Origin: Phallusia mammillata
Lineage: Eukaryota
Assembly (NCBI GenBank): GCA_965637545.1
Contig: OZ281497.1
Location: forward strand, 28,520,001-28,584,000
Reading direction: 5' to 3'
DNA: 64,000 nucleotides
Part shown: positions 1 to 64,000 of the stretch, piece by piece
How the letters are laid out: every line of letters starts with the position of its first letter
Numbering within the stretch: position 1 is the stretch's first letter
Made by a program: the position numbers and the translations under genes
The notes under the pieces: generated by a model
What the model was told of the DNA's origin: nothing
Databases searched by the model: none
Seen by the model: the letters and a program-made list of their open reading frames with translations, nothing else

Positions 1-1499
1 ACACAAAAACTTTACTAAACACTCTCCGGGTGATTTTATTACAACATAATATTAAACGTAATGTTATGTTCGATCCATACCACCCAAACAAACTCAACGT
101 AAAAGTTACATCCGTTTCCACACTTCTGCATTATTGTGAATGCTTATAGTTGTCCTAAAATTTCGACTTTATTCTATCTATTGTCAAAGCTTCGGGCATG
201 GTTAAAGACTTATCTACTGTTGTGAAATGTATTACATACGCATTACAGCGTCATTATCACTAGCTGCAGCGAAACCCCGTTGTACAAACTTTGAACAAGC
301 TGGTGTGAATGTCAATTGCGGCAAGTCACTGATACTTGCAAGCAACCGTTGTCAGTTGCGAATTGGTCGAGCAAAATTAATGCAGCCGACAAAAAAAAAC
401 TTAGACATGCTTACAAAATTTTGTAGCGCTTTAGTGTCCACACAATCAAACAAAAGCAAATGAGAAAGTATTTTTAGGTACGACACACATTTTGTGAAAA
501 CCTATTTTCTAAACATACCAGTTTGAATACAACATGACATTAAACCACCAATATATTTAGCTACTCTTACGAGTCTGCGCCTCCAGGCAACAACACAATC
601 TTTTTGATAACAATTCGCTGCAATCTAGTTTCTAGCCTGACTCATAACTGTTAAGATAAAGAAATCAAACTGACTAGTCATTACCTCTTGAACGTCCGAA
701 TGTATCTCTTAGTTCGATCAGAAAATAACCAGACCTTTTTACCACAATGATTATTCTTATTGACTCATCATCGAACAAAATTTAGTTGTAGCAAAGGCAT
801 TTAAATGAAATGTTTTACGACTACATTCTTGATCTATTAAACTGCCACCCGGAAGTTTTCAGTTGATGTTAATCGAAACAAAAGTTTTGTAAACCAAATA
901 TTCTGGAAGCATCCACACAGTTCCAACTCCTAAATTAAAATGAAACGCATCTCCAAAGCATGATGTGCACCTCAGGAAATACTATGAGAGCAACAGGCAT
1001 GTTGCCATCGGTCACTTGTGCTATGACTTGCACACAACAAATTGGCACCACCGCACAAACTTTGCAAAAAGTCAACAGTAGCTAACATTATCTATACTGA
1101 TGGCTGCAATGTCATAAACAGTAGTATTACTTATTTTGCAAATGGTGTTGGAAGTTTAAATCACATATATTACTAACATTTCACTTAGGTTTACGTTTTT
1201 TAAATCCCGTGCAAGACTGCCTTTAACGTCATTGTTAAACCGATTCACGTCGCATTTCAAACTACGAGCTGCTACTCATTTGCATACAAGTTTCGTCGCT
1301 TGATGGAGCCAAAGTGCGAATAAGTAAGTTCTGTCACCTGGCCGTGTAAGCTGAGGTTTTGGTTTCATGAGACAGAACCTGAACGAGATTCGTTTTCAGG
1401 ATATTAAGATTTAAAGCCCATGAAGACTTCCGACACAACATCCGATATCGTGCCTAAAAATGCTAAATTGCGCACCCTCATAAAGTTTGAGCTCAAAAA

Positions 1500-1620
1500 C
1501 CCTTCAGGAAAGGTCTTTTGAATTTATTCTACGATACATACGTTGTGACAAGAAAAAAGAGGTGGCGCTAAAGCGCAGATTATACGAGATGACAGTGCCA
1601 ATCGAGGCAGCCTGTGAGGT
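1500..1620 (+). other. Possible piggyBac transposase remnant
   Basis: RSFEFILRYIRCDKK..KRR..PI resembles the piggyBac RFxxILRxLRFDD..PI segment; too short to be sure. Confidence 0.25.
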
Positions 1621-2289
1621 TCAAATGCTTTCAGATACTGTAGATGTAATTGGTAACAAGGTTGGTGCCTGACCGATTTCTATCTATATTTATTTTTCGC
1701 AACATTCATTGATCCAGCATTTCTGTTTCCGCTTTACCCAAGGTGCTTGTTATTTTTTCAAAAACACAACTTCAAAAATGCAGATATTTTTAAGTGTTTT
1801 TGTTTTGTTTACTTTGTAATTCATGTATCTGTTACGAAATTGGTAGTTGGGTAGTTGCATTGTTACAATAAATCTTGTCCATTATCTTTCACACAGACCA
1901 ACAAGTCACCAACACCACATTCAGCGATACCAATCAAGTGGGTGTTTGAGCAACATCCTGCAACTGTTTATGCAACCGCTTTTTCTGTTTTCTTTAATTC
2001 GTAAGTTGCATATAAAGATTCTCAATGATTGTACATTTGCTTAGAGGTGACCCGTGGTAGATTAGTTCCTCTGGAACCTGATAACATTCAATGTACAGGA
2101 GAGATGAAATATCTATTACCTACCGCTGGTTTGTGCTGTTGTAGCAGAGTTTTGTTTTACTTGTTGTGTTTTCTGTCGTTTAAGTTTCGGTTTCACTCAG
2201 TGTTTTCCATTTGATAAGTAGACATTGTTCCGTCAGATTTGTCTATCTGGCGTTTAACGTGTTGAGTAAATTATCAAAAGCCAGCACAT

Positions 2290-2510
2290 TGTGCAATCGC
2301 TTCGGCTTTGAAAAGGATTTGCTGTCAGGTCGTGATGCAAACATGTTTTCAAATCTACACTGAGATTGAGAAAAAAAGGTTGCATAGCAACCAGTCGTGG
2401 TTGGAGCAACAAAATGGCAGTTAGTGGAATGGTATAAACTTATCTGCTTGATTTGACTGAAGAAGAGCAAACTTGACTGGGTAAAGAAACCATAAAGTAG
2501 ACAAGTAAGT
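2290..2510 (+). promoter_or_regulatory. Putative promoter + short first non-coding exon, unit 1
   Basis: TATAAA 2433-2438 and GTAAGT donor at 2505; the block is homologous to 33130-33353 and 60320-60527. Confidence 0.5.
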
Positions 2511-5500
2511 TATGTTCAAGTTTTGAAATTGTGTATGCTGTGGGCAGTACAAAAAAGCGTCAGCATTCAAGTCTAATAGTCAACGTAGTTTGAGGCATGT
2601 ATATGTTTGTTGTTATTCCTGTTTTCATATTGCGACAGGGCTGCACATAGATAAATAAAAAAGTAACTGGGGGTGTCTGGTTAGTAATAGCATCAATAAG
2701 TTAACTTAAAATTTGTATTAAGTTTGTGTTACAAACCTGACACGTGTGAACATTTATTTCATAATACCCAGTTGGACGCTGAAATGTTTCGTGTAACTAA
2801 TGGTATCATTACGAATGCGACCAAGGGTGGTGTGGCAGAGCCAATTTTACTAAAAATGAGACTTTTGGTTGCTTGTTGTCTAGTTGTCTCTCATTCCTGG
2901 TTATATTGGAATTTGAAATAATACACGAAGTTTGTTTGTGTCAAACCTGCTTTGTTTAACTCTTATTTTAAAATGCTGTGACGATTTTGTTGTATTTTGC
3001 AACGATACTTGTTTTGCTTCCAAACAGTGATAACGAGGTGCAAAACAATTGTGATACATGAAACACAGTGCTGGCTCGCACGAATACGGTGATAACACAC
3101 TCGAAAAGCGATGTTAAGTGGTGTGGTACATGCATGTCTGATTCGTTGTGTTTATGCGAAGTGAACGCATTTACAGGGTTTAAAAGTTGTACCAATTCCG
3201 CATTTCATCGCCTGATCTATGTTTTTCTTGTTTCTTTGCCAAAACTGCAATGTCGTAGAAAGAGTTTTGTTTCATTTTGACGGCCAATTCCCTTTCCAAA
3301 TTCCTTTTCTGAAACTTCGTCTTTATGCGTAGTTTGTGTGACGCAATAAACCGAATTTAAGCGTTAGTAATGAAACCTTTCATCAGAATTTTCTTTATTT
3401 GAAAAGTAAGGTGATTAACAAACTAAGGATTGCAAACCTTTGGCATGATACCTGTAAAGGGAGGTCGTTAAGCCGTTTGGCTTGCCGGTGTGGTCATATC
3501 ATATGGCGTCCGTCATCACATTGCTGTCACAGATAACATAATAAAAAGCAAAAGTGAAAGGACTAACCCAAAAACGTATAATAGTCGTGCATACACAGTT
3601 GTGTTAAACGATGTGTAACTTCTACAGTATGAGTTTTACGTTTTCGTTTGTACTACTGAAAACACAAATATACATAAGAATGGTACACGTAAAACGACGT
3701 TTTTTATTCTTGTTTTGTTTTCAGAAAAACTATGGGCTATACAGCAGAGGTGCGTTCCCTAAAGCCTGAAGGGCAAGTGCCATTTTTTAATTTTTTGACT
3801 TTATCTATTTTTTGATAACAATGTTAGGTTTAACTTATCTTGATACAGATCAGCACATTGTGATCACGACTACATCAGAAATGCAGGCCGTGAGTAAACA
3901 TTTGAATCCAAACGCAATGTGCTGGAGGAACACCGAAGAGAAAGGGTTTCCTGAAGGTAGCCCAGTTGATGCTAACCTTTACTTCAAAGGCTCAGTGTGG
4001 TTATGCACAGGACTAATGTGAAACGATTGGCACACTCTTTTAACAATGCATGAAAAAGTTTTGATGTCCTACTTCTTTGCTTACATTTCTAAACAACTGA
4101 ATGCTTAAAATATTAAGACATGTGAACATGGTCTCTTCTAGTTTTGGCCCATACAGATTTTGCTGTTTGTGCTCTTCTGTGCTGTAACTTATATGGCAAG
4201 CTTTGATGTGTTAGTAAGTCCTTTTTTGGCCTTTTTGGGGATGGTATCGCACGTTTTATTCTGATTTTACACAAACCAGGCGAACCGTTTAGTCTCGAAA
4301 TGTTTTTGTTACTAGTTGTAACATAAGCAACTTTACTGAAAGCGAATCGTTTGTACTCACTGTTTGATTCGAAACATATGCTTCAAGTTTGGTTTGCACC
4401 TGTAAAAAGATGACTTTATATGCCTTGATCGACAGTTCCGTTTTTACACATTTAAGAACTGTTGAACTCAAATGTACAGGCGAGTCACTTTTAAACCAAA
4501 ATAATGTCGCACATTCTTCGCATGTGTGACGCAACAAACAGATGTAGAGCGAATATCAAAGGACCTTAAAATTCTCCACCTTTAAAAATTAATTGATTCA
4601 CATGCCAGTAACTTTGCATTACAAAGGCATTTTTCAAGACTGCAAGCAACGGTCGTTTTACATTATGTCTGACCGATGTGTTTGTGCAGGTGCAGGACTT
4701 CGGTAAACAAACGCAACAATATAATTATGAGCAATTAAAGAAAGTGCTTAGGTGAATAAGTGCAAGTCACGAACGCCGCTTTTATTCGGTGAGGTTTGTC
4801 GTAGTAAAGGTGAGCCCAACGTCAATCTTGTCTCATCACAGCCTGATTCTTTTTAATTCAAATACGTTACCATGTATGTGGGGTTGGATGAATGAAGTTG
4901 TTTCAAACAGTTTTTACCGCCGCTGTGGAAATGTTAGGAAGTTAAAACGTAACTTCAAATCGCCTCTATTCAAGCGAAATGTGTACATCATTGTTTCTTT
5001 TTTCGATTTGAGCGCACAATGTATGTTGTCAAAGAAAGGGCGCGAAAGTTTTGCCACAGTGTGTAGATAATCCCTGTGTTAAGCCGGGAAGGTCGTTGAA
5101 CAAAAAACGAGTTGTTTTGTTTGTGTTAATCGGCATCCGTAAAACACCTGATCATAAGTAAGGTGATACACAACTAAACAAATGATTCTGTAGGCGGGAG
5201 GCCTTTAACCTACGCTAGTCGCTATTGTATGATGGGCTTTTATCCGGACAAAGGTGACCCCAGCAGAAGTCTTGTTCGCTTACAAAATTAGTTTTGTTTA
5301 ATTTGATCTGTAGGAATACTGGCGAAACAATCAGATCTTTTTGAGTAGTTGTCAACAACACATATAATAGTTCCATGGTTTCATTGGCTCATAGTACAAA
5401 GTGTTTTTAATTTGCACTAACGAGTGGCACGTTTTTGTTTTGTCTGCTGATTGGACCAACAACCTTTTCTGAAATAAGACTATTTTTGTGATTTGTTTTA

Positions 5501-5824
5501 CATGGGCAACGTATAGTTTGTGTTCAGAAAAGGCTATTTTCTTGTCCACAAAACTCATTCAAGGGAAATGGGTTTAACTGGTTAAATGTTGAAATATAAT
5601 ACCAAACTCCATTTCATTAATGAGAAACTAAAACCCCAACCATCATTCCTGAACTCTGCATTGTTAGATTACAAGTGTTATGTCCGTAAGTGTCAGCGAT
5701 TGTCGTTTTTGCACTGTTATCACCAAGTTGACGTTAATTCATAGGTGCAATGTTTTTGAGCGCTTTAAGTCATTCACTCTGCTTAATACATCGGAAAGTT
5801 CAATCAAATTACTTGTTTGTGCAG

Positions 5825-7918
5825 ATCAAACGCTGACGAGTGAACACCTGGCGGCAAATGACTTTGAGATGAGTGATGAAAACTGGAGTGACGTACTTGT
5901 TTTCCACTGTGAAGGCTTTCTGTGGACGGATTGGAATAGAGGTTTTGAATATTTATTTGAGTGATTTTTTGTGATGGAAATCAAGGCAATGTAAAACAGG
6001 AAACACTTTATTAAATCGTTCACAATTTTGTACAGTAATGTCTGTACCACGTTCGTAAAGCGAGCAACGACTGCTTTGGCTAACCATGGAAAATAACTCA
6101 AATACCATTATCTTGCAAAAATACTAAAACTGTGGCATATGCAATAATTTCGTTAACGAATTTGTTTAAATACTATATTCTCGATGTTTTCTTTAAATAC
6201 TCCAAATGATTAGAACCAGTCAAAAATATATACTTCTGACGTTGATCACAGTGCATGCATTGTCACCAAACAGTTGTACGCAATAAGAATGACCCAGCTC
6301 ATTAAACCCACTAAGTGCCCGCCGTGTTTGGTTATGTCGTCAGAGCTCAACGTAATCACATTTTTCCAAACTCAGTTAGCCTTTCCGCTTTGTATTTTTG
6401 AACGTCGACCTAAAGTTTGCTTTTGTACAGAACACCAGTTTGTCAAAGGCTTTGTAGCGTCGCTATCGGCGGAGGATTCAGTTACATTCCCTTGTGAGAC
6501 AACTGGCGGCATATGTATTCGAGTATTGACACAGACAGGGATGTAGAAGCACTGTATAGAAGAGAGACTAAAACCGATGAGTCTTTTTTCCAAGGTAATA
6601 AAACAAGAAAAGTCTACAAACAAATGTTCAAACATAACTACAAACAACTTTATTTACACACCGCTATATAGATGATACGGCCACTTTGCCCACTAAAGCC
6701 ATCACATTTAGCGCATCAAACATCACAATTCCTCTTATTTTCTAATAAGGACGTTTCGTTTAGTGTAGCTATTTATTTGTTCCCTTGGCTTTTCTAGGGG
6801 AGTTTAAGTAAATTCTTGGTCAGATTAATTTGCTTAACGCTGTCTTTTATATTGCACTGTTGCATACAAAATGTATCTTGTGCCAAACAAAACCCAGACA
6901 TTTTAGGCCCAACTATTGCTTTTAGGCGCTATAAACTTGTATCTGAAGTTTTGTGGCCAACCGACTTTACAGCAATACGCTATAAACGTAACGGAACTTA
7001 ACGCAGGTTTTGTTCGTTTTCCACGCAATGTTGGCGCTGCCTTGAGAATGATATTTGCTCTGGTGTGACACCTGGCGACATACATCATAATATTGAGACA
7101 GAGGCCAGAAGCACTCGAATACAGAGGAAGACGAAGGATTTGAGTACGTGGAATACAGGTATTGTGCGTTTATTTGAAAAACGATATTTCTTATAGAGCC
7201 ACTGAACGTTAAACACGATTGACACACACGTTTACCAATGGGCCAGGGACGTTGCCATTAGATATGTTACTGCAGAAATCGTAAAGCAAGTAACTACTGT
7301 TTTAACAAAACGGGAGATTTCGCAATCTCGATTTTGCAAATAAACGATATTGCAATTTTTTATCGGAAACACAAACTGTTTTTCCAGGACGCCAGAATGC
7401 TGACCAGTTTACACCAGTCGGTAGCAGGCAATGAAATTGAACACAGGCCGTGAGGAGAAAAGCACATAGTCGATAGAGACACTGAAAGGGTTGCTTGAAT
7501 GAGAACAAATAAAGAACTGAGGTATTAGTTGCTTATTTGACATAAGTTTCTGGTTGTGACGACTACGGTTGAGGGCTGAAGCGAAGGGTTTACATTTATT
7601 ACATTTTCTGTGATCCTAAAATCAAAAAAACGATCAATTAAATTAAATTCGATGATTTATTATAACTCACTAAGTCCAAAATGCTCTCAGTCACGTACGC
7701 AAAACAGTAGATTGTCCAACAACATGTTCTAGCGACATGTTTTTTTCATAATTTCATAAGCAACATGTTTTTTTCATAACTTTCGTTTGGGCAGATCACC
7801 AGCACGCTGACGAGTTAACACTTGGTGGCATTCGAACTTGAAATTCCACATATACCGGGGTGGAGCGTAAAGAAACGGAAGACTAAATGTTTTCTTACAT
7901 GGATAAATACAGAGTAAG
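5825..7918 (+). repeat. Three more copies of the non-coding exon-like module in unit 1 (5825.., ~7030..7150, 7795..7918)
   Basis: tttgtgcag|ATCAAACGCTGACGAGTGAACACCTGGCGGCAAATGACTTTGAG; GCTCTGGTGTGACACCTGGCG at 7057; gggcag|ATCACCAGCACGCTGACGAGTTAACACTTGGTGGCA. Confidence 0.6.
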
Positions 7919-8309
7919 GTAACAACATTGGGTATCTGCAGGACAGACTGATGTAGTTGTGACATACAATATTTGAAAAAAACGGACATACAGTGTTATT
8001 AATGGGTTGCGAATGTGTGTGGGGATGTCTCCTCGATAATCTCTTTCTGTACATTTCGCAAAGCAAATGCTGACTAGTTCAATAAGATGGAGTTCTGGTT
8101 TAATTACTCCAATTACGTGATAACACGAACTGCTTAGAATGTGTTTTCCAAACACGGCTGGGAAACAACTATGATATAAGTACACAAATCTAATAGATGT
8201 TAAAGTGTTGTGCAGTTGTAACGTACATGGAAGAAACGTGCATCATAAAAAGATTTACGGTAAATTACGTTGGTGGTCTACAGACTTTTAAAATTTATAA
8301 AAGTGGTTC

Positions 8310-8337
8310 GTGACCACAAAAAGGTTGAGAACCGCTG
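8310..8337 (+). mobile_element. Solo right end of a hAT MITE
   Basis: GACCACAAAAAGGTTGAGAACCGCTG resembles the right ends at 54614 and 63490. Confidence 0.4.
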
Positions 8338-9542
8338 CGATAAGCAAAGGTGTTGAGTCTGCACTAAGGAGCTACTGGTAATAAACTGGATGTGTGTAAG
8401 CGTTTGTGGTTGTCGTTCGGTTATAGCCAAGTTGATATCAATTTAAAGTGGAAAGTCTTTTACCAAACCCTAATTAGGAGAGAAAAGAATAAGCAGATGT
8501 TTTTCTTGCAACGATAAATGTAGGATAAAGTAACAACATTGGGTAACGTTTCTTGGTTTAACGTTACAATTTTTACCTCAAGTCTAAACTGACGTCACAA
8601 ATTAAAAATATAATTTGGTGTTAACATAAATTAAGTCTTTCAATTTATATTTATTCAAGCGTGAATTCACTCCTATAGTTATGGATCTTGGTGTGTTAAT
8701 TCCAGTACCTCTAAATACATGCAATCTTTTGCACACCACCATCTAATTTTAATGTATTAGTTATGATATAACACACAGGACAAATATGGCAGACGATCCG
8801 ATTACATGTATCGTTAGACAACAATCCTGAGTAGTAGTAACACATCTAAGAGTTATTGCTGAAACGTCTTAGTCCGTCAAAGTGCCTGTAATTCAGTCCT
8901 GCATTCCTATCAAGTTGGTACGTAATTCAATGTATAAATTGTATTAGTTAAATGTCGTGATTATATTTGTGTATGAGTTAAGAGGTATTGATTTCCTTAA
9001 CGTGACATACTTTTAGTGTAAGTTATTCTGCCATATTGAATGTACATATTGACACCGCTTTGGAAACCCCAGCTGCGCAACAACCGTTACCGGTTGAAAG
9101 TGCAATAGATTTGTCTAATGGCGACGCACCGAATGTGGTTAGTGGTGAGCACAAACCACAGGTCAGTGATTTAATGCACGTTGCTTCACTATTGAAAGAT
9201 GGCCTCGATTTGCCCGAGTTACTGCATTTCTATGGCAGCCATTTAGATTGCACACGCTTTGTGACAACGTTCAACGAATGTATTACTAGTGGAAAGTGAT
9301 AAGTACAAACTAAACTGTCTTATTCAGTATTGTGCTGGTGAAGCCAAAAAATTATATGATTTTGTTCTTACATGGACAATGATGGCTACGGCAAGGCTCG
9401 GAAAGTTTTACATGACCATTATGGTCGCCTGTTTATTATAGCTAGATCATATGTTCAAAGACTCACCCAGGGTCTGCATTTGAAAGCCGATGATAGTAAA
9501 GGGCTGCAGGAGCTTGCACGTCACTTGCATTAGTGTTTTGTT

Positions 9543-12033
9543 AAATAAGCTGTTGCTGCCAGGCATAGTATCAAGTCTATAGAGCTATTCTGGCAAAAGT
9601 ATTTTTATTCCGACGTTTCGACGTCCTGTACAGGTCGTCTTCATCAGGGTAAATAACACTAAATGCGACTAGAACAGTGCACGACAAACAAAGGAAAAAA
9701 AAGAATGAAACGCAAGCACGTCACAACGCAACGAAAACACCGCGCGATAACAAATGATTGGGCCTCTAATCTTTGAGCAGGTGCCTGTAGCACGCTAAAA
9801 GCATCACGCCTGTTTTGATGTTCATTGTGTTGCCCCGTTGGTGAATATTCCATGACTCAAGAAATAGTCTTTTCCTGTAGTCAGGCTCCCGGGCCACAAC
9901 AGACGCCGCATTAAAATCAATACGGTGGCCTTGTCATACTGCGTGATTGGAAAGGGCCGACTTCTTCGCGTCGTTGTTGGCAACATCCCGTTGATGTTCT
10001 TTTCGTCAGGTGTTGAGTGACCTTCCAGTTTTCCCGATGTAAATTAACGGACAATCGGCGCAGGGAATGGAATATACAACACCTCGTTGTTCAAACGGGT
10101 TGATTGAATCTTTTGGGTGACTCAATAGCTTGCGGAGAGTATTGACAGGTTGGACGCCAACCGCTATGCCGAAGTCACGCAACATACGCCGTAGAATATC
10201 CGTCAGTTTCGGTATGTACGGAAGTGTCACAAAACCCTCTGTTTTTGGATGGGTCACCTGTTTGGGACACGTTGCCCGTCCATCACGGAGAATCCAGTTG
10301 GGGTAGCCGTTGTATTTCTAGGCTTTGCGAACCTTAACCAGTTCCGCCTCGCAGTCGTCGCTATGAGTGCACAAGCGTCGTGCCTGATCTTTTAGGGAAC
10401 GAACCACCCCCGTTTTCTGGTATGTGGGGTGATGAGATCGAAAATTGAGATACCTACCGGTACTCGTTGGCTTGTGGTACACTCTCGAGTACAAGACGCC
10501 GTCATCGGTTCTTGTGACTTAAACGTCTAAAAATGGAAGACAGTTTGCCGATTGGAGTTCCATGGTAAACTAAATGCCTGGTTGCGCCTCGTTGAGATGC
10601 TGTAAAAAAGCCTCAACCTTGTTCTTAGCAATGACACAAAAAATGTCGTCAAAATATCGCCGCCAGAATCTTTGTGGGTTGGCAAACGTTGATAAGGCTT
10701 TTTCCTCAAGCGCTTCCATTGTCATGTTTGCGACAACCACGGAGACCGGGGAACCCATCGCTGTGCCTTGAATCTGTTGGTAAAAGCTTACCCTGAATGT
10801 TAAAAAGGATTGCTCCTAGCAAATCCGCAAACCGTCCACAATATCCAACGGGACCCATGGTGTTCTGTTTAAGGCTATAGTCGTTTAAAATCCTGGATGA
10901 CGCGATGTCCATAGCCAATTCCACAGGAACACTTGTAAAAAGTGACACGACGTCATACGACACCATTAACTCTTTGTTGGACAGGGGCGGCAACTGTGCT
11001 ATCTCTTGAACAAACTTGGACGAGTTCGAAACAGTCCATTCCGTATTGCCCACGAGCGGAGAAATAACTTTCGCTAGGTACTTCGCAAGATTGTAGGTTG
11101 GAGTACCAACAAACGAAACGATTGGTCGCAGAGGGATGTCTTCCTTGTGTATTTTTGGTAAGCCGTAGATGCGCGAAGCGAAGCCGTCCGTGCTATGCAG
11201 TTGATGGATTCAGAAATGCATTGCGTCTCTGTGTGCAATTTCCCTACGAACTTATTAAGGACGCGTTCCGACTTACGTGTTGAATCACGCTTTAAACGCT
11301 TGTAAGTCGAAGTATCCAGTTATAAGTCAGACATTTTCTTGTCGTAACCTGGGCGGTTCATGATGACAGTACAGTTACCTTCGTCTGCGGGTAAGATCGA
11401 GATATCTTCATTTGACCTTAAACTTCGGATCGCTTGGTGCTCGGTGTTACTGAGGTTGCTTTGACCCATTCTGTGTGTGCGAAGGCAGTTTGCAAGTTTG
11501 CCTTGAATGATTGCTTTAATGTGCGCTGGTTGCGGCCAAATTCCTTTCTCGACTGCAGCAATAATTTGTTCTTTCGGTACTACCCGTGGTGCAGTGGCAA
11601 AATTAAGACCAAGTTGCAAAACTTTGGTATCAACCGTCGGTTGGTAATCAGACAGGTTCATGACCCAGCTATGCATCTTCTGTCTTTCCACTGCAGGTCT
11701 TCGTCTGTCGCACATGGAACTCAGCGATGTCAAACGCTTTTTGCAATCAATCATCGCACGATTGTAACGTGTATTAACTCCTACGTTGGTGTGGTCTAAA
11801 GGCCGCTCCAACTGGTCTTGCGTCAGAGCTACACGTAGCGAAGCTAACACTCCATCAGAACGAGCATTTCATTGCGTTATTCTTTGGTGAGACTGGTCAA
11901 TGCGTAACTTTACAAACGCAAATCCACACTTTCTTATGATTTTCCTTCCACCTGAAGAATTGTCAGGCGATTTATAGTGCAAAGAGCGCGGCAAGATATT
12001 TTCCTTGATACACCCGTGGTTGAAATGCAGGTG
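9543..12033 (-). mobile_element. Penelope-like retroelement (RT + GIY-YIG endonuclease), 5'-truncated, inactive
   Basis: Minus-strand frames give HLHFNHGCI, LGLNFATAP, LMVSYDVVSLFTSVP, MGSPVS..WRRYFDDIF and GVVYSIPCADCPLIYIGKTGR. Flanked by 12-bp TSD TAGTGTTTTGTT (9531-9542 and 12034-12045). Confidence 0.92.
9605..9656 (-). ncRNA. Minimal type-I hammerhead ribozyme in the PLE 3' end
   Basis: Minus strand reads UUAUUUACC-CUGAUGA-A-GACGACCUGUACAGGACGUC-GAAACGUC/GGAAUAA. It has both core boxes, a paired stem II (GACG/CGUC, CCUG/CAGG), a palindromic ACGU stem III, a GUC cleavage triplet and stem I CC/GG + UUAUU/AAUAA. Confidence 0.8.
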
Positions 12034-15000
12034 TAGTGTTTTGTTTCTTTGTCTCATTTGGGTTATTTTGCTGATATAAGTAACTTCGTACATATTTAGG
12101 TATTGCTAGACGTTTGCCACTAAACATGCAACAGAGGTGGAAACGACATGCTGGCGAAAGCTGTGTGGAAATAAACCGCAGACCACCGAAACCGGTCAAG
12201 CCCGCGCCAAGGATGATCAAAGCCTCGTCACATGCTGCTTCCGTGTCAACAGGTTACGACGGAAGGCAAGCATCGACAAGCAAGCCGATAGGTGACAAGT
12301 GTCCAATCTGTAACGTGCCGCACGCTTTAGCGCAATGTATAGTGTTTAAAGGAAAGCAGTTCGGAGAACGACTTCGGATAGTGCGAAGAGCTAGGCTCTG
12401 TGACAACTGTTTTGGTAGGTAACATCGCTAGAAATTGTACATTGCGGAGTTCTTGTTCAGTAGAAGGGTGTTGGCGTAGACATCACATGTTACTACCTCA
12501 TGATTTACCGGAACCCCAGTCGGACAATCTTTCACAGCGTAGAGACCAAAGGCCGAGACTAGCAAGGAATGGAACTGCCTCAAAGACCGTGGTAACCTCA
12601 ACTTCGTGTGCTGCGAATTCGTCCGTACCTCTGGTTGGCCAAAACGTGTTTATGAATATTGTCCCCGTAAAAATTATGTGTCAAAAACGGAAAGCAGGTT
12701 AAAACGTACGCCTTTCTGGATTCCGGTTCAAACTCGACGATGTCGAGACGGCTGCTAGATATGCTTAAACTAACAGGTGACAAAAATGAGCTTACGCTTT
12801 CAACGATTAATGGAAAAACACAGAACAACAATGGTCAGCTGAGCGCGGTCAAGACAGTTCTCGTCTGGTCTCTGTTCGGTATTGCTTCATCTCGTTGGTG
12901 CAGGAGGTCCGCGCACTTTTGCAGTGCGGAGGTTTTCCCCATGATGTACCTGCGAGCGACGCAACGAAGTCTTCATTTTCTTTAAAAGATGACATCGGTC
13001 AAGTGGAACGTGTTTTGTTGCTCCAGTTGTCTTGCAGGCGCGAATGTTGCTGCAACAGTTGTGCAGACAGGGTGTTGCCACAGCTGTACTGCAATGCATC
13101 TACAACACGGCCAAACGCATTCCCGCCTCTTTGGCAAATCGGCTAACGAAGATAGACGAAGGGTTTAATGCTTTACAGTGGAATGACGACGGGTCGCGGG
13201 GTAGATGGTTTGCTGGAACATCGTTTTTGTGCAAGTTGGAGGTTCAGTGGCCGACGAGTCTTTGATCCTAGACGTTCTATTCGAGGAGTTTGTGCTGAAA
13301 AAGCGAAAGGAAGTGGCAGTTCCTCATGTTTCTCCGAAATTGGACTTCACAGTTTATCAATCGATATTCGTCCTGGAAAAGTCTGAAGAAGACTGTGGCA
13401 TGGCAAGATTTTTTGTTGAATTCACCCGAACGAAAAAGAATCTAAACGTTAAGCGTTGCGGAACCGCAAAAAGTATGCAATGATCAAATACGTACTGCAG
13501 CAGAAGTTTGCTGAAGAAATTCGTGCACTTGAAAAAAACACGATCGTTAGTAAGCTGTGAACAAGCGTGTATCAAGGTAGATGAAATCTGGAAGGTCTTT
13601 GCAGAGACTGACTCCAATTTTGGTTGATGGTGTTTTTGCGTGTTGGTCGCTTGCATCGTGCTCCGGTGGCATATGACTTGAAGCATCCGGTGATTCTGCC
13701 AAACAAACACCACGTGATAACTCTTATAACCGAGGATCATCACAATACCGTTCTGCATTCTGGCATGGGTCTTACATGGACATCGCTACGACAGAAAAAC
13801 TGGGTTGTTTGTTGTGAAGTTGCAGCAAAGCGTGTGTTGGGACAATCGGAGACAGATGAAGGCAAACTTACCAAGTGAGCGAATAACGCGAGGAAAGCCC
13901 CCATTCAAGCGCTAGGGATTAAAATTTACGTGTCTGACACATTGAAATGCGCACTCGCTCTCAACGGATTCTTTTATTGACGGCCGACGAAGATTCATCG
14001 GTCGTCGAGGAAGACCGAAGAAGATCTTTAGCGACGACTGTACCAATTTCATCGCAGCTATTCGCATTTTGCGCGACTCGTTGAGGGCTTGCAATAAAGC
14101 GCAGATTTATGATTGCCTCAGACAGCGTGCCATTGAATTGGCTTTCAATCCGCGTACTGCAAGTAACATGGATGGAGTTTGGGAGGGGCTTATACGGTGT
14201 GCGAAAAATACTGAATGCTCTCATGTCTGAACAATATGTTTGAAGTGGAGGCGATACTTAAAATTACAAGGTACAAGGTGCCACAACTGTGCCGAGTGTT
14301 AAAAAGTGTTATATGAACACGATCGAATCGTGACTATAACGTTCTTTACTTACAGCAAGAGTAAGGGCTTCACAGGGCCTAAGGCTAACCAGCATTTAGT
14401 TGATATTGCGAGTTTAGTAGACACAACAGGTGCTAACAGGAAGGCCTACACAGTCTACCGCAAGGTGGCGCAATATATTTTATATTGTTGGTACCCCCTA
14501 AAACCGATCCTGGAAACCCAAAACTCACAACTTACTGGTGTACAGAGTTGAAACCGACGATTGTCACAGACGCACCATAGAAATAGCTTGCCATCGTCGT
14601 CAAAAATAACATCCCACTTAGAAGACAAATCATGCAGAAATTATTTAATGACCATAAACTACAAAAAAAGTGTGGAAGAAAGTTTTAGTAAAATGTGAAC
14701 TGAAAAGAATGATTATAAAGGTTGAATAGTTAAATTTCACAAGACCATAGACATAGTTTCCCTGTATTTACACACAATAACATCTGGTGATTTCGATTTA
14801 AACGCTTCTGCCGCAAATGGCCAAGTTTATCACATGATGCTGCATTGTAATATTTTTACCTTGTGTTTGCATAAGATTATAACCCTACATGTATAGTATC
14901 ACTGTGTAAATAACTTTTCACAGAAAAAACGGAGTATCGTAACAACACGCCAATTTTGAAGCCGTATACAACACATGACAAACTAAGTCGTGTTGTCAAG

Positions 15001-15718
15001 TGGCGTATTGTTCTGTGTTTTCTAAATTGATCGCCTGGACTTGAATCAACACATCTGGCGTGTTGTTCGTTTGTTTGAAATGTAGCTTTCGATTTTACAA
15101 AAAATAATTTTAGTGTTACACCAATTAGCTTGTTTTGTATGAAAAGGTACGCTACTTATAATACAAATAATACAAATCTGGTTTAGGAATTGTGGCACAT
15201 TGACATAGGCTTACTTCTGCAAAGCAATTTATCGTCCAGTATTGGAAGTTATCCAAAAAAAATATTGTCCATTTATCCGAAATGCTTCATTTAATATTTT
15301 TAACTTGTGTTCGTTTTTCAATTCTCATGTATAGTGTGTTAAAGATTTTTGTCGATATCTAACGACGGTCTTTATTGCTTGCTATTGAATCGGTATCAAT
15401 TGGTGTTTTGTTTATACCAGTTTGTGCACTTTTGTATTTAACTTGCACTAACAACTCCATTTGTTTTACATTCAATGTAGGTTATAGGTTTTCATTGATT
15501 TTCAAATAATAATGTTTTAATGATAAGTACTCTGGTCCATAATGAGATTGAAAGCGACATGTTTCATATTTCAAGTTTGTCGGCAAGTCTTTCATCATCA
15601 GTATTGCTGACATTTTAACGCAAGCAGTTACAAACAAACACAACTTGGACGCAATCGTGTGACAATCGCATGTAAATTGCTCAGTCGCATTCATAAACAA
15701 TCCCATTCATCGCAAAGA

Positions 15719-15955
15719 ATGGGTAATCAAGTAGTTAAACTGGATTCGACCCAAGAATCGGATGTTGATGGGCCGGGTTTTATCTTGAACCAAGGACCAG
15801 ATGATGCTGAGCCAGAATCAAGCCCATCCCTAAGACAGGATGCAATTGTTTACCAGCTCAACGCAACCGAAGAACTTAGAGATATGGTGTCCCAGACAAG
15901 TTTACACTACTGTTTGCCAGTTGATGAACAGGACAAGAATTTGGTTTTCAACTTG
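15719..15955 (+). CDS. NLR-1 first coding exon (79 aa; MGNQ start, one QGPDDAEPES unit)
   Basis: Open frame from ATG to TTG|GTAAGA (15956). The N-terminus and QGPDDAEP unit are homologous to the NLR-2 N-terminus at DNA level. Confidence 0.7.
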
Positions 15956-18900
15956 GTAAGACTTTTCACCTGATTCGCCAAGAAGTCGTCGATAGAAATC
16001 CCGAAAGTTTTTAAAGTGTAATTTTTTAAATATCGTCGATATGAAATCAGTACTTCCGCCGCCCACCAACGATTGAAATCGACGACTTCTTGTGGTATCT
16101 GGTGGACTTCTGAAAACCAGAATCCGTTTTGATCTCAAAATTTTCTTTGTGTAGGAAAGCAAACAAGCACCTCAGATTGGAGACACAAACATCCACACAA
16201 CTGGGCCAGTTTACAACGCTCCAATCTATCAACAACATATCACACAACATGTAACAGTGTGTCAAACTGACGAGAAAGCTCACTGCTCGTCTCAGCTTCC
16301 TGCTCCATGCTCTTTAGAAGAAGAAACTTCACCAAAACATCCAGCTACACCTCCTTTGCCCAAACGAACTCACTTTTCAGCTCAACCACCCGTTCAACAC
16401 TACATTAATGAAGAAACTTTACCCAAACTCCCTACAACGTCTATATCGGTAGCACAGAGACAGAGGTTTTCTAAAGATCAAACTTCATTGTTAACAGAGC
16501 ATGACATAAAACATGAATATGTTCAGTCTTCATCAGCACTGATGTTGTTGCTCAAGAAAAAAACACATGAAATTGCAAGTGAAGAATCGTCCCTGGCAGA
16601 TTTTGCCAACCGACCAATACCAACCGTCAACCTTGCCATAGTCAGCAAACCGCGGCAAATTGACAACGAGTTTCGAGCAGAAGGACATTATCGACGTAAA
16701 GAGGAACTTTACAACATACCACAAAGTGACATCACCGGTGAAGAAATGTTTGCTCGTGCAAAACAAACAGCACAAAGGGAAGCTGAATGGAAATTCAAGC
16801 CTAATGAAGTGAATGCAAAAGAAGGTTACGTGGAAAAACATGGAAACGTGGTCGGTGTGGTCGGACAAGCTGGAATAGGAAAGACGACCTCAGCCAAAAA
16901 GTGGGCCATGCAAGGTTTAAGGGAAGAATTGTTCGGAGAGACTTCCTTCTTCTTCTACATAGTGATCAGACACATCGACTTCACCACGGAGATGACACTT
17001 CTTCAGTTTCTTTTTTCCACTATGTCGATAGAACAAGATTACACCCCGGAACAAGAGAAAAGCATTATCAATGCCATTTGCAACGATCCGAATGTTGTGA
17101 TGATTTTCGACGGTTTCGACGAGGCAGCGATTGAGTCATTTTCTGCTGAAGTTCCCCAACCCCTTCTACACTCAAAGTCCAAAGCGGAAAACTATGTGAA
17201 GCATTTGGCGGGAGGAAACTTGCTTCCACGTGCTCGGAAGATTTTCACGTCACGACCCACTCAGCTATACAAGCTCCATCCTTTATATCGACCCAGGTTT
17301 ATTGTTCAAATACTTGGATTGACGCCAACATCACAAGATGAACTTGGACGTAAGATATGTGGAGACGGATACGACGGTGTACACCAAAAGCTAGTGGAAA
17401 ACCGCAATGTATTTGCTTACTGTTATGTTCCTGTCAATTTTATATTGACACTTGTCTACTTGATAAATTACGTAGGAGATATTCAGTTTGTTTCACTCAC
17501 TCGAGTCCTTGCTTTCACTTGTTGCCAATATCTAAAAACCAATCATTTAAGGGGCCAAGAAGCTGAGTTGGACAAACTGGCAAAACTGGCCTATGATGCA
17601 TTTCTGAAGATGGAGATTGTACTTAAAGCAAAAGCGTTTAAAAAAGCTGGTATCAAGGAATCCACAGCCGATGCATTTACAAACACATCGGTCACAAAGC
17701 ATGGGAATCTCAAGCTGACGATATTGGATGGTTACAAAGTTCGATATTTCTCTCATCTCATCTGGCAAGAGTTTTTTTCGGCTTTCTACCTGATGATGAT
17801 CATGTCCCTTGACGAGTTTGAGAAAGTCCTCAAACCACTTACAGATGCCAGATGGGAAGTTGTCTCTAACTTCGTTTTTGGGATTTGCGATTCTTCGGTT
17901 TTCTTACAACTTGAGCCGATTGTTCCAGAATGTTCCATCAGTGATTGGAAGCAAAAAAAATCTTTGCTGGTGAAATTTATGCGGTCTAAACCGAAGCTGA
18001 GCAGAGTAGAAATCGTGCAAATTTGCAGCTGGGCTCATGAGTCAAATGATCCAGAGATTGCTTCGTCAATGGCCTCCCTACTACCTGATGAGCTCGACCT
18101 TCGTGATTCATCTCTCCTTCCAGTTGATTACGAAAATCTTTCCTTCGTGATTCAACAAAGAGCGAAACCGGTAAAACTGTGGTTTTGCTAACTGCGCGTT
18201 AATTGTTGAGAAAAAAAAGCAAAAACGAACAGAGCCTCAACTAAAAACTTAAAAAATATAAATCATTAGAATCAAGACACATCTGTGTCAATCACCACGT
18301 TTGTATCACCACATTCATATCCACAGAACAGTAAAAATCAAAATCTCTATTAACGAAGTTAAAAAAAAACATCACATGCTAATTGTCCAACCATACTGAA
18401 CGCACAAGTAGCGTCAAAATTTTAATTACTTGTGCATTACTCCGACTAAAAGTGGTAGTTACATTCAGTACATAAAAGTTCATGGTCTTCAGTACATGGT
18501 CTTTGCGTATAGCTATACATGTTAAATAAATGTAGGGTTAAATATAAACAAAGGGTGGATGGAAAACAAAGTGAAATGTAAAATTAACCAAATAATAATG
18601 TTAAGTTAGATACACAAAGAGCAAGAACAAACGCAGTTAAATAAATAAAGTGCAAAAATACGTAAGAAATGAAATCTATTAAAAATACAAGCACATCCTA
18701 ATAAAGGAAAACTATGTGTGACGCTAAAAAGGTATATTGCAACTTAATCCAATATGCAAAATCGCTATGTGTGTCGGTTGCCGATTGTTTTGTAGTTTTG
18801 TAGCAAAAATAGCATCGTGTTGCCCATATCTTTGGGTCGTGGTTGCAATGTTTAGCTTAAAATTCGTCCAAATGACAACTTAAAATGTTGAATGCTTGCG

Positions 18901-21900
18901 TTTGCAATTTACAACTGCATAGCCATCCCTGCCCATATGTCATTTCATGCCAATTGTCGTTTTTGTTTTAATTTTTTTTTTGCCTGCAGCTAATATTTGA
19001 CAACATTTTTTCTCATTTTCTAAACAACTTGGATGCATCTTTTTTAGTTATTCAAATTCACTATAATCTCTAACATTAGGTTGTAGCTGACATGGCCCAC
19101 AATAATTTTCTTGCCCGAACAATTAACAAAGCAAATAACTTAAAAACATGCAACTTTTTCTCGCTTGTCAACACAATGCCACCCTACAAACAAATAAGGT
19201 TTAGTGTAAAATTTAATCGTGGAAACAAGACCATGGCGTTAACACGTCGCTCCAAACAATGCAAGTAACTAAAAAAGATTTTTACCTGCACAAACCACGG
19301 TTCAGACCAATGTTGTATACATCATTCAGTTTTAGCTGGATCCAGCTATACAAGCTGAAATCCGAGCCAAACCCGACATTTTAATATTTAAAGTAAAGAA
19401 ATCTCGTTTTTGACAACAATTCAACTTTTTTACCTTGCAACAAGTACATGCTCTTTAAAGCAAAAAGTACAATTTTTTCTATTTTTAAATTGTTGCACAA
19501 GTTGTTCCCAAATTGTGTTTTTGTATGCAGTAACGTGAAAAAAATCATTTCAAAACATGCAAAAAACAATGCTATAATACTCACTATATTGGGTTAAGTT
19601 AGGGTTAAGTTTAACATTCACAACAAGGCGAAATCCAAAGTATTTTAGTTTACTTGAATTTGTCACTACGATAAACGTAATAATATTTGTTGGATTAAAA
19701 TCAGCTGAGGACACTTAACCTTACCGAAAACGAAATCGACAAGATGGAAGCAGCTTCACTCTCCCCTTGCCTTCACAACATGGAAGAACTTATACTGGAG
19801 GGTTGTAAGATCGGAAGCGAAGGGGTCGAGAAACTATGCGAGGGGGTGAAAAGGCTAACAAAGCCGGTAAAACCAAAATTTAAGCATTGCATAAACCGTG
19901 TTAGTAAAACTGCAATTTTTCTTCACAGTTATTTTTGTACTGACAAACTTAGCAAATAGTTGTTGTCCAAGGGCAAAAGATTTTTCAATTTAAGGAAAAT
20001 AATGTCTTGTCTAGTAAATATATATTTGTGACGTCAGAATTGCATTTTGTCTTCACAACTAAAGGGACATATGAATTAACTCAAACAATAAAAGACCTTT
20101 TTGTTCCGTTAATTGTTTGAGTTGGCAATATACAAAAGTCAAGCCATCCTGCCGCACATGTCAGTCCATAAATATTTTTCCTTTCTTTTCCATTCTCACA
20201 GCATGAAGCCTCTATTTTGAGAAATCAGTTTCACAAAGTAGCAGTATGGGTGGATTTGTTTGCAACAATTTCAAAAGTGTACAAGTCTAATTTCAACAAA
20301 CAGGTTGACATTTGACAACAAATTGTCCTCATAACAATGTGCATGTAACGCATTTCACTACACTGGTGGAACTATTTCCAACATATTGTTGTAATTGAAC
20401 CACTTTTTTCAAAAAAATGAACGAAGCAAAACAATAACATTTAAACTTTTAAATATCCTTACAAGCCGATACTGCCCGACATCAATATTTTTAAACAAAC
20501 AACTTTGTCACAGCTTTTTTGTGCATCTAGCGTGACGGACAACAACGCATTGTGAAACAAACGTAATTATTTTACTCATGTGTTGCTATAACACCAAGTC
20601 GCTCGACACATGCACAAGGTCTGATATTAATGTTGTCGGTGAAACACGGCCAGGCGTTAGCACATCATTTTAGCAAAACCTAATATTTACAAATATCAGA
20701 CCCTGCGTTCAAGCAAAGTTGTAAACGGATCTCAAATAGGTCCAGCCGGAAAATAAAATCCAAAATCCTGCCTAAACCCGACATTATGCTAAAATAAAAT
20801 CGTAATTAGGCCAAAACTTAGATTTACTAAAGCCATAAGTACCCTAGTGTCAATTCAGGCCGCCTCTAGCCCGTTTTATTTAAAAAACTGAAACCTAAAC
20901 AAGCACATGACCCGAAAACTTTTTTTTTCTTTTTCTAACTTTTTTTCGTTTCTTTATTTTGAGTTTATTTTTTCTGAGTAAAACAAATTTAAAAATTAAC
21001 AACAAGGCGTAATTCGAACTAAATTTGTCTGTTTTGTTTACTGGCATGATCACTGCGATAAATGTAATTTTATTTGTTGCTTTAAAATCAGCTGAAGATA
21101 CTCGACCTCTCCGACAACGAGATCGGCAACACAGGAGCTGCTTCGCTGGATCCTAGCCTTCACGAAGAACTTATACTGAAAATGTGTGAGATTGAAAGTG
21201 AAGGTGTCAAAAAACTCTGCGATAGAGTAAAAAGGATAACGAAGCCGGTAAAACCTTGTGAAATTTAAAAACACTTACATAAACCTGTATTAGTGAACTG
21301 TTAATTTCCTTTAAAGGTATATTTCTTACTGATAACTGGTAATAATGTCATTTTGTCCAGTAAATATAAAATTGTGACTTAAGAATCTAATTTTGTTCGA
21401 AAAAGACTTTGAATAACCTCGAACAGTGAACGACAAGTGAGAAATTTAAACATTATTTTGTTTCTATTTTTTTTACATATCAGAATGATAACTTGAAAAA
21501 GCATTAAAACATAAACTTGAAAAAGCTCTGAAAGCCCCTAACCCATACAATGATTTTAATATAATCTTTATATTTTACATGAAAGCATGTGTCAAAGTGT
21601 GTATTTTTCTTTTACTCTATATTTCTGTGTTTCAACGACTGTTTGTGTTGCTTTCTTACTTAAATGACTCAGAAACATCGTCTCTGCACCATAAAGCTTC
21701 TAACGCTTTATAACTTAGTTGTTTCCGGCGCTTCCGAACGGATTCTTACAACATTTACGTACAAAGCACTCGAACAACGCTTGCTTCCATCGTTAGTTCT
21801 ACCTTTCTCTCTTTCTCTCTCCCTCTTCTCTCTACATGACTCGGATATGTGGACAACACCGCTTCAATGTTAGATACACAAAGAGGTACAATTGCATTAA

Positions 21901-24900
21901 AATATAGTACACAAACAAAAAAAAATACTGGAAGTCAAAGCACAATCTAGTTATGGGAAACTACGTAAATGCCGTCTTGGTGTGCGATACAATAAGAAAA
22001 TAACAATATTCGTATGCGATCATTACAAGTGACGCAACAGACCAAAGTTTCAATCCAAGAAAGGCCTTTTGGATCGGTTTTAAACATATTTTTTATGTCT
22101 GCAGCAGGGATATAATCGTGTTGTCCATATTTTTGTCTGTTGGTTGCAATTTCAATTGAAATCTATGCGTTTTATTGAAATTTATTCACAAGACTAAATT
22201 TACAAAAATGTCCACTGAATATGAAACTTTCTATTCAACCATTAATATGGCCATGTTTTATTCGAGTAAGTTATAGTCATAGATAAAAATTTTAACAAAA
22301 ACTAAACCAGTTCACAGATTAGTCACACTTGATTTTAACATTATTTCAGTAATGAGGTTTTGTGTGTAGACTTTCAGTTTTTCAACTAATACTTGCTGCT
22401 TTATTTTGTAAAAAAATAGTTAATAGCTAGATCAAAAAATACTATTACAACTCCAGTAAAAACACTACTTTTTTCACTTTTAAGCCATGTGCTTGCCGTG
22501 TGCAACTAAAATGAATCTTAAGGTCAGGACGTAACAAAGAGTTATAAAACTCGTTGCTGCGAAGCGCACAGCCTCGTCGTAGATAACGTTATGGTCCACA
22601 TACAAAAATTAATATTGCCGGTTTACCAAGGCGGAAATCATTCTTTTTATATATTGCTCAACCATAAAAAATTTGTGATGGATGTTATTTGTAATATAAT
22701 AGTACATCAAGTAAAATTATCTAGGGGGTGCTGCAGCCTCGCAGCACCCTAGCACGAGACGCCCCTGCAAGTAAAACAAGCCATTCTACCCCACATGTCA
22801 GTCCATAACAATATTCCGTAGTTTCAGCATGAAGTCTTCACTTTAGGAAACAAGTTTCACTTCGTTACACTAGAAGGAAATTTGTTTGCAGTAAATGTAA
22901 TTAAGACTAGTTTCAACTAAGATTTTTTCTTTATAAATGAACGAAGCAAAACAATAACAAGCAAACTTTATTAAGAAAAAATGCCGATACTGTCACTCAT
23001 ACAGACATCAACATTTTTGAACAATTCCTTTTGGCAGCATTTTTGTATCTAGCACATACGAATACACAAAAATGCGCAGTGAAACAAACGTGCAGCGCAT
23101 ACTTGTTTTGCTCATGTGTTGCTATAATACCAGGTCACCGAGAAACGCACAAGGTCTAATGTTAATGTTATCAGTGAAACAAAGCCAGGCGTTAGAACAT
23201 CATTTGCAAAAAATAACTTTTATATATTTTAAAACCTGGAATCAAGCAAGAGTTGAAAACATGTCTGAAATTAGGTCAACCTGAAAAAAAAAAAAAAACT
23301 TCAGCCTGACTTACAATTCTGGTTCAGGCAATACAGCAACACACACACACCTTTTTTTTCTTTCTTTATGTTGAATTTATTTTTCTGGGTAAAACAATTC
23401 AAACATTTAAAACAAGGCGTAGTCCGAAAGTGTAGTTGTTACTGCAGTAAATGTCATTACATTTGTTGCCTTAAAATTAGCTGAAGATACTCGACCTCTC
23501 CGACAACAAGATCGGCAACACGGGAGCAGCTTCACTCGCTCCTTGCCTTCACAACATGGAACAACTAATATTGCGGAAATGCAACCTTGGAAGTGAAGGC
23601 GTCGAAAACATCTGCGATGGAGTCAAGAGTCTAAAAAAGCCGGTAAAGCATCTTGAAGTTTGAAACTTTCAAAATTTCATCAAATTATTTTTGAACCTTG
23701 TCAATCTGATTTAAGGGTATATTTTATACTGAAAGCTGTTACTTTAAAATAGTTTCGGAAGCTTACGAAAATAATGTCCTTTTGTCTAGCACAAATACAT
23801 GTGTGATGTCATAATTAAATTTTGTCTTCGCTATACAAAGTGTCATTGATGTAGTTCGAATAGTGAACAAACGAGATACGCAAAACATTATGTTGTTCCT
23901 ATTTTACTTGCGTGAAAGAATGATAATTGTATGATGTCATGTAAGATGTCCACGAAAGTTACTAGGTTCGTTTCCATGTACTTGTGTTTGTTAAAATGTC
24001 CGACAGAATCAAACAAAAACGACATATGATTTCAATGGAAGTTTTGCTTCAAACATTTTTTCTTTAAAACGTAAACTAAACAGAAAAACAAATAAGCGTT
24101 TGTTTGCAATGAAATAAAATTGTTTAGTCGGAAAAGTGCGATCAACTAATGTTAAGCTCATGCGCCGACAAAAACTCTGTTTGAAATCATTCAAAATATT
24201 ACATTCATTTTTGTACTAAAATCAAGTCAAGCATTTACCACTAGGCGTAATCTGAAGTTATGCTGTGATATCTTTTTTTATTTACCAGTATTTGTCATAG
24301 CGATAAATGTAATAATGTTTGTTGCATTAAAATCAGCTGACGAGATTCGACCTCTCCCACAACAAAATCGGAGAAACAGGAGCAGCATTACTAGCCCCTT
24401 GCCTTCAAAACACGGAAGAACTTGTTCTGGTTGTATGTGGGATCGGTATTGAAGGAGTAGAGAAACTCTGCGATGGAGTGGAAAAGCTAACAAAGCCGGT
24501 AAAAGACGTATATTATTTTATAAGTGGTTTACAAGATTTTATGTACTTGCAAACGCTACAATCTGTTTATTCAAACCTAATCTTAAATAAAAAAACATGT
24601 TTTTGTTTTAGTAAACCTGTAATATGTTAAGCTTGTAAATGTTCGTTATAGGTATTTTTGTACTGACAACAAGTACTTTGAAATAGTTATCTTGGTCGCG
24701 ATCGATTTTTAAATGTTAGGTTATGCTAGTCACGAAAATATACCGTTGTTGCATCACAATTCAAATTTGTCGTCACAATAAAATAAGTTCATTATTTCTT
24801 TGCAATAATAAACACTAAAAACAACATAATATGTAAAAGACACAGTCATCATGTTGTCATATAAATTTGCATGGTGTGGTAATTAGTATTAACAAAAACA

Positions 24901-27318
24901 CTGAACGCTTTATGCAAGCACATAAGGAATAATCACCAATTTACAAAAAACAGTTTTGAAAATAGGTTCGGTACATTCATTTAAAAGCGAAAAAAACCTG
25001 TTAATTTTTTTACCTGTTTATATGAAACGACACATCGGTGACAAACTGTGCAAAAATCTTTGACCCCCCACCCAAAACGCCGTGATTTGTATTTGTCTCA
25101 ACAATGTAACCTTGAAAAGGCAGGGTTCTGTTTATTGCCTGAATTTTCTTTTTGTCTTGTCGTACGTAGGTGCTGACTTAGTTTCCGCAATTAGGTCTCG
25201 TAGTATACCCACAGTGTCAGTTAATAACATTTAATTGACTCCTGCAGTCTGCAAGCTATTAACTTCTCATCAAGTTTTTAAAGCATTGTACCACATAAAG
25301 CCATGAACTATGCAAGCAATGCATATGTTTGGTACAGTTTACCTGATTTTTTTTTAATTTACAACATTTCAACAACAGGGTTATGTAAATTTGTGAAATC
25401 CATGCACTTGTGCTGGTCACAATGTCTGCACAGGGCGCATCCCGGGCACTGATACATAAATTTTGCTGCCGATTTATTAGTTCCAAATTTTGCGTCTTTT
25501 CTGTTTTATTCTTACTAAATAAAATCACACTTTGCTGGATAAGGCAGACTCACTCCATAAGAGAGTTGGACAATTTGTCTGCGGACAACATACGTCACTT
25601 CACACAACGCAGTTAACTAATGAAAGAAGTGTAACATTCAGGTGGGAATGTTATAGGTAAATGCGCTACTGCAGGGGTGGCCAACCTTCTACATACCATT
25701 CGCCAACTTTTTAACATACTGTGTTGGATGCGCCATAAATGTCTCGTAACCCCACCTTCTATGACTACTTCTTGTATATAGAGAGAAAAAGAAAGAAACA
25801 ACTTTTGCATGAGAAGGATAGTAATAAGAAATAAGAACTATTAAGTAAAAAATAACCGTAAAACCGTACAGAATATCTAAATTACCCCTTTGACATCCAT
25901 ATACCCCTAATCTAAATAAAATCGTCAAAAATATCCAAAAAACAAAAAGGAAGTGCGTCCCAGTTGCATGAAAGGGTTAAATTTCGAAAATACCTGCAAA
26001 TGTTCACAAACGAAAGACAATGCACAACGCACCAGGTAGGGCTACTAACACCATAACGAGAATCAGAACTTCGCTTTCACAAGGAGGCGTAAAGAGCTGA
26101 ATTTTCATTTAGGGGCTATAAATGGGTTGGGTTGGGAAATATCTACATAGAATTTTTACATTAGCAACTAATTTTTGGATTAATTTTATTGAATTTTATA
26201 TGCTAATACCTTACCCCGACCCTGAGCAATTTTGGAGATATAACCAATCAAATTTGGGGGCAGATTCTCGTTATGGTGTTAGTAGCTCTACCAACGCACC
26301 AACCGGAACGAGCCGCAGTTGCAAACTGACAAAAAATTCACCGTCAAGGATCGCCAGGTGCGGCCCATTTTTATTCATCACAACACTTCTTCTTCAGGCT
26401 AGTGAGCGATAGCGAGCTGATTAATTTGATTTTCATGATTATCAAAAGAAGGCTATGCGTCCTTTCTAATCATGCAATGCGCCACGTTTAGTGCATGCGC
26501 CATAGGTTGGCCACCACTGCGCTACAGCATGGGTGCACAACCTTTGAGCTATGACGGCGCATCACAGGTTCATACTTTACCAGCAGCCGCCAAGTGTGTT
26601 TATGCTTTCGTTTATATATTACTGATCCAAAGAAACAGGAATTATCTTATAATATCGAATCAACTAATTGCAAAAAAGGGGTCTAATAATGTTTAAACTG
26701 TTGTGACTTGAGATTAAAACATACAAGACAGATTAAAACACAAAGTTCTGAGACCGAAAATGCGCATTTACCTAGTTATTTATTTATTTATAAAGTGATT
26801 GTTGAAATATTAAAAGCGTATGATTTTTTATACACGGACACCAATTATATGCGTTCTAACTCAAATAATTTAAAACATGGTACTTAATAGATCGTAATAA
26901 GCTTTTTTTGGTAAATTTCGTGTGATTACAAACAATCGGAGCAGATCTGCAAAACCAGTAGTTGTTGGCGTATTGGTTTTATCTGGATCGTTAATTATTA
27001 TGTCTAGGTTTCCTCAGAAATATTTCTTTTACTTTACATCACGTGACATCTGTTTTTCGTGTGAAAAATGGTATTATGGCGTCACACTGTTTTGATTCGA
27101 TTTGCAACCAAGTCTTGTCACTTGCTTTTGACTACTTCTTGTTTCAGATGGAATTTCTGGATTTATCTTGGAACGAGCTGACAGATGAATGTGCTGAGTT
27201 ATTGGCACGATGTGTCCACAACATCAATGAGATGAATGTTTGGCCCAATAACTTCACAGAAGCAGGCAAGAACCTCATCAGATCAAAGTCGCAAGGAAAA
27301 GTTGTGTTTAAATACTAA
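15719..27318 (+). CDS. NLR-1: multi-exon NACHT-LRR (NOD-like receptor) gene, 1021 aa, join(15719..15955,16155..18170,19705..19866,21092..21247,23481..23642,24337..24498,27148..27318)
   Basis: ATG at 15719 (MGNQVVK). All six introns are GT-AG, phase 0 and keep the frame open to TAA 27316-27318. NACHT motifs: Walker A GQAGIGKTT, Walker B VMIFDGFDE, FTSRP, FSHLIWQEFF. These are followed by RI-like LRR exons. Confidence 0.88.
15979..16092. repeat. Perfect 15-bp inverted repeat inside NLR-1 intron 1
   Basis: CAAGAAGTCGTCGAT (15979-15993) / ATCGACGACTTCTTG (16078-16092). Confidence 0.9.
16155..18170 (+). CDS. NLR-1 NACHT exon (672 aa)
   Basis: Acceptor ttttctttgtgtag|GAA is in frame with ORF 16257..18191. 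Donor CCG|GTAAAA at 18171. Complete P-loop NACHT motif set. Confidence 0.93.
19705..19866 (+). CDS. NLR-1 LRR cassette exon 1 (54 aa)
   Basis: aaaatcag|CTG...CCG|gtaaaa; LRTLNLTENEIDKMEAASLSPCLHNMEELILEGCKIGSEGVEKLCEGVKRLTKP. Confidence 0.9.
21092..21247 (+). CDS. NLR-1 LRR cassette exon 2 (52 aa, in-frame 6-bp deletion)
   Basis: aaaatcag|CTG...CCG|gtaaaa; LKILDLSDNEIGNTGAASLDPSLHEELILKMCEIESEGVKKLCDRVKRITKP. Confidence 0.88.
23481..23642 (+). CDS. NLR-1 LRR cassette exon 3 (54 aa)
   Basis: aaaattag|CTG...CCG|gtaaag; LKILDLSDNKIGNTGAASLAPCLHNMEQLILRKCNLGSEGVENICDGVKSLKKP. Confidence 0.9.
24337..24498 (+). CDS. NLR-1 LRR cassette exon 4 (54 aa)
   Basis: aaaatcag|CTG...CCG|gtaaaa; LTRFDLSHNKIGETGAALLAPCLQNTEELVLVVCGIGIEGVEKLCDGVEKLTKP. 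Confidence 0.9.
25672..26519 (+). mobile_element. Non-autonomous hAT (Buster/Charlie-like) element in the last NLR-1 intron
   Basis: TIRs CAGGGGTGGCCAACC / GGTTGGCCACCACTG; 8-bp TSD CGCTACTG / CGCTACAG (7/8). Confidence 0.8.
27148..27318 (+). CDS. NLR-1 terminal LRR/cap exon (56 aa + stop)
   Basis: Pyrimidine-rich acceptor ttcttgtttcag|ATG; MEFLDLSWNELTDECAELLARCVHNINEMNVWPNNFTEAGKNLIRSKSQGKVVFKY*; paralogous to 55597..55761. Confidence 0.88.
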   Translation: MEFLDLSWNELTDECAELLARCVHNINEMNVWPNNFTEAGKNLIRSKSQGKVVFKY

Positions 27319-27381
27319 AGTAATATCTGAACATTTGTTTGCATAAAAATCGCAAAAAAACTTATGTGGAACAAGTTTTAC

Positions 27382-27387
27382 AATAAA
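27382..27387 (+). terminator. Candidate polyadenylation signal of NLR-1
   Basis: AATAAA about 64 nt after the stop codon; not conserved at the equivalent NLR-2 position. Confidence 0.3.
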
Positions 27388-29177
27388 TACAGTGAATCAA
27401 TGTGACACTATTTCATCATTAATGGCGGCATTGGTCACTGCCTGAACGTCCGATGGAAAAAGTCTCTTGTCTACTCTCTGTGTCAATATATTTCACGATT
27501 ATTAATTTTCATGTTTGTTTGAAACATTATTATTTGCAATTAACACTGACAAGCACATGCACCGAACATCAGTGAGTATTTTGCATCAACCTAAAAAAAA
27601 CTCATGTTTTGTGTCAAACCGATTTTATGCATAACCTGATGGAAAACCCGCACTGCATTTGGCTTGCTGAAGAAATTGTAATCTTATACATAATTGTCAA
27701 TGTTGTGATATGTTGTTCCACCATTTAATTCTGCACATTATTTTTACGTCGATTTTATTGCTTTGTATTAACGTCGTTTATAGCGGTTTGCTTTTGTGTT
27801 TTTTCCTGCAAAATGACGAATTTAGTGCCCCTTCAGTTTCTTGCTTCAATATCGTGAAGTAAATTTTGACGTCACGAACTCTGCTTTTAAATCCACATCG
27901 GTTGAATACCCTAACGCTACGAAAATAAATGAGATATCTGACCAATTTTTACTTGGAAATAAATGTTTCTATGCTTATCTTATTTGAATTCTGCGACTTA
28001 GAACTAAATATTGCATTATTGAGATGTTTTTGTTGCAAATGCCTGATAGATTATTCAGATGTATATAAACGTATAAACACCGGTAAAACAAAAGTTACCA
28101 TTCTTATCACTTGTGTTCTGCAAACGCCAGTGTTGTTAAATATTGTGTTTTTTTCTGCTTCTGTTGTTCGCCATGCTTTTTTTACTGACGTCACTGAGAT
28201 AAAACTTTAAACCCAACTTACCGGTCTGAGACCCAAACCATGAGACGTGTTTCCAACTTTTCAATATGTGACACGTTAAAAAAACAATTTTTTAACTTAC
28301 ATCGGATTTTGTATTTAAAATTCGGAATTATTCAAACATCTCGCAAGCAATCCAGCGGCGTCTCTATCGTTAATTTTGTTTAATTGTTTTTTGACAAATT
28401 AAGTCGCTTGTATATATAATGAGTGTCCTCTGCTTTTCGTAGCCTTTCTGTATTGTATATATGTGCATATTGTGTTGAACTGTTTCCTTTATTCCGTTTT
28501 TTATTTTATTTATCTAATGTTTCCTGCGTCCCTGCTGACCTATTTAGCAAGGGACACCACCCTACTTTGTACACTATACTGTCGTAACTCTCCGCTTGAA
28601 GTGTTTATCTGCACAACCTAAATTAATTGTGAACATCGTTATTAGCCCTTATAATTTATGCCATTTTTGGTTCCTGACTGTTTTTGTAACACTGTTAATC
28701 AATGGAGACGACATGATAATTTGTTTTATCCGCCGGTGGTCACTTGCTAAGGCGGGGAGGGGGCCACGCAAATAAAAAAGACGTTATTCTAATCATTAGA
28801 ATCTAATGCATATTTTTTGTGACATTTCGACAAAACAGTCATCAGGAAACATGTGACCCAAGCAGTAACGACTTGATAAACAACAAATATAGAAATATCA
28901 GATTGTGCAATACTAATAGGCCAAACCAACAGTTGTGTGTATGGCGGGTTCAACAACAATCGGTTCAGGGCCGCGAGAAACAAGTTTTGTGTTAATGGTG
29001 TTACACAGCTCGACGATATTTTTCAAATCAGAGCGAGTTGGAAGGTTCAGTAGGCGGCATAAATCTGGAATATCCAGGCAAAAAAGAATTTTTTTTAAGC
29101 CGAAGTATTTTCTTTGTAAATTAAAAGTTTTTTAACTGTTAACACGTCAACTAGTAGATCACACTTTTGAAGAATTA

Positions 29178-29232
29178 TCTTTTCCGACACTCTAGACTTT
29201 TCCGACACTTTATCTTTTTCGACACTCCAGGA
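29178..29232. repeat. Three-copy short tandem repeat
   Basis: TTT(C)CGACACT repeated three times at about 20-bp spacing. Confidence 0.75.
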
Positions 29233-29801
29233 TTTTCTGAGTGCGTAATATCTAGTCTCAACTGATCAGCACATATATTTATTGTTGTATTAACTTATAT
29301 CTGTTCAAAGATATCAAAAGCAACGTACAAACGCCCGGAATTGCAGAGAACACATTTTAGTCGTTTACTTATTTAAGGTTTTATATTTTTGCCGTGGAAC
29401 TTGTGTAAATTGTCCTTTGATGAGATAAATTGACTTCAACCTAGTATATTTTTGCATGACAAGTGGACTAGGGTCAGGGTTAATGAGAGAAGAAAAATAT
29501 GCTGGTGCAAGGCAACTTCAGTCTTCCCCCCCTGAACACTGTAGAAATTTTTAGAATAGTTTCTTCAGTTGCACTATAGTTTATGCACAGATTATCAAGC
29601 ATTTAATACGTTCATTTGTCAATCGGAACATACAAAAGTAATGGCAATTGACACTCATTAAACAGGTTGGGCAAGAACGTCAAACCTATTTTGAAAACTT
29701 AAAATGCCAATATTTTACGGCATGCGCTAGAGCGTTTATACAGCAAAGTAAATGCTTAAAAGCAAATAATTGGTCTTTACATGTACTGCGTACGCTTAAA
29801 C

Positions 29802-29870
29802 CAGGGGTCACCCAACTACAGCCTGCGTACTTCGAGGTCATTTCATCCGGCCCACGACCACATATTGTGG
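29802..29870 (+). mobile_element. Solo left end of a hAT MITE
   Basis: CAGGGGTCACCCAACTACAGCC..ATCCGGCCC preceded by GCTTAAAC; no partner TIR found. Confidence 0.45.
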
Positions 29871-30459
29871 TTTGCCGTACCGTATGCATACCTTTGCAAC
29901 ATTTAAAAATTAGTTTACTGCTTACGAAAGTTTTTCTGTCATGACATGTACAATTAAGGTTATCTAGCTTCATAGGATTAAAACGCTCTTTAATGCAAAT
30001 TTAGTTTGTTATATCACAGAAAGTACTACATTCCCTAATTGTGAACAAACAATTCATTTCCAGGAGTATATGACGACAATGTGGAAAAGTTTACTAGGTT
30101 AAAATCAAAATTTACCTTTAAATTGGAAACCACTGTTTTAACTATCGTGGTTATCAGCGATTTTTCTGCACAATTTATGCGATTTAGTGCAACGGTTTTC
30201 CTGGGTGGTCAGTGTGAGTTATTTTTTAACAAAAAAAAAATAACCAAAATTTAAAAGTTCTAAAACCAGTTGTTGTCAAGTGCAATTGTTCCCCTCTGTT
30301 TATTTCACTACGCAAAATGAACTCAATTCACAAAGATAACAACAAACTACAAAACTCGGATGTATACGAAGGAGATTAAATGTTATTACAAAAGCATTGG
30401 GTCGTTAAATGTTTTCTCATTAGCTGGCGAAACAAGACATTATTTGTCGAAACCCTAGA

Positions 30460-30945
30460 AACAGTCTGCAGCTGAGGGCACATTTTTTAGCATTACATCT
30501 GACACTAAAGACGGCATTGATACAGACTCGCTCCAAAAAGAGGAAGAAAAAGAAGAAGGAAAAGAAGAAGATGGACAAGAAGAAGACGGAAAAGAAGAAG
30601 ATGAGGGAGAACCTTTGTCAGTAGAAAAAGATAATTCAGATGTAGACTTAGCCAATCTCTTCAAACCACAGAATACAAAAACCAAAACAAAAAGAAGCAA
30701 CAGTAGCTCGGGCGAGAAGCCCAGAAAGAGAAAGAAACCAACCCAACACAAGAAAAAACAGTTTCTTTTCCCACAGCTACAAAACACTTTAGTAAACTTT
30801 TACAAACCTCCATCCTTTTGTAAGATGGCGAATATTACCTCAATTAATATAAACGGACTTAACCGTAAATTAAACTATTTGCAAACTTTCACAGAAAAAG
30901 ATGACTCTGATATTTACTTATTCAGGAAGTACATGTGGTCTCAAA
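30460..30945 (+). mobile_element. L1/Tx1-like LINE fragment (ORF1 tail and start of ORF2 AP endonuclease)
   Basis: Acidic then basic low-complexity tract, then TAAGATG (ATG 30825) MANITSININGLN..DIYLF(QEVH) after a 1-nt frameshift; resembles APE motifs I-II. Confidence 0.6.
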
Positions 30946-30999
30946 ACCTTAGTTGTATTTGCAAATCACGATTAAACTACTAAAAGTAGAACCTCTAGT

Positions 31000-31520
31000 G
31001 CCGAACTAAGACTTTGCTACGAAAAGCCCGATTTTACGAACGCTTGTAAACTAATTTGTATCAAAACACAAAGCTAAAAATATTTTAAGTTGGTTCAAAT
31101 ATCAAGTGTTTCGAACTGCTGCCAAACACAAACGAATGGCAGATCGGTGATTTATTTTTGACTCCGATGGTAGTGCAATCGGTCTTGGAGGAATATTGTC
31201 CCAATGAGACGGACATGGTGAATATGTCGTTTCGTATGGAAGACGTGCTTTAAGCATATCGAAACGTATCGTGAAGTTTTCGCCGTAGTTCATTTTGTTC
31301 ATTGTTTTTGTCATTTATTGTGGGAAAGGCCATTTCCGGTGCGAACCAATCATGTGTCGGTGCAATGACTTTTCAATTTCATGGAGCCTTAAGAAACGTT
31401 TTTCCGGAGGCTTTCGGTGGTGGGGGCTCTTTAGTTGTGCACAGAGCAGACAACGAACATTTTAATGCACATGGATTATCTCGACAGTGTAAACACAGGA
31501 TATTCGCTATTGGCAAAGTC
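31000..31520 (+). mobile_element. Ty3/Gypsy pol fragment (end of RT, RNase H and linker)
   Basis: Frames give DFATKSPIL, FIFDSDGSAIGLGGILSQ*DGHGEYVVSYGRRALS (RNase H, DxDAS-like) and VVHRADNEHFNAHGLSR (HRxGxxHxNADxLSR-like). Confidence 0.7.
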
Positions 31521-31954
31521 ACGACGGGGAACAATGAGCAAACCAAGATGTGTAAGAGGTGACAGCAAGTTTTCGAGAAAATTATTTGGCTTTTACTCAA
31601 AACAAAAGCTAAAGCTTCCGGAGATAATGCTGTTAATAAAGTAAGAATGACTGCTCTAACAATGTGTTTTGAGACAAGCCGCATATCCCAAAGACAAAAC
31701 GCTTTACGTTGACTTTACGTTGTTATTTTGGAACAGATGCGTTCTAGGACGGATGTCTTGTTTCTACTATTGTAGTCAGCAACGTGCGACAGCGATACAC
31801 CGACACTGCTCCCAGCGTATTCCCAACATGTTTCGTCATAAAACCAACTTAAAAAATAACGAGAACAAACCATAATTTTAAACACAAAACGATGAACTCA
31901 TGCATGATTTCTGCCGATTGTTAATAGACTTTGATCTCATTCGTGCACAAGTTC

Positions 31955-32310
31955 GCAGCAGCTTGTTTTCGCTGCAAGAATAGTCCAAAGGTCATTGGTA
32001 CAAGTCACAAGTTGTTGCGAAAATATTTGTTGTGTCATCCAGTGAAGGTGGCTTATCTACCACAGCGTTTGAGTAATAAGAACTATTGCAAACATGGTTC
32101 GCTGATAACATTTCTGAACGCAATTACCAAAACTTGCAAGGTCAAATTTCGAACTTCAATGTTTGCGCACGCACTTATTATCCGGATGCCGAGATAACGA
32201 GGTAATGCAGCAATCTCGTGGCGATAACAGGACAAACAATTTCGCAACAACTTGTAACTTGCACCAACAACCTTTGGAATAAATTTGCAAAAACGTGTTG
32301 CTGCTAATGC
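31955..32310. repeat. Imperfect inverted repeat (foldback)
   Basis: 31985-32030 CCAAAGGTCATTGGTACAAGTCACAAGTTGTTGCGAAAATATTTGT matches the reverse complement of 32232-32277 at about 40/46. Confidence 0.75.
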
Positions 32311-33129
32311 AGATGGTAAAAGTCGTTTATTCACTCAACGCTAGAGAATCACGTTTTACTGATTCATCAAAGTATAATGGATGTTTAAGCATTATCACTG
32401 ATACTTGAAAGTGAGAAAAAGGCTGCTTGCAACAGTCGTAAAACCGTGTTGCTTTGGACGTTGAAACACGTTGGGCGTTAAACCAAAAATATTACAACAG
32501 ACTTCCACACAACAGTGCGTTATACAAATTCTTGTAAACCAAAGACCATCGGTTATTTGCTTAATTTAAATTCAGCTTAATATAATAGAATGCACATTCT
32601 AAGACGTGTGAATGAACATGAGTTAAAAAATAAATTACAAACATGACTATTAAGTTTAAGTCTTGCTTTGATGTGGTGCTGGTACGATTTAGGTCGCTAA
32701 AATGATTGGAGGGTAATTTTGCTATTATTGGGCTGCCTAATTCCCATGTGGCATTAGCACTATATGGTAGATGGTACGTCTACCTTACAAGTCCTTAAAA
32801 TTTGTCACTCACCAAAGAAGCAGCGTTGGTACATCTGTTTCAAAACTAACACAGTCTTTATTTGTTTTGTAAGTTTGAAACATTGACGGTATCGCATGAG
32901 TAAAATCGATAAATTTCTTTATGTTTGGAAGTGTAACGTAAAAAATGCAAAAAAACCTGAATACTGATTGTAACATAGTTTTGGTAAAGGTCACTCATTT
33001 TTAGTCCCCCAAGCATTACTTAAACTAGTTTATGGGCTTTTATTCTATTGAGAACTCTATTGAAAATCGTCATTGAGTAGGTTTTACAACATCATAAAGG
33101 GCAAAGGGGATCTTTTAAAAGCTTGATTA

Positions 33130-33353
33130 AAACAGTTGCGTAGCACAGGTATGCGGCTCAAACAATATCCGTTTTTGAATTTCTACAAATTTCGAGAAAA
33201 AAGGGCGTTGCTCAGCAACCAGTCATAACGAGAGAAACAGAATCGCGGTTCTCAGTTTGTTATAAATTTGGCTTTAAGTGCTTAAAATCCAATGAAAAAC
33301 CTTGAACTTGGTTGAGAGATGGAACCGCGAAGAAGAAAAGATGCAAAGTAAGT
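33130..33353 (+). promoter_or_regulatory. Putative promoter + short first non-coding exon, unit 2
   Basis: TATAAA 33261-33266, then AACTTGGTTGAGAGATGGAACCGCGAAGAAGAAAAGATGCAAA|GTAAGT (33348). Confidence 0.5.
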
Positions 33354-33950
33354 TATGTTGAATTTTCCACTTTCCACAGGGGTATGTGATTCTTTGTTAA
33401 ATGTGTCCACTTGTCCTAAATATTATTGTTTTCAGCTGTAAACATGTGCATGAATAATAATCAACCAAGTTGGGCTGCCACATGTTGATGCTTGCTCTGA
33501 AAAATAAAAACAATTTTATTTTTTACCTTATTGTTTGAAAATTAGAGACAGTAATAGATATTAAATAGGAAGCAAATATTTTTGATTTTACTCTGATTTG
33601 GCGGATATTTTTACACCTAAAGTTGGGCTGTTCGACCAGAAGGAAATCAGTGTTTGAAGATGTGTGTGCCGGTCAGATTTATTCACGTCTAAACAATGTT
33701 CTGCACCATAACTAAAATAATATTTAGACTTGTTCAAGTTTTATGTATAATGGCAAACTATTTGTGTATTATTTTAGTACGACAGCCCTAATGGTCACAT
33801 TTCTGCCAAACAAATGTGCGTTTTCGCTGGTTTTCTGTAGCAGAACTAGTCGACGTGAGGTGATTTAATATCAATGACTTAGAAAAAAGACATAATTCGT
33901 TGGGAAATATTGCTCGTGAAATGTGTTCTGCGAACAGGCAGAATATAACC

Positions 33951-33970
33951 TATATATATATATATATATA
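33951..33970. repeat. (TA)n microsatellite
   Basis: Direct reading of a TA run. Confidence 0.9.
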
Positions 33971-36900
33971 CATCACAAAGTTCACTGACACTAGAATTTG
34001 TACAAACTGCTGAATCTGCAATCTGATTTTAGGCATGTATAATCAGCTTGCCTAATAGAACACATTTGGTAGTGAACCAGTCCCCCAAAAACCTATGCTG
34101 TCAATGGCAAATAATATGCAGTAAAGAAATTTCTACGAGACTCCTAATTGGTCCAAATCCTAGACCGGATAAGGTCAAAAATTTACCGCTTGGATCAGCA
34201 GCGCGCCACTTGAATTACGAAACCATTTGATTTTCTAACCACAAATGTTTGTTGACAGGACATTATACCTTCGCTTACCCAAATACGAAAAAAAATACAG
34301 ATCGGCCCTTCTGCTCTGCTATGGTCCAGTGTTGGTCAAGAAGAAGGGTGGTAAGCTTGGGTGATAATTAATTTTCTGGCTTAATATCCTACAAGATGAT
34401 TGCAATGTTAGTCTATTCCGTTTTATTTCTTTACCAAAATAGTCAACACCCGGTTTTATAGTTCCCTGAAATAAACGAGCTGTGTTTGTTTATAGGCAAT
34501 GCAATTAATTATATTCTGCTGCATATTTTTAGGTGATGCAAATTTAACTGCAATTTGATATTTACGATACAGTTTTGCAGAAAAAAACGTAATTTTGCTG
34601 AAGGCAGGTAAGTTTGCTGAGCACAGTGTAGTGATCTCGTGCAATTAATTAAGTATTTTGCTAATTTTAAACTCGTCCAACAACCATTGATGCGACGATA
34701 AGTTCTTATCTGCCTTTCACTTGTGCATCTAGTTGAGGTAAAACGGATCGGACAAGAACAAGTGTGGTACGTGTGTTATTTAATTTAGTCAAAAAAATTT
34801 TTTAATCTGTTTCGTTGCTTTTATGATGGTAAAAAGGGAACTGATCAAAACAAGTACTTAATTTTTATCTTTTTTAAGGCGTCCTATTTGGCGATCTCTT
34901 GAATAGAATTTAAAACAGTTCTTCGCTATGATGAGACACCTAGCGGCAAACAACTTTCAGATGTAATGTAGGTCGGACAAAAAGCCTACACATTGGACTA
35001 CAGACACACTGGGTTGAATGGAAGTTAACAGACTAAGGTAAGGACAACGTATCTATTGACAGTTAGCTTAAGCAGCGTAACTTTACACATGGTTTTACAG
35101 CTGCATGCGTTTGTAGAAAACAAGGTTATGATACAGACAAAATCGAAACACAAACTTTTATTAAACAAATGAAACCACACAACTTAAAAGCAAGCCTTAA
35201 AACTTAAGATATTAACCACACAAAAATCTATTGTTTAGAATTGAAAACAATAGGCAAGAAACAACTAGCATCAGAACTCTAAATGTTAACAATAAAATTA
35301 AGACAAACCAAAAAAAAAATTACGAACGAAGAAAAGAATTTCAATCTTAAACTTTGCAAAAAAATATAACAAGTAATAACGCACAAAATCGTTTCTTATC
35401 TGAAATTGTAGTACATTAAACCTTTAATGAACCATGCATACTGTCGATTATGCTGAAAACAAAGAACAAAAATAAAAATACAAAAATACAAAATAAAAAT
35501 AAACATTTCTATTTCCGCAACGTACCTCTTTGACGGAGTTGTGTAATCTTAGAACGCTAAAAACGTAAAGTGCGTTACTTTCACCAACAACGATTTGCTA
35601 GAAATATTTTTTACGCTTTGAATTCATAGTTTTTGATGGAATATCTTGGTATCCCACCGCGTATTTGCTGCACGCTTGAAACTGATTTTGCAACGATCTC
35701 GCCTAGGCAACCGTTTCACTTGTTACACGCATAACCTATCAGCTCATGGTTGTATTTCTGAAATGGATTTAAGCTATCACACGCATTGTTCGACACAAAC
35801 CTGTTTGCCCCGCGCTGCTTGGATGTGGGAACCAAAGGCTCAGGGGCCATTTTCTAACATTGAAAAACGTGCACTTTCATAGTAACTTTATGTGCATTTT
35901 GCTGTGTTTCTGCCTCATGATATTCAGTTAGCTTCTGTAATTGTTCAGCTCAACTAAGAAGCAAGATTTCAAACGCCATGTGATGATACAACACTTTTTT
36001 AACCTTTAACCTAGATGCGAAATTAACAACGGTCTCTAGCGAAATTGTTGCCAAGGTCGTTGGTACAAGATGTCACTAAACCAAACATGCGCTTTGTAAT
36101 CGTGAGAAAGGTAGCGATATTCCTGAGTAATCAAGATAATCTGGGTCGTGAGTGTTTTCGTAAACATTGTCCGCTGATAACAAATACAGTTAGCTAGATA
36201 GCTTGATAATTTAACATGCTACACACTGTTACACACTTGACGCGATGTTGAATGTCACCTTGCAACGTCTTTTTAGACAAAAATAATTTCGTGACGATTT
36301 GCATTTAACGCATTTATTTTACACTGACTGTTGTTGTTTGAAACTAGAGGTGAGGATCCTATTTGTTCCTACGGATCACATGATGATGGTGTTGCTTGCA
36401 TCTTTCCTTCTTTATTCCGTTTGTTTTACAATTAGAACATTATTCTGACGTAGAGACTATCAAATTGTAATGACGTAAACAAACACAAAATGTTAAAAAC
36501 ACAAATATGTTTTGTTCTATGATCCCCAAAATGTACGCAAGTGCTTTTAACTTCGAAATCCCTTCATTGATTACTGAACAGATCCTCTTATCTTATGCTG
36601 GTTGAGGCAATGTGCCATCTGCACAAAAACACTTTAACCTTTTATCGATCTACAAAACCATCCACCCACCACATTTCTTCAGTCAACTGCTGTGCTTTTT
36701 ACCTGCAAAGCTCATAATACCCAAATCATTGAAAAAAAGCAGACCAACGTGATTGAAAATTCCCCTTTACATAATCACCACGCTGGCACACATAAATTGG
36801 TATTTCAACCATGTTTTATTGGGCACTAGTACTATTAGTAAAGCTAAGCTACGTTAAGTTTATTTTTCTTGCAGACCCCAATGTCGGCACTCACTTGGTG

Positions 36901-39068
36901 CGTAATATAGTCTTGCTCTGGTCAGAAACCTGGCGGCAAACGACTTCGAAGTGAGACACTGACCCAGTTCGGAGCACTCGATTGCTGAAAACGAGAACAA
37001 AGTTTTTAAATAAAAGTAAGCGAACTTATGATTGTTACTTTAATATCTTTGTCTGTTTACACGCAATACACCGCAAATCATTATTTTTTGGATATAGCGT
37101 ACTGGTTTCCAATACCTGATATAAAACTAAATAAACTTATGTGAAGGAAAATCAGACATACCAATCCTGTTTCGTCCAACATGGGTTGAAACAAGGCAAA
37201 TCATGGCCGTGAGATTGCATAGTTTAGTCATTGGCGGATTAACTGACAATTTGGTTGCTGAGTTGTTGGTCCCCGATATCATAATGTAACTTGCAAATAG
37301 TCGAAAAGTGATTCTTACATGGTATGGCAGGCAATGAGCTACACATTTTAATGTTAATAGACTACCGCTTTTATAACACCGGACATGTCCGCAAACTTTC
37401 CTCGGCATTAAAAGTTAAGATCGCTTTGTGCCTCCCCTTGACATTGCTTACTGTTACTTACTGTTGAAGTTCAAAGATACACAGTGTGCAACGCTGTAGA
37501 GCGACGTCCTTATGATAATAGACGAACATTATGACCCAAGAACGTTGTTTGAAAACAATTAACAAAGTTAGTTTGCGGGATTCGTTACGTGACACGACAT
37601 TTGTGACTCGCTGCGCACAGACATTAACATCGCCTACTAGCTTGTTTAGCTGCGTTTTATTAGATTCAGCTTGACCGCGGGATCGCGCCGTTACGCTTAC
37701 ATTTCTGTCATTCGTTTTTCTGCATTTGTGAAATTATTTAGTTCATTTTCTAACATTTTTTATAACGACTAAAACGTTTTTCCGCATGAAGAAGATTAAA
37801 ATGTAATGTGTCAGTGTCGCGTTTATAATACGGTCTTGCACGCAAATATTAAAAACCTAACCCTTTGAGCTTTTCGACTGATACCCAGAAGCTGTCAGTC
37901 AGTTTCAAAGCAAATATTTTCTTTTAATAAAGCGTAGGTCCACACAGTACAGTTTCGAAAAAAGAATGACTGGCTCCGCAAAAACAAGTCAAAAACTGTA
38001 AGGCGCAGAACACAACGTGTGCTTCAGGAAAGACGCTGGGAGTCATAGACATGCTGCTATCAGCCACTTGCACTGTAACCCATGCACTATTAGTTTGCAC
38101 AATGGCACATATACAATGTAAATAAATTTGTGACAATCAGTCTTTTAGTAAATGTAGTTATACTAAGTGTTTTGTACAGACTACAATTTTCTTGTTGGTT
38201 GGACGATAACAAGAATTTTACAGCGTTGTTCTGTGACAATCAGCGGCGTACAAATATACAGGCCGAGTGTGCTCGAATGCAGAGAACAGCAACGAAATAT
38301 TTTGATAAAGGTAAGCGAAGTGATGTAGTCATTGCTTTGATGCAATTGTATGTTTCCTCGAAAGGCAACGACTTAATTGGGCAAACTTGTATTGTACACA
38401 AATCTGACAAACCAGTGTACTATTCAACAAAATAGGCGAGTCATTACTCAATGCAATTCTCAATGTATCTGTACATAAAAACCCAATCTGTTGGGTGGCC
38501 ACTAGTCAACACACATACCAGTGCAAATTCTCGTTGTTGCAACGTACCTATTTGACAAGGTTAAAACCTAATTTCTAAGAGTTTTTTTTGCGCAGCAAGC
38601 GCTTAGTTTGTCCGGTTTATAAAGTTTTACAATTGTGCCTGAAGTTAACCAGTGTTCAGTACAAACCTTATGAAACCTTATAATTTTCTGCACAAACTGC
38701 CGAATTGTTTGTGTGTTATTATCACTTCTTGCACGCTTGAAACTGTTTAAATACAGAAAACTGTTTAGCTTAACAATTCAAAATTTGAAAGTCACCTTGA
38801 AGTGTCGCTGCTTGAAGAGAAAATATTTTACAGCTTTCTCGTGTTTCGTGTCAAGCAAAAATACAATCGAGCAAAAAATCTTTACCTCAAAGTGTTCACT
38901 TAAAACGAATTTGTTGATTAGAAAAGGGATAACAAACTATATCTTCTCTTAAACTGCCAACCGCTTTTACCCCAAAGCGCCTAACGTTCTTTCCATAGTG
39001 ATAAGTTGTTTCAACGATATAACTGTTGGAAATTAGTAGGTAATTTGATAGACTTACCACAATAGTGG

Positions 39069-39369
39069 CAGTGGTTCCCTACCTTTTTGACCTTGCGGCA
39101 CTCTATTAAAGACATAAATAGTTTGTGACACCCTGGCAAAACTAAATCAATTTTTTGAGGTTTCTGTATTTCTAATAACTGTATGAAATAAGGAGCCGAG
39201 AATAACTGCGAGACGCGAAACTTAATACACACTGAAACTCGGTTAGAAATAAATAACTTCCGCACTTAACGGGTTAAAGTTATATTAAATAATGGGCCGC
39301 AGTATTGCAATATTAATATCTCGCGGCACCATTGACCATTTCAATTGGCACCCCGGTTGGGAACCACTG
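39069..39369 (+). mobile_element. hAT-type MITE
   Basis: TIRs CAGTGGTTCCCTACC / GGTTGGGAACCACTG; TSD not cleanly recovered. Confidence 0.65.
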
Positions 39370-40845
39370 TAGTGTCTCTACTGAGAGTAAAATAGCGGTT
39401 GCTAAATTGACATGACCTCATTCCCGCCTGAGTCGTTAGGCACAAACTCGTTTTCCTCTCACTACCATTGAGCGAAACCTCAGTATAACATGAAGCATCC
39501 AATATTGTAACACAGGTGTTTCGTGGTAACATTGTGTGTATTTCGTTGTGTTTTTGCCCCATGCTGTTAAATTTGTAGTTGTTAAGATCAACTACAAAGC
39601 AACATTGAAACGTCGCGCGATGTTTCAACACGTTTTAACCTTTAACCTGCATAAAAGAGTCAGTTGCGTCATTGCATTGCATTGGAGTTTGCAGCAATAT
39701 GTTTTTGCAATACGAAGGTAATCAAAAGGTCGCCTGAGAAATTGTTGCAATGGTCGTTGGTATGAGTTGTCGCGAAACTGTTTGGATTGTCATTGTGGAA
39801 AGGTAGCAATTTTGCTCATAGTCGACAACGTGTTTTAGCAAACATGGTCTGTAGATAACATATGCAGTTTTCTCATTAGCTTAAAAACTTCACACGCCAC
39901 ACCTCCCACGGTGCTAAGCACAGTGTTACACACAATTTGGCACGACAATGACGGTCACGTTGTATTTAAAGTATTTTACTGTCCAACGGGCCACATTATT
40001 CGCACAACATTACATACCGACCTAAAATGTGCTACATCATCACACGTTTAACTGTCAAACATAAATCTGTGATAATGATGAAGTCATTTTATAGAATATA
40101 TATAAATAAACTTTTGATGCTATGTGGTGGACAAAATCAGATTTGCAGATTCCTTATTTCAAACTCATGTTTCTTAACCAACTAAGGTCTATAACCGGTT
40201 AAAATTTGAAATATATAGTGCAAAACTATAGTGCAAACTACGTTGTTTAGTCCACTTGTGTGGGTTTTTTTGCTTGCAAAGCTTTCAAAACAAAATCATA
40301 CTTAGTAAGTGTATCGCAATTTTCTATTCACGGTATCTGTCACCAACCATTTTCTTTTCTTTTCACTGTTACGCTGGTAAAACAGGCTTTAGTGTGCTAC
40401 AGCAAACTTGATAAAGCGAGAAGACGTCACTTAATTTTTCTTTTTTGCAGACCCCAATTAAAGATCTTGAGAACTTCGAGAACTGTCAATACTTGTTCTG
40501 GTGGGCCACCTTGTGACAAACGACGTCGAGGTGAGACCCCAGCAGGTAACGTAGCAGTACATGCTGAGAACGAGAACGAAGCATTTTGTTACAGGTGGGC
40601 AAACTAAGACAGTGACTTTTAATTTGATAATTACGTGTAGATTTTTATAATTACGTGTAGGTTTGCGTGTCTTGTTTGCTGGGTGTTGAAACCTACTAAA
40701 GTCTCTATTCGGATTGTTGAATTTACAGCCCAGTATTATTTGGAATTACAATTGGACGTTTATTTTCATATGGGGGGAATTTTCTTGTGGTGAAATTTTA
40801 CGGACTTTAATTTATTGCGTTCACAATCGACTTCAGCTTCTAGCG

Positions 40846-41265
40846 CAGTGGTTCCCAAACTTTTTCATATTATTCTTCAAAACGGTCCCTTCGCCATTAT
40901 TTCGAGGGCTCGCGGTCCTTAAGCCTAAATGTGTATTTCACACAAACGAAAGTAGATTGCAGGATTTCAGCTAGTTATGCAAAATTGCGCATAACAATTA
41001 TCCAAAGACAGCAAGTGACATCACAAACAGGAAAAACATTACGACTCTGCCCGAACAATTGCATTTTTTGATAGAATTCATTAAATAAAGGCAATTGTTT
41101 AGCAATGGAGACAGTCGATTCTCAATTCTACTTTGATTTAAACTTATTTAGTGGCACAAACTGACGCCAAATAAGATTATAGAAATACTTCAACCGCTTC
41201 GCGGTCCCCCCAAAATTGCCTCACGGACCCCTAAAGGACCGCGGACCCCAGTTTGGGAGCCGCTG
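40846..41265 (+). mobile_element. hAT-type MITE
   Basis: TIRs CAGTGGTTCCCAAAC / GTTTGGGAGCCGCTG; perfect TSD TTCTAGCG. Confidence 0.88.
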
Positions 41266-44200
41266 TTCTAGCGCACCAAGATCTAAAAAGCTGTTAATCT
41301 TACACTTTAGAAAGAAATATCAGCTGACCAGCCTCCTCCATTTAATTGCATGGCGCAATAAGCTACAAATGATCTGTTACGCCATAAGGGCAATGTAGTA
41401 CAGTAATTCATTGTTGTGTCGTAGCCACAAAACCATTTGCGATACTTTATGCCAGTAAGTATAAAAGCAGTTCACGCATGAGGTTTAACGAGAAAGAGAG
41501 ATTTAACTACACGGCCGTGAAGGATGCGCAAGCCGTAAAACGATCAGGTCTGCTTTGCAGGCTGATTTTTTTCTCTTTAAAGTAGTAAAAAATGATCATA
41601 ATTTGCATATTTTTTCATTATGTAATTATTACAGAACGGTCGATCGCGTGCGATGCAATTTTTTTGTTAGTTTTAAACCGATCATATTGTTAGAATATGG
41701 ATCGTAAACGGAGTTTATTGTTTCAACTTGACAAGTTACTGAATAGATATTTGATATTTTTGTTACCAGTTTTATTATTTGTTGGGTAGGGACTCACTTA
41801 TGTGCTCCGGTCAGCACAGCATTGATCTAGACGGGCATATTATTGTTACAAAAATCAATACTAATCGAGACTTGGACCATTTGCTTATTTTAAGTCTCGA
41901 ATGTTCAAATACAAATCACAAACCGAATCACTCTGAAAACGTGTGATCTCGGCGTAATTCTAGCTGTGTGGTTGGACGTTTTAACTAAAGTGTTGTATTT
42001 GCAAAACGGAAATCATGCTGAATTGACGATAAATCGTTGTTTTGTGAAATCTTTCGGTTTTGTGAAATCAACGTTGACAAGGTTGGAACCAAAGCAAACT
42101 GTATTTTCCGATAAGCGTGACTGGCAGTGCCATTCAACGTAATCAGTGAGCAAACAGTTTGTTTCACACGATTTTGAACTTTGCACTCTTGATTTGTGCG
42201 GTTAACTGTTGTAAGACCAGAATCTATTGCGCCAATTCAAGCTTATTCAAAAACATAATCTCAAATGAAAGTATTAATTTGTCATTGTTTGGAATGTATC
42301 CATTTCCAATAACTTGTCTATCTTCACTTCATGACTGGCAGAGGTACTAGCCTTTGTGTGTGATTTTGAGTTTTTGCTCAGTCCTGAAATTCCTTGTTTA
42401 ATAAAATCGACACAAAAAAGCATGCTGCTTAAAAGGTTTTTATAGATCAAAGTAAGTAGTTTGTTAAAGTTAAATTTAAAAACGTTTGCGTAAAAATGTA
42501 GTTTTCCAATGACCTTTCTCACTGATTAGGGTCATGAACCAACTAAAGGCAACTTTGCTCCACATAACTAGCTCAAAGGCTCATAGTACAAGTTTTGCGA
42601 AGCTGTGGGGCAACGTCGTTATGATAAGAGACAAATATTGGTAGCCGATAACGCTTTTTGTCAATGCTGTGTAGAGGTAATTTGCGGGGTAAATTGCGTG
42701 ACAAGGCGTTATGTTGAGTTTCGATTGAATTACTAACTTTCACCGGTTCGTTGGCGATTCTTTTTTTTTCTATGTTTGCAAAAGTCTTTTGTGGTTTGCG
42801 GTCTATTATGATTTTGTGAAGCAGGGGACATGTTTTTTGTGCAGACTACAATTATCTTGGCTGCTGCCCGATGTCAAGAATTTTATGTACAGTCAAGGAT
42901 CGAGCTCTCGGGGGCAGGGAACAAGAACGATAAAGGTGAGCGAAGAGATTGCAATTTCTTAATTAAATTGACAAATAGGTCTGTTTTCGCGAATGGCCAC
43001 ATTTCTAGCTCGGCAACTTAGCTCTTTAACAGAGTTCGACTCATTGACGTACACAAATAGACCGTAACATTTATTATTTTTTTATTGCATATAATGCAAG
43101 CGTATCAACCCGTTGGTCTTAAAAAGTTGCCCGAATATAGAACGCACTATAATCTTGTAACCTGACCAAGTTTATCTCTTGGGAACAGTTCATTACAGTC
43201 AACTTTTGGACATATGAACGGTAACTGTAGCATACTGTTGTTATAAACGGGCGTGATAACGAGAAAAATTTGATTTGCAATACGCTGATTTGGTCATCGC
43301 ATCGGTTTCAAATTTTGCAGCAACTTGTTGTTGCGAGAGGAAGTTAACCCAAAGGTCGCAAGAGATATTATTGCAAAAGTCGTTGGTACGAGTTGTCGCT
43401 AAAAATATTTGTGTTAACAACCTGATATCCTATGTTAGGCAGGGTTACTTATTTTGACATCCTCTTTAGTGAGTATGTCAGTCCCAGGTATTTGTTCGGT
43501 TGTCCACCATGTCGGACTATAGTTAACTGACTTACACACTGTTGCTCTATTTTTCAAACAGAGTAAGTTGCAGTGGTGCATTCAGCAACAAACACTATTT
43601 TCTTTGGCTTGACGATCTCGAAATTTACCGGCAACTGTTTGCTCTGGTGTGACATCTGATGGTATGCAGCATCGAGATGAGACGAAGGCCGGAAGCAAAG
43701 CACTCGAATGCAGACGCACCGTGTTGGGTGAAGGACAAAGTGTTGAGGTAGAAGGCACGCAACTGGGTGACGCACAAAGGTAAAAAAGGGCGACACGAAG
43801 TTAAAATGTAAAAGCAACACGCACGCGGAGATGAAACAAAACGCACGCGGAAAGGTTACAAACGGGTGTACCCGAGGCAAAGCACGCTGCTAGATATCAC
43901 ACAAGTAGAGTGGCGTTGATTCCTGGTCTTTGTTTAATTCCGGGTTATGTTGTTGGTTACAATTCATGTCGGGGAAATTGGGTCATTGTGGCATATTCTG
44001 AAATGCTACCATAAGCACTTTGGTAGAAAATTTTGTTGGTTTGTATTTTTTGTTTTTGCATTATGATATGCTGTTAAATTTTGTGTTAAGATTAAAAATG
44101 CTTTAAAAGCATGATTTTTTTGAATCTGTACCAAGTTGTGAAACCCGCAGAGATAAACAGGGTTGCAGAGCAACCTGTGATGAGGCGAGTACTAAACTGA

Positions 44201-46307
44201 CGTTTGTAAACCCGAAGGTTCAGTGGCTGATCGTGAAATCAAAAATACCCATGATGCATGTGGCTAAAGATTCTCCTTGTTTGTGGTGATGTGGCACTAT
44301 TATCGAAACGAATTTTAGTTGTAATTTATTCAGTTTCAATCTAAACTCTCCGTTCCACGTCTCTTGTGGTCAGACAGTATGTCTCGATCGGTTGGTCGGC
44401 GGTCCACCATGTTACATTGTGGTGAACTTCTAATTACATATAGTATCGTGTATTGCAGACCTTCACAACTCCAAACCATGCAAGGGCCGAAACAAACTAT
44501 TTTTTGTTACAAGCTGCATGATAACGTTGTTACAACATTCGTACAATGTGACCGAAAGATATAGCTGATTACGACAAAACAAACAACCATTCAAAAATAA
44601 ATATCACTAACAATCTACATAAAGATAAACACAAATTTCTGCATAAAACACAAATTTCTAAAATCAAAAAAAATCGACAAGGTTTAACTCTAAGCACATA
44701 TATTTGCTGACAGGACATTACCTGCGCTGACCATGCACGACAGCAAGACTTGATCCGCCCATCTACCACTCCATGGTCCAGTTTCTCTTGGTCAAGAAGA
44801 AATGCGGTGAGCTTTTGTGTTGCTTATTTGCAGAGATTAGCTTTTTCCCTCACCACCATATCGCAGTCTTTTTTAACCTGCGCCAAAACGGTCAACAAAG
44901 AAATTTGCAAAGCTAATTCAATCCGTAGATTTCATATAAGTTAGAATATCCATTTATGACTTGATTTAGTAGGTCTTGTGATTAGGTTACACAACACAAA
45001 TTTATTGCCGAAAACGGATTTTGTAACGCACACCGCCCAGTCAAACATATCACTTGTTACCTGCACGTTCCATGGGCTAATGGTTGGTTTCCTCAAATTT
45101 TTTTTTCATCCTAAAGTAGTTAGAAAAATCCGTTTACAGTATTGGCAATATACGGCAATATAGGGTAAGCAAAGCTCCGGTTCGTTAGCAATTTTATTGC
45201 CGCCTCATATTAACGCCATTACAAAAACGTGATTAAATGTTCAGGGATTCGTTTAAGTTCTGTGATAGACATAACATTGGTGCGACCAGGACATTGAAGT
45301 GGTCCACTTGCAAAACGTTTATCATAATGAATTTGCAACTAATCCTGGTGCAATCTGAAATACATTCGGTTTAGTGAAATCAACGTCCACAAAGTAGGAG
45401 CCAAAGTCAATTTTGTGTTTCCGACCAGCGTGACTACCAGAGCCATCCAAGGTAGACAATAAGTTTGTTTCTCTCGATTTTAGACTTCGCTCTCTTAATT
45501 TATGAGTTTAATTCTTACAAAAACACCTGGTCGCCATTTAAGCCTCGTGAAATAGTTTCTTGTTGAGCAAACGTGCTGAAATATCAACTGTAATCACAAA
45601 AATGTACATTGCCATGTTTTATGAGCTGCTCACTAGGTTTTTTTAGATAAAAAGTCGTGAAGATATTTTTATAAAATATACCAGTTCGCAAACAAAGTAC
45701 AACTCCTATTTCTAACCACACATGCTGTGCATTGTTACTTTGCGTGGAAGTTACGCAAATATGGCATTATGCCTAGTTGTGTGCGGTTATTGACATTGCC
45801 CACGTCATCGTTTAACTGCCTACATTAGGATTTGATTTAAAGAGTTGCACTGGTTCACTGACGTTTTTTTCTATATTATTGAAATAAGTTCAATGACACA
45901 ATTTTCAGTCCTTTGTGGTTGCGTGATCTTTTATGATTTAGTGATGAGGACGTCAAAAATTATGTTTTATTTGTGTGCAGACTACAATTTTCTCGTCTGT
46001 TGCAAGATATCAAGAAATTAACAGCCTGTGCTCTGGTGCGACATCCAGCGGCGTACGAGAAAAAATACGAAAAAATACACAGAGGTCAAACTCTAGATTG
46101 TAGAGGACATGAACAATAAAGGCAAGTGATTTGACTATCTGTTTTAGCGAAATGTTACAATTTCCAGGACTTCGCTTTTTACAGAGTTCGACGCACACAC
46201 ATTCACATTTGTACGCTTCTTTATTCATTGTATAATTTGCAAGCGTCTAAACCCATCTCTTGACATTGTTGTACACCTCTTAAACCTTTAAATTTTGTAG
46301 GCCCTGA

Positions 46308-46433
46308 CAGTGTTTTTTTAAGGTGTTTTGGGGGACCGAAACGGTCCTACAGTTTTTGGTATTTAAATGAAACACTTGCGGTCTCTTAAAACTACTTGAC
46401 GGTCACTCAAACCAAACCTTAAAAAAAAACCTG
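46308..46433 (+). mobile_element. 126-bp MITE with 8-bp TSD
   Basis: TIRs CAGTGTTTTTTTAAGGT / ACCTTAAAAAAAAACCTG; perfect TSD GGCCCTGA. Confidence 0.8.
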
Positions 46434-48769
46434 GGCCCTGACATTATTTGGTAACTCCCTGCGTTTGTTGCACGCAGGTTCTGGTTCGCTGCGCCCGAGG
46501 AAAAGTCAATTACTACCTGCATTAAAGCGCAACAAGCCCCGACAAATGACGGCCACTTGTTAATTTCCCATTTTTTCTCCAGCTGTCCCTCAGTAAGTGC
46601 TAAGGCCAGTATAGGTCTCTGACGTTCACTCTGAGCGTCCATAAAACCCGCAGAGATAAAGGCGTTGCACAGCAACCTGGGATGACGCGAGAAATTAACT
46701 TGCGTTTGCAGTTATTTTGAAAGAGATTGCTTGATATTAGCTGTAGAACGCAATTTGTTTAAAGATCAATTAAGATTTGATTGCGTAGGTCCACATCTAA
46801 AATTTACTTCAAAAACTGCAAATGCGATGCAACCACAACTTCGATGCGTTTTAAATGTTCTCACCCTTGTTAAAATCGGCCCAAGATTGAGTGAATACTT
46901 ATGTTGAGCGAAACAGCGATGTCCAATTCATGCTAGTTATGTATGTGTATTTCCGTATCAGTGTATTTGGTCGAATAATTTGCTTTTTTTAAAGTATTTG
47001 TTGTGTCCTGGTGTTAAAACTTACGTTTACTGGTCGAAAGCGTGGAATACGAGTGACGTTATAACAAATTAGCCTGATTTGACCGAATTTATTGGTGAAA
47101 AACAAATTTAGTTAGTGCATTTTATGTACAGGTCGTTTAATTGATTTCGACCTTTTATAATTGTTGTCAGTTTACAACAATACTTGCGTGCAGATAACAA
47201 CATAGCGTGACACATAGTTAGTGACAGTTGACGCTTGTGGTGACCGCTATCTATTTTTTGTGAGTTAAATGTCATCACCAATCATGTCGAACTGATTAAC
47301 GTGAATAGTACGTGGCTGTTTTTGAATTTACTGATCCTGTTTGTGTGATTAAATTTTGGAACAATCCTATGTTGATTTGACAAATTGAAAAAATCACAGA
47401 AGCCTTATTTTCTATTTGCAGACCGTCATTGGCTTTCTCAAAGTTAAGCTCTGGTGGGACCTAGCAGTATGTCACTTCTTGATGTGACAAAGCCCGAAAA
47501 GGAAATGCTCCAATACCGACACATTGTGTTGGATCAGGGAAATTAAAGTGGGGTATTGAAAAATTTAATACAAAAAGTTGCATAATTGAAAAGTTACGAT
47601 CTATTTTGGTTAATAATTACAGCAATAATAAAAAGTTGCATCATGCAGTAGACTGTACATAAAAATGTAGTTGGGTTGATTGTTACCAGTATGAACCTTC
47701 AGTAAAATTAACGTAGTGTTTATATTAATGACGTTGTACAGTCTACATTACATCAAAAATTTTTAACTACGTACATTTGTTGACAGACTTTTACCTGTCG
47801 GAAGTGCAAGTTATGATCTGCCCAATAGTTTTACTAGATTGTTATGTGCATTACAGAATTTTAACATTTTGGGTACGAAAGTAAAAACTTCATTATTGGG
47901 ACATAATATGATTTCATGTTTACTGGATCGGGGTCAAACATTGTTTGATTTTGCAGAAAAGAATTACTCAGTTTTTATGCTGTAAACAAAGATAATTTAC
48001 GTTGCTGTACATGTCTGCTATGCGGATTGTTACAGCAACGTGTAAAAATCTAAAACTAAATTGCCATGGAACAGACAGTTTACAACGTTGCGTCCTCGCA
48101 TCAAAACTAGATCATTACGATGTATGTGAGTTAAACATGTAATAGAAAAACTGAATTCATAGTTTTGACATTTTTTTGTAGCAAGTTTAGATGCTGACTT
48201 AAAACAAGGATAACTATGGTCTTAGTTGATTTTCACACGTTTTAGGTTAATTTATTTCGTAACGTACAATGTATTTTAATGACTATTTTCAAAAACAATT
48301 ATTTAGTCTATCTGAACATGTTGCTTTTTTAGACTAAGGAAATTTTTTTACGATTTTATGATACTGTAGCAACTTTGAATCTCGTCACCATTCTAATACG
48401 AGGTTTACTGCGTGGTTGATAATTTGTTGTGTTTGGGTAGACTGAACATTATTAAATGATATATGCTTTCGAGATGTGTTTTGTTTAACGACGCGGATTG
48501 TACTACGCATCCACATTTTTTTGAGTGTTTTATCAAACATGTGTTTCACTTTGTCAGGTTTAGTTTGTTTTTGTTTTTGTTCGGCAATTATTTCTTTTTT
48601 AGATATAGGGCTATATTGTTGTAATCAAATTTTAATTATCTGGCCAATGTTGTATCTGTCAATTGTTTTTGAAGTCAACAAGCAAACGGACGAAAAAGAA
48701 ACCGTGTAAGTGTTACATATCAGTTAACATGAAGACAAAACTCCTGAAACAATTAACAAAAATCAAATA

Positions 48770-51166
48770 ATGGGCAATAACGCATCTAAAAAACATTCAT
48801 CCCGAAAAAGGGAGGAACAAGTAGCCAAGTCCAACAAGTCCCGAAGACCTGAAATCCAACCAAGCTTGTACCGAAGATTAAGCAACGCTGAATCCCAATC
48901 CAACTTGTTCCAAGGACCAAATAATGCTGAACAACCCGGCTTGTCACAAGGAAAAGGTGATGTTAAATCCCAACCTGGTTTGCCACAGGGACAAGGTGAT
49001 GCCAAACCCACATCCAGTTTGATACAAGGACCAGATTATGCTAAACCCCAACCCGGTTTGATCCACCAACCAAATGATGCTGGACCCCAATCAGGTTTGT
49101 TACAAGGACAAGGTGATGCCAAACCCACATCCAAGTTAATACAAGGACCAGATAATGCTGAACCCCAATCCGGCTTGACGCAAAGACCAAATGATGCTAA
49201 ACCCCAACCTGGCTTGCCACAAGGACAAGGTGATGTTAAACCCCAACCTGGCTTGCCACAGGGACAAGGTGATGCCAAACCCACATCCAGGTTGATACAA
49301 GCACCAGATAATGCTGATCCCCAACCCGGCTTGACCCAAGGACCAAATGATGCTAAACCCGAACCTACATTGGCCAAAGGATCACAAAGTACCATATTGC
49401 CTCCAAAGGCCACGAATTTAAATTGGCATGGTGACACACATATCTGGACACAAGGGCCAGTTATAGTGGATGTAACAACAAAGGAAACAAACGAAACACA
49501 TGAAGATGTTCAGTTTGTTGAAGATCTAATATCGTTGCTTAAAAAACATGTGGAAGCCATCGCTGGTGCAGAATCGTCTCTAGCAGATGTTGCCAAACGG
49601 AAAATAACACCAGTCAACCTTGCCATAGTCAGCAAACCACAACTAATTAACGACGAGTTTCAAGCAGAGGGGCATTATTGCCACAGAAAGGAACTTGTCA
49701 ACGTTTACAACATACCAACAGGTGACATAACCTATGAAGAAATGTTTGATGAGGCAAAAGATACAGCAGAAAAAGAAGCGGAAACAAAATTCTACCGGAA
49801 TGAAGAAAAGGCAAAACACGATTACGCGGAAAAACATGGAAACGTGGTCGGTGTGGTTGGACAAGCTGGAATAGGAAAGACGACCTCAGCAAAAACGTGG
49901 GCCAGGCAAGGTCTAAGGGGAGAGTTGTTCGGAGAGACTTCCTTCTTCTTTTACATTGTGATTAGGCACATCGACTTCACAAGAGAGATGACACTCCTTC
50001 AGTTTCTTCTCTTCACTATGGCGATAGAACAAGAATATACTTTAAAACAAGAAAAAGGCATTCTCAAAGCCGTTTGCAATGATCCAAACGTTGTGATGAT
50101 TTTTGACGGTTTTGACGAGGCACGTTTTAAATCTTTTTCCACAGAAGTTCCCCAGCCCCTACCACATTTCAAATCTAAAGCGGAAAACTACCTGAAGCAT
50201 TTAGTGGGAGGAAACTTGCTTCCACGTGCTCGGAAGATTTTTACGTCACGTCCTGCTCAACTATACAAACTCCATCCTTCATATAGACCAAGGTTTATTG
50301 TTCAAATACTTGGATTGACTCCAACATCACAAGATGAACTTGGACGTCAGATATGTGGAGACAAATACGAAGATGTACACCAACAACTTGAGCAAAACCG
50401 CAATGCATTTGCATACTGCTACGTTCCTGTCAATTTTATTTTGACACTTGTTTACTTGGTAAATTACAATGGAGATATTCAGTTTGTTTCACTCACTCGA
50501 GTCCTTGCTTTCACTTGTGGCCAATATCTCACAACCAATCATTTAAGGGGCCAAGAAGGTGAGTTGGACAAACTGGCGAAGTTGGCCTATGATGCATTTC
50601 TAAACATGGAGATCGTATTCAAAGCAATGGCATTCGTGAAAGCAGGCATCAAGGAATCTACAGCCGATGCATTTACAAACACGTCAGTCACAAAGCACGG
50701 GAATCTCAAGCTGACGATATTGGATGGTCACAAAGTTCGATATTTTTCTCATCTCATTTGGCAGGAGTTTTTTGTGGCTTTCTACCTGATGATGATCATC
50801 TCTCTAGACGAGTTTGAGGAAATCCTCAAACATTTTGTAGACGACAGATGGGAAGTAGTTTCTAAATTTGTTTTCGGGATTTGCGATCCTTCAGTTTTCC
50901 ATCAACTCGAGACTCTTGTTCCTGAGAGTTCTCCTAAGGATTGGAAGGAGAAGAAATCTTTGCTTATAAAGTTTATCCAGCATAAACCAAAGCTCAGTAA
51001 AGAAGAAATCTTACGAGATTGCAGCTGGGCTCATGAGTCAAATGACCTGGAAACTGCTTCATCTGTGGCCTCCCTACTTCCTGATGAGCTAGACCTTAGT
51101 AGATCATCTCTCCTTCCAGCTGACTTTGAGGGTCTTTCCTTCGTGATTCAACACAAAGAGACATCG
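48770..51166 (+). CDS. NLR-2 N-terminus + NACHT exon (799 aa)
   Basis: Uninterrupted ORF; GQAGIGKTT, VMIFDGFDE, FTSRP, FSHLIWQEFF; closely similar to NLR-1 across the NACHT. Confidence 0.95.
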
Positions 51167-54100
51167 GTAATGCTGTGATTTGTAATCAGCACTTTAGATT
51201 ACTGAGAAATATTTCCAAATATTTTTTTGGGATTCTATCTGCTCATTGTTAATTATTTGCCGCCAATTGATCAACATGTTTTGATAACGTCAATTTGTAC
51301 TAATATAATAAAAGGCACAACTGCGGAACTTCAACGTTCGCCTACAGCACCACAGCTATTCTATATCACTATAAACGTCACGAGGCCCAAAATCCCCAAT
51401 AAGGCAAGAAGTCAAAAAACTTCACATGACTTCAGTCCAATTATTTCCGACCATGTATACCCCCTATAATAATAGGAAACTATTTGATTAGCATGGGTAT
51501 ACAGAAAGTGACAATGTTGGTACACCATCATCACTAATGACGCAAGAGACCAAGAAGTTGTAGTCCAACTTGATCCAATGTGCTATAACGTCATGTGCAT
51601 CGGTAGCATGACGTACAATAACACAAAGTGACTCAAGTGTTGAGGGCGTACTTGTTTTACTGGAGTGTTGCTATAACAGGGCTCAACGCGTGTACAAGGT
51701 TCGACGTAAAGTTTATTTTTTACGCAAGTTCAAGCCGTTTTCACTTCATGACAAACAACACACTGCAAAAACTTGCAAAATAGTTTTTTAACCTAAAGCT
51801 AGCAAATATTCATTCTGACTAGAGTTGAAAACGAACTTGTCGAACCCGAAAGTAAGAAACCAAAACGCGCTTCTAACTCTTTTTTGTCACATAAAAATCT
51901 GTGTAAAGTCAGACCTGAATCTAGCCTGTTTTGAAGTCGGAACCCGAGCTCGGCCCACAACGCCCAACGCGACTTACATCGCTGCAGTGGCATGTTTTGC
52001 TTTAACAAGCGCTTTGGCCCTTATTCTTTGGTAATAAATAATGCAAGACATTAAAGCAAACTCATGTTGCCCAATAGCTTCCGGCAATTTGTTTGTACTA
52101 TGTAGCGTGTACTGCTGTTGTTTGATATTACCGAAATAGCTTTTGACGATTTGTCAAATTGTTTTTCATAATCGACCAATAGCAAGAGGCAGTATGCACA
52201 CAAAAAAACAGATATCAATTAATTCTTTCATTGCAATTAATCCTCACCTGTGTGACATAATAATAATAATAAAACAAACGATAAAATTATTTAGATTTTT
52301 TTCACCAATATGATACACTTTATTTTGCACTCATAACAGATAAATGATTCTAGGTAATTTTAGTAACATTTACAACAAGTCGTAATCCAAAGTTGTGCTG
52401 TCTATTTTTATTGACCTAAATTTTCCCGACGGTAAATGTGATGTTTTTTTATTGCAATAAAACTAGTTAAAGAAACTCGACCTCTCCGGCAACAAAATCG
52501 GTAACATGGAAGCAACTTCACTGGCTCCTTGTCTTTCTAACATGGAAGAGCTTGTTCTGAATGAGTGTTGTTTCGGAAATGAAGGCATCAAGAAACTCTT
52601 CGATGGAGAGAAAATCCTAACAAAGCCGGTAAAAACTTATACATTGACCACAATTTAACTTTCTCTCTTGCAAAGAGTAGATCCCTCATGAATGAATGTT
52701 ATTGTACGCTTTTTATGTTTTCTAAATAGCTTTTCTTGCTGCAATCAATGTGATCTTTTTCGTTTTATAAAAACCAGCTGAAGAGACTCGACCTCTCCGA
52801 TAATAAGATAGGCAACACAGGAGCAGCTGGCCCCTTGCCTTCCCAACTTCGAAGAACTTATTCTGTGGAAGTGTGAGATCGAAAGTGAAGGCGTCGAGAA
52901 ACTTTGTGATGGAGTGATGAAGCTATCAAAGCCGGTAAAAACTCATATTTTTGAGGATATTGAAATACATGTGAGCATGTCATTATTGTTGCTCGTCAAA
53001 TTAGGATCTTCTTCAGATGGCGGTAACAGGTCAAAAAATGTTTTCCAAATGTTTATGTCTATCTAACTTGCAAAATAATACTCGACATTTTGTGCACATT
53101 CATGACCAACGTATAATAACCAAACATGTATTTTTCATAACCAACCGCAGAACTAATCATGCTGCACATGTAAATTCGTGACATTTTTTTCTGTTTTAAT
53201 TTTTCATAACTTACGTTTAACTACATGAGAGATGTGAACAGTTTGTTTACCACAACGTGCTACTAAAAATCATTTATGCCGCTGGATATTAATATATTAA
53301 ATACAATTCATTTTTAAACGACCCTGCCCAGACTTAAAATTCGATTAACTTACAACATTAGACTTTTTTTGTTCGATATCATTACACTATGTTGCAAATA
53401 TGGTTGTATTTCGGGAATCGAACCACACCTTTTGTCGCAGAAAATGAACAAAGCAAAAAATGAGTGTGTATAATAAAATAAATATAACTTTCGTAGAAGG
53501 CGACGCTGTTGCTCAACACGTCCATTTGTTGTAACAAAAAATATTGTACAGCAGATTTTGCATCTAGCATGACTTCAACAACACTTACCGAAAAAAACGC
53601 ACACGTACTCCTTTCACTCCTGTATTGCAAAACAGTCTCGATGCACGTAGAGGCTTTGATGTAAAATAAATCATAAAGGCATTCCCAGGTCTGTCCAAGT
53701 AATCCAATAAACTAAAATTCTATAGGTAGCATAGAATAAAAAAATATAGGTAGCATTTGGGTTAATTTGATTCATTTATTTGAAAAAATACGTTAACAAA
53801 AAAGTTTGGAGCTTAGTTCACTTTTTTCCAAACTTTTGTTGCTACCTTAAACGTGAAACTTTTTTCGCATTAAAATCAGCTGAAGAGACTAGACCTCTCC
53901 TGGAGCAAGATAGGCAACACAGGAGCAGTTTCACTTACTCGTTGCCTTCCTTACATCGAAGAGCTTATACTGGAGAATTGTGCGAACGTAAGTGAGGTCG
54001 TCGACAAACTATGCGATGGAGTGAAGAAGCTAACAAAACCGGTAAAAACAAATTTATGTTTTTTTAAGGAAATGTTGCAATTATTTGAGCATGTTAGTAA

Positions 54101-55761
54101 TGTTGCTCATGAAATAAAGAACAGTTTAGATGGCGCTATCAGAATTAAAATGTGTTTTCCATATGTTTCTGTCTAACTTAGTTGCAAAATTTCGCTTAAA
54201 CTTGTGTGCAAATTTATAACCAACTTACAATGTCCTACGCCAGTAGTTTTGGTGCGTCGTTCAATTTTTCTTTTTTTAAGGGCGTCGCATAATAGTTTCG
54301 TTTGGTGGCTGAACTCAGTAACACTTTCAATGCGGTTGACGCATATCTACGTCCAAAGCCGTTTTGCGTAGAGTGCAGATTGACGTAAATTAACGTCAAA
54401 AGTTTTTGATCAAAATTGGGACTGCCCGTTAATGTACGTCACGCGTAATCAGCTTTAGAATGAATGAGGTGCGTGATAGGTGGGTCTCTGGGGCGACACT
54501 TGGTGAGCATTAAACTTGGTTTTAAATTCCCCTTGGACTTTTATTCGCTGGGGCGTCGCAAGTCCAGAAAACTTTTCCAAAGGCGACGCAACAAAAAAAG
54601 TTTGAGAACCACTGTCCTATACATATGAACTTATGCTGCGCAACACATTATTTTTCATTCTTCCTTTAAAAAGTATCAATTTTCCAAATAATACAGGTTT
54701 CACTACATGAACTGTGTAGATGATTTGTTTACAATAAATATGTTACGCAAAACGAGACATCTTAGCCACTGAAGATTAATATCTTAAAACACATCCAACC
54801 CCTAACAAAACCTTTACAATTTTTTGACACCGTTACTATTCGATGTACTTAACAACATTTTGTGTTTGTGTCAGTAGATTCAACACTATTTTTAACAAAA
54901 CCTTGTAATTGCTCTAATTTAACTACACTAATTTTATTGTCTCAAAAAATGGAAAAAGTAGAAGACAACATGTGAAATCCGTAGAAGGCGATACTGTCGC
55001 TCATTTAATACGATTTAAATTAAAACATATTTTATTATATTTTAGTTTAGCAAGGAGTACAACAACGCGTAGTGAAACAAACTTGCTGCGCATATTTGTT
55101 TAAATTGTAGGTAGGTGTAACTCAAGGTCGCCCGAAGCACATCAAAAGTTTGATCTAAATTCCACCACAAGGTCAGGGCTTTCCCAAGTCAATTTTGCAA
55201 AACAGTTTTGTTAAAACAACAACAAAAAATCCTGCCTGGCTAATCAATTCTTCTTTTATATTTGTTTGTTTTTGGATTGCTTATGAACAAAACAAGCGGA
55301 CATACGGATCTGCAATTGTTATATTTATATATATATATATATATATCCGTTAGGCAAAAGGCTGGTTATGCAAGGAACAAGCCGGTTATGAAACAATTCC
55401 TTCTTCCAAATGTTTATGTGTTAATTTTTGAAGAAATGTTAAATATTGTCAAAGATCTCTTTTTACACTTTGAGACACATAACATGACTCTATTTTAGCA
55501 TAAATGATTGAAGTGTTTGCATAATGTAATACTTTAAATTTTTTATGTTTTGCAACAACTCTTGTTAGTTGTTTTTTTTTACTTATTCTTGTTTAGATGG
55601 AACTTCTTGATCTCTCTTTTAACGACCTGACACATGAAAGTACAAAGTCATTGGCATCATGTGTCCACAACATCAAAGTCTTAGAGGTTGAACTCAATAA
55701 ATTCACAGAAGCAGAGAAGAATCTCATCAGATCAAAGTCGCGAGGAAAAGTTGTGTTATAA
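48770..55761 (+). CDS. NLR-2: multi-exon NACHT-LRR gene, 961 aa if exon 52778..52934 is skipped; join(48770..51166,52467..52628,53880..54041,55597..55761)
   Basis: ATG 48770 (MGNNASK); 802-codon ORF with the same NACHT motifs as NLR-1; donor TCG|GTAATG at 51167; phase-0 LRR exons; TAA 55759-55761. Confidence 0.85.
48911..49375 (+). repeat. Coding minisatellite: 12 units of about 39 bp (13 aa; QG[PQ][NDG]DA[KE]P[QT][PS]GL[PIT])
   Basis: Units read directly: QGPNNAEQPGLS, QGKGDVKSQPGLP, QGQGDAKPTSSLI, QGPDYAKPQPGLI, HQPNDAGPQSGLL, QGQGDAKPTSKLI, QGPDNAEPQSGLT, QRPNDAKPQPGLP, QGQGDVKPQPGLP, QGQGDAKPTSRLI, QAPDNADPQPGLT, QGPNDAKPEPTLA. Confidence 0.95.
52467..52628 (+). CDS. NLR-2 LRR cassette exon A (54 aa)
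   Basis: aaaactag|TTA...CCG|gtaaaa; LKKLDLSGNKIGNMEATSLAPCLSNMEELVLNECCFGNEGIKKLFDGEKILTKP. Confidence 0.88.
52778..52934 (+). pseudogene. NLR-2 LRR cassette exon B, frameshifted (157 bp; 5-bp deletion)
   Basis: Splice sites intact (aaaaccag|CTG, CCG|gtaaaa), but CTTCA is missing after 52826 relative to sister exons. Inclusion gives TGA at 52874-52876. Confidence 0.88.
53880..54041 (+). CDS. NLR-2 LRR cassette exon C (54 aa)
   Basis: aaaatcag|CTG...CCG|gtaaaa; LKRLDLSWSKIGNTGAVSLTRCLPYIEELILENCANVSEVVDKLCDGVKKLTKP. Confidence 0.88.
54241..54614 (+). mobile_element. hAT-type MITE, degenerate left end
   Basis: Right TIR GTTTGAGAACCACTG; left CAGTAGTTTT; TSD TCCTACGC / TCCTATAC (6/8). Confidence 0.6.
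55326..55346. repeat. (TA)n microsatellite
   Basis: Direct reading of a TA run. Confidence 0.9.
55597..55761 (+). CDS. NLR-2 terminal LRR/cap exon (54 aa + stop)
   Basis: ttattcttgtttag|ATG; MELLDLSFNDLTHESTKSLASCVHNIKVLEVELNKFTEAEKNLIRSKSRGKVVL*. Confidence 0.88.
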   Translation: MELLDLSFNDLTHESTKSLASCVHNIKVLEVELNKFTEAEKNLIRSKSRGKVVL

Positions 55762-56808
55762 ATTTAAAGCACAACCTGAACATCTATTTAATCTTACATA
55801 AACCTAATCTTTGGAACAACCCTTACAACCATTGAATGTGTGCAAGGTTTTGCATCAACGCAAAAAACCCAAAACTAACTGACTTTTTGTGCCAAACGAA
55901 TTTTATGCATAAACTGTCACAAAAACATTGCATTTCGCTTTATCAAGAAATTTAAACTGTCACAAGAAAAAAAGAGTTCTCCACAACCGACATCCAAATA
56001 CCAATAAGCTTACTTCTTAATGTGGTCAATACATGAATGTAACCATTTATCTGCAACCGCGGTAGTCATCTTTATACATAACTGTTAATATTGTCATATA
56101 TTGCCTTTCTGTTTTTCAATTCTACCACCATACTTTTACGTCACCTTTTCATTACTTCATGGTTCATGTCCGTGACGTTTATGGCAGTTACTTTTTTTGC
56201 TGCAAAAATTATTTTTTAAAATCGACAACATGGATGTTGGTTTGTTTCTCATTATGACGAATTTTGTGCTTTGTCAGTTTGTTGTTTGATATCGTGACGT
56301 AAGTTGTCGGGCGTCACAAATTCAAATTTAACTCACATCAGTTGACTATCCTGACATGACGGCGTCTATGCTAAGCACTTATTTAACTGATCAGTTTTAG
56401 GTGTGGAAATTTAATTGTGACGATATAGTTACAAAATCCAAATAAATCCAACACATTTTATTCTGAAAAAAATATTTCTAAACTTGTGTTATATGTCAAT
56501 ATGATTTAACATTTTAATAGGTTTTTGTTGCGCAAATGACTCATAGTAGCCCTTTTTTATATCATCCTAAATACTGCTGATAAAACATAAGTTGTTATTT
56601 TAGTTCGTGACAACCTTATGATTTGCATTCTGCAAACACTAGTGTAGGTTGCAACCGATTGTGTTTTTGTTTCAACTTTTTCATTTCAACTGTCGTTCGC
56701 CATGCTGTTACTTAGTGATGTCACTAGGGAATTCCCTCGATTTCAACCTAACAATACGTTTAGTTTAAAAGTTTCCTAAAAACAAGTTTTTAACCTTCAT
56801 TAGATGTA

Positions 56809-56925
56809 TTTTTTGTCTTTTTTTTCAGGTCGAACCCAGGACTGTCCCGGGGACGAATTCCGATCAGGGTTTTTTATGTCTGTATATGGGTCAGGCGCGC
56901 CAGACCGTTCGGCCAAGTTCCTGCC
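56809..56925 (-). mobile_element. tRNA-Leu-like retroposed insert (SINE head or tRNA pseudogene)
   Basis: Minus strand GGCAGGAACTTGGCCGAACGGTCTGGCGCGCCTGAC (A-box-like)..TGGGTTCGACC (B-box-like), then an A-rich tail. Absent from the paralogous region near 28310. The anticodon stem does not pair. Confidence 0.45.
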
Positions 56926-58576
56926 CTCCTTAAAACGTCTAAGTTTGTCACACATCTCGCACACCATCTAGTGGCGTCACTACCATTTTGTTAAATTTTT
57001 GTTAAATTATTTTAACAAATTAGGTCGCCCATGTATAATACATATTCTTATATTTTATGTTTTGTGCAACCTTTTGTTTTCAAATCTTTCCATTATTCTG
57101 TTACATATTTCAAACGTTGGTTGCATCTTAATTACAAGCACAGGTTAAACCGATATTTTATTTGTTACATTTTAACAATCAGAGAATATGTGACCCAAGC
57201 AGTACTTTGAACAATAACATAGAAGCCCAAAATAGTGGGCACGACGCGATAACAGCGAATGTAGAAACATCTGGCTGTGCAATACTAATAAGCCAAACCA
57301 ACAGTTGTATGATGGGTTCAACAACAGTCGGTTCAGGGACGCGAGAAAAAAAATTGTGTTCATATTGTTGCGCAGTTTGGCGACATTTTCAATCCCAAGA
57401 GAAACTCGCTATTTATAGTTTCTTTTCTCAACATTCCAGACGTCAAAACATAGATGTGGTGTGCAAATATTAGGACTAAATGGATTAAACCCCCTTTGTA
57501 AGGTTCGATAGGCGACACAATCCGTGTCTATAGACATCTATAGAAAGTTATAACTTTTATAAAAATGTAATAACCTGGCAAAACGTTTATAGCTGCCAAT
57601 ATACATAAACATTGGAAAGTCTATAGTTGCTAACATACATGCCCATTGGAAAAGCCTAACCCATTGTTTCGTATAATTTTTATTTTCCTTATTTTTGTGT
57701 TTTGTCGTCAAAAGATTAAAACTATTGTGCCCACTTGTCGGTGGCCGAATTTATTTAGCAGATTTTACAAAGAGTTTGTTCACCGAAAATTATCCGCAAC
57801 AACGGTCGTTACGTCAACTGGTAGGTTAAACCTTTATAAACATAAAATATCTTTTACGCTACTCTAGTAAAAACACATGTAAAACTAACAACTGTTTTGT
57901 TGGCAACAAATCCTAGAGATGGGGATGCGAGGGTTTTTCCCATTTTCGGAAAAAAATGTACAGGTGCCAAAATGTGCTGGTCAAAATGTAAAATATTGAA
58001 GCATTTAAAAACAATGAAAACGAAAGAGAGGAAAACAGCTATAAACAAAATGTAAGATAAGGAAAAAAAATTTCTGAAACTGCTGTATCAATGGCATATG
58101 CTAGTTCTGGTGAAAATATGAATTGAGGCAATGTACACTTCATTTAAACAAGTCAATTGAAATGATGAGAGAGCCACAACACCGCACAAAAAAAGACAAC
58201 ACGAGACAATAAAGAAAAAGGTTCGCTTCACGTCCTATGCATGTAGAGAATTACAGGGTTGCTGCAACCGGCTACTTATACAAGCCGTGTACCGACCAAA
58301 TGGCCAATCTATTTCCATTGTTATTTAGTATGTGTTTTTTTTATTCGTTTTTGCTTCCTTCACTGTGATTGTTATTACCTACCTATTGATTTGACATTTG
58401 TTACTCGTTGTTTAATATTTAAACAAAAATAGTTTTTCGCCTTGCTCATAACTTTTTATTACATTTTTTTGTCGGTTGTTCGTTTTGGGTTTTGTTGCTT
58501 TTGTTGACGATCTGCAGTTGTTTTCGTTGAAACGACTCTATGTTTTTTTCACACACTAGGTTGTGTTTTCCTAAAA

Positions 58577-58890
58577 CAGGGGTGGGCAACCTTTGCAACT
58601 GTAACTACAACTGTCAAAATTGGATCGCGGGCCGCACCGTGTACAACACAAAGTGATTTTGCTTTTTTGCTTGACAAATATGCTTACCTGACAAATAAGT
58701 ATAATTCGTATTTGATTCTAGCCACATTTTGCTTGGTTGCAGAAAACCAGCATCAGGCGCATTAATCAGCTCAAAAATATGTAATAATTGGACGTTTGCC
58801 AGTGCTTTGAAATCCAAGCATTTCTGCAGGCCGCAAAACCTTGAATGAATGGTCGCATTTGGCCCGCTGGCCGTAGGTGTCCCGCCCCTG
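58577..58890 (+). mobile_element. hAT-type MITE
   Basis: TIRs CAGGGGTGGGCAACC / GGTGTCCCGCCCCTG; perfect TSD TCCTAAAA. Confidence 0.85.
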
Positions 58891-60211
58891 TCCTAAAACA
58901 TTTGCGTTGCCCACATTTTGAATGCAACCATTTGGTACCAAAGCGAAGTAAATTTAAATAGTTTCAAATCAAGTCATCCAGGAGGAATAAATCTTTAACT
59001 ATACAAACGAACAAAAATTTACAGTTTACCTTTTTTGTGGATCGATCACCGATTGCATATGTTTTTTCTTTCCTTGACGATTTAAACGTATTTCTCGCTC
59101 TTGCCATTATTTTAAGTGACGTTTTCTGTTCGGGTGACGATTGAAAATCTATAGACTAGGTAACAAGTAAAGGTAATAAAGATTGAAGCCTTTTCGCCTA
59201 AATTTTAAACCAAACAACTGCAGAATGTCGCATTTCCAATACCCCGTTAGTTTTGTATTGTATCCCTAAGAAGCAAACAGTGGCTGTGTTTAGTTGTGAT
59301 GCATTGTCAACTTTCTGTTTACTAAATATTCTGTACATATACATGAAACGAATATTTCTAACGTTGCACATTTTAAACTTTTATGCCGACCTGTTACAAG
59401 GGCGTGTAAATCCAGTTTTTTTTGTATCATGATTTTTGCTGTACAAAGTTTTCCCTAAGCGTTTTACAATACTGCATACATTTAATTTTGTCATTTTATA
59501 AATTGCTTTATTATTATAACTTGGTTATTTTATACGATTTGTTTTACGCCCAACAAACTAGTAGCAAACTCATTTACGTTTATTGCGCCCTTTTACCAGT
59601 TTTTTCCATTGTGCGCTTTTCGTTTACAACCCACATGTGTTCTTCACTTGAGCGCTTTCTTCATGCTGCGTATTATACTGGTGCTTGCAGCAGTTTATCA
59701 CCAATTTCAGTGGACGACCTGTGGACCTCCTAAAAAGTCATGTTTCAGCATCATTTACATACAAGTTTTGTTCCTAGGTGGTGGTAGAGCGCAGTAATTT
59801 TATGTACGAGCGCTTGAAATAAAATGCACCTGAAAGAGTAGGAAAGATTATAAAGTATGTAAAATTTTTGCACACATTCCGCAGATAATGATCTAAAATC
59901 ACTTACGCCATTACACTCGTGCCATCACTTGGTGGCAGTGGAGTGCACTTTATATCAACTCGTTGTTCAACTTGGCAGGGATTTTTGCTTCATGAATTTA
60001 AATTTTGTTAAAACACAATTGCCGTGGAAGGGCCTGGATTCTTGCATTTAAGGTAAAAATAGACAGAGAAACATTTTGTAACTCAAAGCAGAAAAATTTA
60101 ATCCAATGCAGAACATTTGTTAAGGTGCGTTTGGTGACATGTTTCTTATGTAAACTTATTAACTTAATAGCAAAAGAATCAAGTTTGCCATTCAGTCAAT
60201 AAGTTAATATT

Positions 60212-60273
60212 TTTCACTTAGTTATTTCACAGATTACACCAGCGTTCACTTTGTTATTTCACAGATTACACCA
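60212..60273. repeat. Short direct tandem duplication
   Basis: TTCACTT(A/T)GTTATTTCACAGATTACACCA occurs twice. Confidence 0.85.
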
Positions 60274-60319
60274 AAGGAATTTATATGTAACCATTCGGCA
60301 ATAGTTTGTTCTTAGGTAT

Positions 60320-60527
60320 TCACTTCACAACTCAAGTACAATCTCGCAAAAACCTTCACAGAGATTGAGAAAAAGGCGGTGCATATAGCAGTCAGACATG
60401 GCGCGTGAAAGAAAATGGCGGTTCGCAATTTGCTATATATGTGGCTGTAAGTGCTTGATGTCAAGGTAAGAAGCGCAAACTTGGTTGAGTGATGGAATCG
60501 TGAAGAAAGGAAAGATGTGAAGTAAGT
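60320..60527 (+). promoter_or_regulatory. Putative promoter + short first non-coding exon, unit 3
   Basis: TATATA 60434-60439, then AACTTGGTTGAGTGATGGAATCGTGAAGAAAGGAAAGATGTGAA|GTAAGT (60522); aligns to the 33.2 kb and 2.4 kb blocks. Confidence 0.5.
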
Positions 60528-62541
60528 TTGATTCAATGTAAGTTATATTGAACTTTAGTTCCAATGTGTAAAGAGGGTTATGATAAACTGTTGTAAGGTT
60601 AGAGTACGTTATGTTTATTTCTAAATTGCGGCCATACGTCCATACTAATATTTGTGGTAGTAAAGAGATCAATCTTTTGATTGGTTTGTAACTGTACATT
60701 GCGAATAATGGAGTTAGTATTAGGCAACAATTTGTATGTTTGAAACATTAAATAGTTTTTGCAATTGTTTACAAAAAACACCACGCTTGATTTCTTAAAC
60801 ACTGTAATATACCCTCGGCACAGTATTGTACCGTTGATCGCGATGGAGTGTAAATGCAGTTATTCCTAATGTAGGTTTGACAAAGACACTTCAAATTACA
60901 GTTTTGAAATAATTGCAAAAATTTTGGTAAGATCTACAGCAGATTTTTAAACATTTGAGCTTACCTTATGTTTTACAAAGTTTTTTTTTGGATTTAATTT
61001 TGTTGCTTTTTAGGCAAAGAGCGTCGGAAAAAAGTAATCTTTTTCCGAGCCACGGTTGGATTGCGACTTAAAACCAACCAAACGACGAGGTTCGTTTCGT
61101 TTATTTATAATCTTCAGCAGGTGTTATATGATTTTGCTCTGTTAGCACCGTTTTTGACACTTTCAGGGTCGTTACAGGTTGTCTTGTGGGTGTATTATCT
61201 ATAATTATTTTATTAAATAATTTTTGAAACAGTTGATCTCAAATGTACAGGCCAGGTAATATTCAAACCCAAACCAAGATAAAAGTCGCTGTGCAGGTTG
61301 GCGTGGGTAAACACAGACAACAAGTAACAGAATACTAATCAATGGAAGAATGTGGTTGGGTATATATAAGGTTGCAAGCTGCCTAGGTCGCTATTCACTC
61401 TTGATTTTTGTGCTCATAAGAAATTGATAACAGTATTTAACTACTAGTGGGATAATAAAAAAAGCATATAAAGAATATTTTTTGTTATTTGTTTGCAATT
61501 CTCTTGTTGGAACCGTCATCGGTTATTTCTTTGAAGTTATTGTTTTCTCAAAATCTCTGCTTGACGCAAATGGGTGTTGTGATTCCCTGTTTAAGAACCA
61601 CTAAAAGGAAACCGTTGTTTTGATTTCTACAAGGTTAAAATCAAACTGTGCTCGTACAGAAAATAATCACGACCCCAAAACCTATTCTTGGCATTTCGCA
61701 TTAGGCAGTATTTGCCTTTCTTTACTATGAATGTTATCTATGGAAAACAACGGATTGCCTGACGTGCTCGGAGACATAAATAAATTGACCCTCACATTGT
61801 ATGTTGTCAAACGGCGCGTAGGTTTAGAAACAGTGTGCAGATAATCCCCGTGTCAAGCCGGGTAGGTCGTTGAACAATATGTCAGGTCCTTGTGTATGCT
61901 TTGTTCGGCGTCCGTAAACACCAGGGCACAAGGATACAAGTAACATGATACACAACTGAACAAATGGTTGAGTGGGCGGGAGTCCTTTAACCTACGTCAG
62001 TCGCTATTATTCGATGAGCAATTATCTGTGCAAAGGTGACCCCAGCAGAAATGTTGTTCGTTTCAGAATTTAGTTTTGTTCACTTTCTATTTGTAGGAAT
62101 GCGGACCGACCAATCAGATCTTATAGAGCAGTTGCCAACAACCAATATAATAGTTTCAATGGTTTCTTCGACCTAAAGTACGACGCGTTTTTATATTGCA
62201 CACACAAGTTACACTGTTGTCATTTTTTGCATGGTGACTGGATAGACAAGCATTGCCGCAATATCTTTTGACAATTTTTTCCACTTGTACCATACACAGA
62301 CGTCTATAGTTTGCGGCCTATAAAGTCTTTTTATGCAGTCCACGAAACAGAGTAATAATGACGATTTTAATTGTTCAAAATGGAAAATATGTCACAGCTG
62401 TACTGTACTACGTTACATCAAAAATAACTAAAACACTCTGGAGATAAATTACGCTTGGATATATATATTTTTATGTTTGCCGTAAAAGTGAAATTTTGTT
62501 GTCCAGAATCACAGAATTTCGTGATAAGAAATGCTCTAGTT

Positions 62542-63490
62542 CAGTGGTCTTCAACCTTTTTTGAAGGCGACCCAAATTTCAAAGAAAATTAAATCAACAT
62601 TTACATGCGACCCCATTTTTTCCGATGGGGAGAAAAATGTTTGCAGTGATGCCGAAACTGAAACTATTTTTATGTAAATATGACCGCTCAATTTTCCATT
62701 ATACTTTAACTTTGGGGTGCCCAACCCGTCGATCGCGGTCGACGGGTCGATCTCGGACTGGTTTTAAGTCGATCGCGAGGGATTCAGAAAGTTATTTAAA
62801 ATGGTTGTTTTGTGAAAAGTTTTTGAAGAGTGGTACTGTACATAGATGACTTTATTGCGAAAATTAATCATTAGCATATGTTGAAACGTTCACACCACAA
62901 ATACTCTGTAGCCGCTTTGTTACGTCACAGAAGTAATAGGTTTGGTAATACTTGTTTTTTTGTATTGGTAGTTGCTTTGTTTTTCGTAAAAAATATATAT
63001 TTTCGCCTTATCAATCGAAATTAATTTTACCTCAAATGTTTTTCACAATATTGTATTTTAAAGCTGGGATTGGATCAAATTTACAAATGGCCTTCAAAGC
63101 ACTGTAAAAACGTAAAACAGGGCTCGGAAAAATGCAAGTAACCCTTTGGTAATAAGCATGATCTTGCATTAATTTGCCAATTTGTATTGGAAAAATTTCC
63201 CTGTACCCGCCGTGTTATTTTGGACACAATATGTCATTAATGGGGCTCTATGGCGTAACAATTGGTTAGATGACTTGTGTTTCATATAGATTACTGCATC
63301 ACAATGATTAGATTGTGACACGTGGTACCAAGTTATAATGCAGGACATGAGCAAAGGTTGCGAACTAGAACAAAAACGTATCATTTTTTTGGTAATAAAT
63401 TTAAACGCCAATAAATTGAATTTATAGCGACCCCAGAAAAAGTTTACGCGACCCTACTTGGGGTCGCGACCCATAGGTTGAAGACCACTG
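62542..63490 (+). mobile_element. Non-autonomous hAT element containing a second hAT left end (~62713)
   Basis: TIRs CAGTGGTCTTCAACC / GGTTGAAGACCACTG; perfect TSD CTCTAGTT; internal GGGGTGCCCAACCCGTCGATCGCGGTCGAC. Confidence 0.9.
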
Positions 63491-63892
63491 CTCTAGTTAA
63501 CATGACCGTAGGTCTTACCGACATTATACCAATGGGGCACCGTCCCCTAAGTTACAATAAACATCTTTGTAGTTAAATACATCGTTTATAAAATATTAAT
63601 TAGGATCCAGGCAAGGTTCGAAATGTACACAGGCAGCACCCAATGATCGTTTTTCTTAATGGGCACTTCAAAACCCCGCTTTACTTTCTTTTTTAACTAT
63701 ATTAGCAAACATTGAGCAGCTATTTCCGACTTTGTCAAAGTTTTGAATTTTGTTGCTATGTGTTATTTTATCAATCGCAATGTATCAACTTAAACACACA
63801 CTCAAAAACGGCAATTTCTTATGAGTTTAAATTTTAATTGTCTATTCTGCTTAGCACATTGTAAGGTTAAGCTAAAATTTTGGTTGGCGTAG

Positions 63893-64000
63893 ATCACCAC
63901 ACTGACAAACACATGACGGCATACGACTTCGAAATGAAGCTCCAAACGCACTGTGTTGGAAGTTGGAGGATAAACCGAGACACTAAAAATCTAAAAACAC
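63893..64000 (+). repeat. Module copy in unit 3 (truncated by window end)
   Basis: gcgtag|ATCACCACACTGACAAACACATGACGGCATACGACTTCGAAATGA, homologous to the 5825 and 7795 copies. Confidence 0.55.

What the first reader, a model, noticed from the sequence alone, without database searches (positions are those of the whole stretch)
18171..27318. NLR sensor built from interchangeable phase-0 162-bp LRR cassettes with uniformly weak splice sites
Seen: all 7 internal LRR exons (4 in NLR-1, 3 in NLR-2) are phase 0/0 two-repeat units, 54 aa in five of them. All have purine-rich acceptors with no adjacent pyrimidine tract (AAAATCAG, AAAATTAG, AAAACTAG, AAAACCAG) and GTAAAA/GTAAAG donors. Terminal exons have strong pyrimidine-rich acceptors. 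Flanking intron stretches are duplicated with the exons (e.g. 20140-20980 vs 22770-23420). Known: NLR LRRs expand by exon duplication in several animals. Inference: any subset of cassettes can be skipped in frame, giving up to 16 LRR combinations from NLR-1, and cassettes can be gained or lost by unequal crossing-over. This would be a combinatorial innate receptor system.
Basis: partly seen in the sequence, partly recalled or inferred. Interest (0 to 1): 0.75.

Follow-up and report, generated by a model that had tools for sequence, protein, structure and literature searches.

The report
Sea-squirt NLR with modular LRR exons
Two neighbouring sea-squirt immune-sensor (NLR) genes build their repeat domain from near-identical 162-base exons, a layout already described for human and fish NLRs; nothing here shows that the exons are mixed and matched to make many receptors.

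Summary
NLR-1 has four internal LRR exons of 162, 156, 162 and 162 bp, all phase 0. NLR-2 has three, but its middle one is 157 bp: a 5-nt deletion breaks the frame and gives a stop if it is included. All seven share an A-rich acceptor (AAAAYYAG) and a GTAAAA/GTAAAG donor. These flanks are more conserved (85-95%) than third codon positions (63%). Two cassette pairs, E2/E3 and B/C, are tandem duplicates that include intron sequence.

The layout is not new. Strict frame-preserving LRR exon modularity, and skipping of one LRR exon, were published for human NLRs (Hoss 2019, PMC6642158). A distant sea squirt, Clavelina, has 162-bp phase-0 LRR exons with different, more T-rich acceptors and GTG/GTA donors.

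RNA contigs came only from paralogues. They confirm the exon borders and show cassettes joined one after another, but say nothing about isoforms of this gene. The NACHT exon of NLR-1, whose donor must be used to attach any LRR exon, carries the same GTAAAA donor, so that donor does not by itself imply skipping. A search for Dscam-like docking sites was negative.

Verdict: an ordinary modular NLR from a large family. Combinatorial splicing is untested and the splice sites were not shown to be weak. This scan has not noted the feature on other DNA.

The parts
15719..15955 (+). NLR-1 coding exon 1 (ATG at 15719, 79 codons, donor GTAAGA)
   Evidence: Read from the sequence. The junction to exon 2 matches the Phallusia cDNA protein P0001.
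16155..18170 (+). NLR-1 large exon: N-terminal linker, NACHT, winged helix, HD2 and first LRR. It ends in phase 0 with donor GTAAAA.
   Evidence: Pfam NACHT 6.1e-17 plus weak, sub-threshold hits to NOD2_WH and NLRC4_HD2. Walker A GQAGIGKTT and Walker B IFDGFDEA are visible.
19705..19866 (+). NLR-1 LRR cassette E1, 162 nt, 54 aa, phase 0/0
   Evidence: LRR_6 1e-07
21092..21247 (+). NLR-1 LRR cassette E2, 156 nt, 52 aa, phase 0/0
   Evidence: LRR_6 1.8e-09
23481..23642 (+). NLR-1 LRR cassette E3, 162 nt. It is the tandem duplicate of E2. Its acceptor is used at this exact position in RNA contigs of paralogues.
24337..24498 (+). NLR-1 LRR cassette E4, 162 nt. Its donor position is used in RNA contigs of paralogues.
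27148..27318 (+). NLR-1 terminal exon (LRR cap, stop TAA 27316-27318), with a pyrimidine-rich acceptor
20140..21091 (+). Intron upstream of E2, homologous to 22777-23480 upstream of E3 (68-72% identity)
22777..23480 (+). Intron upstream of E3, the duplicate of 20140-21091
48770..51166 (+). NLR-2 large exon (NACHT); its core is 78% identical in protein to NLR-1; donor GTAATG
52467..52628 (+). NLR-2 cassette A, 162 nt, phase 0/0
52778..52934 (+). NLR-2 cassette B, 157 nt. A 5-nt deletion breaks the frame and gives a stop if the exon is included. Its splice motifs are intact, and only 149 nt of intron separate it from A.
53880..54041 (+). NLR-2 cassette C, 162 nt. It is the tandem duplicate of B; 52718-53117 matches 53824-54231 at 74%.
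55597..55761 (+). NLR-2 terminal exon (stop 55759-55761)
19620..19639 (+). Conserved 20-nt intronic element (consensus ACAACAAGGCGTAATCCAAA) 72-100 nt upstream of five cassettes. Other copies are at 20999, 23409, 24237 and 52372.
   Evidence: 4 matches at up to 3 mismatches, 0.01 expected by chance

Best explanation
The interval is the LRR-coding half of an ordinary NACHT-LRR (NLR) gene. It is one of a tandem pair and belongs to a large lineage-specific NLR family of an ascidian, probably Phallusia mammillata or a close relative. As in vertebrate NLRs and ribonuclease inhibitor, one big exon encodes the NACHT module. The ribonuclease-inhibitor-type LRR domain is encoded by short exons that each hold exactly two repeats (27+27 aa, 162 nt), begin and end at the same point of the repeat, and are in phase 0.

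The cassettes multiply by tandem duplication of exon plus intron (E2/E3 and B/C) and decay (B). Repeat number and surface residues therefore vary in the germline between paralogues. The shared A-rich acceptor and GTAAAR donor were inherited from the founding cassette of this subfamily and are kept by purifying selection as working splice signals.

Shown: gene structure, domain identity, duplications, conservation of the flanks, use of the same exon borders in RNA of paralogues, and the great age of the 162-bp layout. Inferred: that the four NLR-1 cassettes are normally all included, and that receptor diversity comes mainly from many genes rather than from many isoforms.
For: - Pfam finds NACHT on both large exons and LRR_6 on the cassettes.
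- Tandem duplicates include intron sequence.
- Cassette dS is 0.37-0.94 and dN/dS 0.2-0.56. The NACHT exons have dS 0.46 and dN/dS 0.29.
- Flank identity is 85% at -10..-1 and 95% at +1..+6, against 63% at third codon positions and about 33% further out.
- 7 of 12 flank positions outside GT/AG are invariant, against 11 of 54 third positions (p=0.013).
- A DNA run of the same genome laid 443 contigs on the 6 kb laid (18521-24520), 364 of them only 90-99% alike, with depth piled on the cassettes. Three probable RNA runs hold contigs that start exactly at the E3 acceptor, preceded by a NACHT-exon end or a cassette end, and contigs joining an E4-like donor to an E3-like acceptor.
- The Clavelina NLR has LRR exons of 162, 162 and 165 nt in phase 0.
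- Relatives L002 and L003 have the same exon border with canonical sites.
- The same architecture is published for human NLRs (PMC6642158) and for zebrafish NLRs (PMC4852459).
Against: - No transcript of NLR-1 or NLR-2 itself was recovered, so constitutive inclusion is an assumption.
- The A-tract at -8..-5 and the AAA at +3..+5 are invariant in all seven cassettes. They differ from the other acceptors and donors of the same genes and from relatives' cassettes, which leaves room for a dedicated splicing signal.
- NLR-2 can only make a full-length protein if cassette B is skipped.
Confidence: 0.75

Rival explanations
1. Regulated or stochastic cassette skipping: the conserved A-rich splice flanks make each cassette an optional exon, so one gene yields several LRR lengths. 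The model is human NLRP3 full-length versus delta-exon 5, extended here to many combinations.
For: - All four NLR-1 cassettes are frame-preserving and start at the same repeat position.
- The flanks are conserved above third codon positions.
- Cassette acceptors have less pyrimidine at -12..-3 (0.4-0.6) than the three non-cassette acceptors (0.8-0.9).
- NLR-2 needs B to be skipped to stay in frame.
- There is a precedent in human NLRs (PMC6642158).
Against: - No skipping junction was seen. The RNA junctions seen at exon borders were cassette-to-next-cassette or NACHT-to-cassette, in paralogues.
- The same GTAAAA donor ends the NACHT exon of NLR-1.
- The seven cassettes are not independent samples, because they descend from one cassette.
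- No genome baseline for splice-site strength was available.
- Clavelina isoforms do not differ in the LRRs.
Confidence: 0.2
2. NLR-2 is a decaying gene (a pseudogene, or a target of nonsense-mediated decay) rather than a working second sensor. Cassette B is a dead exon that is still spliced in.
For: B is 157 nt and carries an in-frame stop, with intact AG and GT signals. The terminal exons of the two genes differ with dN/dS about 1.1.
Against: The 799-codon NACHT exon of NLR-2 is open and evolves under constraint (dN/dS 0.29 against NLR-1). Cassettes A and C are intact. The 5-nt deletion could not be checked against reads, so an assembly error or an allele is possible.
Confidence: 0.35
3. Dscam-like competing RNA pairing: the conserved element upstream of each cassette acts as a selector that pairs with one docking site and so picks cassettes.
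For: A 20-nt element recurs 72-100 nt upstream of five of the seven cassettes.
Against: The best site in the pre-mRNA that can pair with all four NLR-1 elements (-14.2 kcal/mol for the weakest of the four) is no better than for shuffled elements (-11.1 to -17.1). No reverse-complement match was found within 3 mismatches. A hairpin predicted at the acceptor has no covariation and inconsistent z-scores.
Confidence: 0.02

Closest known systems
Human NLRP genes (NLRP3): modular 171-bp LRR exons and the delta-exon 5 isoform (Hoss et al. 2019, PMC6642158)
   Same: One large NACHT exon is followed by short exons that each encode two ribonuclease-inhibitor-type LRRs. The exon border always falls at the same point of the repeat. 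The exons are strictly frame-preserving, so skipping keeps the fold. The authors proposed this as a source of functional diversity.
   Different: The cassette is 162 nt (27+27 aa) rather than 171 nt (28+29 aa). There is no pyrin or other death-fold domain. The cassettes share an unusual A-rich acceptor and a GTAAAR donor. Skipping has not been observed here.
Zebrafish NLR-B30.2 family (Howe et al. 2016, PMC4852459)
   Same: A large lineage-specific NLR expansion in which the largest exon holds the NACHT module and the LRRs lie on separate single exons. The family is shaped by gene amplification, exon shuffling and gene conversion.
   Different: This gene has no Fisna or B30.2 domain. It comes from a different animal lineage and has a different cassette length.
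Clavelina lepadiformis 'NLRP3-like' gene (XP_076803658 and isoforms)
   Same: LRR exons of 162, 162 and 165 nt in phase 0, with the border at the same repeat position. The NACHT exon is 36% identical in protein.
   Different: The acceptors are T-rich (for example TTTTATTGCAG) and the donors are GTGAGT, GTGCGT or GTACCT. The introns are about 70-160 nt. The three annotated isoforms differ only at the N-terminus.
Ribonuclease inhibitor (RNH1)
   Same: The same LRR class (alternating A/B repeats, Pfam LRR_6) and, from general knowledge, one exon per pair of repeats. Hoss et al. used its crystal structure to model the NLRP3 LRR.
   Different: RNH1 has no NACHT module and is a single-copy gene with a fixed repeat number.

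Membership tests
NLR (NACHT-LRR) proteins | Central NACHT NTPase domain with Walker A and Walker B motifs | tested here: met
   Pfam PF05729 scores 6.1e-17 (NLR-1) and 2.7e-16 (NLR-2), both above the curated cut-off. GQAGIGKTT and IFDGFDEA are visible.
NLR (NACHT-LRR) proteins | C-terminal leucine-rich repeats of the ribonuclease-inhibitor type | tested here: met
   Pfam LRR_6 scores above its cut-off on E1-E4 and A (1.9e-10 to 2.6e-06). C and the terminal exons score below the cut-off.
NLRP / NLRC subfamilies | N-terminal pyrin or CARD death-fold domain | tested here: not met
   Pfam found no such domain in the large exons. Exon 1 was not scanned separately. The genes are therefore not filed as NLRP or NLRC.
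Modular LRR-exon architecture of NLRs (Hoss 2019) | Short exons of uniform length, each encoding a whole number of LRRs, with the border at the same repeat position | tested here: met
   Five cassettes of 162 nt, one of 156 nt and one of 157 nt. All begin at L of LxxLDLS and end at KP.
Modular LRR-exon architecture of NLRs (Hoss 2019) | LRR exons strictly frame-preserving | tested here: met
   Six of seven are frame-preserving. NLR-2 cassette B (157 nt) is a frame-breaking derivative with a 5-nt deletion.
Alternatively spliced LRR domain (NLRP3 delta-exon 5 type) | Transcripts that lack one or more LRR exons | tested here: inconclusive
   Contigs of three probable RNA runs matched only as paralogues (90-95% identity). 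At exon borders they show consecutive junctions only. Only 18521-24520 could be laid, in the single call allowed.
Dscam-type choice of exons by competing RNA pairing | A selector sequence before each variable exon that is complementary to a shared docking site | tested here: not met
   Duplex scan of 15700-27400 against shuffled controls. No reverse-complement match was found.
Lamprey VLR-type somatic LRR assembly | LRR cassettes outside an incomplete gene, copied in at the DNA level and not spliced | tested here: not met
   The cassettes lie inside the gene between GT and AG. The same borders are joined in RNA contigs of paralogues.

The most novel reading that the evidence does not exclude
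The invariant A-tract before the acceptor, the GTAAAR donor and the conserved element about 90 nt upstream together form a cassette-specific splicing code in this expanded ascidian NLR subfamily. That code lets individual cells include different subsets of LRR cassettes, so each of many NLR genes yields several receptors. This would be somatic, RNA-level diversification of an innate sensor family.
Probability: 0.08. Interest if true: 0.75.

Novelty: new member of a known kind. Interest (0 to 1): 0.3.

Why it matters
If the cassettes really were combined at will, an invertebrate chordate would be diversifying cytosolic immune sensors at the RNA level. That would bear on how animals without antibodies widen recognition. 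As it stands, the locus adds three smaller points:
- The two-repeat, frame-preserving LRR exon of NLRs is old within tunicates (162 nt in two distant sea squirts), which parallels the 171-nt exon of vertebrate NLRPs.
- It gives a clear example of cassette birth (two tandem duplications that include intron sequence) and cassette death (a 5-nt deletion).
- NLR-2 is a ready-made test case, because it can only stay in frame if one cassette is skipped.

Tried and rejected
- **Transcripts of this gene.** The run search with the NACHT exon found no run on record as RNA. Four probable RNA runs held 7% of the words. Laying three of them gave only paralogue contigs.
- **Isoforms in a relative.** The Clavelina isoforms differ only at the N-terminus.
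- **Dscam-like docking site.** Not better than shuffled controls.
- **Hairpin hiding the T-rich tract at the acceptor.** It is predicted in some cassettes, but there is no covariation, 148 of 500 shuffles pair as well, and z-scores run from +1.05 to -2.84.
- **Splice-site baseline from other genes in the window.** Ten further ORFs gave no Pfam family above its curated cut-off. Papers found on tunicate splicing gave no ascidian matrices.
- **Positive selection on whole cassettes.** dN/dS is 0.2-0.56, so there is none at this resolution.
- **Reading the 'goes back' joint (24497 to 23480) as a circular RNA of this gene.** The contigs are only about 90% identical, so they come from paralogues with a different cassette order.
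- The joined (spliced) protein model was not searched or folded; exons were searched one by one by reference.

Full report
**What is there.** The window comes from an ascidian. The best protein match of the large exon is a Phallusia mammillata cDNA product (COS1.5, 68% identity). Further hits are other tunicate NLRs, then fish and reptile NLRC3/NLRP-like proteins. Earlier notes of this scan name the genome as Phallusia mammillata; I did not verify this beyond that hit.

Two NACHT-LRR genes lie in tandem on the + strand.
- NLR-1 has coding exon 1 at 15719-15955, a large exon at 16155-18170, four short exons, and a terminal exon at 27148-27318.
- NLR-2 has a large exon at 48770-51166, three short exons, and a terminal exon at 55597-55761.
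- Pfam finds NACHT on both large exons (6e-17 and 3e-16), plus weak, sub-threshold hits to the NOD2 winged helix (NLR-1 only) and to NLRC4 HD2 (both).
- Pfam finds LRR_6 on the short exons.
- The NACHT cores are 78% identical in protein.

**Check of the observation.** The NLR-1 cassettes are E1 19705-19866 (162 nt), E2 21092-21247 (156), E3 23481-23642 (162) and E4 24337-24498 (162). All are phase 0/0 and encode 54, 52, 54 and 54 aa. The NLR-2 cassettes are A 52467-52628 (162), B 52778-52934 (157) and C 53880-54041 (162).

It has lost 5 nt relative to the others. Read in phase 0 it hits a stop at codon 33 and throws C and the terminal exon out of frame.

The motifs are as stated: acceptors AAAATCAG (four cassettes), AAAATTAG, AAAACTAG and AAAACCAG; donors GTAAAA (six) and GTAAAG (one). 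Pyrimidine content at -12..-3 is 0.4-0.6 for the cassettes and 0.8-0.9 for NLR-1 exon 2 and the two terminal exons. A short T-rich stretch lies further upstream, at about -19..-13.

A second such pair exists in NLR-2: 52718-53117 matches 53824-54231 at 74%.

**Are the shared splice motifs more than inheritance?** In an alignment of the seven cassettes with their flanks, mean pairwise identity by region is as follows:

| Region | Mean pairwise identity |
|---|---|
| Exon | 74% |
| Third codon positions | 63% |
| -10..-1 (acceptor flank) | 85% |
| +1..+6 (donor flank) | 95% |
| -50..-11 | 62-64% |
| Further upstream and from +7 on | about 30-50% (upstream), 32-36% (downstream) |

Outside the GT and AG themselves, 7 of 12 flank positions are invariant in all seven cassettes, against 11 of 54 third positions (one-sided Fisher p=0.013). 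The A-tract at -8..-5 and the AAA at +3..+5 therefore look selected, not merely young. That shows the sites matter. It does not show that they are weak.

Two facts argue against reading them as skipping signals. First, the NACHT exon of NLR-1 has the same GTAAAA donor, and that donor must be used to attach any LRR exon at all. Second, the cassettes descend from one founder, so seven similar sites are not seven independent observations.

**How old is the layout?** A Clavelina lepadiformis NLR (36% identical NACHT exon) has LRR exons of 162, 162 and 165 nt. All are in phase 0 with the border at the same place in the repeat. Their splice sites differ: more T-rich acceptors, and GTGAGT, GTGCGT or GTACCT donors. 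Two other relatives show the same border with TTTGCTTTAG/GTAAGG and TGTTGTGCCAG/GTATTT. The 162-nt two-repeat cassette is therefore old in tunicates, and the A-rich signature is a trait of this subfamily.

**Evolution of the cassettes.** Pairwise dS among cassettes is 0.37-0.94 and dN/dS is 0.20-0.56. The NACHT exons of the two genes have dS 0.46 and dN/dS 0.29. The closest pairs are B-C (dS 0.37) and E2-E3 (0.51), the two pairs that also share intron sequence. Each gene therefore gained a cassette by tandem duplication at about the time the genes separated, or after. Amino-acid variation is highest at positions 3 and 8 and at positions 31-32 and 34 around the cysteine of the second repeat, with less at 35-37. 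These are the usual exposed positions of an LRR strand (my reading from general knowledge of LRR structure).

**RNA and DNA reads.** No run on record as RNA holds the NACHT exon. Four probable RNA runs hold 7% of its words and two probable DNA runs hold 28-39%. I laid three of the former and one of the latter on 18521-24520, which covers all four cassettes within the 6000-letter limit.
- The DNA run tiles the stretch with contigs that have no differences, so it is probably the source animal or a very close one. It also lays 364 further contigs that are only 90-99% alike, with depth piled on the cassettes. This fits a large family of similar cassettes. The tool warns that depth is not copy number.
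- The listed cassette contigs of the probable RNA runs carry 3-7 differences in 55-85 letters, so they come from paralogues.
- Those contigs are still informative. Many begin exactly at the E3 acceptor and are preceded by the end of a NACHT exon or the end of another cassette. Nine contigs in three runs join an E4-like donor to an E3-like acceptor. The predicted borders are therefore used, and the family is probably expressed.
- Joints in mid-exon (for example 19797 to 21184) lack GT..AG ends, and near-identical ones (19797 to 21185; 23566 to 24460) occur in the DNA run, so they most likely reflect paralogous cassettes rather than splicing.
- Nothing in these data speaks to isoforms of NLR-1.

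**Other ideas tested.** A 20-nt element (consensus ACAACAAGGCGTAATCCAAA) lies 72-100 nt upstream of five cassettes. It gives 4 matches at up to 3 mismatches where 0.01 are expected by chance. I asked whether it could be a Dscam-style selector. The best site in the pre-mRNA that pairs with all four NLR-1 copies is no better than for shuffled elements. A hairpin that would pair the T-rich tract before the acceptor is predicted in some cassettes but has no covariation and inconsistent z-scores. Both ideas are dropped, and the element remains unexplained.

**Comparison with what is known.** Hoss et al. 2019 (PMC6642158) reported the following for human NLRs:
- Every NLRP3 LRR exon is 171 bp and encodes two repeats.
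- The border always sits at the same place in the repeat.
- LRR exons are strictly frame-preserving while other exons are not.
- Human NLRP3 exists as a full-length form and a delta-exon 5 form.
- The authors draw the parallel with the lamprey LRR-based receptors.

Howe et al. 2016 (PMC4852459) describe the same gene plan in the zebrafish NLR expansion.

**Verdict.** The locus is a new member of a known kind. Its mildly interesting points are the conserved A-rich splice flanks, the unexplained upstream element, and NLR-2, which needs one cassette skipped to stay in frame.

**Steps not taken.** I could not lay reads on the NACHT donor, the terminal exon or NLR-2.

Noticed in passing
window 52778-52934: NLR-2 cassette B is 157 nt because of a 5-nt deletion and has an in-frame stop, yet it keeps intact AG and GT signals. 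It lies only 149 nt after cassette A; the other introns around the cassettes are 694-2649 nt. NLR-2 is in frame only if B is skipped.
   Followed up: partly
window 19620-19639, 20999-21018, 23409-23428, 24237-24256, 52372-52391: A conserved 20-nt intronic element lies 72-100 nt upstream of five of the seven cassettes. It is absent before B and C. No complementary partner was found, and its function is unknown.
   Followed up: partly
window 22721-22920: A short palindromic stretch (about 22721-22765) lies in a bin whose summed contig depth in the DNA run is about 750 times that of single-copy bins. It is probably a high-copy small repeat in the E2-E3 intron.
   Followed up: no
window 26035-26064 and 26263-26292: A 30-nt inverted repeat (97% identity) flanks about 200 nt in the last intron of NLR-1. 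It may be a small foldback or MITE-like insertion.
   Followed up: no
protein P0001 (Phallusia mammillata COS1.5, cDNA-derived): The closest known relative's protein ends inside the region that matches the large exon, just after KPKLS, and has no LRRs. It is either an LRR-less isoform or paralogue, or a truncated clone.
   Followed up: no
window 27148-27315 versus 55597-55758: The terminal exons of the two genes differ with dN/dS about 1.1 (54 codons). This is much higher than for the NACHT exons (0.29).
   Followed up: no
window 15719-15955 and 16155-16260: NLR-1 has no recognisable death-fold domain. It starts MGNQ... and carries the short motif GDTNIHTTGPVYNAP, shared with Phallusia COS1.5. 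NLR-2 has a diverged copy (GDTHIWTQGPV).
   Followed up: no

What the first reader, a model, noticed from the sequence alone, without database searches (positions are those of the whole stretch)
19798..53978. Two-codon hypervariable window at the ligand-facing position of every LRR cassette
Seen: in the conserved frame E[EQ]L[IV]L-x-x-C, the xx dipeptide differs in all seven cassettes: EG (19798), KM (21179), RK (23574), VV (24430), NE (52560), WK (52866), EN (53973). Flanking codons are almost invariant. The residue before N in the first repeat also varies (E,D,D,H,G,D,W; W,F in terminal exons). Known: these x positions of LxxLxLxxN/C lie at or next to the concave beta-strand that diversifies in VLRs and plant NLRs. 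Inference: diversifying selection on ligand specificity.
Basis: partly seen in the sequence, partly recalled or inferred. Interest (0 to 1): 0.75.

Follow-up and report, generated by a model that had tools for sequence, protein, structure and literature searches.

The report
Hypervariable patch in sea-squirt NLR repeats
Two neighbouring sea-squirt NLR immune-sensor genes build their sensor from copied 162-base exons that are alike except at three residues, which match the known binding hot spots of a related protein; this is a familiar way for innate receptors to diversify, here shown with modest statistical support.

Summary
The window holds two tandem ascidian NACHT-LRR (NLR) genes. Each has three or four duplicated 162-nt phase-0 exons, and each exon encodes two ribonuclease-inhibitor-type LRRs.

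**Variability.** Codon 8 has 5.

**Selection tests.** My own codon site models give omega of about 3-5 for 5-9% of sites and always pick 32, 33 and 35.
- M1a/M2a: p=0.03 (bootstrap 1/58).
- M7/M8: p=0.002.
- Other trees, a multi-hit model, a two-tree model, or dropping the frameshifted copy: p=0.04-0.06.
- Per-site tests are not significant.
- The cassettes have a mosaic (gene-conversion) history, and the local synonymous yardstick is thin.

**Structure.** The three sites are LRR motif positions 7, 8 and 10. They align with the hot spots Tyr434/Asp435/Tyr437 of human ribonuclease inhibitor.

**Wider family.** Read laying suggests tens to hundreds of similar cassettes genome-wide.

**Verdict.** Diversifying selection on a binding rim is probable but not proven, and no ligand is known. 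This is a new member of a known kind. The scan noted the same pattern at another NLR locus of this genome (s1-399083).

The parts
16155..18170 (+). Gene A, large exon with the NACHT domain (open frame from 16155; donor after ...AAA CCG at 18170, phase 0)
   Evidence: Pfam NACHT E=6.9e-17; 68% identical to Phallusia mammillata COS1.5; donor read
19705..19866 (+). Gene A LRR cassette 1 (54 codons, two LRRs); patch codons 32, 33, 35 = E, G, K (19798-19803, 19807-19809)
   Evidence: Pfam LRR_6 above cut-off
21092..21247 (+). Gene A LRR cassette 2 (52 codons, in-frame loss of codons 25-26); patch K, M, E
23481..23642 (+). Gene A LRR cassette 3; patch R, K, N
24337..24498 (+). Gene A LRR cassette 4; patch V, V, G
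27148..27318 (+). Gene A terminal exon (one and a half LRRs, stop at 27316-27318); first-repeat position 8 = W; its own positions 7, 8, 10 = W, P, N
48770..51166 (+). Gene B, large exon from ATG 48770 with the NACHT domain; donor after ...ACA TCG at 51166, phase 0
   Evidence: Pfam NACHT E=2.8e-16; 77% identical to gene A over 559 residues; donor read
52467..52628 (+). Gene B LRR cassette 1; patch N, E, C
52778..52934 (+). Gene B LRR cassette 2, 157 nt: a 5-nt deletion at codons 17-18 shifts the frame, so it is a likely pseudo-exon or skipped exon; patch would read W, K, E
53880..54041 (+). Gene B LRR cassette 3; patch E, N, A
55597..55761 (+). Gene B terminal exon (stop at 55759-55761); first-repeat position 8 = F; its own positions 7, 8, 10 = E, L, K

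Best explanation
The seven cassettes are paralogous exons of two tandem sea-squirt NLR genes. Each exon encodes a short (25-residue) and a long (29-residue) ribonuclease-inhibitor-type LRR. Duplication and gene conversion keep the scaffold alike (60-70% protein identity). Three residues of the long repeat (LRR motif positions 7, 8 and 10, i.e. x-x-C-x) and position 8 of the short repeat are driven apart by diversifying selection. In the folded solenoid these residues form a stripe along the rim where the beta-strands of the concave face turn into the helices. Ribonuclease inhibitor uses the same spots to grip its ligands. The stripe is therefore most likely the specificity-determining contact surface of a lineage-expanded family of cytosolic sensors. 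Shown: the anatomy, the variability, the position in the fold, and omega above 1 in random-site models at modest significance. Inferred: that the selective agent is ligand (pathogen or non-self) recognition.
For: Anatomy. Variability: codons 32, 33 and 35 have 6 of 7 residues different and codon 8 has 5 of 7, while 13 columns are invariant. Selection tests: M1a/M2a LRT 7.03, p=0.030, omega2=4.9. Parametric bootstrap under M1a: 1 of 58 replicates reached 7.03. M7/M8 LRT 12.3, p=0.002, and M8a/M8 6.6, p=0.005. Star tree, another topology, or dropping the frameshifted copy: LRT 5.6-5.9, p=0.05-0.06. Multi-hit model: 6.3, p=0.042. Separate trees for the two halves: 6.5, p=0.040. Every run ranks sites 32, 33 and 35 first (posterior 0.82-1.0). 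Summed pairwise pN at the patch is 0.68, against pS 0.41 for the rest and p=0.27 for the conserved intron flank. Structure: an AF2 model of the homologous Phallusia LRR domain (pLDDT 94) puts the strand at motif positions 1-5 and xx directly after it. Foldseek top hits are NLRX1, RI, NLRP3 and NOD2. A phmmer alignment puts the equivalent R-F-C-N of the Phallusia protein on Y-D-T-Y of pig RI, the experimentally confirmed hot spots (PMC9939524). Wider family: six paralogous contig pieces read RE, VK, LG, KR, RG and RG at xx, and the aligner breaks exactly at codons 28-38.
Against: There are only seven sequences of 54 codons, and one is frameshifted. Several LRTs are borderline (p=0.04-0.06). Site posteriors are naive empirical Bayes. 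Per-site FEL is not significant (site 32 p=0.19, site 35 p=0.055, site 33 estimated negative). Path-averaged synonymous differences inside the patch codons are also raised (pS 0.60), so with a local yardstick omega is only about 1.5. The 5' and 3' halves give negatively correlated distances (r=-0.43), and 74 of 136 informative site pairs are incompatible, so no single tree is right. No ligand, expression or splicing data were obtained. Positions 7, 8 and 10 are x positions of the LRR consensus in all LRR proteins, so some variability is expected without adaptive pressure.
Confidence: 0.6

Rival explanations
1. Relaxed constraint only. Positions 7, 8 and 10 of the long repeat are loop residues with no structural role that drift neutrally (omega about 1). 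After dS of about 0.6 they are simply saturated, and the apparent excess over 1 comes from model error with seven short sequences.
For: These are x positions of the general LRR consensus (PMC2747839). Per-site tests are not significant. Local pS in the patch codons is 0.60. Several LRTs are at p=0.05-0.06. With all 54 sites neutral, three or more sites with 6 or more residues would occur with P=0.34.
Against: M8 beats M8a, which includes a neutral class, at p=0.005. M2a beats M1a in the bootstrap, with 1 of 58 replicates reaching the observed value. A neutral site reaches 6 or more residues in 7 copies with P=0.038. With the roughly 11 neutral sites of the M1a fit, three such sites have P of about 0.01 (my arithmetic). 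The other exposed x positions of the same strand (2, 3, 5) are nearly invariant.
Confidence: 0.27
2. Genealogy artefact of concerted evolution. Gene conversion keeps homogenising the scaffold on both sides, so flanking dS is young while the central dozen bases keep an older divergence. The high dN/dS is a ratio of two different ages, not a faster non-synonymous rate.
For: The history is mosaic (half-cassette distances r=-0.43, 74/136 incompatible site pairs). The 42-nt intron flank is as conserved as the exon. Paralogous contigs align to one cassette on the left and another on the right of the patch. pS is raised inside the patch.
Against: Conversion tracts would have to stop repeatedly on both sides of a 12-nt window whose central Cys codon stays conserved. 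The two-tree model still gives omega of about 3 at the same sites. Keeping old diversity against homogenisation would itself need selection for diversity.
Confidence: 0.1
3. Decay. The genes, or some cassettes, are pseudogenes and the differences are random damage.
For: Cassette 52778-52934 carries a frameshift. A degenerate LRR fragment lies on the minus strand at 28254-28409.
Against: Overall omega is 0.45, and 0.3-0.4 outside the patch. There are 13 invariant columns. Both NACHT exons are open, with omega 0.29 between them. All seven cassettes, the frameshifted one included, keep AG/GT splice sites, and the other six keep phase 0.
Confidence: 0.03

Closest known systems
Ribonuclease inhibitor (RNH1; PDB 1DFJ, 1A4Y) and its hot spots Tyr434/Asp435/Tyr437
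   Same: Same LRR subtype (Pfam LRR_6, alternating short and long repeats, Cys or Asn at motif position 9). The hot-spot triad occupies motif positions 7, 8 and 10, the same i, i+1, i+3 pattern as codons 32, 33 and 35 (PMC9939524).
   Different: RI is a single conserved gene with known ligands and no NACHT domain. Here the triad recurs in every second repeat and differs between copies. Repeat lengths are 25+29 residues, not 28+29.
Vertebrate NLR genes with two-LRR exons (NLRP/NLRC; zebrafish NLR-B30.2 family)
   Same: NACHT followed by RI-type LRRs, with one exon per pair of repeats and in-frame exon boundaries (PMC2747839). The zebrafish family is also a large lineage-specific expansion shaped by gene conversion (PMC4852459).
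   Different: In zebrafish the LRRs are reported as not particularly variable, and the positively selected module is the B30.2 domain (PMC4852459). Here no B30.2 domain was found, and the LRR itself carries the variable patch. The exon is 162 nt, not 171 nt.
Brown-algal LRR-ROCO genes with shuffled LRR exons
   Same: Near-identical LRR exons with symmetric phases, duplicated and shuffled. PAML M1/M2 and M7/M8 pick a few sites on the concave side (PMC11378527).
   Different: One 72-nt phase-2 exon per single LRR, a ROC-COR rather than NACHT core, a different LRR subtype, and alternative splicing of the exons was shown there but not tested here.
Podospora NACHT-WD (HNWD / het-d, het-e) family
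   Same: A NACHT protein whose repeats are kept alike by concerted evolution while a few codons per repeat, at the interaction surface, are under positive diversifying selection (PMC1805685).
   Different: WD40 propeller repeats within one exon, a fungal allorecognition function, and four sites per repeat.
Plant NLRs with highly variable LRRs, and lamprey VLRs
   Different: Plant LRRs are of another subtype and encoded in large exons. VLRs are assembled somatically from flanking cassettes. Here the cassettes are ordinary spliced exons of complete germline genes, with no sign of somatic assembly.

Membership tests
Animal NLR (NACHT-LRR) | NACHT NTPase domain with a Walker A motif | tested here: met
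   Pfam PF05729 at E=6.9e-17 and 2.8e-16, above the cut-off. GQAGIGKTT is present in both genes.
Animal NLR (NACHT-LRR) | Winged-helix and helical domains after the NACHT (NOD2_WH, NLRC4_HD2) | tested here: inconclusive
   The hits fall in the right place but below Pfam cut-offs (21.8 and 18.4 bits).
Animal NLR (NACHT-LRR) | C-terminal ribonuclease-inhibitor-type LRRs | tested here: met
   LRR_6 is above the cut-off in 5 of 6 intact cassettes. A profile of the cassettes hits NOD2 and RI chains. The homologous Phallusia domain folds as an RI/NLR horseshoe.
Animal NLR (NACHT-LRR) | One in-frame exon per pair of LRRs | tested here: met
   Cassettes are bounded by AG and GT, and the six intact ones keep phase 0 at both ends (four of 162 nt, two of 156 and 162 with an in-frame loss in 21092); the seventh, 52778, is 157 nt and breaks the frame. 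The layout is described for NALPs in PMC2747839. Splicing itself was not observed.
Sites under positive diversifying selection | Site models with omega above 1 fit better than their nulls | tested here: met
   M2a vs M1a p=0.030, M8 vs M7 p=0.002, M8 vs M8a p=0.005, bootstrap 1/58. The result weakens to p=0.04-0.06 under other trees and models.
Sites under positive diversifying selection | Individual sites significant with their own synonymous rate | tested here: not met
   FEL-type test: site 32 p=0.19, site 35 p=0.055, site 33 not positive. Power is very low with seven sequences.
Sites under positive diversifying selection | Result robust to recombination | tested here: inconclusive
   A mosaic history is shown. 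A two-partition model keeps the signal at p=0.040. No full breakpoint analysis was possible.
Sites under positive diversifying selection | Selected residues exposed on the binding surface | tested here: met
   Motif positions 7, 8 and 10 follow the strand directly and align with RI hot spots (PMC9939524). Coordinates of the model were not available to compute accessibility.
VLR-like somatic cassette assembly | Incomplete germline gene completed by copying flanking cassettes | tested here: not met
   Both genes are complete in the germline. The cassettes are exons with splice sites in gene order on the coding strand. The source runs hold the locus colinear (table 8).

The most novel reading that the evidence does not exclude
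The 162-nt cassettes form a genome-wide pool of tens to hundreds of copies that exchange by gene conversion. In this reading each copy carries its own three-residue specificity code, and whole loci are present or absent between individuals. That would be a germline-diversified LRR repertoire in a chordate without adaptive immunity, comparable to plant highly variable NLRs or fungal HNWD genes, and possibly serving pathogen-specific or allorecognition functions.
Probability: 0.15. Interest if true: 0.7.

Novelty: new member of a known kind. Interest (0 to 1): 0.4.

Why it matters
Large NLR expansions occur in many animals without adaptive immunity, but it is rarely clear which part of the protein reads the ligand. 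In the zebrafish family the LRRs are not variable and a B30.2 domain carries the diversity (PMC4852459). Here a sea-squirt NLR family keeps a conserved LRR scaffold and concentrates its differences in a three-residue patch at the ribonuclease-inhibitor hot-spot positions. This gives a small, testable handle: swap the patch and look for changed binding partners. It would help answer whether animal NLR LRRs act as direct, diversified recognition surfaces. My literature searches found no paper on this in tunicates.

Tried and rejected
- **Word-based protein search with the cassette alignment:** no hit, so no further cassettes could be collected from the protein collection.
- **Degenerate DNA pattern for the LDLSDNKIGNTGA stretch in JGI metagenome contigs:** no hit.
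- **Flanks of the nearest ENA relatives (L001, L002):** they hold only distant cassettes, about 30% alike to each other, which are useless for dN/dS.
- **AlphaFold on one isolated cassette:** pLDDT 61 and all-helical, so discarded. The natural Phallusia LRR domain was folded instead.
- **Bootstrap runs:** the first hit the time limit and the second failed on a missing interpreter name. The third gave 58 replicates.
- **Per-site FEL:** too weak to decide.
- **One-to-one orthology of cassettes between genes A and B:** rejected. The tree is star-like with bootstrap support of 43-73, and the two halves disagree.
- **The joined (spliced) protein models of genes A and B:** neither searched nor folded.
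Full report
**What is there.** The window is from an ascidian (sea squirt). The large exon at 16155-18170 is 68% identical to the Phallusia mammillata protein COS1.5. The window has no N runs.

Two NLR genes lie in tandem on the + strand.
- Each has a large exon with a NACHT domain: 16155-18170 and 48770-51166. Pfam gives E=7e-17 and 3e-16, and the two exons are 77% identical.
- Both exons end in phase 0 at a GT donor.
- Gene A is followed by four 162-nt exons and gene B by three. Each gene ends with a short terminal exon: 27148-27318 and 55597-55761.
- An nhmmer profile finds exactly these seven cassettes and nothing else in the window.

Each cassette starts after AG and ends before GTAAA. 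The six intact ones keep phase 0 at both ends; 52778, at 157 nt, does not. Each encodes a 25-residue and a 29-residue LRR of the ribonuclease-inhibitor type. Pfam LRR_6 is above the cut-off in five of six intact copies. A profile of the cassettes hits NOD2 and RI chains.

Two copies depart from the standard.
- Cassette 21092 lacks two codons, in frame.
- Cassette 52778 has a 5-nt deletion that shifts the frame, so it is a pseudo-exon or must be skipped.

Each exon was used on its own, by reference.

**Check of the observation.** Codons 32 and 33 each have six different residues in seven copies, and their neighbours E27, L29, L31 and C34 are invariant.

The patch is therefore x-x-C-x. Codon 8 of the first repeat has five different residues. 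No other column has more than four.

**Is it more than chance?**
- Overall the cassettes are under purifying selection. Mean pairwise dN is 0.23 and dS is 0.63. M0 omega is 0.45.
- The NACHT exons give dN 0.13 and dS 0.46.
- I wrote a codon maximum-likelihood program and fitted the usual site models:

| Comparison | LRT | p | Notes |
|---|---|---|---|
| M2a vs M1a | 7.03 | 0.030 | omega 4.9 in 5.5% of sites |
| Parametric bootstrap under M1a | - | 1 of 58 | replicates reaching 7.03 |
| M8 vs M7 | 12.3 | 0.002 | |
| M8 vs M8a | 6.6 | 0.005 | |

- Sites 32, 33 and 35 are always the top three, with posteriors of 0.82-1.0. Site 8 comes next.
- Simulation at omega=1, at the cassette's own synonymous rate, gives six or more residues at a site with P=0.038.
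- Summed over all pairs, pN at the patch is 0.68. That compares with pS 0.41 in the rest of the cassette and a p-distance of 0.27 in the conserved 42-nt intron flank.

**Caveats.**
- The signal weakens to p=0.05-0.06 with a star tree, with another topology, or without the frameshifted copy.
- It is p=0.042 when double and triple hits are allowed.
- The cassettes are mosaics. Distances in the 5' and 3' halves are negatively correlated (r=-0.43), and 74 of 136 pairs of informative sites are incompatible. With separate trees for the two halves, the test still gives LRT 6.5, p=0.040, at the same sites.
- Per-site tests with a site-specific synonymous rate are not significant.
- The few synonymous sites inside the patch codons also look fast (pS 0.60).
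- A fixed-partition test gives omega 5.2 for the three sites (LRT 16.4), but the sites were chosen after seeing the data.
- Taken together, omega above 1 is the better-supported reading, but seven short sequences cannot settle it.

**Position in the fold.**
- An isolated cassette does not fold on its own in AlphaFold.
- The homologous LRR domain of the Phallusia NLRC3-like protein P0027 aligns with the cassettes at 39-46% identity. It folds with pLDDT 94.
- In that model each strand covers LRR motif positions 1-5. Positions 7, 8 and 10 lie in the loop that leads from the strand to the helix.
- Istomin and Godzik (PMC2747839) place the aaLXLaa pattern, which includes positions 7-8, on the inner concave surface, followed by the C-terminal side loop.
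- Foldseek matches NLRX1, RI, NLRP3 and NOD2.
- In the phmmer alignment to pig RI, the R-F-C-N of the last P0027 repeat lies on Y-D-T-Y. Those are residues Tyr430, Asp431 and Tyr433, equal to human Tyr434, Asp435 and Tyr437. PMC9939524 cites them as the experimentally confirmed hot spots.

**The wider family.**
- Two runs of one study hold the locus exactly and are probably the source individual.
- Two runs of other studies with the same species label hold none of the unique intron sequence. They show only paralogue-like matches over the cassettes.
- Summed contig depth over the cassette exons is 35 to about 270 times that of the single-copy introns (tables 2 and 8). This is no copy number, but it points to tens to hundreds of similar cassettes.
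- Many paralogous contigs align to one cassette on the left and to another on the right, with an unalignable stretch over codons 28-38. The six printed stretches read RE, VK, LG, KR, RG and RG at xx, and L, K or R at motif position 5.
- This sample is biased towards copies that break the alignment. Even so, it shows that the patch is the most diverged part across the family.

**Mechanism.**
- Most likely (0.6): duplication and gene conversion maintain a common scaffold. Selection for new binding specificities drives positions 7, 8 and 10 of every long repeat, and position 8 of every short repeat, apart. The result is a variable stripe on the rim of the concave face.
- Rivals: neutral drift of unconstrained loop residues (0.27), an age artefact of concerted evolution (0.10), and decay (0.03).

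**Comparison with what is known.**
- A conserved repeat scaffold with a few positively selected surface codons is known from several systems: plant NLRs, brown-algal LRR-ROCO genes with shuffled LRR exons (PMC11378527) and the Podospora NACHT-WD family (PMC1805685).
- The two-LRR exon is the standard NLR layout (PMC2747839).
- In the large zebrafish NLR family the LRRs are not variable (PMC4852459), so an animal NLR family that diversifies its LRRs has some interest.
- I found no paper on this in tunicates.
- The scan has already noted the same pattern at another NLR locus of this genome, 1.3 Mb away (s1-399083), and a cassette array 2 Mb away (s1-394846). These are AI notes that agree with my reading and are not independent evidence.
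- Verdict: a real feature, a new member of a known kind, of moderate interest.

Noticed in passing
window 52778-52934: This cassette has a 5-nt deletion at codons 17-18 and so breaks the frame if spliced in. The intron before it is only 149 nt. Whether it is skipped, is an assembly error, or makes gene B a pseudogene is open, because reads were laid on gene A only.
   Followed up: partly
window 19600-24600 (runs X3, X4): Contigs of two other studies with the same species label hold none of the unique intron sequence of gene A (zero depth at 21437-21603 and 23775-23941). This suggests presence/absence variation, a very diverged haplotype, or a cryptic species.
   Followed up: no
42 nt upstream of each cassette (e.g. 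19663-19704, 24295-24336): The intron flank before every cassette is about as conserved as the exon (mean p-distance 0.27), with a shared ...GATAAATGTAAT...TTTGTTGC.TTAAAATCAG pattern. A further shared block (ACAACAAGGCGTAATCC) lies about 100 nt upstream in several copies. So the duplication unit includes intron sequence, or the flank carries a splicing signal.
   Followed up: partly
window 28254-28409, minus strand: A degenerate, frameshifted LRR fragment (KRLNLSKN / NKINDRDAAGLLARCLNN) lies in inverted orientation just downstream of gene A. It is probably a dead cassette.
   Followed up: partly
window 16155-16260 and P0001 residues 92-115: The N-terminal motif QAPQIGDTNIHTTGPVYNAP is almost identical between gene A and Phallusia mammillata COS1.5, although the sequence around it is poorly conserved. 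Gene B has only a weak echo (GDTHIWTQGPV). Another note of the scan calls it RHIM-like (s1-375489).
   Followed up: no
window 10709-11868, minus strand, within the 46% G+C block 10000-14000: Open frames of 167 and 182 residues look like a retroelement polymerase (motif YGLPKIHK...PLRPIV, recognised from memory). They have no Pfam hit at E of 0.01 or better. They lie upstream of gene A.
   Followed up: partly
window 48770-49500: Gene B starts with MGNNAS, a possible myristoylation site. It then has a long low-complexity stretch of repeated 'Q/P-G-D-A-K/E-P-Q' units that gene A lacks.
   Followed up: no
window 16500-18170 vs 49100-51166: dS between the two NACHT exons varies from 0.27 to 0.74 in 60-codon windows, which may mean gene conversion between the two genes as well.
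   Followed up: no

What the first reader, a model, noticed from the sequence alone, without database searches (positions are those of the whole stretch)
34879..47547. About 13-kb array of paralogous non-coding exons between promoter and NLR
Seen: at least 8 modules of 91-159 bp in unit 2, 3 in unit 1 and 1 so far in unit 3. They share a core (GACACCTGGCGGCAAACGACTTCGA-like), and most keep AG acceptors and GT/GC donors despite heavy divergence. Associated intronic motifs recur too: GGTCGTTGGTA..AAGGTAGC at 36055 and 39752, with its 5' part at 43380; CCAAAG..AGCGTGACT at 42089 and 45401; CCCGCAGAGATAAA..GTTGCA.AGCAACCTG at 44145 and 46647. Lengths are not 3n. Inference: either a combinatorial multi-exon 5' leader or alternative-promoter system for the NLR, or a spliced host transcript releasing repeated intronic small RNAs (the GAS5 or C19MC architecture). 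I could not identify convincing snoRNA or pre-miRNA structures by eye.
Basis: partly seen in the sequence, partly recalled or inferred. Interest (0 to 1): 0.7.

Follow-up and report, generated by a model that had tools for sequence, protein, structure and literature searches.

The report
Duplicated untranslated leader exons of NLR
The 13 kb in front of this sea-squirt immune-sensor (NLR) gene is filled with repeated copies of the gene's own start region, including short non-coding exon-like pieces that keep their splice signals, a layout shared by about 22 sister genes; no RNA data could be found to show that the pieces are used.

Summary
Window 34879-47547 holds eight diverged, same-strand copies of one module of 91-186 bp, here called T1. 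Each has a pyrimidine tract with AG in front and GT or GC behind. None keeps a conserved reading frame.

They lie between a conserved TATA promoter with a first exon (33040-33347) and the NACHT exon of NLR unit 2 (acceptor 48602/48603, ATG 48770). A second exon family, T2, has three copies interleaved with them.

The array grew by nested tandem duplication of the gene's own 5' segment.

T1 and T2 are not dispersed transposons. Of 53 placed strong T1 matches in the genome (Phallusia mammillata), 52 lie within 25 kb upstream of a NACHT exon on the same strand. They are spread over about 22 paralogues, with 1-8 copies per gene.

In the eight old copies the four splice positions are among the best-kept columns (P about 7e-4).

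I found no Rfam hit, stable hairpin or consensus RNA fold, so the small-RNA host idea is not supported.

No transcript evidence could be obtained. The best reading is therefore alternatively included, uATG-rich untranslated leader exons, as in human NOD2. This remains an inference.

The parts
33040..33291 (+). Promoter element P of NLR unit 2, with TATAAAT at 33261-33267. There is one full copy per gene.
   Evidence: It aligns at 71-77% with one element upstream of seven paralogues and unit 3. The TATA box and upstream motifs are conserved.
33292..33347 (+). Putative non-coding exon 1 (E1). Its 5' end is inferred as about 30 nt after the TATA box. Its 3' end is ..GATGCAAA|GTAAGT.
   Evidence: The donor is conserved in all nine aligned copies. 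The transcription start was not measured.
34259..34350 (+). T2_1, a copy of the second leader exon family: ttgttgacag|GACATT..GGGTG|gtaagc.
   Evidence: (D3).
34691..34769 (+). T2', a truncated T2 copy that keeps the 3' half and a GT donor.
   Evidence: nhmmer E 3.8e-5. The same truncated copy sits before T1 in the paralogue units.
34879..35037 (+). T1 module A (159 nt).
36875..37015 (+). T1 module B (141 nt). It carries the best core match, at 36925-36949.
38180..38310 (+). T1 module C (131 nt).
   Evidence: (D2).
40451..40594 (+). T1 module D (144 nt).
42845..42935 (+). T1 module E (91 nt). The core is deleted.
43562..43747 (+). T1 module F. It is 80-87% identical to the young family consensus from 43607 on. 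The ancestral acceptor is deleted, and AGs at 43561, 43572 and 43585 are only candidate replacements. A different repeat starts right after the donor.
44117..44202 (+). Decayed internal copy of promoter P with no TATA box.
   Evidence: nhmmer with the P profile, E 0.002. It pairs with 46644-46708 at 83%.
44714..44806 (+). T2_2 (93 nt), 77-85% identical to the T2 copies of the paralogues.
45981..46121 (+). T1 module G (141 nt), with a GC donor.
46650..46739 (+). Second decayed copy of promoter P with no TATA box.
   Evidence: nhmmer E 4.9e-8. BLAST aligns 33195-33266 with 46652-46722 at 71%.
47422..47547 (+). T1 module H (126 nt).
47787..47872 (+). T2_3, a weak and tentative copy in the position of the last T2 exon of the paralogues. 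The acceptor ttgttgacag| is kept and the 3' half has diverged.
   Evidence: nhmmer E 9e-6; sequence read.
48603..48769 (+). Untranslated start of the NACHT exon, after the conserved acceptor ttttttag|. It contains an in-frame stop at 48725-48727 and a short upstream ORF.
   Evidence: The acceptor and the following sequence align in five paralogues; sequence read.
48770..51178 (+). NACHT exon open frame of NLR unit 2. It starts MGNNASKK (a myristoylation-type MGxxxS start), followed by 13-residue tandem repeats and then the NACHT domain.
36019..36224 (+). Intron relic 'patch 1' (GGTCGTTGGTA..AAGGTAGC). Further copies lie at 39713-39902 and 43293-43403.
   Evidence: It is low copy and also lies upstream of two other NLR paralogues. 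It has no stable fold.
41988..42219 (+). Intron relic 'patch 2' (CCAAAG..AGCGTGACT). A further copy lies at 45297-45525.
   Evidence: (D4). Part of it recurs about 5 kb upstream of three NACHT exons of a more distant subfamily. It has no stable fold.
2224..2543 (+). Promoter P of unit 1. Degenerate T1 copies follow at 5764-5950, 6481-6540 and 7026-7131.
60221..60675 (+). Promoter P of unit 3. Its first T1 trace is at 63909-63941 and the array continues beyond the window.

Best explanation
The stretch is the long leader region of NLR unit 2. It runs from the gene's TATA promoter and first exon (33040-33347) to the exon that carries the start codon and the NACHT domain (acceptor 48602/48603, ATG 48770).

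Nested tandem duplication of the gene's own 5' segment filled this region. That segment holds the promoter, the first exon and two kinds of short non-coding exon: T2 of about 93-97 nt and T1 of about 154 nt.

The T1 and T2 copies do not code for protein, but they keep a pyrimidine tract with AG and a GT or GC donor. They most likely act as untranslated leader exons that are spliced, in variable number, between exon 1 and the NACHT exon. Because they carry upstream ATGs, including more of them should lower translation of the NLR and could expose the mRNA to nonsense-mediated decay.

What is shown and what is inferred:
- Shown: the anatomy, the origin by duplication, the non-coding nature, the restriction to the leaders of about 22 NLR paralogues, and splice positions kept better than neighbouring bases.
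- Inferred: that the modules are spliced into mRNA, and that their number tunes expression.
For: - **Promoter and first exon.** One conserved TATAAAT element, followed by a short exon ending ..GATGCRAA|GTAAGT, is present once per gene in nine aligned copies.
- **The NACHT exon is an internal exon.** Its acceptor (ttttgcag|ATGTAGG, or ttttttag|ATATAGG in unit 2) and the following 167 nt are conserved. The start MG-N-x-x-S-K-K is conserved too. A stop sits in frame at 48725-48727, so upstream exons cannot extend the protein.
- **Module homology.** The eight modules are homologous.
- **Non-coding.** Lengths differ by non-multiples of 3, most copies have stops in every frame, and the one open consensus frame has no Pfam or Atlas relative.
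- **Splice signals are kept.** In an alignment of the eight old copies the acceptor A and G, the donor G and the donor T are identical in 7, 7, 8 and 7 of 8 copies. Only 33 of 194 columns reach that level, giving P = 7e-4 for four columns. Exon bodies average 0.69 identity to the majority base against 0.50 in distal flanks.
- **Not a dispersed repeat.** Of 53 placed profile hits with E <= 1.4e-9, 52 lie within 25 kb upstream of a NACHT exon of the >=73%-identity subfamily, on the same strand. They fall in 22 genes with 1-8 copies each. The 24-nt core and T2 have the same distribution.
- **Canonical layout.** In ten paralogues the order is P, then repeats of [T2, optional truncated T2, T1], then a last T2, then the NACHT exon.
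- **Duplication history.** Colinear relics, including promoter copies, lie inside the array.
- **Precedent.** Human NOD2 has alternatively spliced 5' untranslated exons whose upstream ORFs repress translation (PMC2228316).
- **The gene family is expressed.** A cDNA-derived Phallusia mammillata protein is 100% identical over 607 residues to a paralogue 125 kb away.
Against: - **No transcript evidence.** The only runs that hold the locus are DNA. The two probable RNA contig sets cover only repeats within 42840-48839. A protein word search with the N-terminus found no transcript-derived fragment.
- **Possible unspliced contig.** One probable RNA contig carries the end of a paralogous T2 exon together with its intron, which means it is unspliced there (record 26).
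- **No exon-specific constraint in the young units.** In the recently duplicated units of the paralogues, introns are as well kept as exons (0.78-0.87 against 0.68-0.91). Evidence for constraint on the exons therefore rests on the eight old copies of this one gene, and these are not independent of each other.
- **Decay in unit 2.** The family's 24-nt core has decayed in all unit 2 copies. F has lost its acceptor and E has lost the core.
- **Copy number varies freely.** Counts of 1 to 8 per gene suggest little constraint on number.
- **Cost of full inclusion.** A full-inclusion leader would be about 1.5 kb with 27 upstream ATGs, which would make a poor mRNA.
- **Trans-splicing alternative.** Ascidians use spliced-leader trans-splicing (background knowledge). 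Used at the NACHT-exon acceptor, it would discard everything upstream.
Confidence: 0.6

Rival explanations
1. Neutral relics. The modules are left-over pseudo-exons from unequal crossing-over in the leader, and mature mRNAs do not include them. Either exon 1 or the last T2 is joined directly to the NACHT exon, or a spliced leader is trans-spliced onto the NACHT-exon acceptor and the whole upstream region is thrown away.
For: - Copy number varies from 1 to 8 per gene.
- In the young units, introns are as conserved as exons.
- The core has decayed in unit 2, F lacks its acceptor and E lacks the core.
- Intron patches survive as well as exons in the old duplicates.
- No spliced RNA was seen, and one contig is unspliced at a T2 donor.
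Against: - All four splice positions rank among the best-kept 17% of columns in eight copies whose flanks are at background identity.
- The pyrimidine tracts and GTRAG donors are strong in 10 of 11 modules.
- The arrangement of T2 subtypes is shared between paralogues, so the array has persisted through the gene duplications.
Confidence: 0.28
2. DNA-level control elements. The conserved T1 core GCTCTGGTGTGACACCTGGCGGCA contains a near-palindrome GGTGTGACACC and a CACCTG box. On this reading it is a repeated transcription-factor site, so the array works as an intronic enhancer cluster shared by the NLR subfamily and not as RNA.
For: - The core is the best-kept part of T1 across young and old copies.
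- It occurs 35 times with at most 2 mismatches, and all but one of these lie in NLR leaders.
- There is no RNA structure.
- The resemblance to T-box half-sites and E-boxes is from memory only.
Against: - In unit 2, the finding itself, the core has decayed while the splice signals are kept.
- Strict same-strand orientation relative to the gene is expected for exons, not for enhancers.
- No binding data exist.
Confidence: 0.07
3. Host gene for intronic small RNAs (GAS5 or C19MC type). The spliced exons are by-products, and the recurring intronic motifs are the products.
For: Only the repetition of intronic motifs next to repeated exons.
Against: - There is no Rfam match at E <= 1 over 33000-49000, apart from one chance bacterial hit outside the array.
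- The six motif copies fold no better than shuffles, with z from +0.60 to -1.12.
- One motif is a promoter relic.
- The motifs are low copy, at 67-83% identity and without compensatory pattern.
Confidence: 0.02
4. A transposon or SINE family that happens to carry splice-like ends.
For: There are more than 100 copies in the genome. Other true repeats do sit in the array, at 46308-46433, 43750-43955 and 40839-41265.
Against: - 52 of 53 placed strong hits are upstream of a NACHT exon of one subfamily and co-oriented with it.
- There are almost no hits elsewhere.
- The copies are embedded in colinear segmental duplications together with promoter copies.
Confidence: 0.02
5. Coding N-terminal repeat exons, as in fish NLR-C genes.
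For: One frame of the young T1 consensus is open over 51 codons, and 6 of 16 young copies have no stop in it.
Against: - Lengths of 135-166 nt differ by non-multiples of 3.
- Reading T2 into T1 meets a stop in every frame that I read by eye on the consensus sequences.
- There is no Pfam or Atlas relative.
- A stop lies in frame between the NACHT-exon acceptor and the conserved MGN start.
Confidence: 0.01

Closest known systems
Human NOD2 (CARD15) 5' untranslated exons 1a/1b (Rosenstiel et al. 2007, PMC2228316)
   Same: This is an NLR gene with extra non-coding exons between an upstream promoter and the exon that holds the start codon. The exons carry upstream ATGs. In NOD2 their inclusion is regulated and represses translation.
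   Different: NOD2 has two such exons, shown by RT-PCR and reporter assays. Here there are 11 exon-like modules of two families, made by tandem duplication. They are shared by about 22 paralogues, and there is no RNA or functional evidence.
NMD and upstream-ORF control of plant NLR transcripts (for example PMC7663611, abstract seen)
   Same: The idea is the same: NLR dosage is held down after transcription through features of the mRNA.
   Different: The plant mechanism involves different gene structures. Nothing here shows NMD sensitivity.
Zebrafish NLR-C N-terminal repeat exons (from memory: Howe et al. 2016, Open Biology; not read here)
   Same: Both have a variable number of short, tandemly duplicated exons upstream of the large NACHT exon in a massively expanded, clustered NLR family.
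   Different: In fish the exons encode a peptide repeat of about 30 residues. Here the exons are non-coding, and the peptide repeats (13 residues) lie inside the NACHT exon.
Clustered variable first exons (protocadherin, UGT1A)
   Same: An array of paralogous exons lies upstream of constant exons, and promoter sequences were duplicated along with the exons.
   Different: In those systems each exon has its own live promoter and only a donor site, and it is coding. Here the modules have acceptors, and the internal promoter copies are decayed.
GAS5 and C19MC small-RNA host genes
   Same: Both have repeated short non-coding exons with recurring intronic motifs.
   Different: No snoRNA or miRNA model matches, no stable hairpins are present, and the motifs are duplication relics.

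Membership tests
Untranslated 5' leader exons of a protein-coding gene (NOD2-type) | They lie between the promoter or first exon and the start-codon exon, on the gene's strand. | tested here: met
   P/E1 is at 33040-33347, the modules span 34259-47872, and the NACHT exon starts at 48603. All are on the + strand.
Untranslated 5' leader exons of a protein-coding gene (NOD2-type) | They are bounded by functional-looking splice signals that are maintained in evolution. | tested here: met
   Ten of 11 modules have a pyrimidine tract with AG and a GT or GC donor. The splice columns rank in the top 17% of columns, P = 7e-4.
Untranslated 5' leader exons of a protein-coding gene (NOD2-type) | They have no conserved reading frame and cannot extend the protein. 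| tested here: met
   A stop at 48725-48727 lies in frame upstream of the conserved MGN start.
Untranslated 5' leader exons of a protein-coding gene (NOD2-type) | They are present in the mature mRNA, joined to the coding exon. | not testable with these tools
   The runs that hold the locus are DNA. The probable RNA contigs cover only repeats. No transcript-derived protein fragment was found.
Small-RNA host gene (GAS5/C19MC type) | The introns encode snoRNAs or pre-miRNA hairpins. | tested here: not met
   There are no Rfam matches. Folding z-scores run from +0.60 to -1.12. One motif is a promoter relic.
Dispersed transposon or SINE | Copies are scattered over the genome in both orientations, independent of any gene family. 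| tested here: not met
   52 of 53 placed strong hits are co-oriented with, and within 25 kb upstream of, a NACHT exon of one subfamily. Searches agree.
Variable first-exon cluster (protocadherin/UGT1A type) | Each variable exon has its own promoter and lacks an acceptor. | tested here: not met
   The modules have acceptors. Only two internal promoter copies exist, and both lack the TATA box.
Coding N-terminal repeat exons (fish NLR-C type) | The exons are in phase, with lengths of 3n and a conserved open frame. | tested here: not met
   Lengths and stops are given. The consensus frame has no family match.
Structured RNA element | There is a consensus secondary structure supported by covariation. 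| tested here: not met
   RNAalifold on 27 T1 copies gives -0.35 kcal/mol, with 4 pairs and essentially no compensatory change.

The most novel reading that the evidence does not exclude
The T1/T2 leader array could be a family-wide dosage control for an expanded ascidian NLR subfamily. The number of upstream-ATG-bearing leader exons included by splicing would set translation and NMD sensitivity. The shared 24-nt T1 core would give one trans-acting factor, either an RNA-binding protein or a small RNA, a handle on all of the roughly 22 genes at once. This would be analogous to miR482/2118 control of plant NLRs.
Probability: 0.12. Interest if true: 0.7.

Novelty: new variant of a known kind. Interest (0 to 1): 0.4.

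Why it matters
Large NLR families must be kept quiet to avoid self-damage. How invertebrate chordates manage this is unknown. A shared, duplicated, uATG-rich leader in front of about 22 clustered NLR genes would be a concrete handle on post-transcriptional control of an expanded animal NLR repertoire, and it could be tested with 5' RACE, long-read cDNA and reporter assays.

If the exons turn out to be unused, the locus is still a clear example of how unequal crossing-over copies promoters and leader exons inside a fast-evolving immune gene cluster. In that case it is ordinary genome turnover.

Tried and rejected
- **RNA evidence.** The single run search found only two DNA holders and 12 same-species runs with next to none of the words. 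Laying 42840-48839 on two DNA and two probable RNA contig sets gave no coverage of unique sequence in the RNA sets and no splice joints. The joints listed there occur in the DNA runs and have non-GT..AG ends.
- **Protein word search.** A search with the first 120 residues, meant to fish transcript fragments with their 5' UTR, found nothing.
- **Upstream coding exon of a paralogue.** I looked for the upstream coding exon of the cDNA-supported paralogue (residues 1-89 of P0001) and found nothing.
- **More paralogue loci.** The comparison therefore rests on ten paralogues plus the window.
- **Other searches.** The Rfam scan, folding of the motifs and modules, and RNAalifold were all negative. Pfam on all ORFs of at least 70 aa in the region, on both strands, and on the open T1 frame gave nothing. 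The Atlas look-alikes were at chance level.
- **Bacterial promoter scan.** I ran it on the P element, but it does not apply to a eukaryote and I ignored it.
- **Rejected readings.** I rejected coding repeat exons, a transposon family, a small-RNA host gene and a live alternative-promoter array.
- **Joined exons.** I joined the predicted leader exons only inside a script, to count length and ATGs. No joined sequence was printed, saved or sent to any search tool.

Full report
**What the window is.** The window is G000:C4:28520001-28584000 of a 240-Mb sea-squirt genome. A cDNA-derived Phallusia mammillata protein (P0001, 'COS1.5') is 100% identical over 607 residues to a paralogue 125 kb downstream of the window.

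The window holds tandem NLR genes:
- Unit 1 has its NACHT open frame at 16257-18191.
- Unit 2 has its NACHT open frame at 48770-51178, LRR exons at 52364-54231 and its C-terminal part at 55549-57389.
- Unit 3 starts from about 60200.

Pfam finds NACHT in both large open frames.

**Check of the observation.** Reading 34000-48900 and aligning the candidates confirms eight homologous, same-strand modules. A profile built from them finds exactly these eight, three copies in unit 1 and one in unit 3, all on the + strand. After correcting the borders by 1-13 nt the modules are:
- A 34879-35037
- B 36875-37015
- C 38180-38310
- D 40451-40594
- E 42845-42935
- F 43562/43600-43747
- G 45981-46121
- H 47422-47547

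Their lengths run from 91 to 186 nt. Each is preceded by a pyrimidine tract and CAG or AAG. Each is followed by GTAAG, GTGAG, GTGGG, GTAGA or, in G, GCAAG.

**What surrounds the modules.** Upstream, 33040-33347 is a single-copy element that aligns at 71-77% with one element in front of each of seven paralogues and unit 3. It contains a conserved TATAAAT (33261) and, about 85 nt later, a conserved donor ..GATGCAAA|GTAAGT. I read this as a promoter plus a short non-coding exon 1.

Downstream, the NACHT exon does not begin at its ATG. Similarity to five paralogues begins at a conserved acceptor, ttttttag|ATATAGG at 48602/48603 (ttttgcag|ATGTAGG in the paralogues), 167 nt before the ATG. The start MG-N-x-x-S-K-K is a myristoylation-type MGxxxS motif by general knowledge, and it is conserved. 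A stop at 48725-48727 lies in frame between the acceptor and the ATG. The large exon is therefore an internal exon whose protein starts inside it, and whatever is spliced in front of it is untranslated.

**A second exon family and the canonical layout.** Comparison with ten paralogous upstream regions (L001-L020) shows a second module, T2. It is about 93-97 nt, ttgttgacag|GACATTACC...AGAGTG|gtgagc. In the window it is present at 34259-34350 and 44714-44806, truncated at 34691-34769 and weak at 47787-47872.

In the paralogues the order is: P/E1, then repeats of [T2, sometimes a truncated T2, T1], then a distinct 'last' T2, then the NACHT exon. T2 subtypes sit in the same relative positions in different genes. 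The array therefore predates much of the expansion of this subfamily.

**Not a transposon.** BLAST with single modules finds almost nothing elsewhere. The profile finds at least 129 matches. Of the 53 placed matches with E <= 1.4e-9, 52 have a NACHT exon of the >=73%-identity subfamily on the same strand, 2-24 kb downstream. They fall in 22 genes with 1-8 copies each, and unit 2 of this window has the most.

The 24-nt core occurs 35 times with at most 2 mismatches, and all but one are in these leaders. T2 has the same distribution. The more distant NLR subfamily at 26.0-27.3 Mb has no T1 matches among the hits compared.

**Not coding and not structured.**
- T1 lengths in the family (135-166 nt) differ by non-multiples of 3, and most copies have stops in all frames.
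- One frame of the young consensus is open, which has a chance of roughly 1 in 4 for 51 codons over three frames. It has no Pfam match and only chance-level Atlas look-alikes.
- No ORF of at least 70 aa on either strand of 33000-48700 has a credible Pfam match.
- RNAalifold on 27 T1 copies finds no consensus structure (-0.35 kcal/mol).
- Single-sequence folds of the modules are inconsistent, with z from -0.6 to -2.4.

**How the array arose.** A sensitive self-comparison of 33000-48800 shows colinear blocks:
- 35853-37073 matches 39498-40619.
- 37471-38220 matches 42581-42885.
- 41988-42219 matches 45297-45525.
- 42783-43173 matches 45907-46315.
- 36019-36080, 39668-39777 and 43293-43403 match one another.

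These are nested tandem duplications of segments holding one or two T1 exons plus intron.

Both copies lack the TATA box. The duplicated unit therefore included the promoter, and the internal copies have died.

The other two motifs are low copy, do not fold better than shuffles and also occur upstream of other NLR paralogues. Part of 'patch 2' lies about 5 kb upstream of three NACHT exons of the distant subfamily. I could not explain this, because no more genome sequence could be fetched.

In the paralogues the units are young or homogenised. Introns (0.78-0.87 mean pairwise identity) are kept as well as exons (0.68-0.91), so nothing can be learnt from them.

Unit 2 is the informative case, because its modules are old. 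In a global alignment of the eight modules with 40-nt flanks, distal flanks are at background (0.50 identity to the majority base) and exon bodies are at 0.69. The acceptor A and G, the donor G and the donor T are identical in 7, 7, 8 and 7 of 8 copies. Only 33 of 194 columns reach 7 of 8, so four given columns all doing so has P = 7e-4.

There are caveats. The copies share ancestry. F lost the ancestral acceptor by deletion. The family core has itself decayed in unit 2.

**RNA evidence.** None could be obtained.
- The run search found two holders that behave as DNA, with even and contiguous coverage, plus 12 same-species runs with next to none of the words.
- I laid 42840-48839 (E, F, T2_2, G, H and the NACHT-exon start) on two DNA and two probable RNA contig sets. 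The RNA sets touch only repeats (43750-43955, 46308-46433) and 40 nt of a paralogous T2 exon end with its intron, which is unspliced there.
- No GT..AG joints appear.
- A protein word search with the N-terminal 120 residues found no transcript-derived fragments.

This is absence of data, not evidence of silence.

**Interpretation.** The anatomy is that of a gene whose transcription starts at P and whose first coding exon lies 15.4 kb downstream. In between are 11 exon-like non-coding modules with good splice signals. The most economical reading is a multi-exon untranslated leader with variable inclusion.

The modules and the two fixed UTR parts contain 27 ATGs in 1527 nt if all are included (the exons were joined only in a script for counting, and nothing joined was searched). 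Inclusion should therefore depress translation of the NLR. This is the mechanism demonstrated for exon 1b of human NOD2 (PMC2228316).

The main rival is that the modules are skipped relics. Exon 1 or the last T2 might be joined directly to the NACHT exon, or spliced-leader trans-splicing at 48603 might remove the whole upstream region. Trans-splicing is common in ascidians by general knowledge and was not tested here.

A minor rival is that the conserved core works as a DNA site. Its strand-specific orientation, and its decay in unit 2 while the splice signals persist, argue against this.

**Verdict.**
- Observation: confirmed.
- Interpretation: partly supported. The leader-exon reading is supported by structure and comparative evidence. 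The alternative-promoter reading is weak. The small-RNA host reading is not supported.
- Novelty: modest. This is a family-wide, duplicated version of a known kind of feature, untranslated NLR leader exons. I found no paper describing it in ascidians.
- Limit: without RNA data its use and function stay inferred.

Noticed in passing
window 48603-48608 and the paralogues aligned: In five paralogues the NACHT exon begins with ATGTAG, a start-stop mini upstream ORF directly at the acceptor. Unit 2 has ATATAG instead. Unit 2 also has a 13-codon upstream ORF (ATG at 48729) that ends next to the main ATG.
   Followed up: partly
window 48770-48793: The NLR proteins of this subfamily start MG-N-x-x-S-K-K, an N-myristoylation-type motif conserved in six genes. 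This hints at membrane anchoring of an NLR that has no death-fold domain.
   Followed up: no
window 46308-46433: This is a very high-copy short repeat. Summed contig depth is about 3000 times the single-copy level in the DNA runs. It is also present in the probable RNA contig sets and in inverted orientation near two paralogues.
   Followed up: no
window 43750-43955: A different repeat begins 3 nt after the donor of module F and replaces the intron flank found in the paralogues. It is covered by probable RNA contigs with 4-6 mismatches.
   Followed up: no
window 40839-41231 (also about 39040-39370): These are MITE-like elements with terminal inverted repeats (GGTTCCCAA...TTGGGAACC). The first is 88% identical to an inverted copy in the leader of the paralogue at C4:30.44 Mb.
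   Followed up: no
It may be a leader or promoter element of that subfamily.
   Followed up: partly
G000:C4:28709697-28711517: The cDNA-derived P. mammillata protein COS1.5 (P0001) matches this paralogue at 100% only from residue 90. The genomic open frame extends just 12 codons further upstream, so its first 89 residues must come from an upstream exon or a different haplotype. They were not found.
   Followed up: partly
G000:C4:28326846-28326944 (-): A weak T1 match (E 2e-4) lies in inverted orientation 1.9 kb from a + strand T1 copy, upstream of the NACHT exon at 28335127. It is the only inverted pair seen and could form a hairpin transcript.
   Followed up: no
window 10001-14000: A GC-rich segment (46% against about 36%) lies inside the leader of unit 1, with ORFs of 121-176 aa on both strands that have no credible Pfam match. 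It may be an inserted element.
   Followed up: partly
window 44788-44827 (record 26): A 350-nt contig of a probable RNA run carries the end of a paralogous T2 exon followed by about 300 nt of its intron. At least one T2-type region is therefore present as unspliced RNA, or as DNA carry-over.
   Followed up: no
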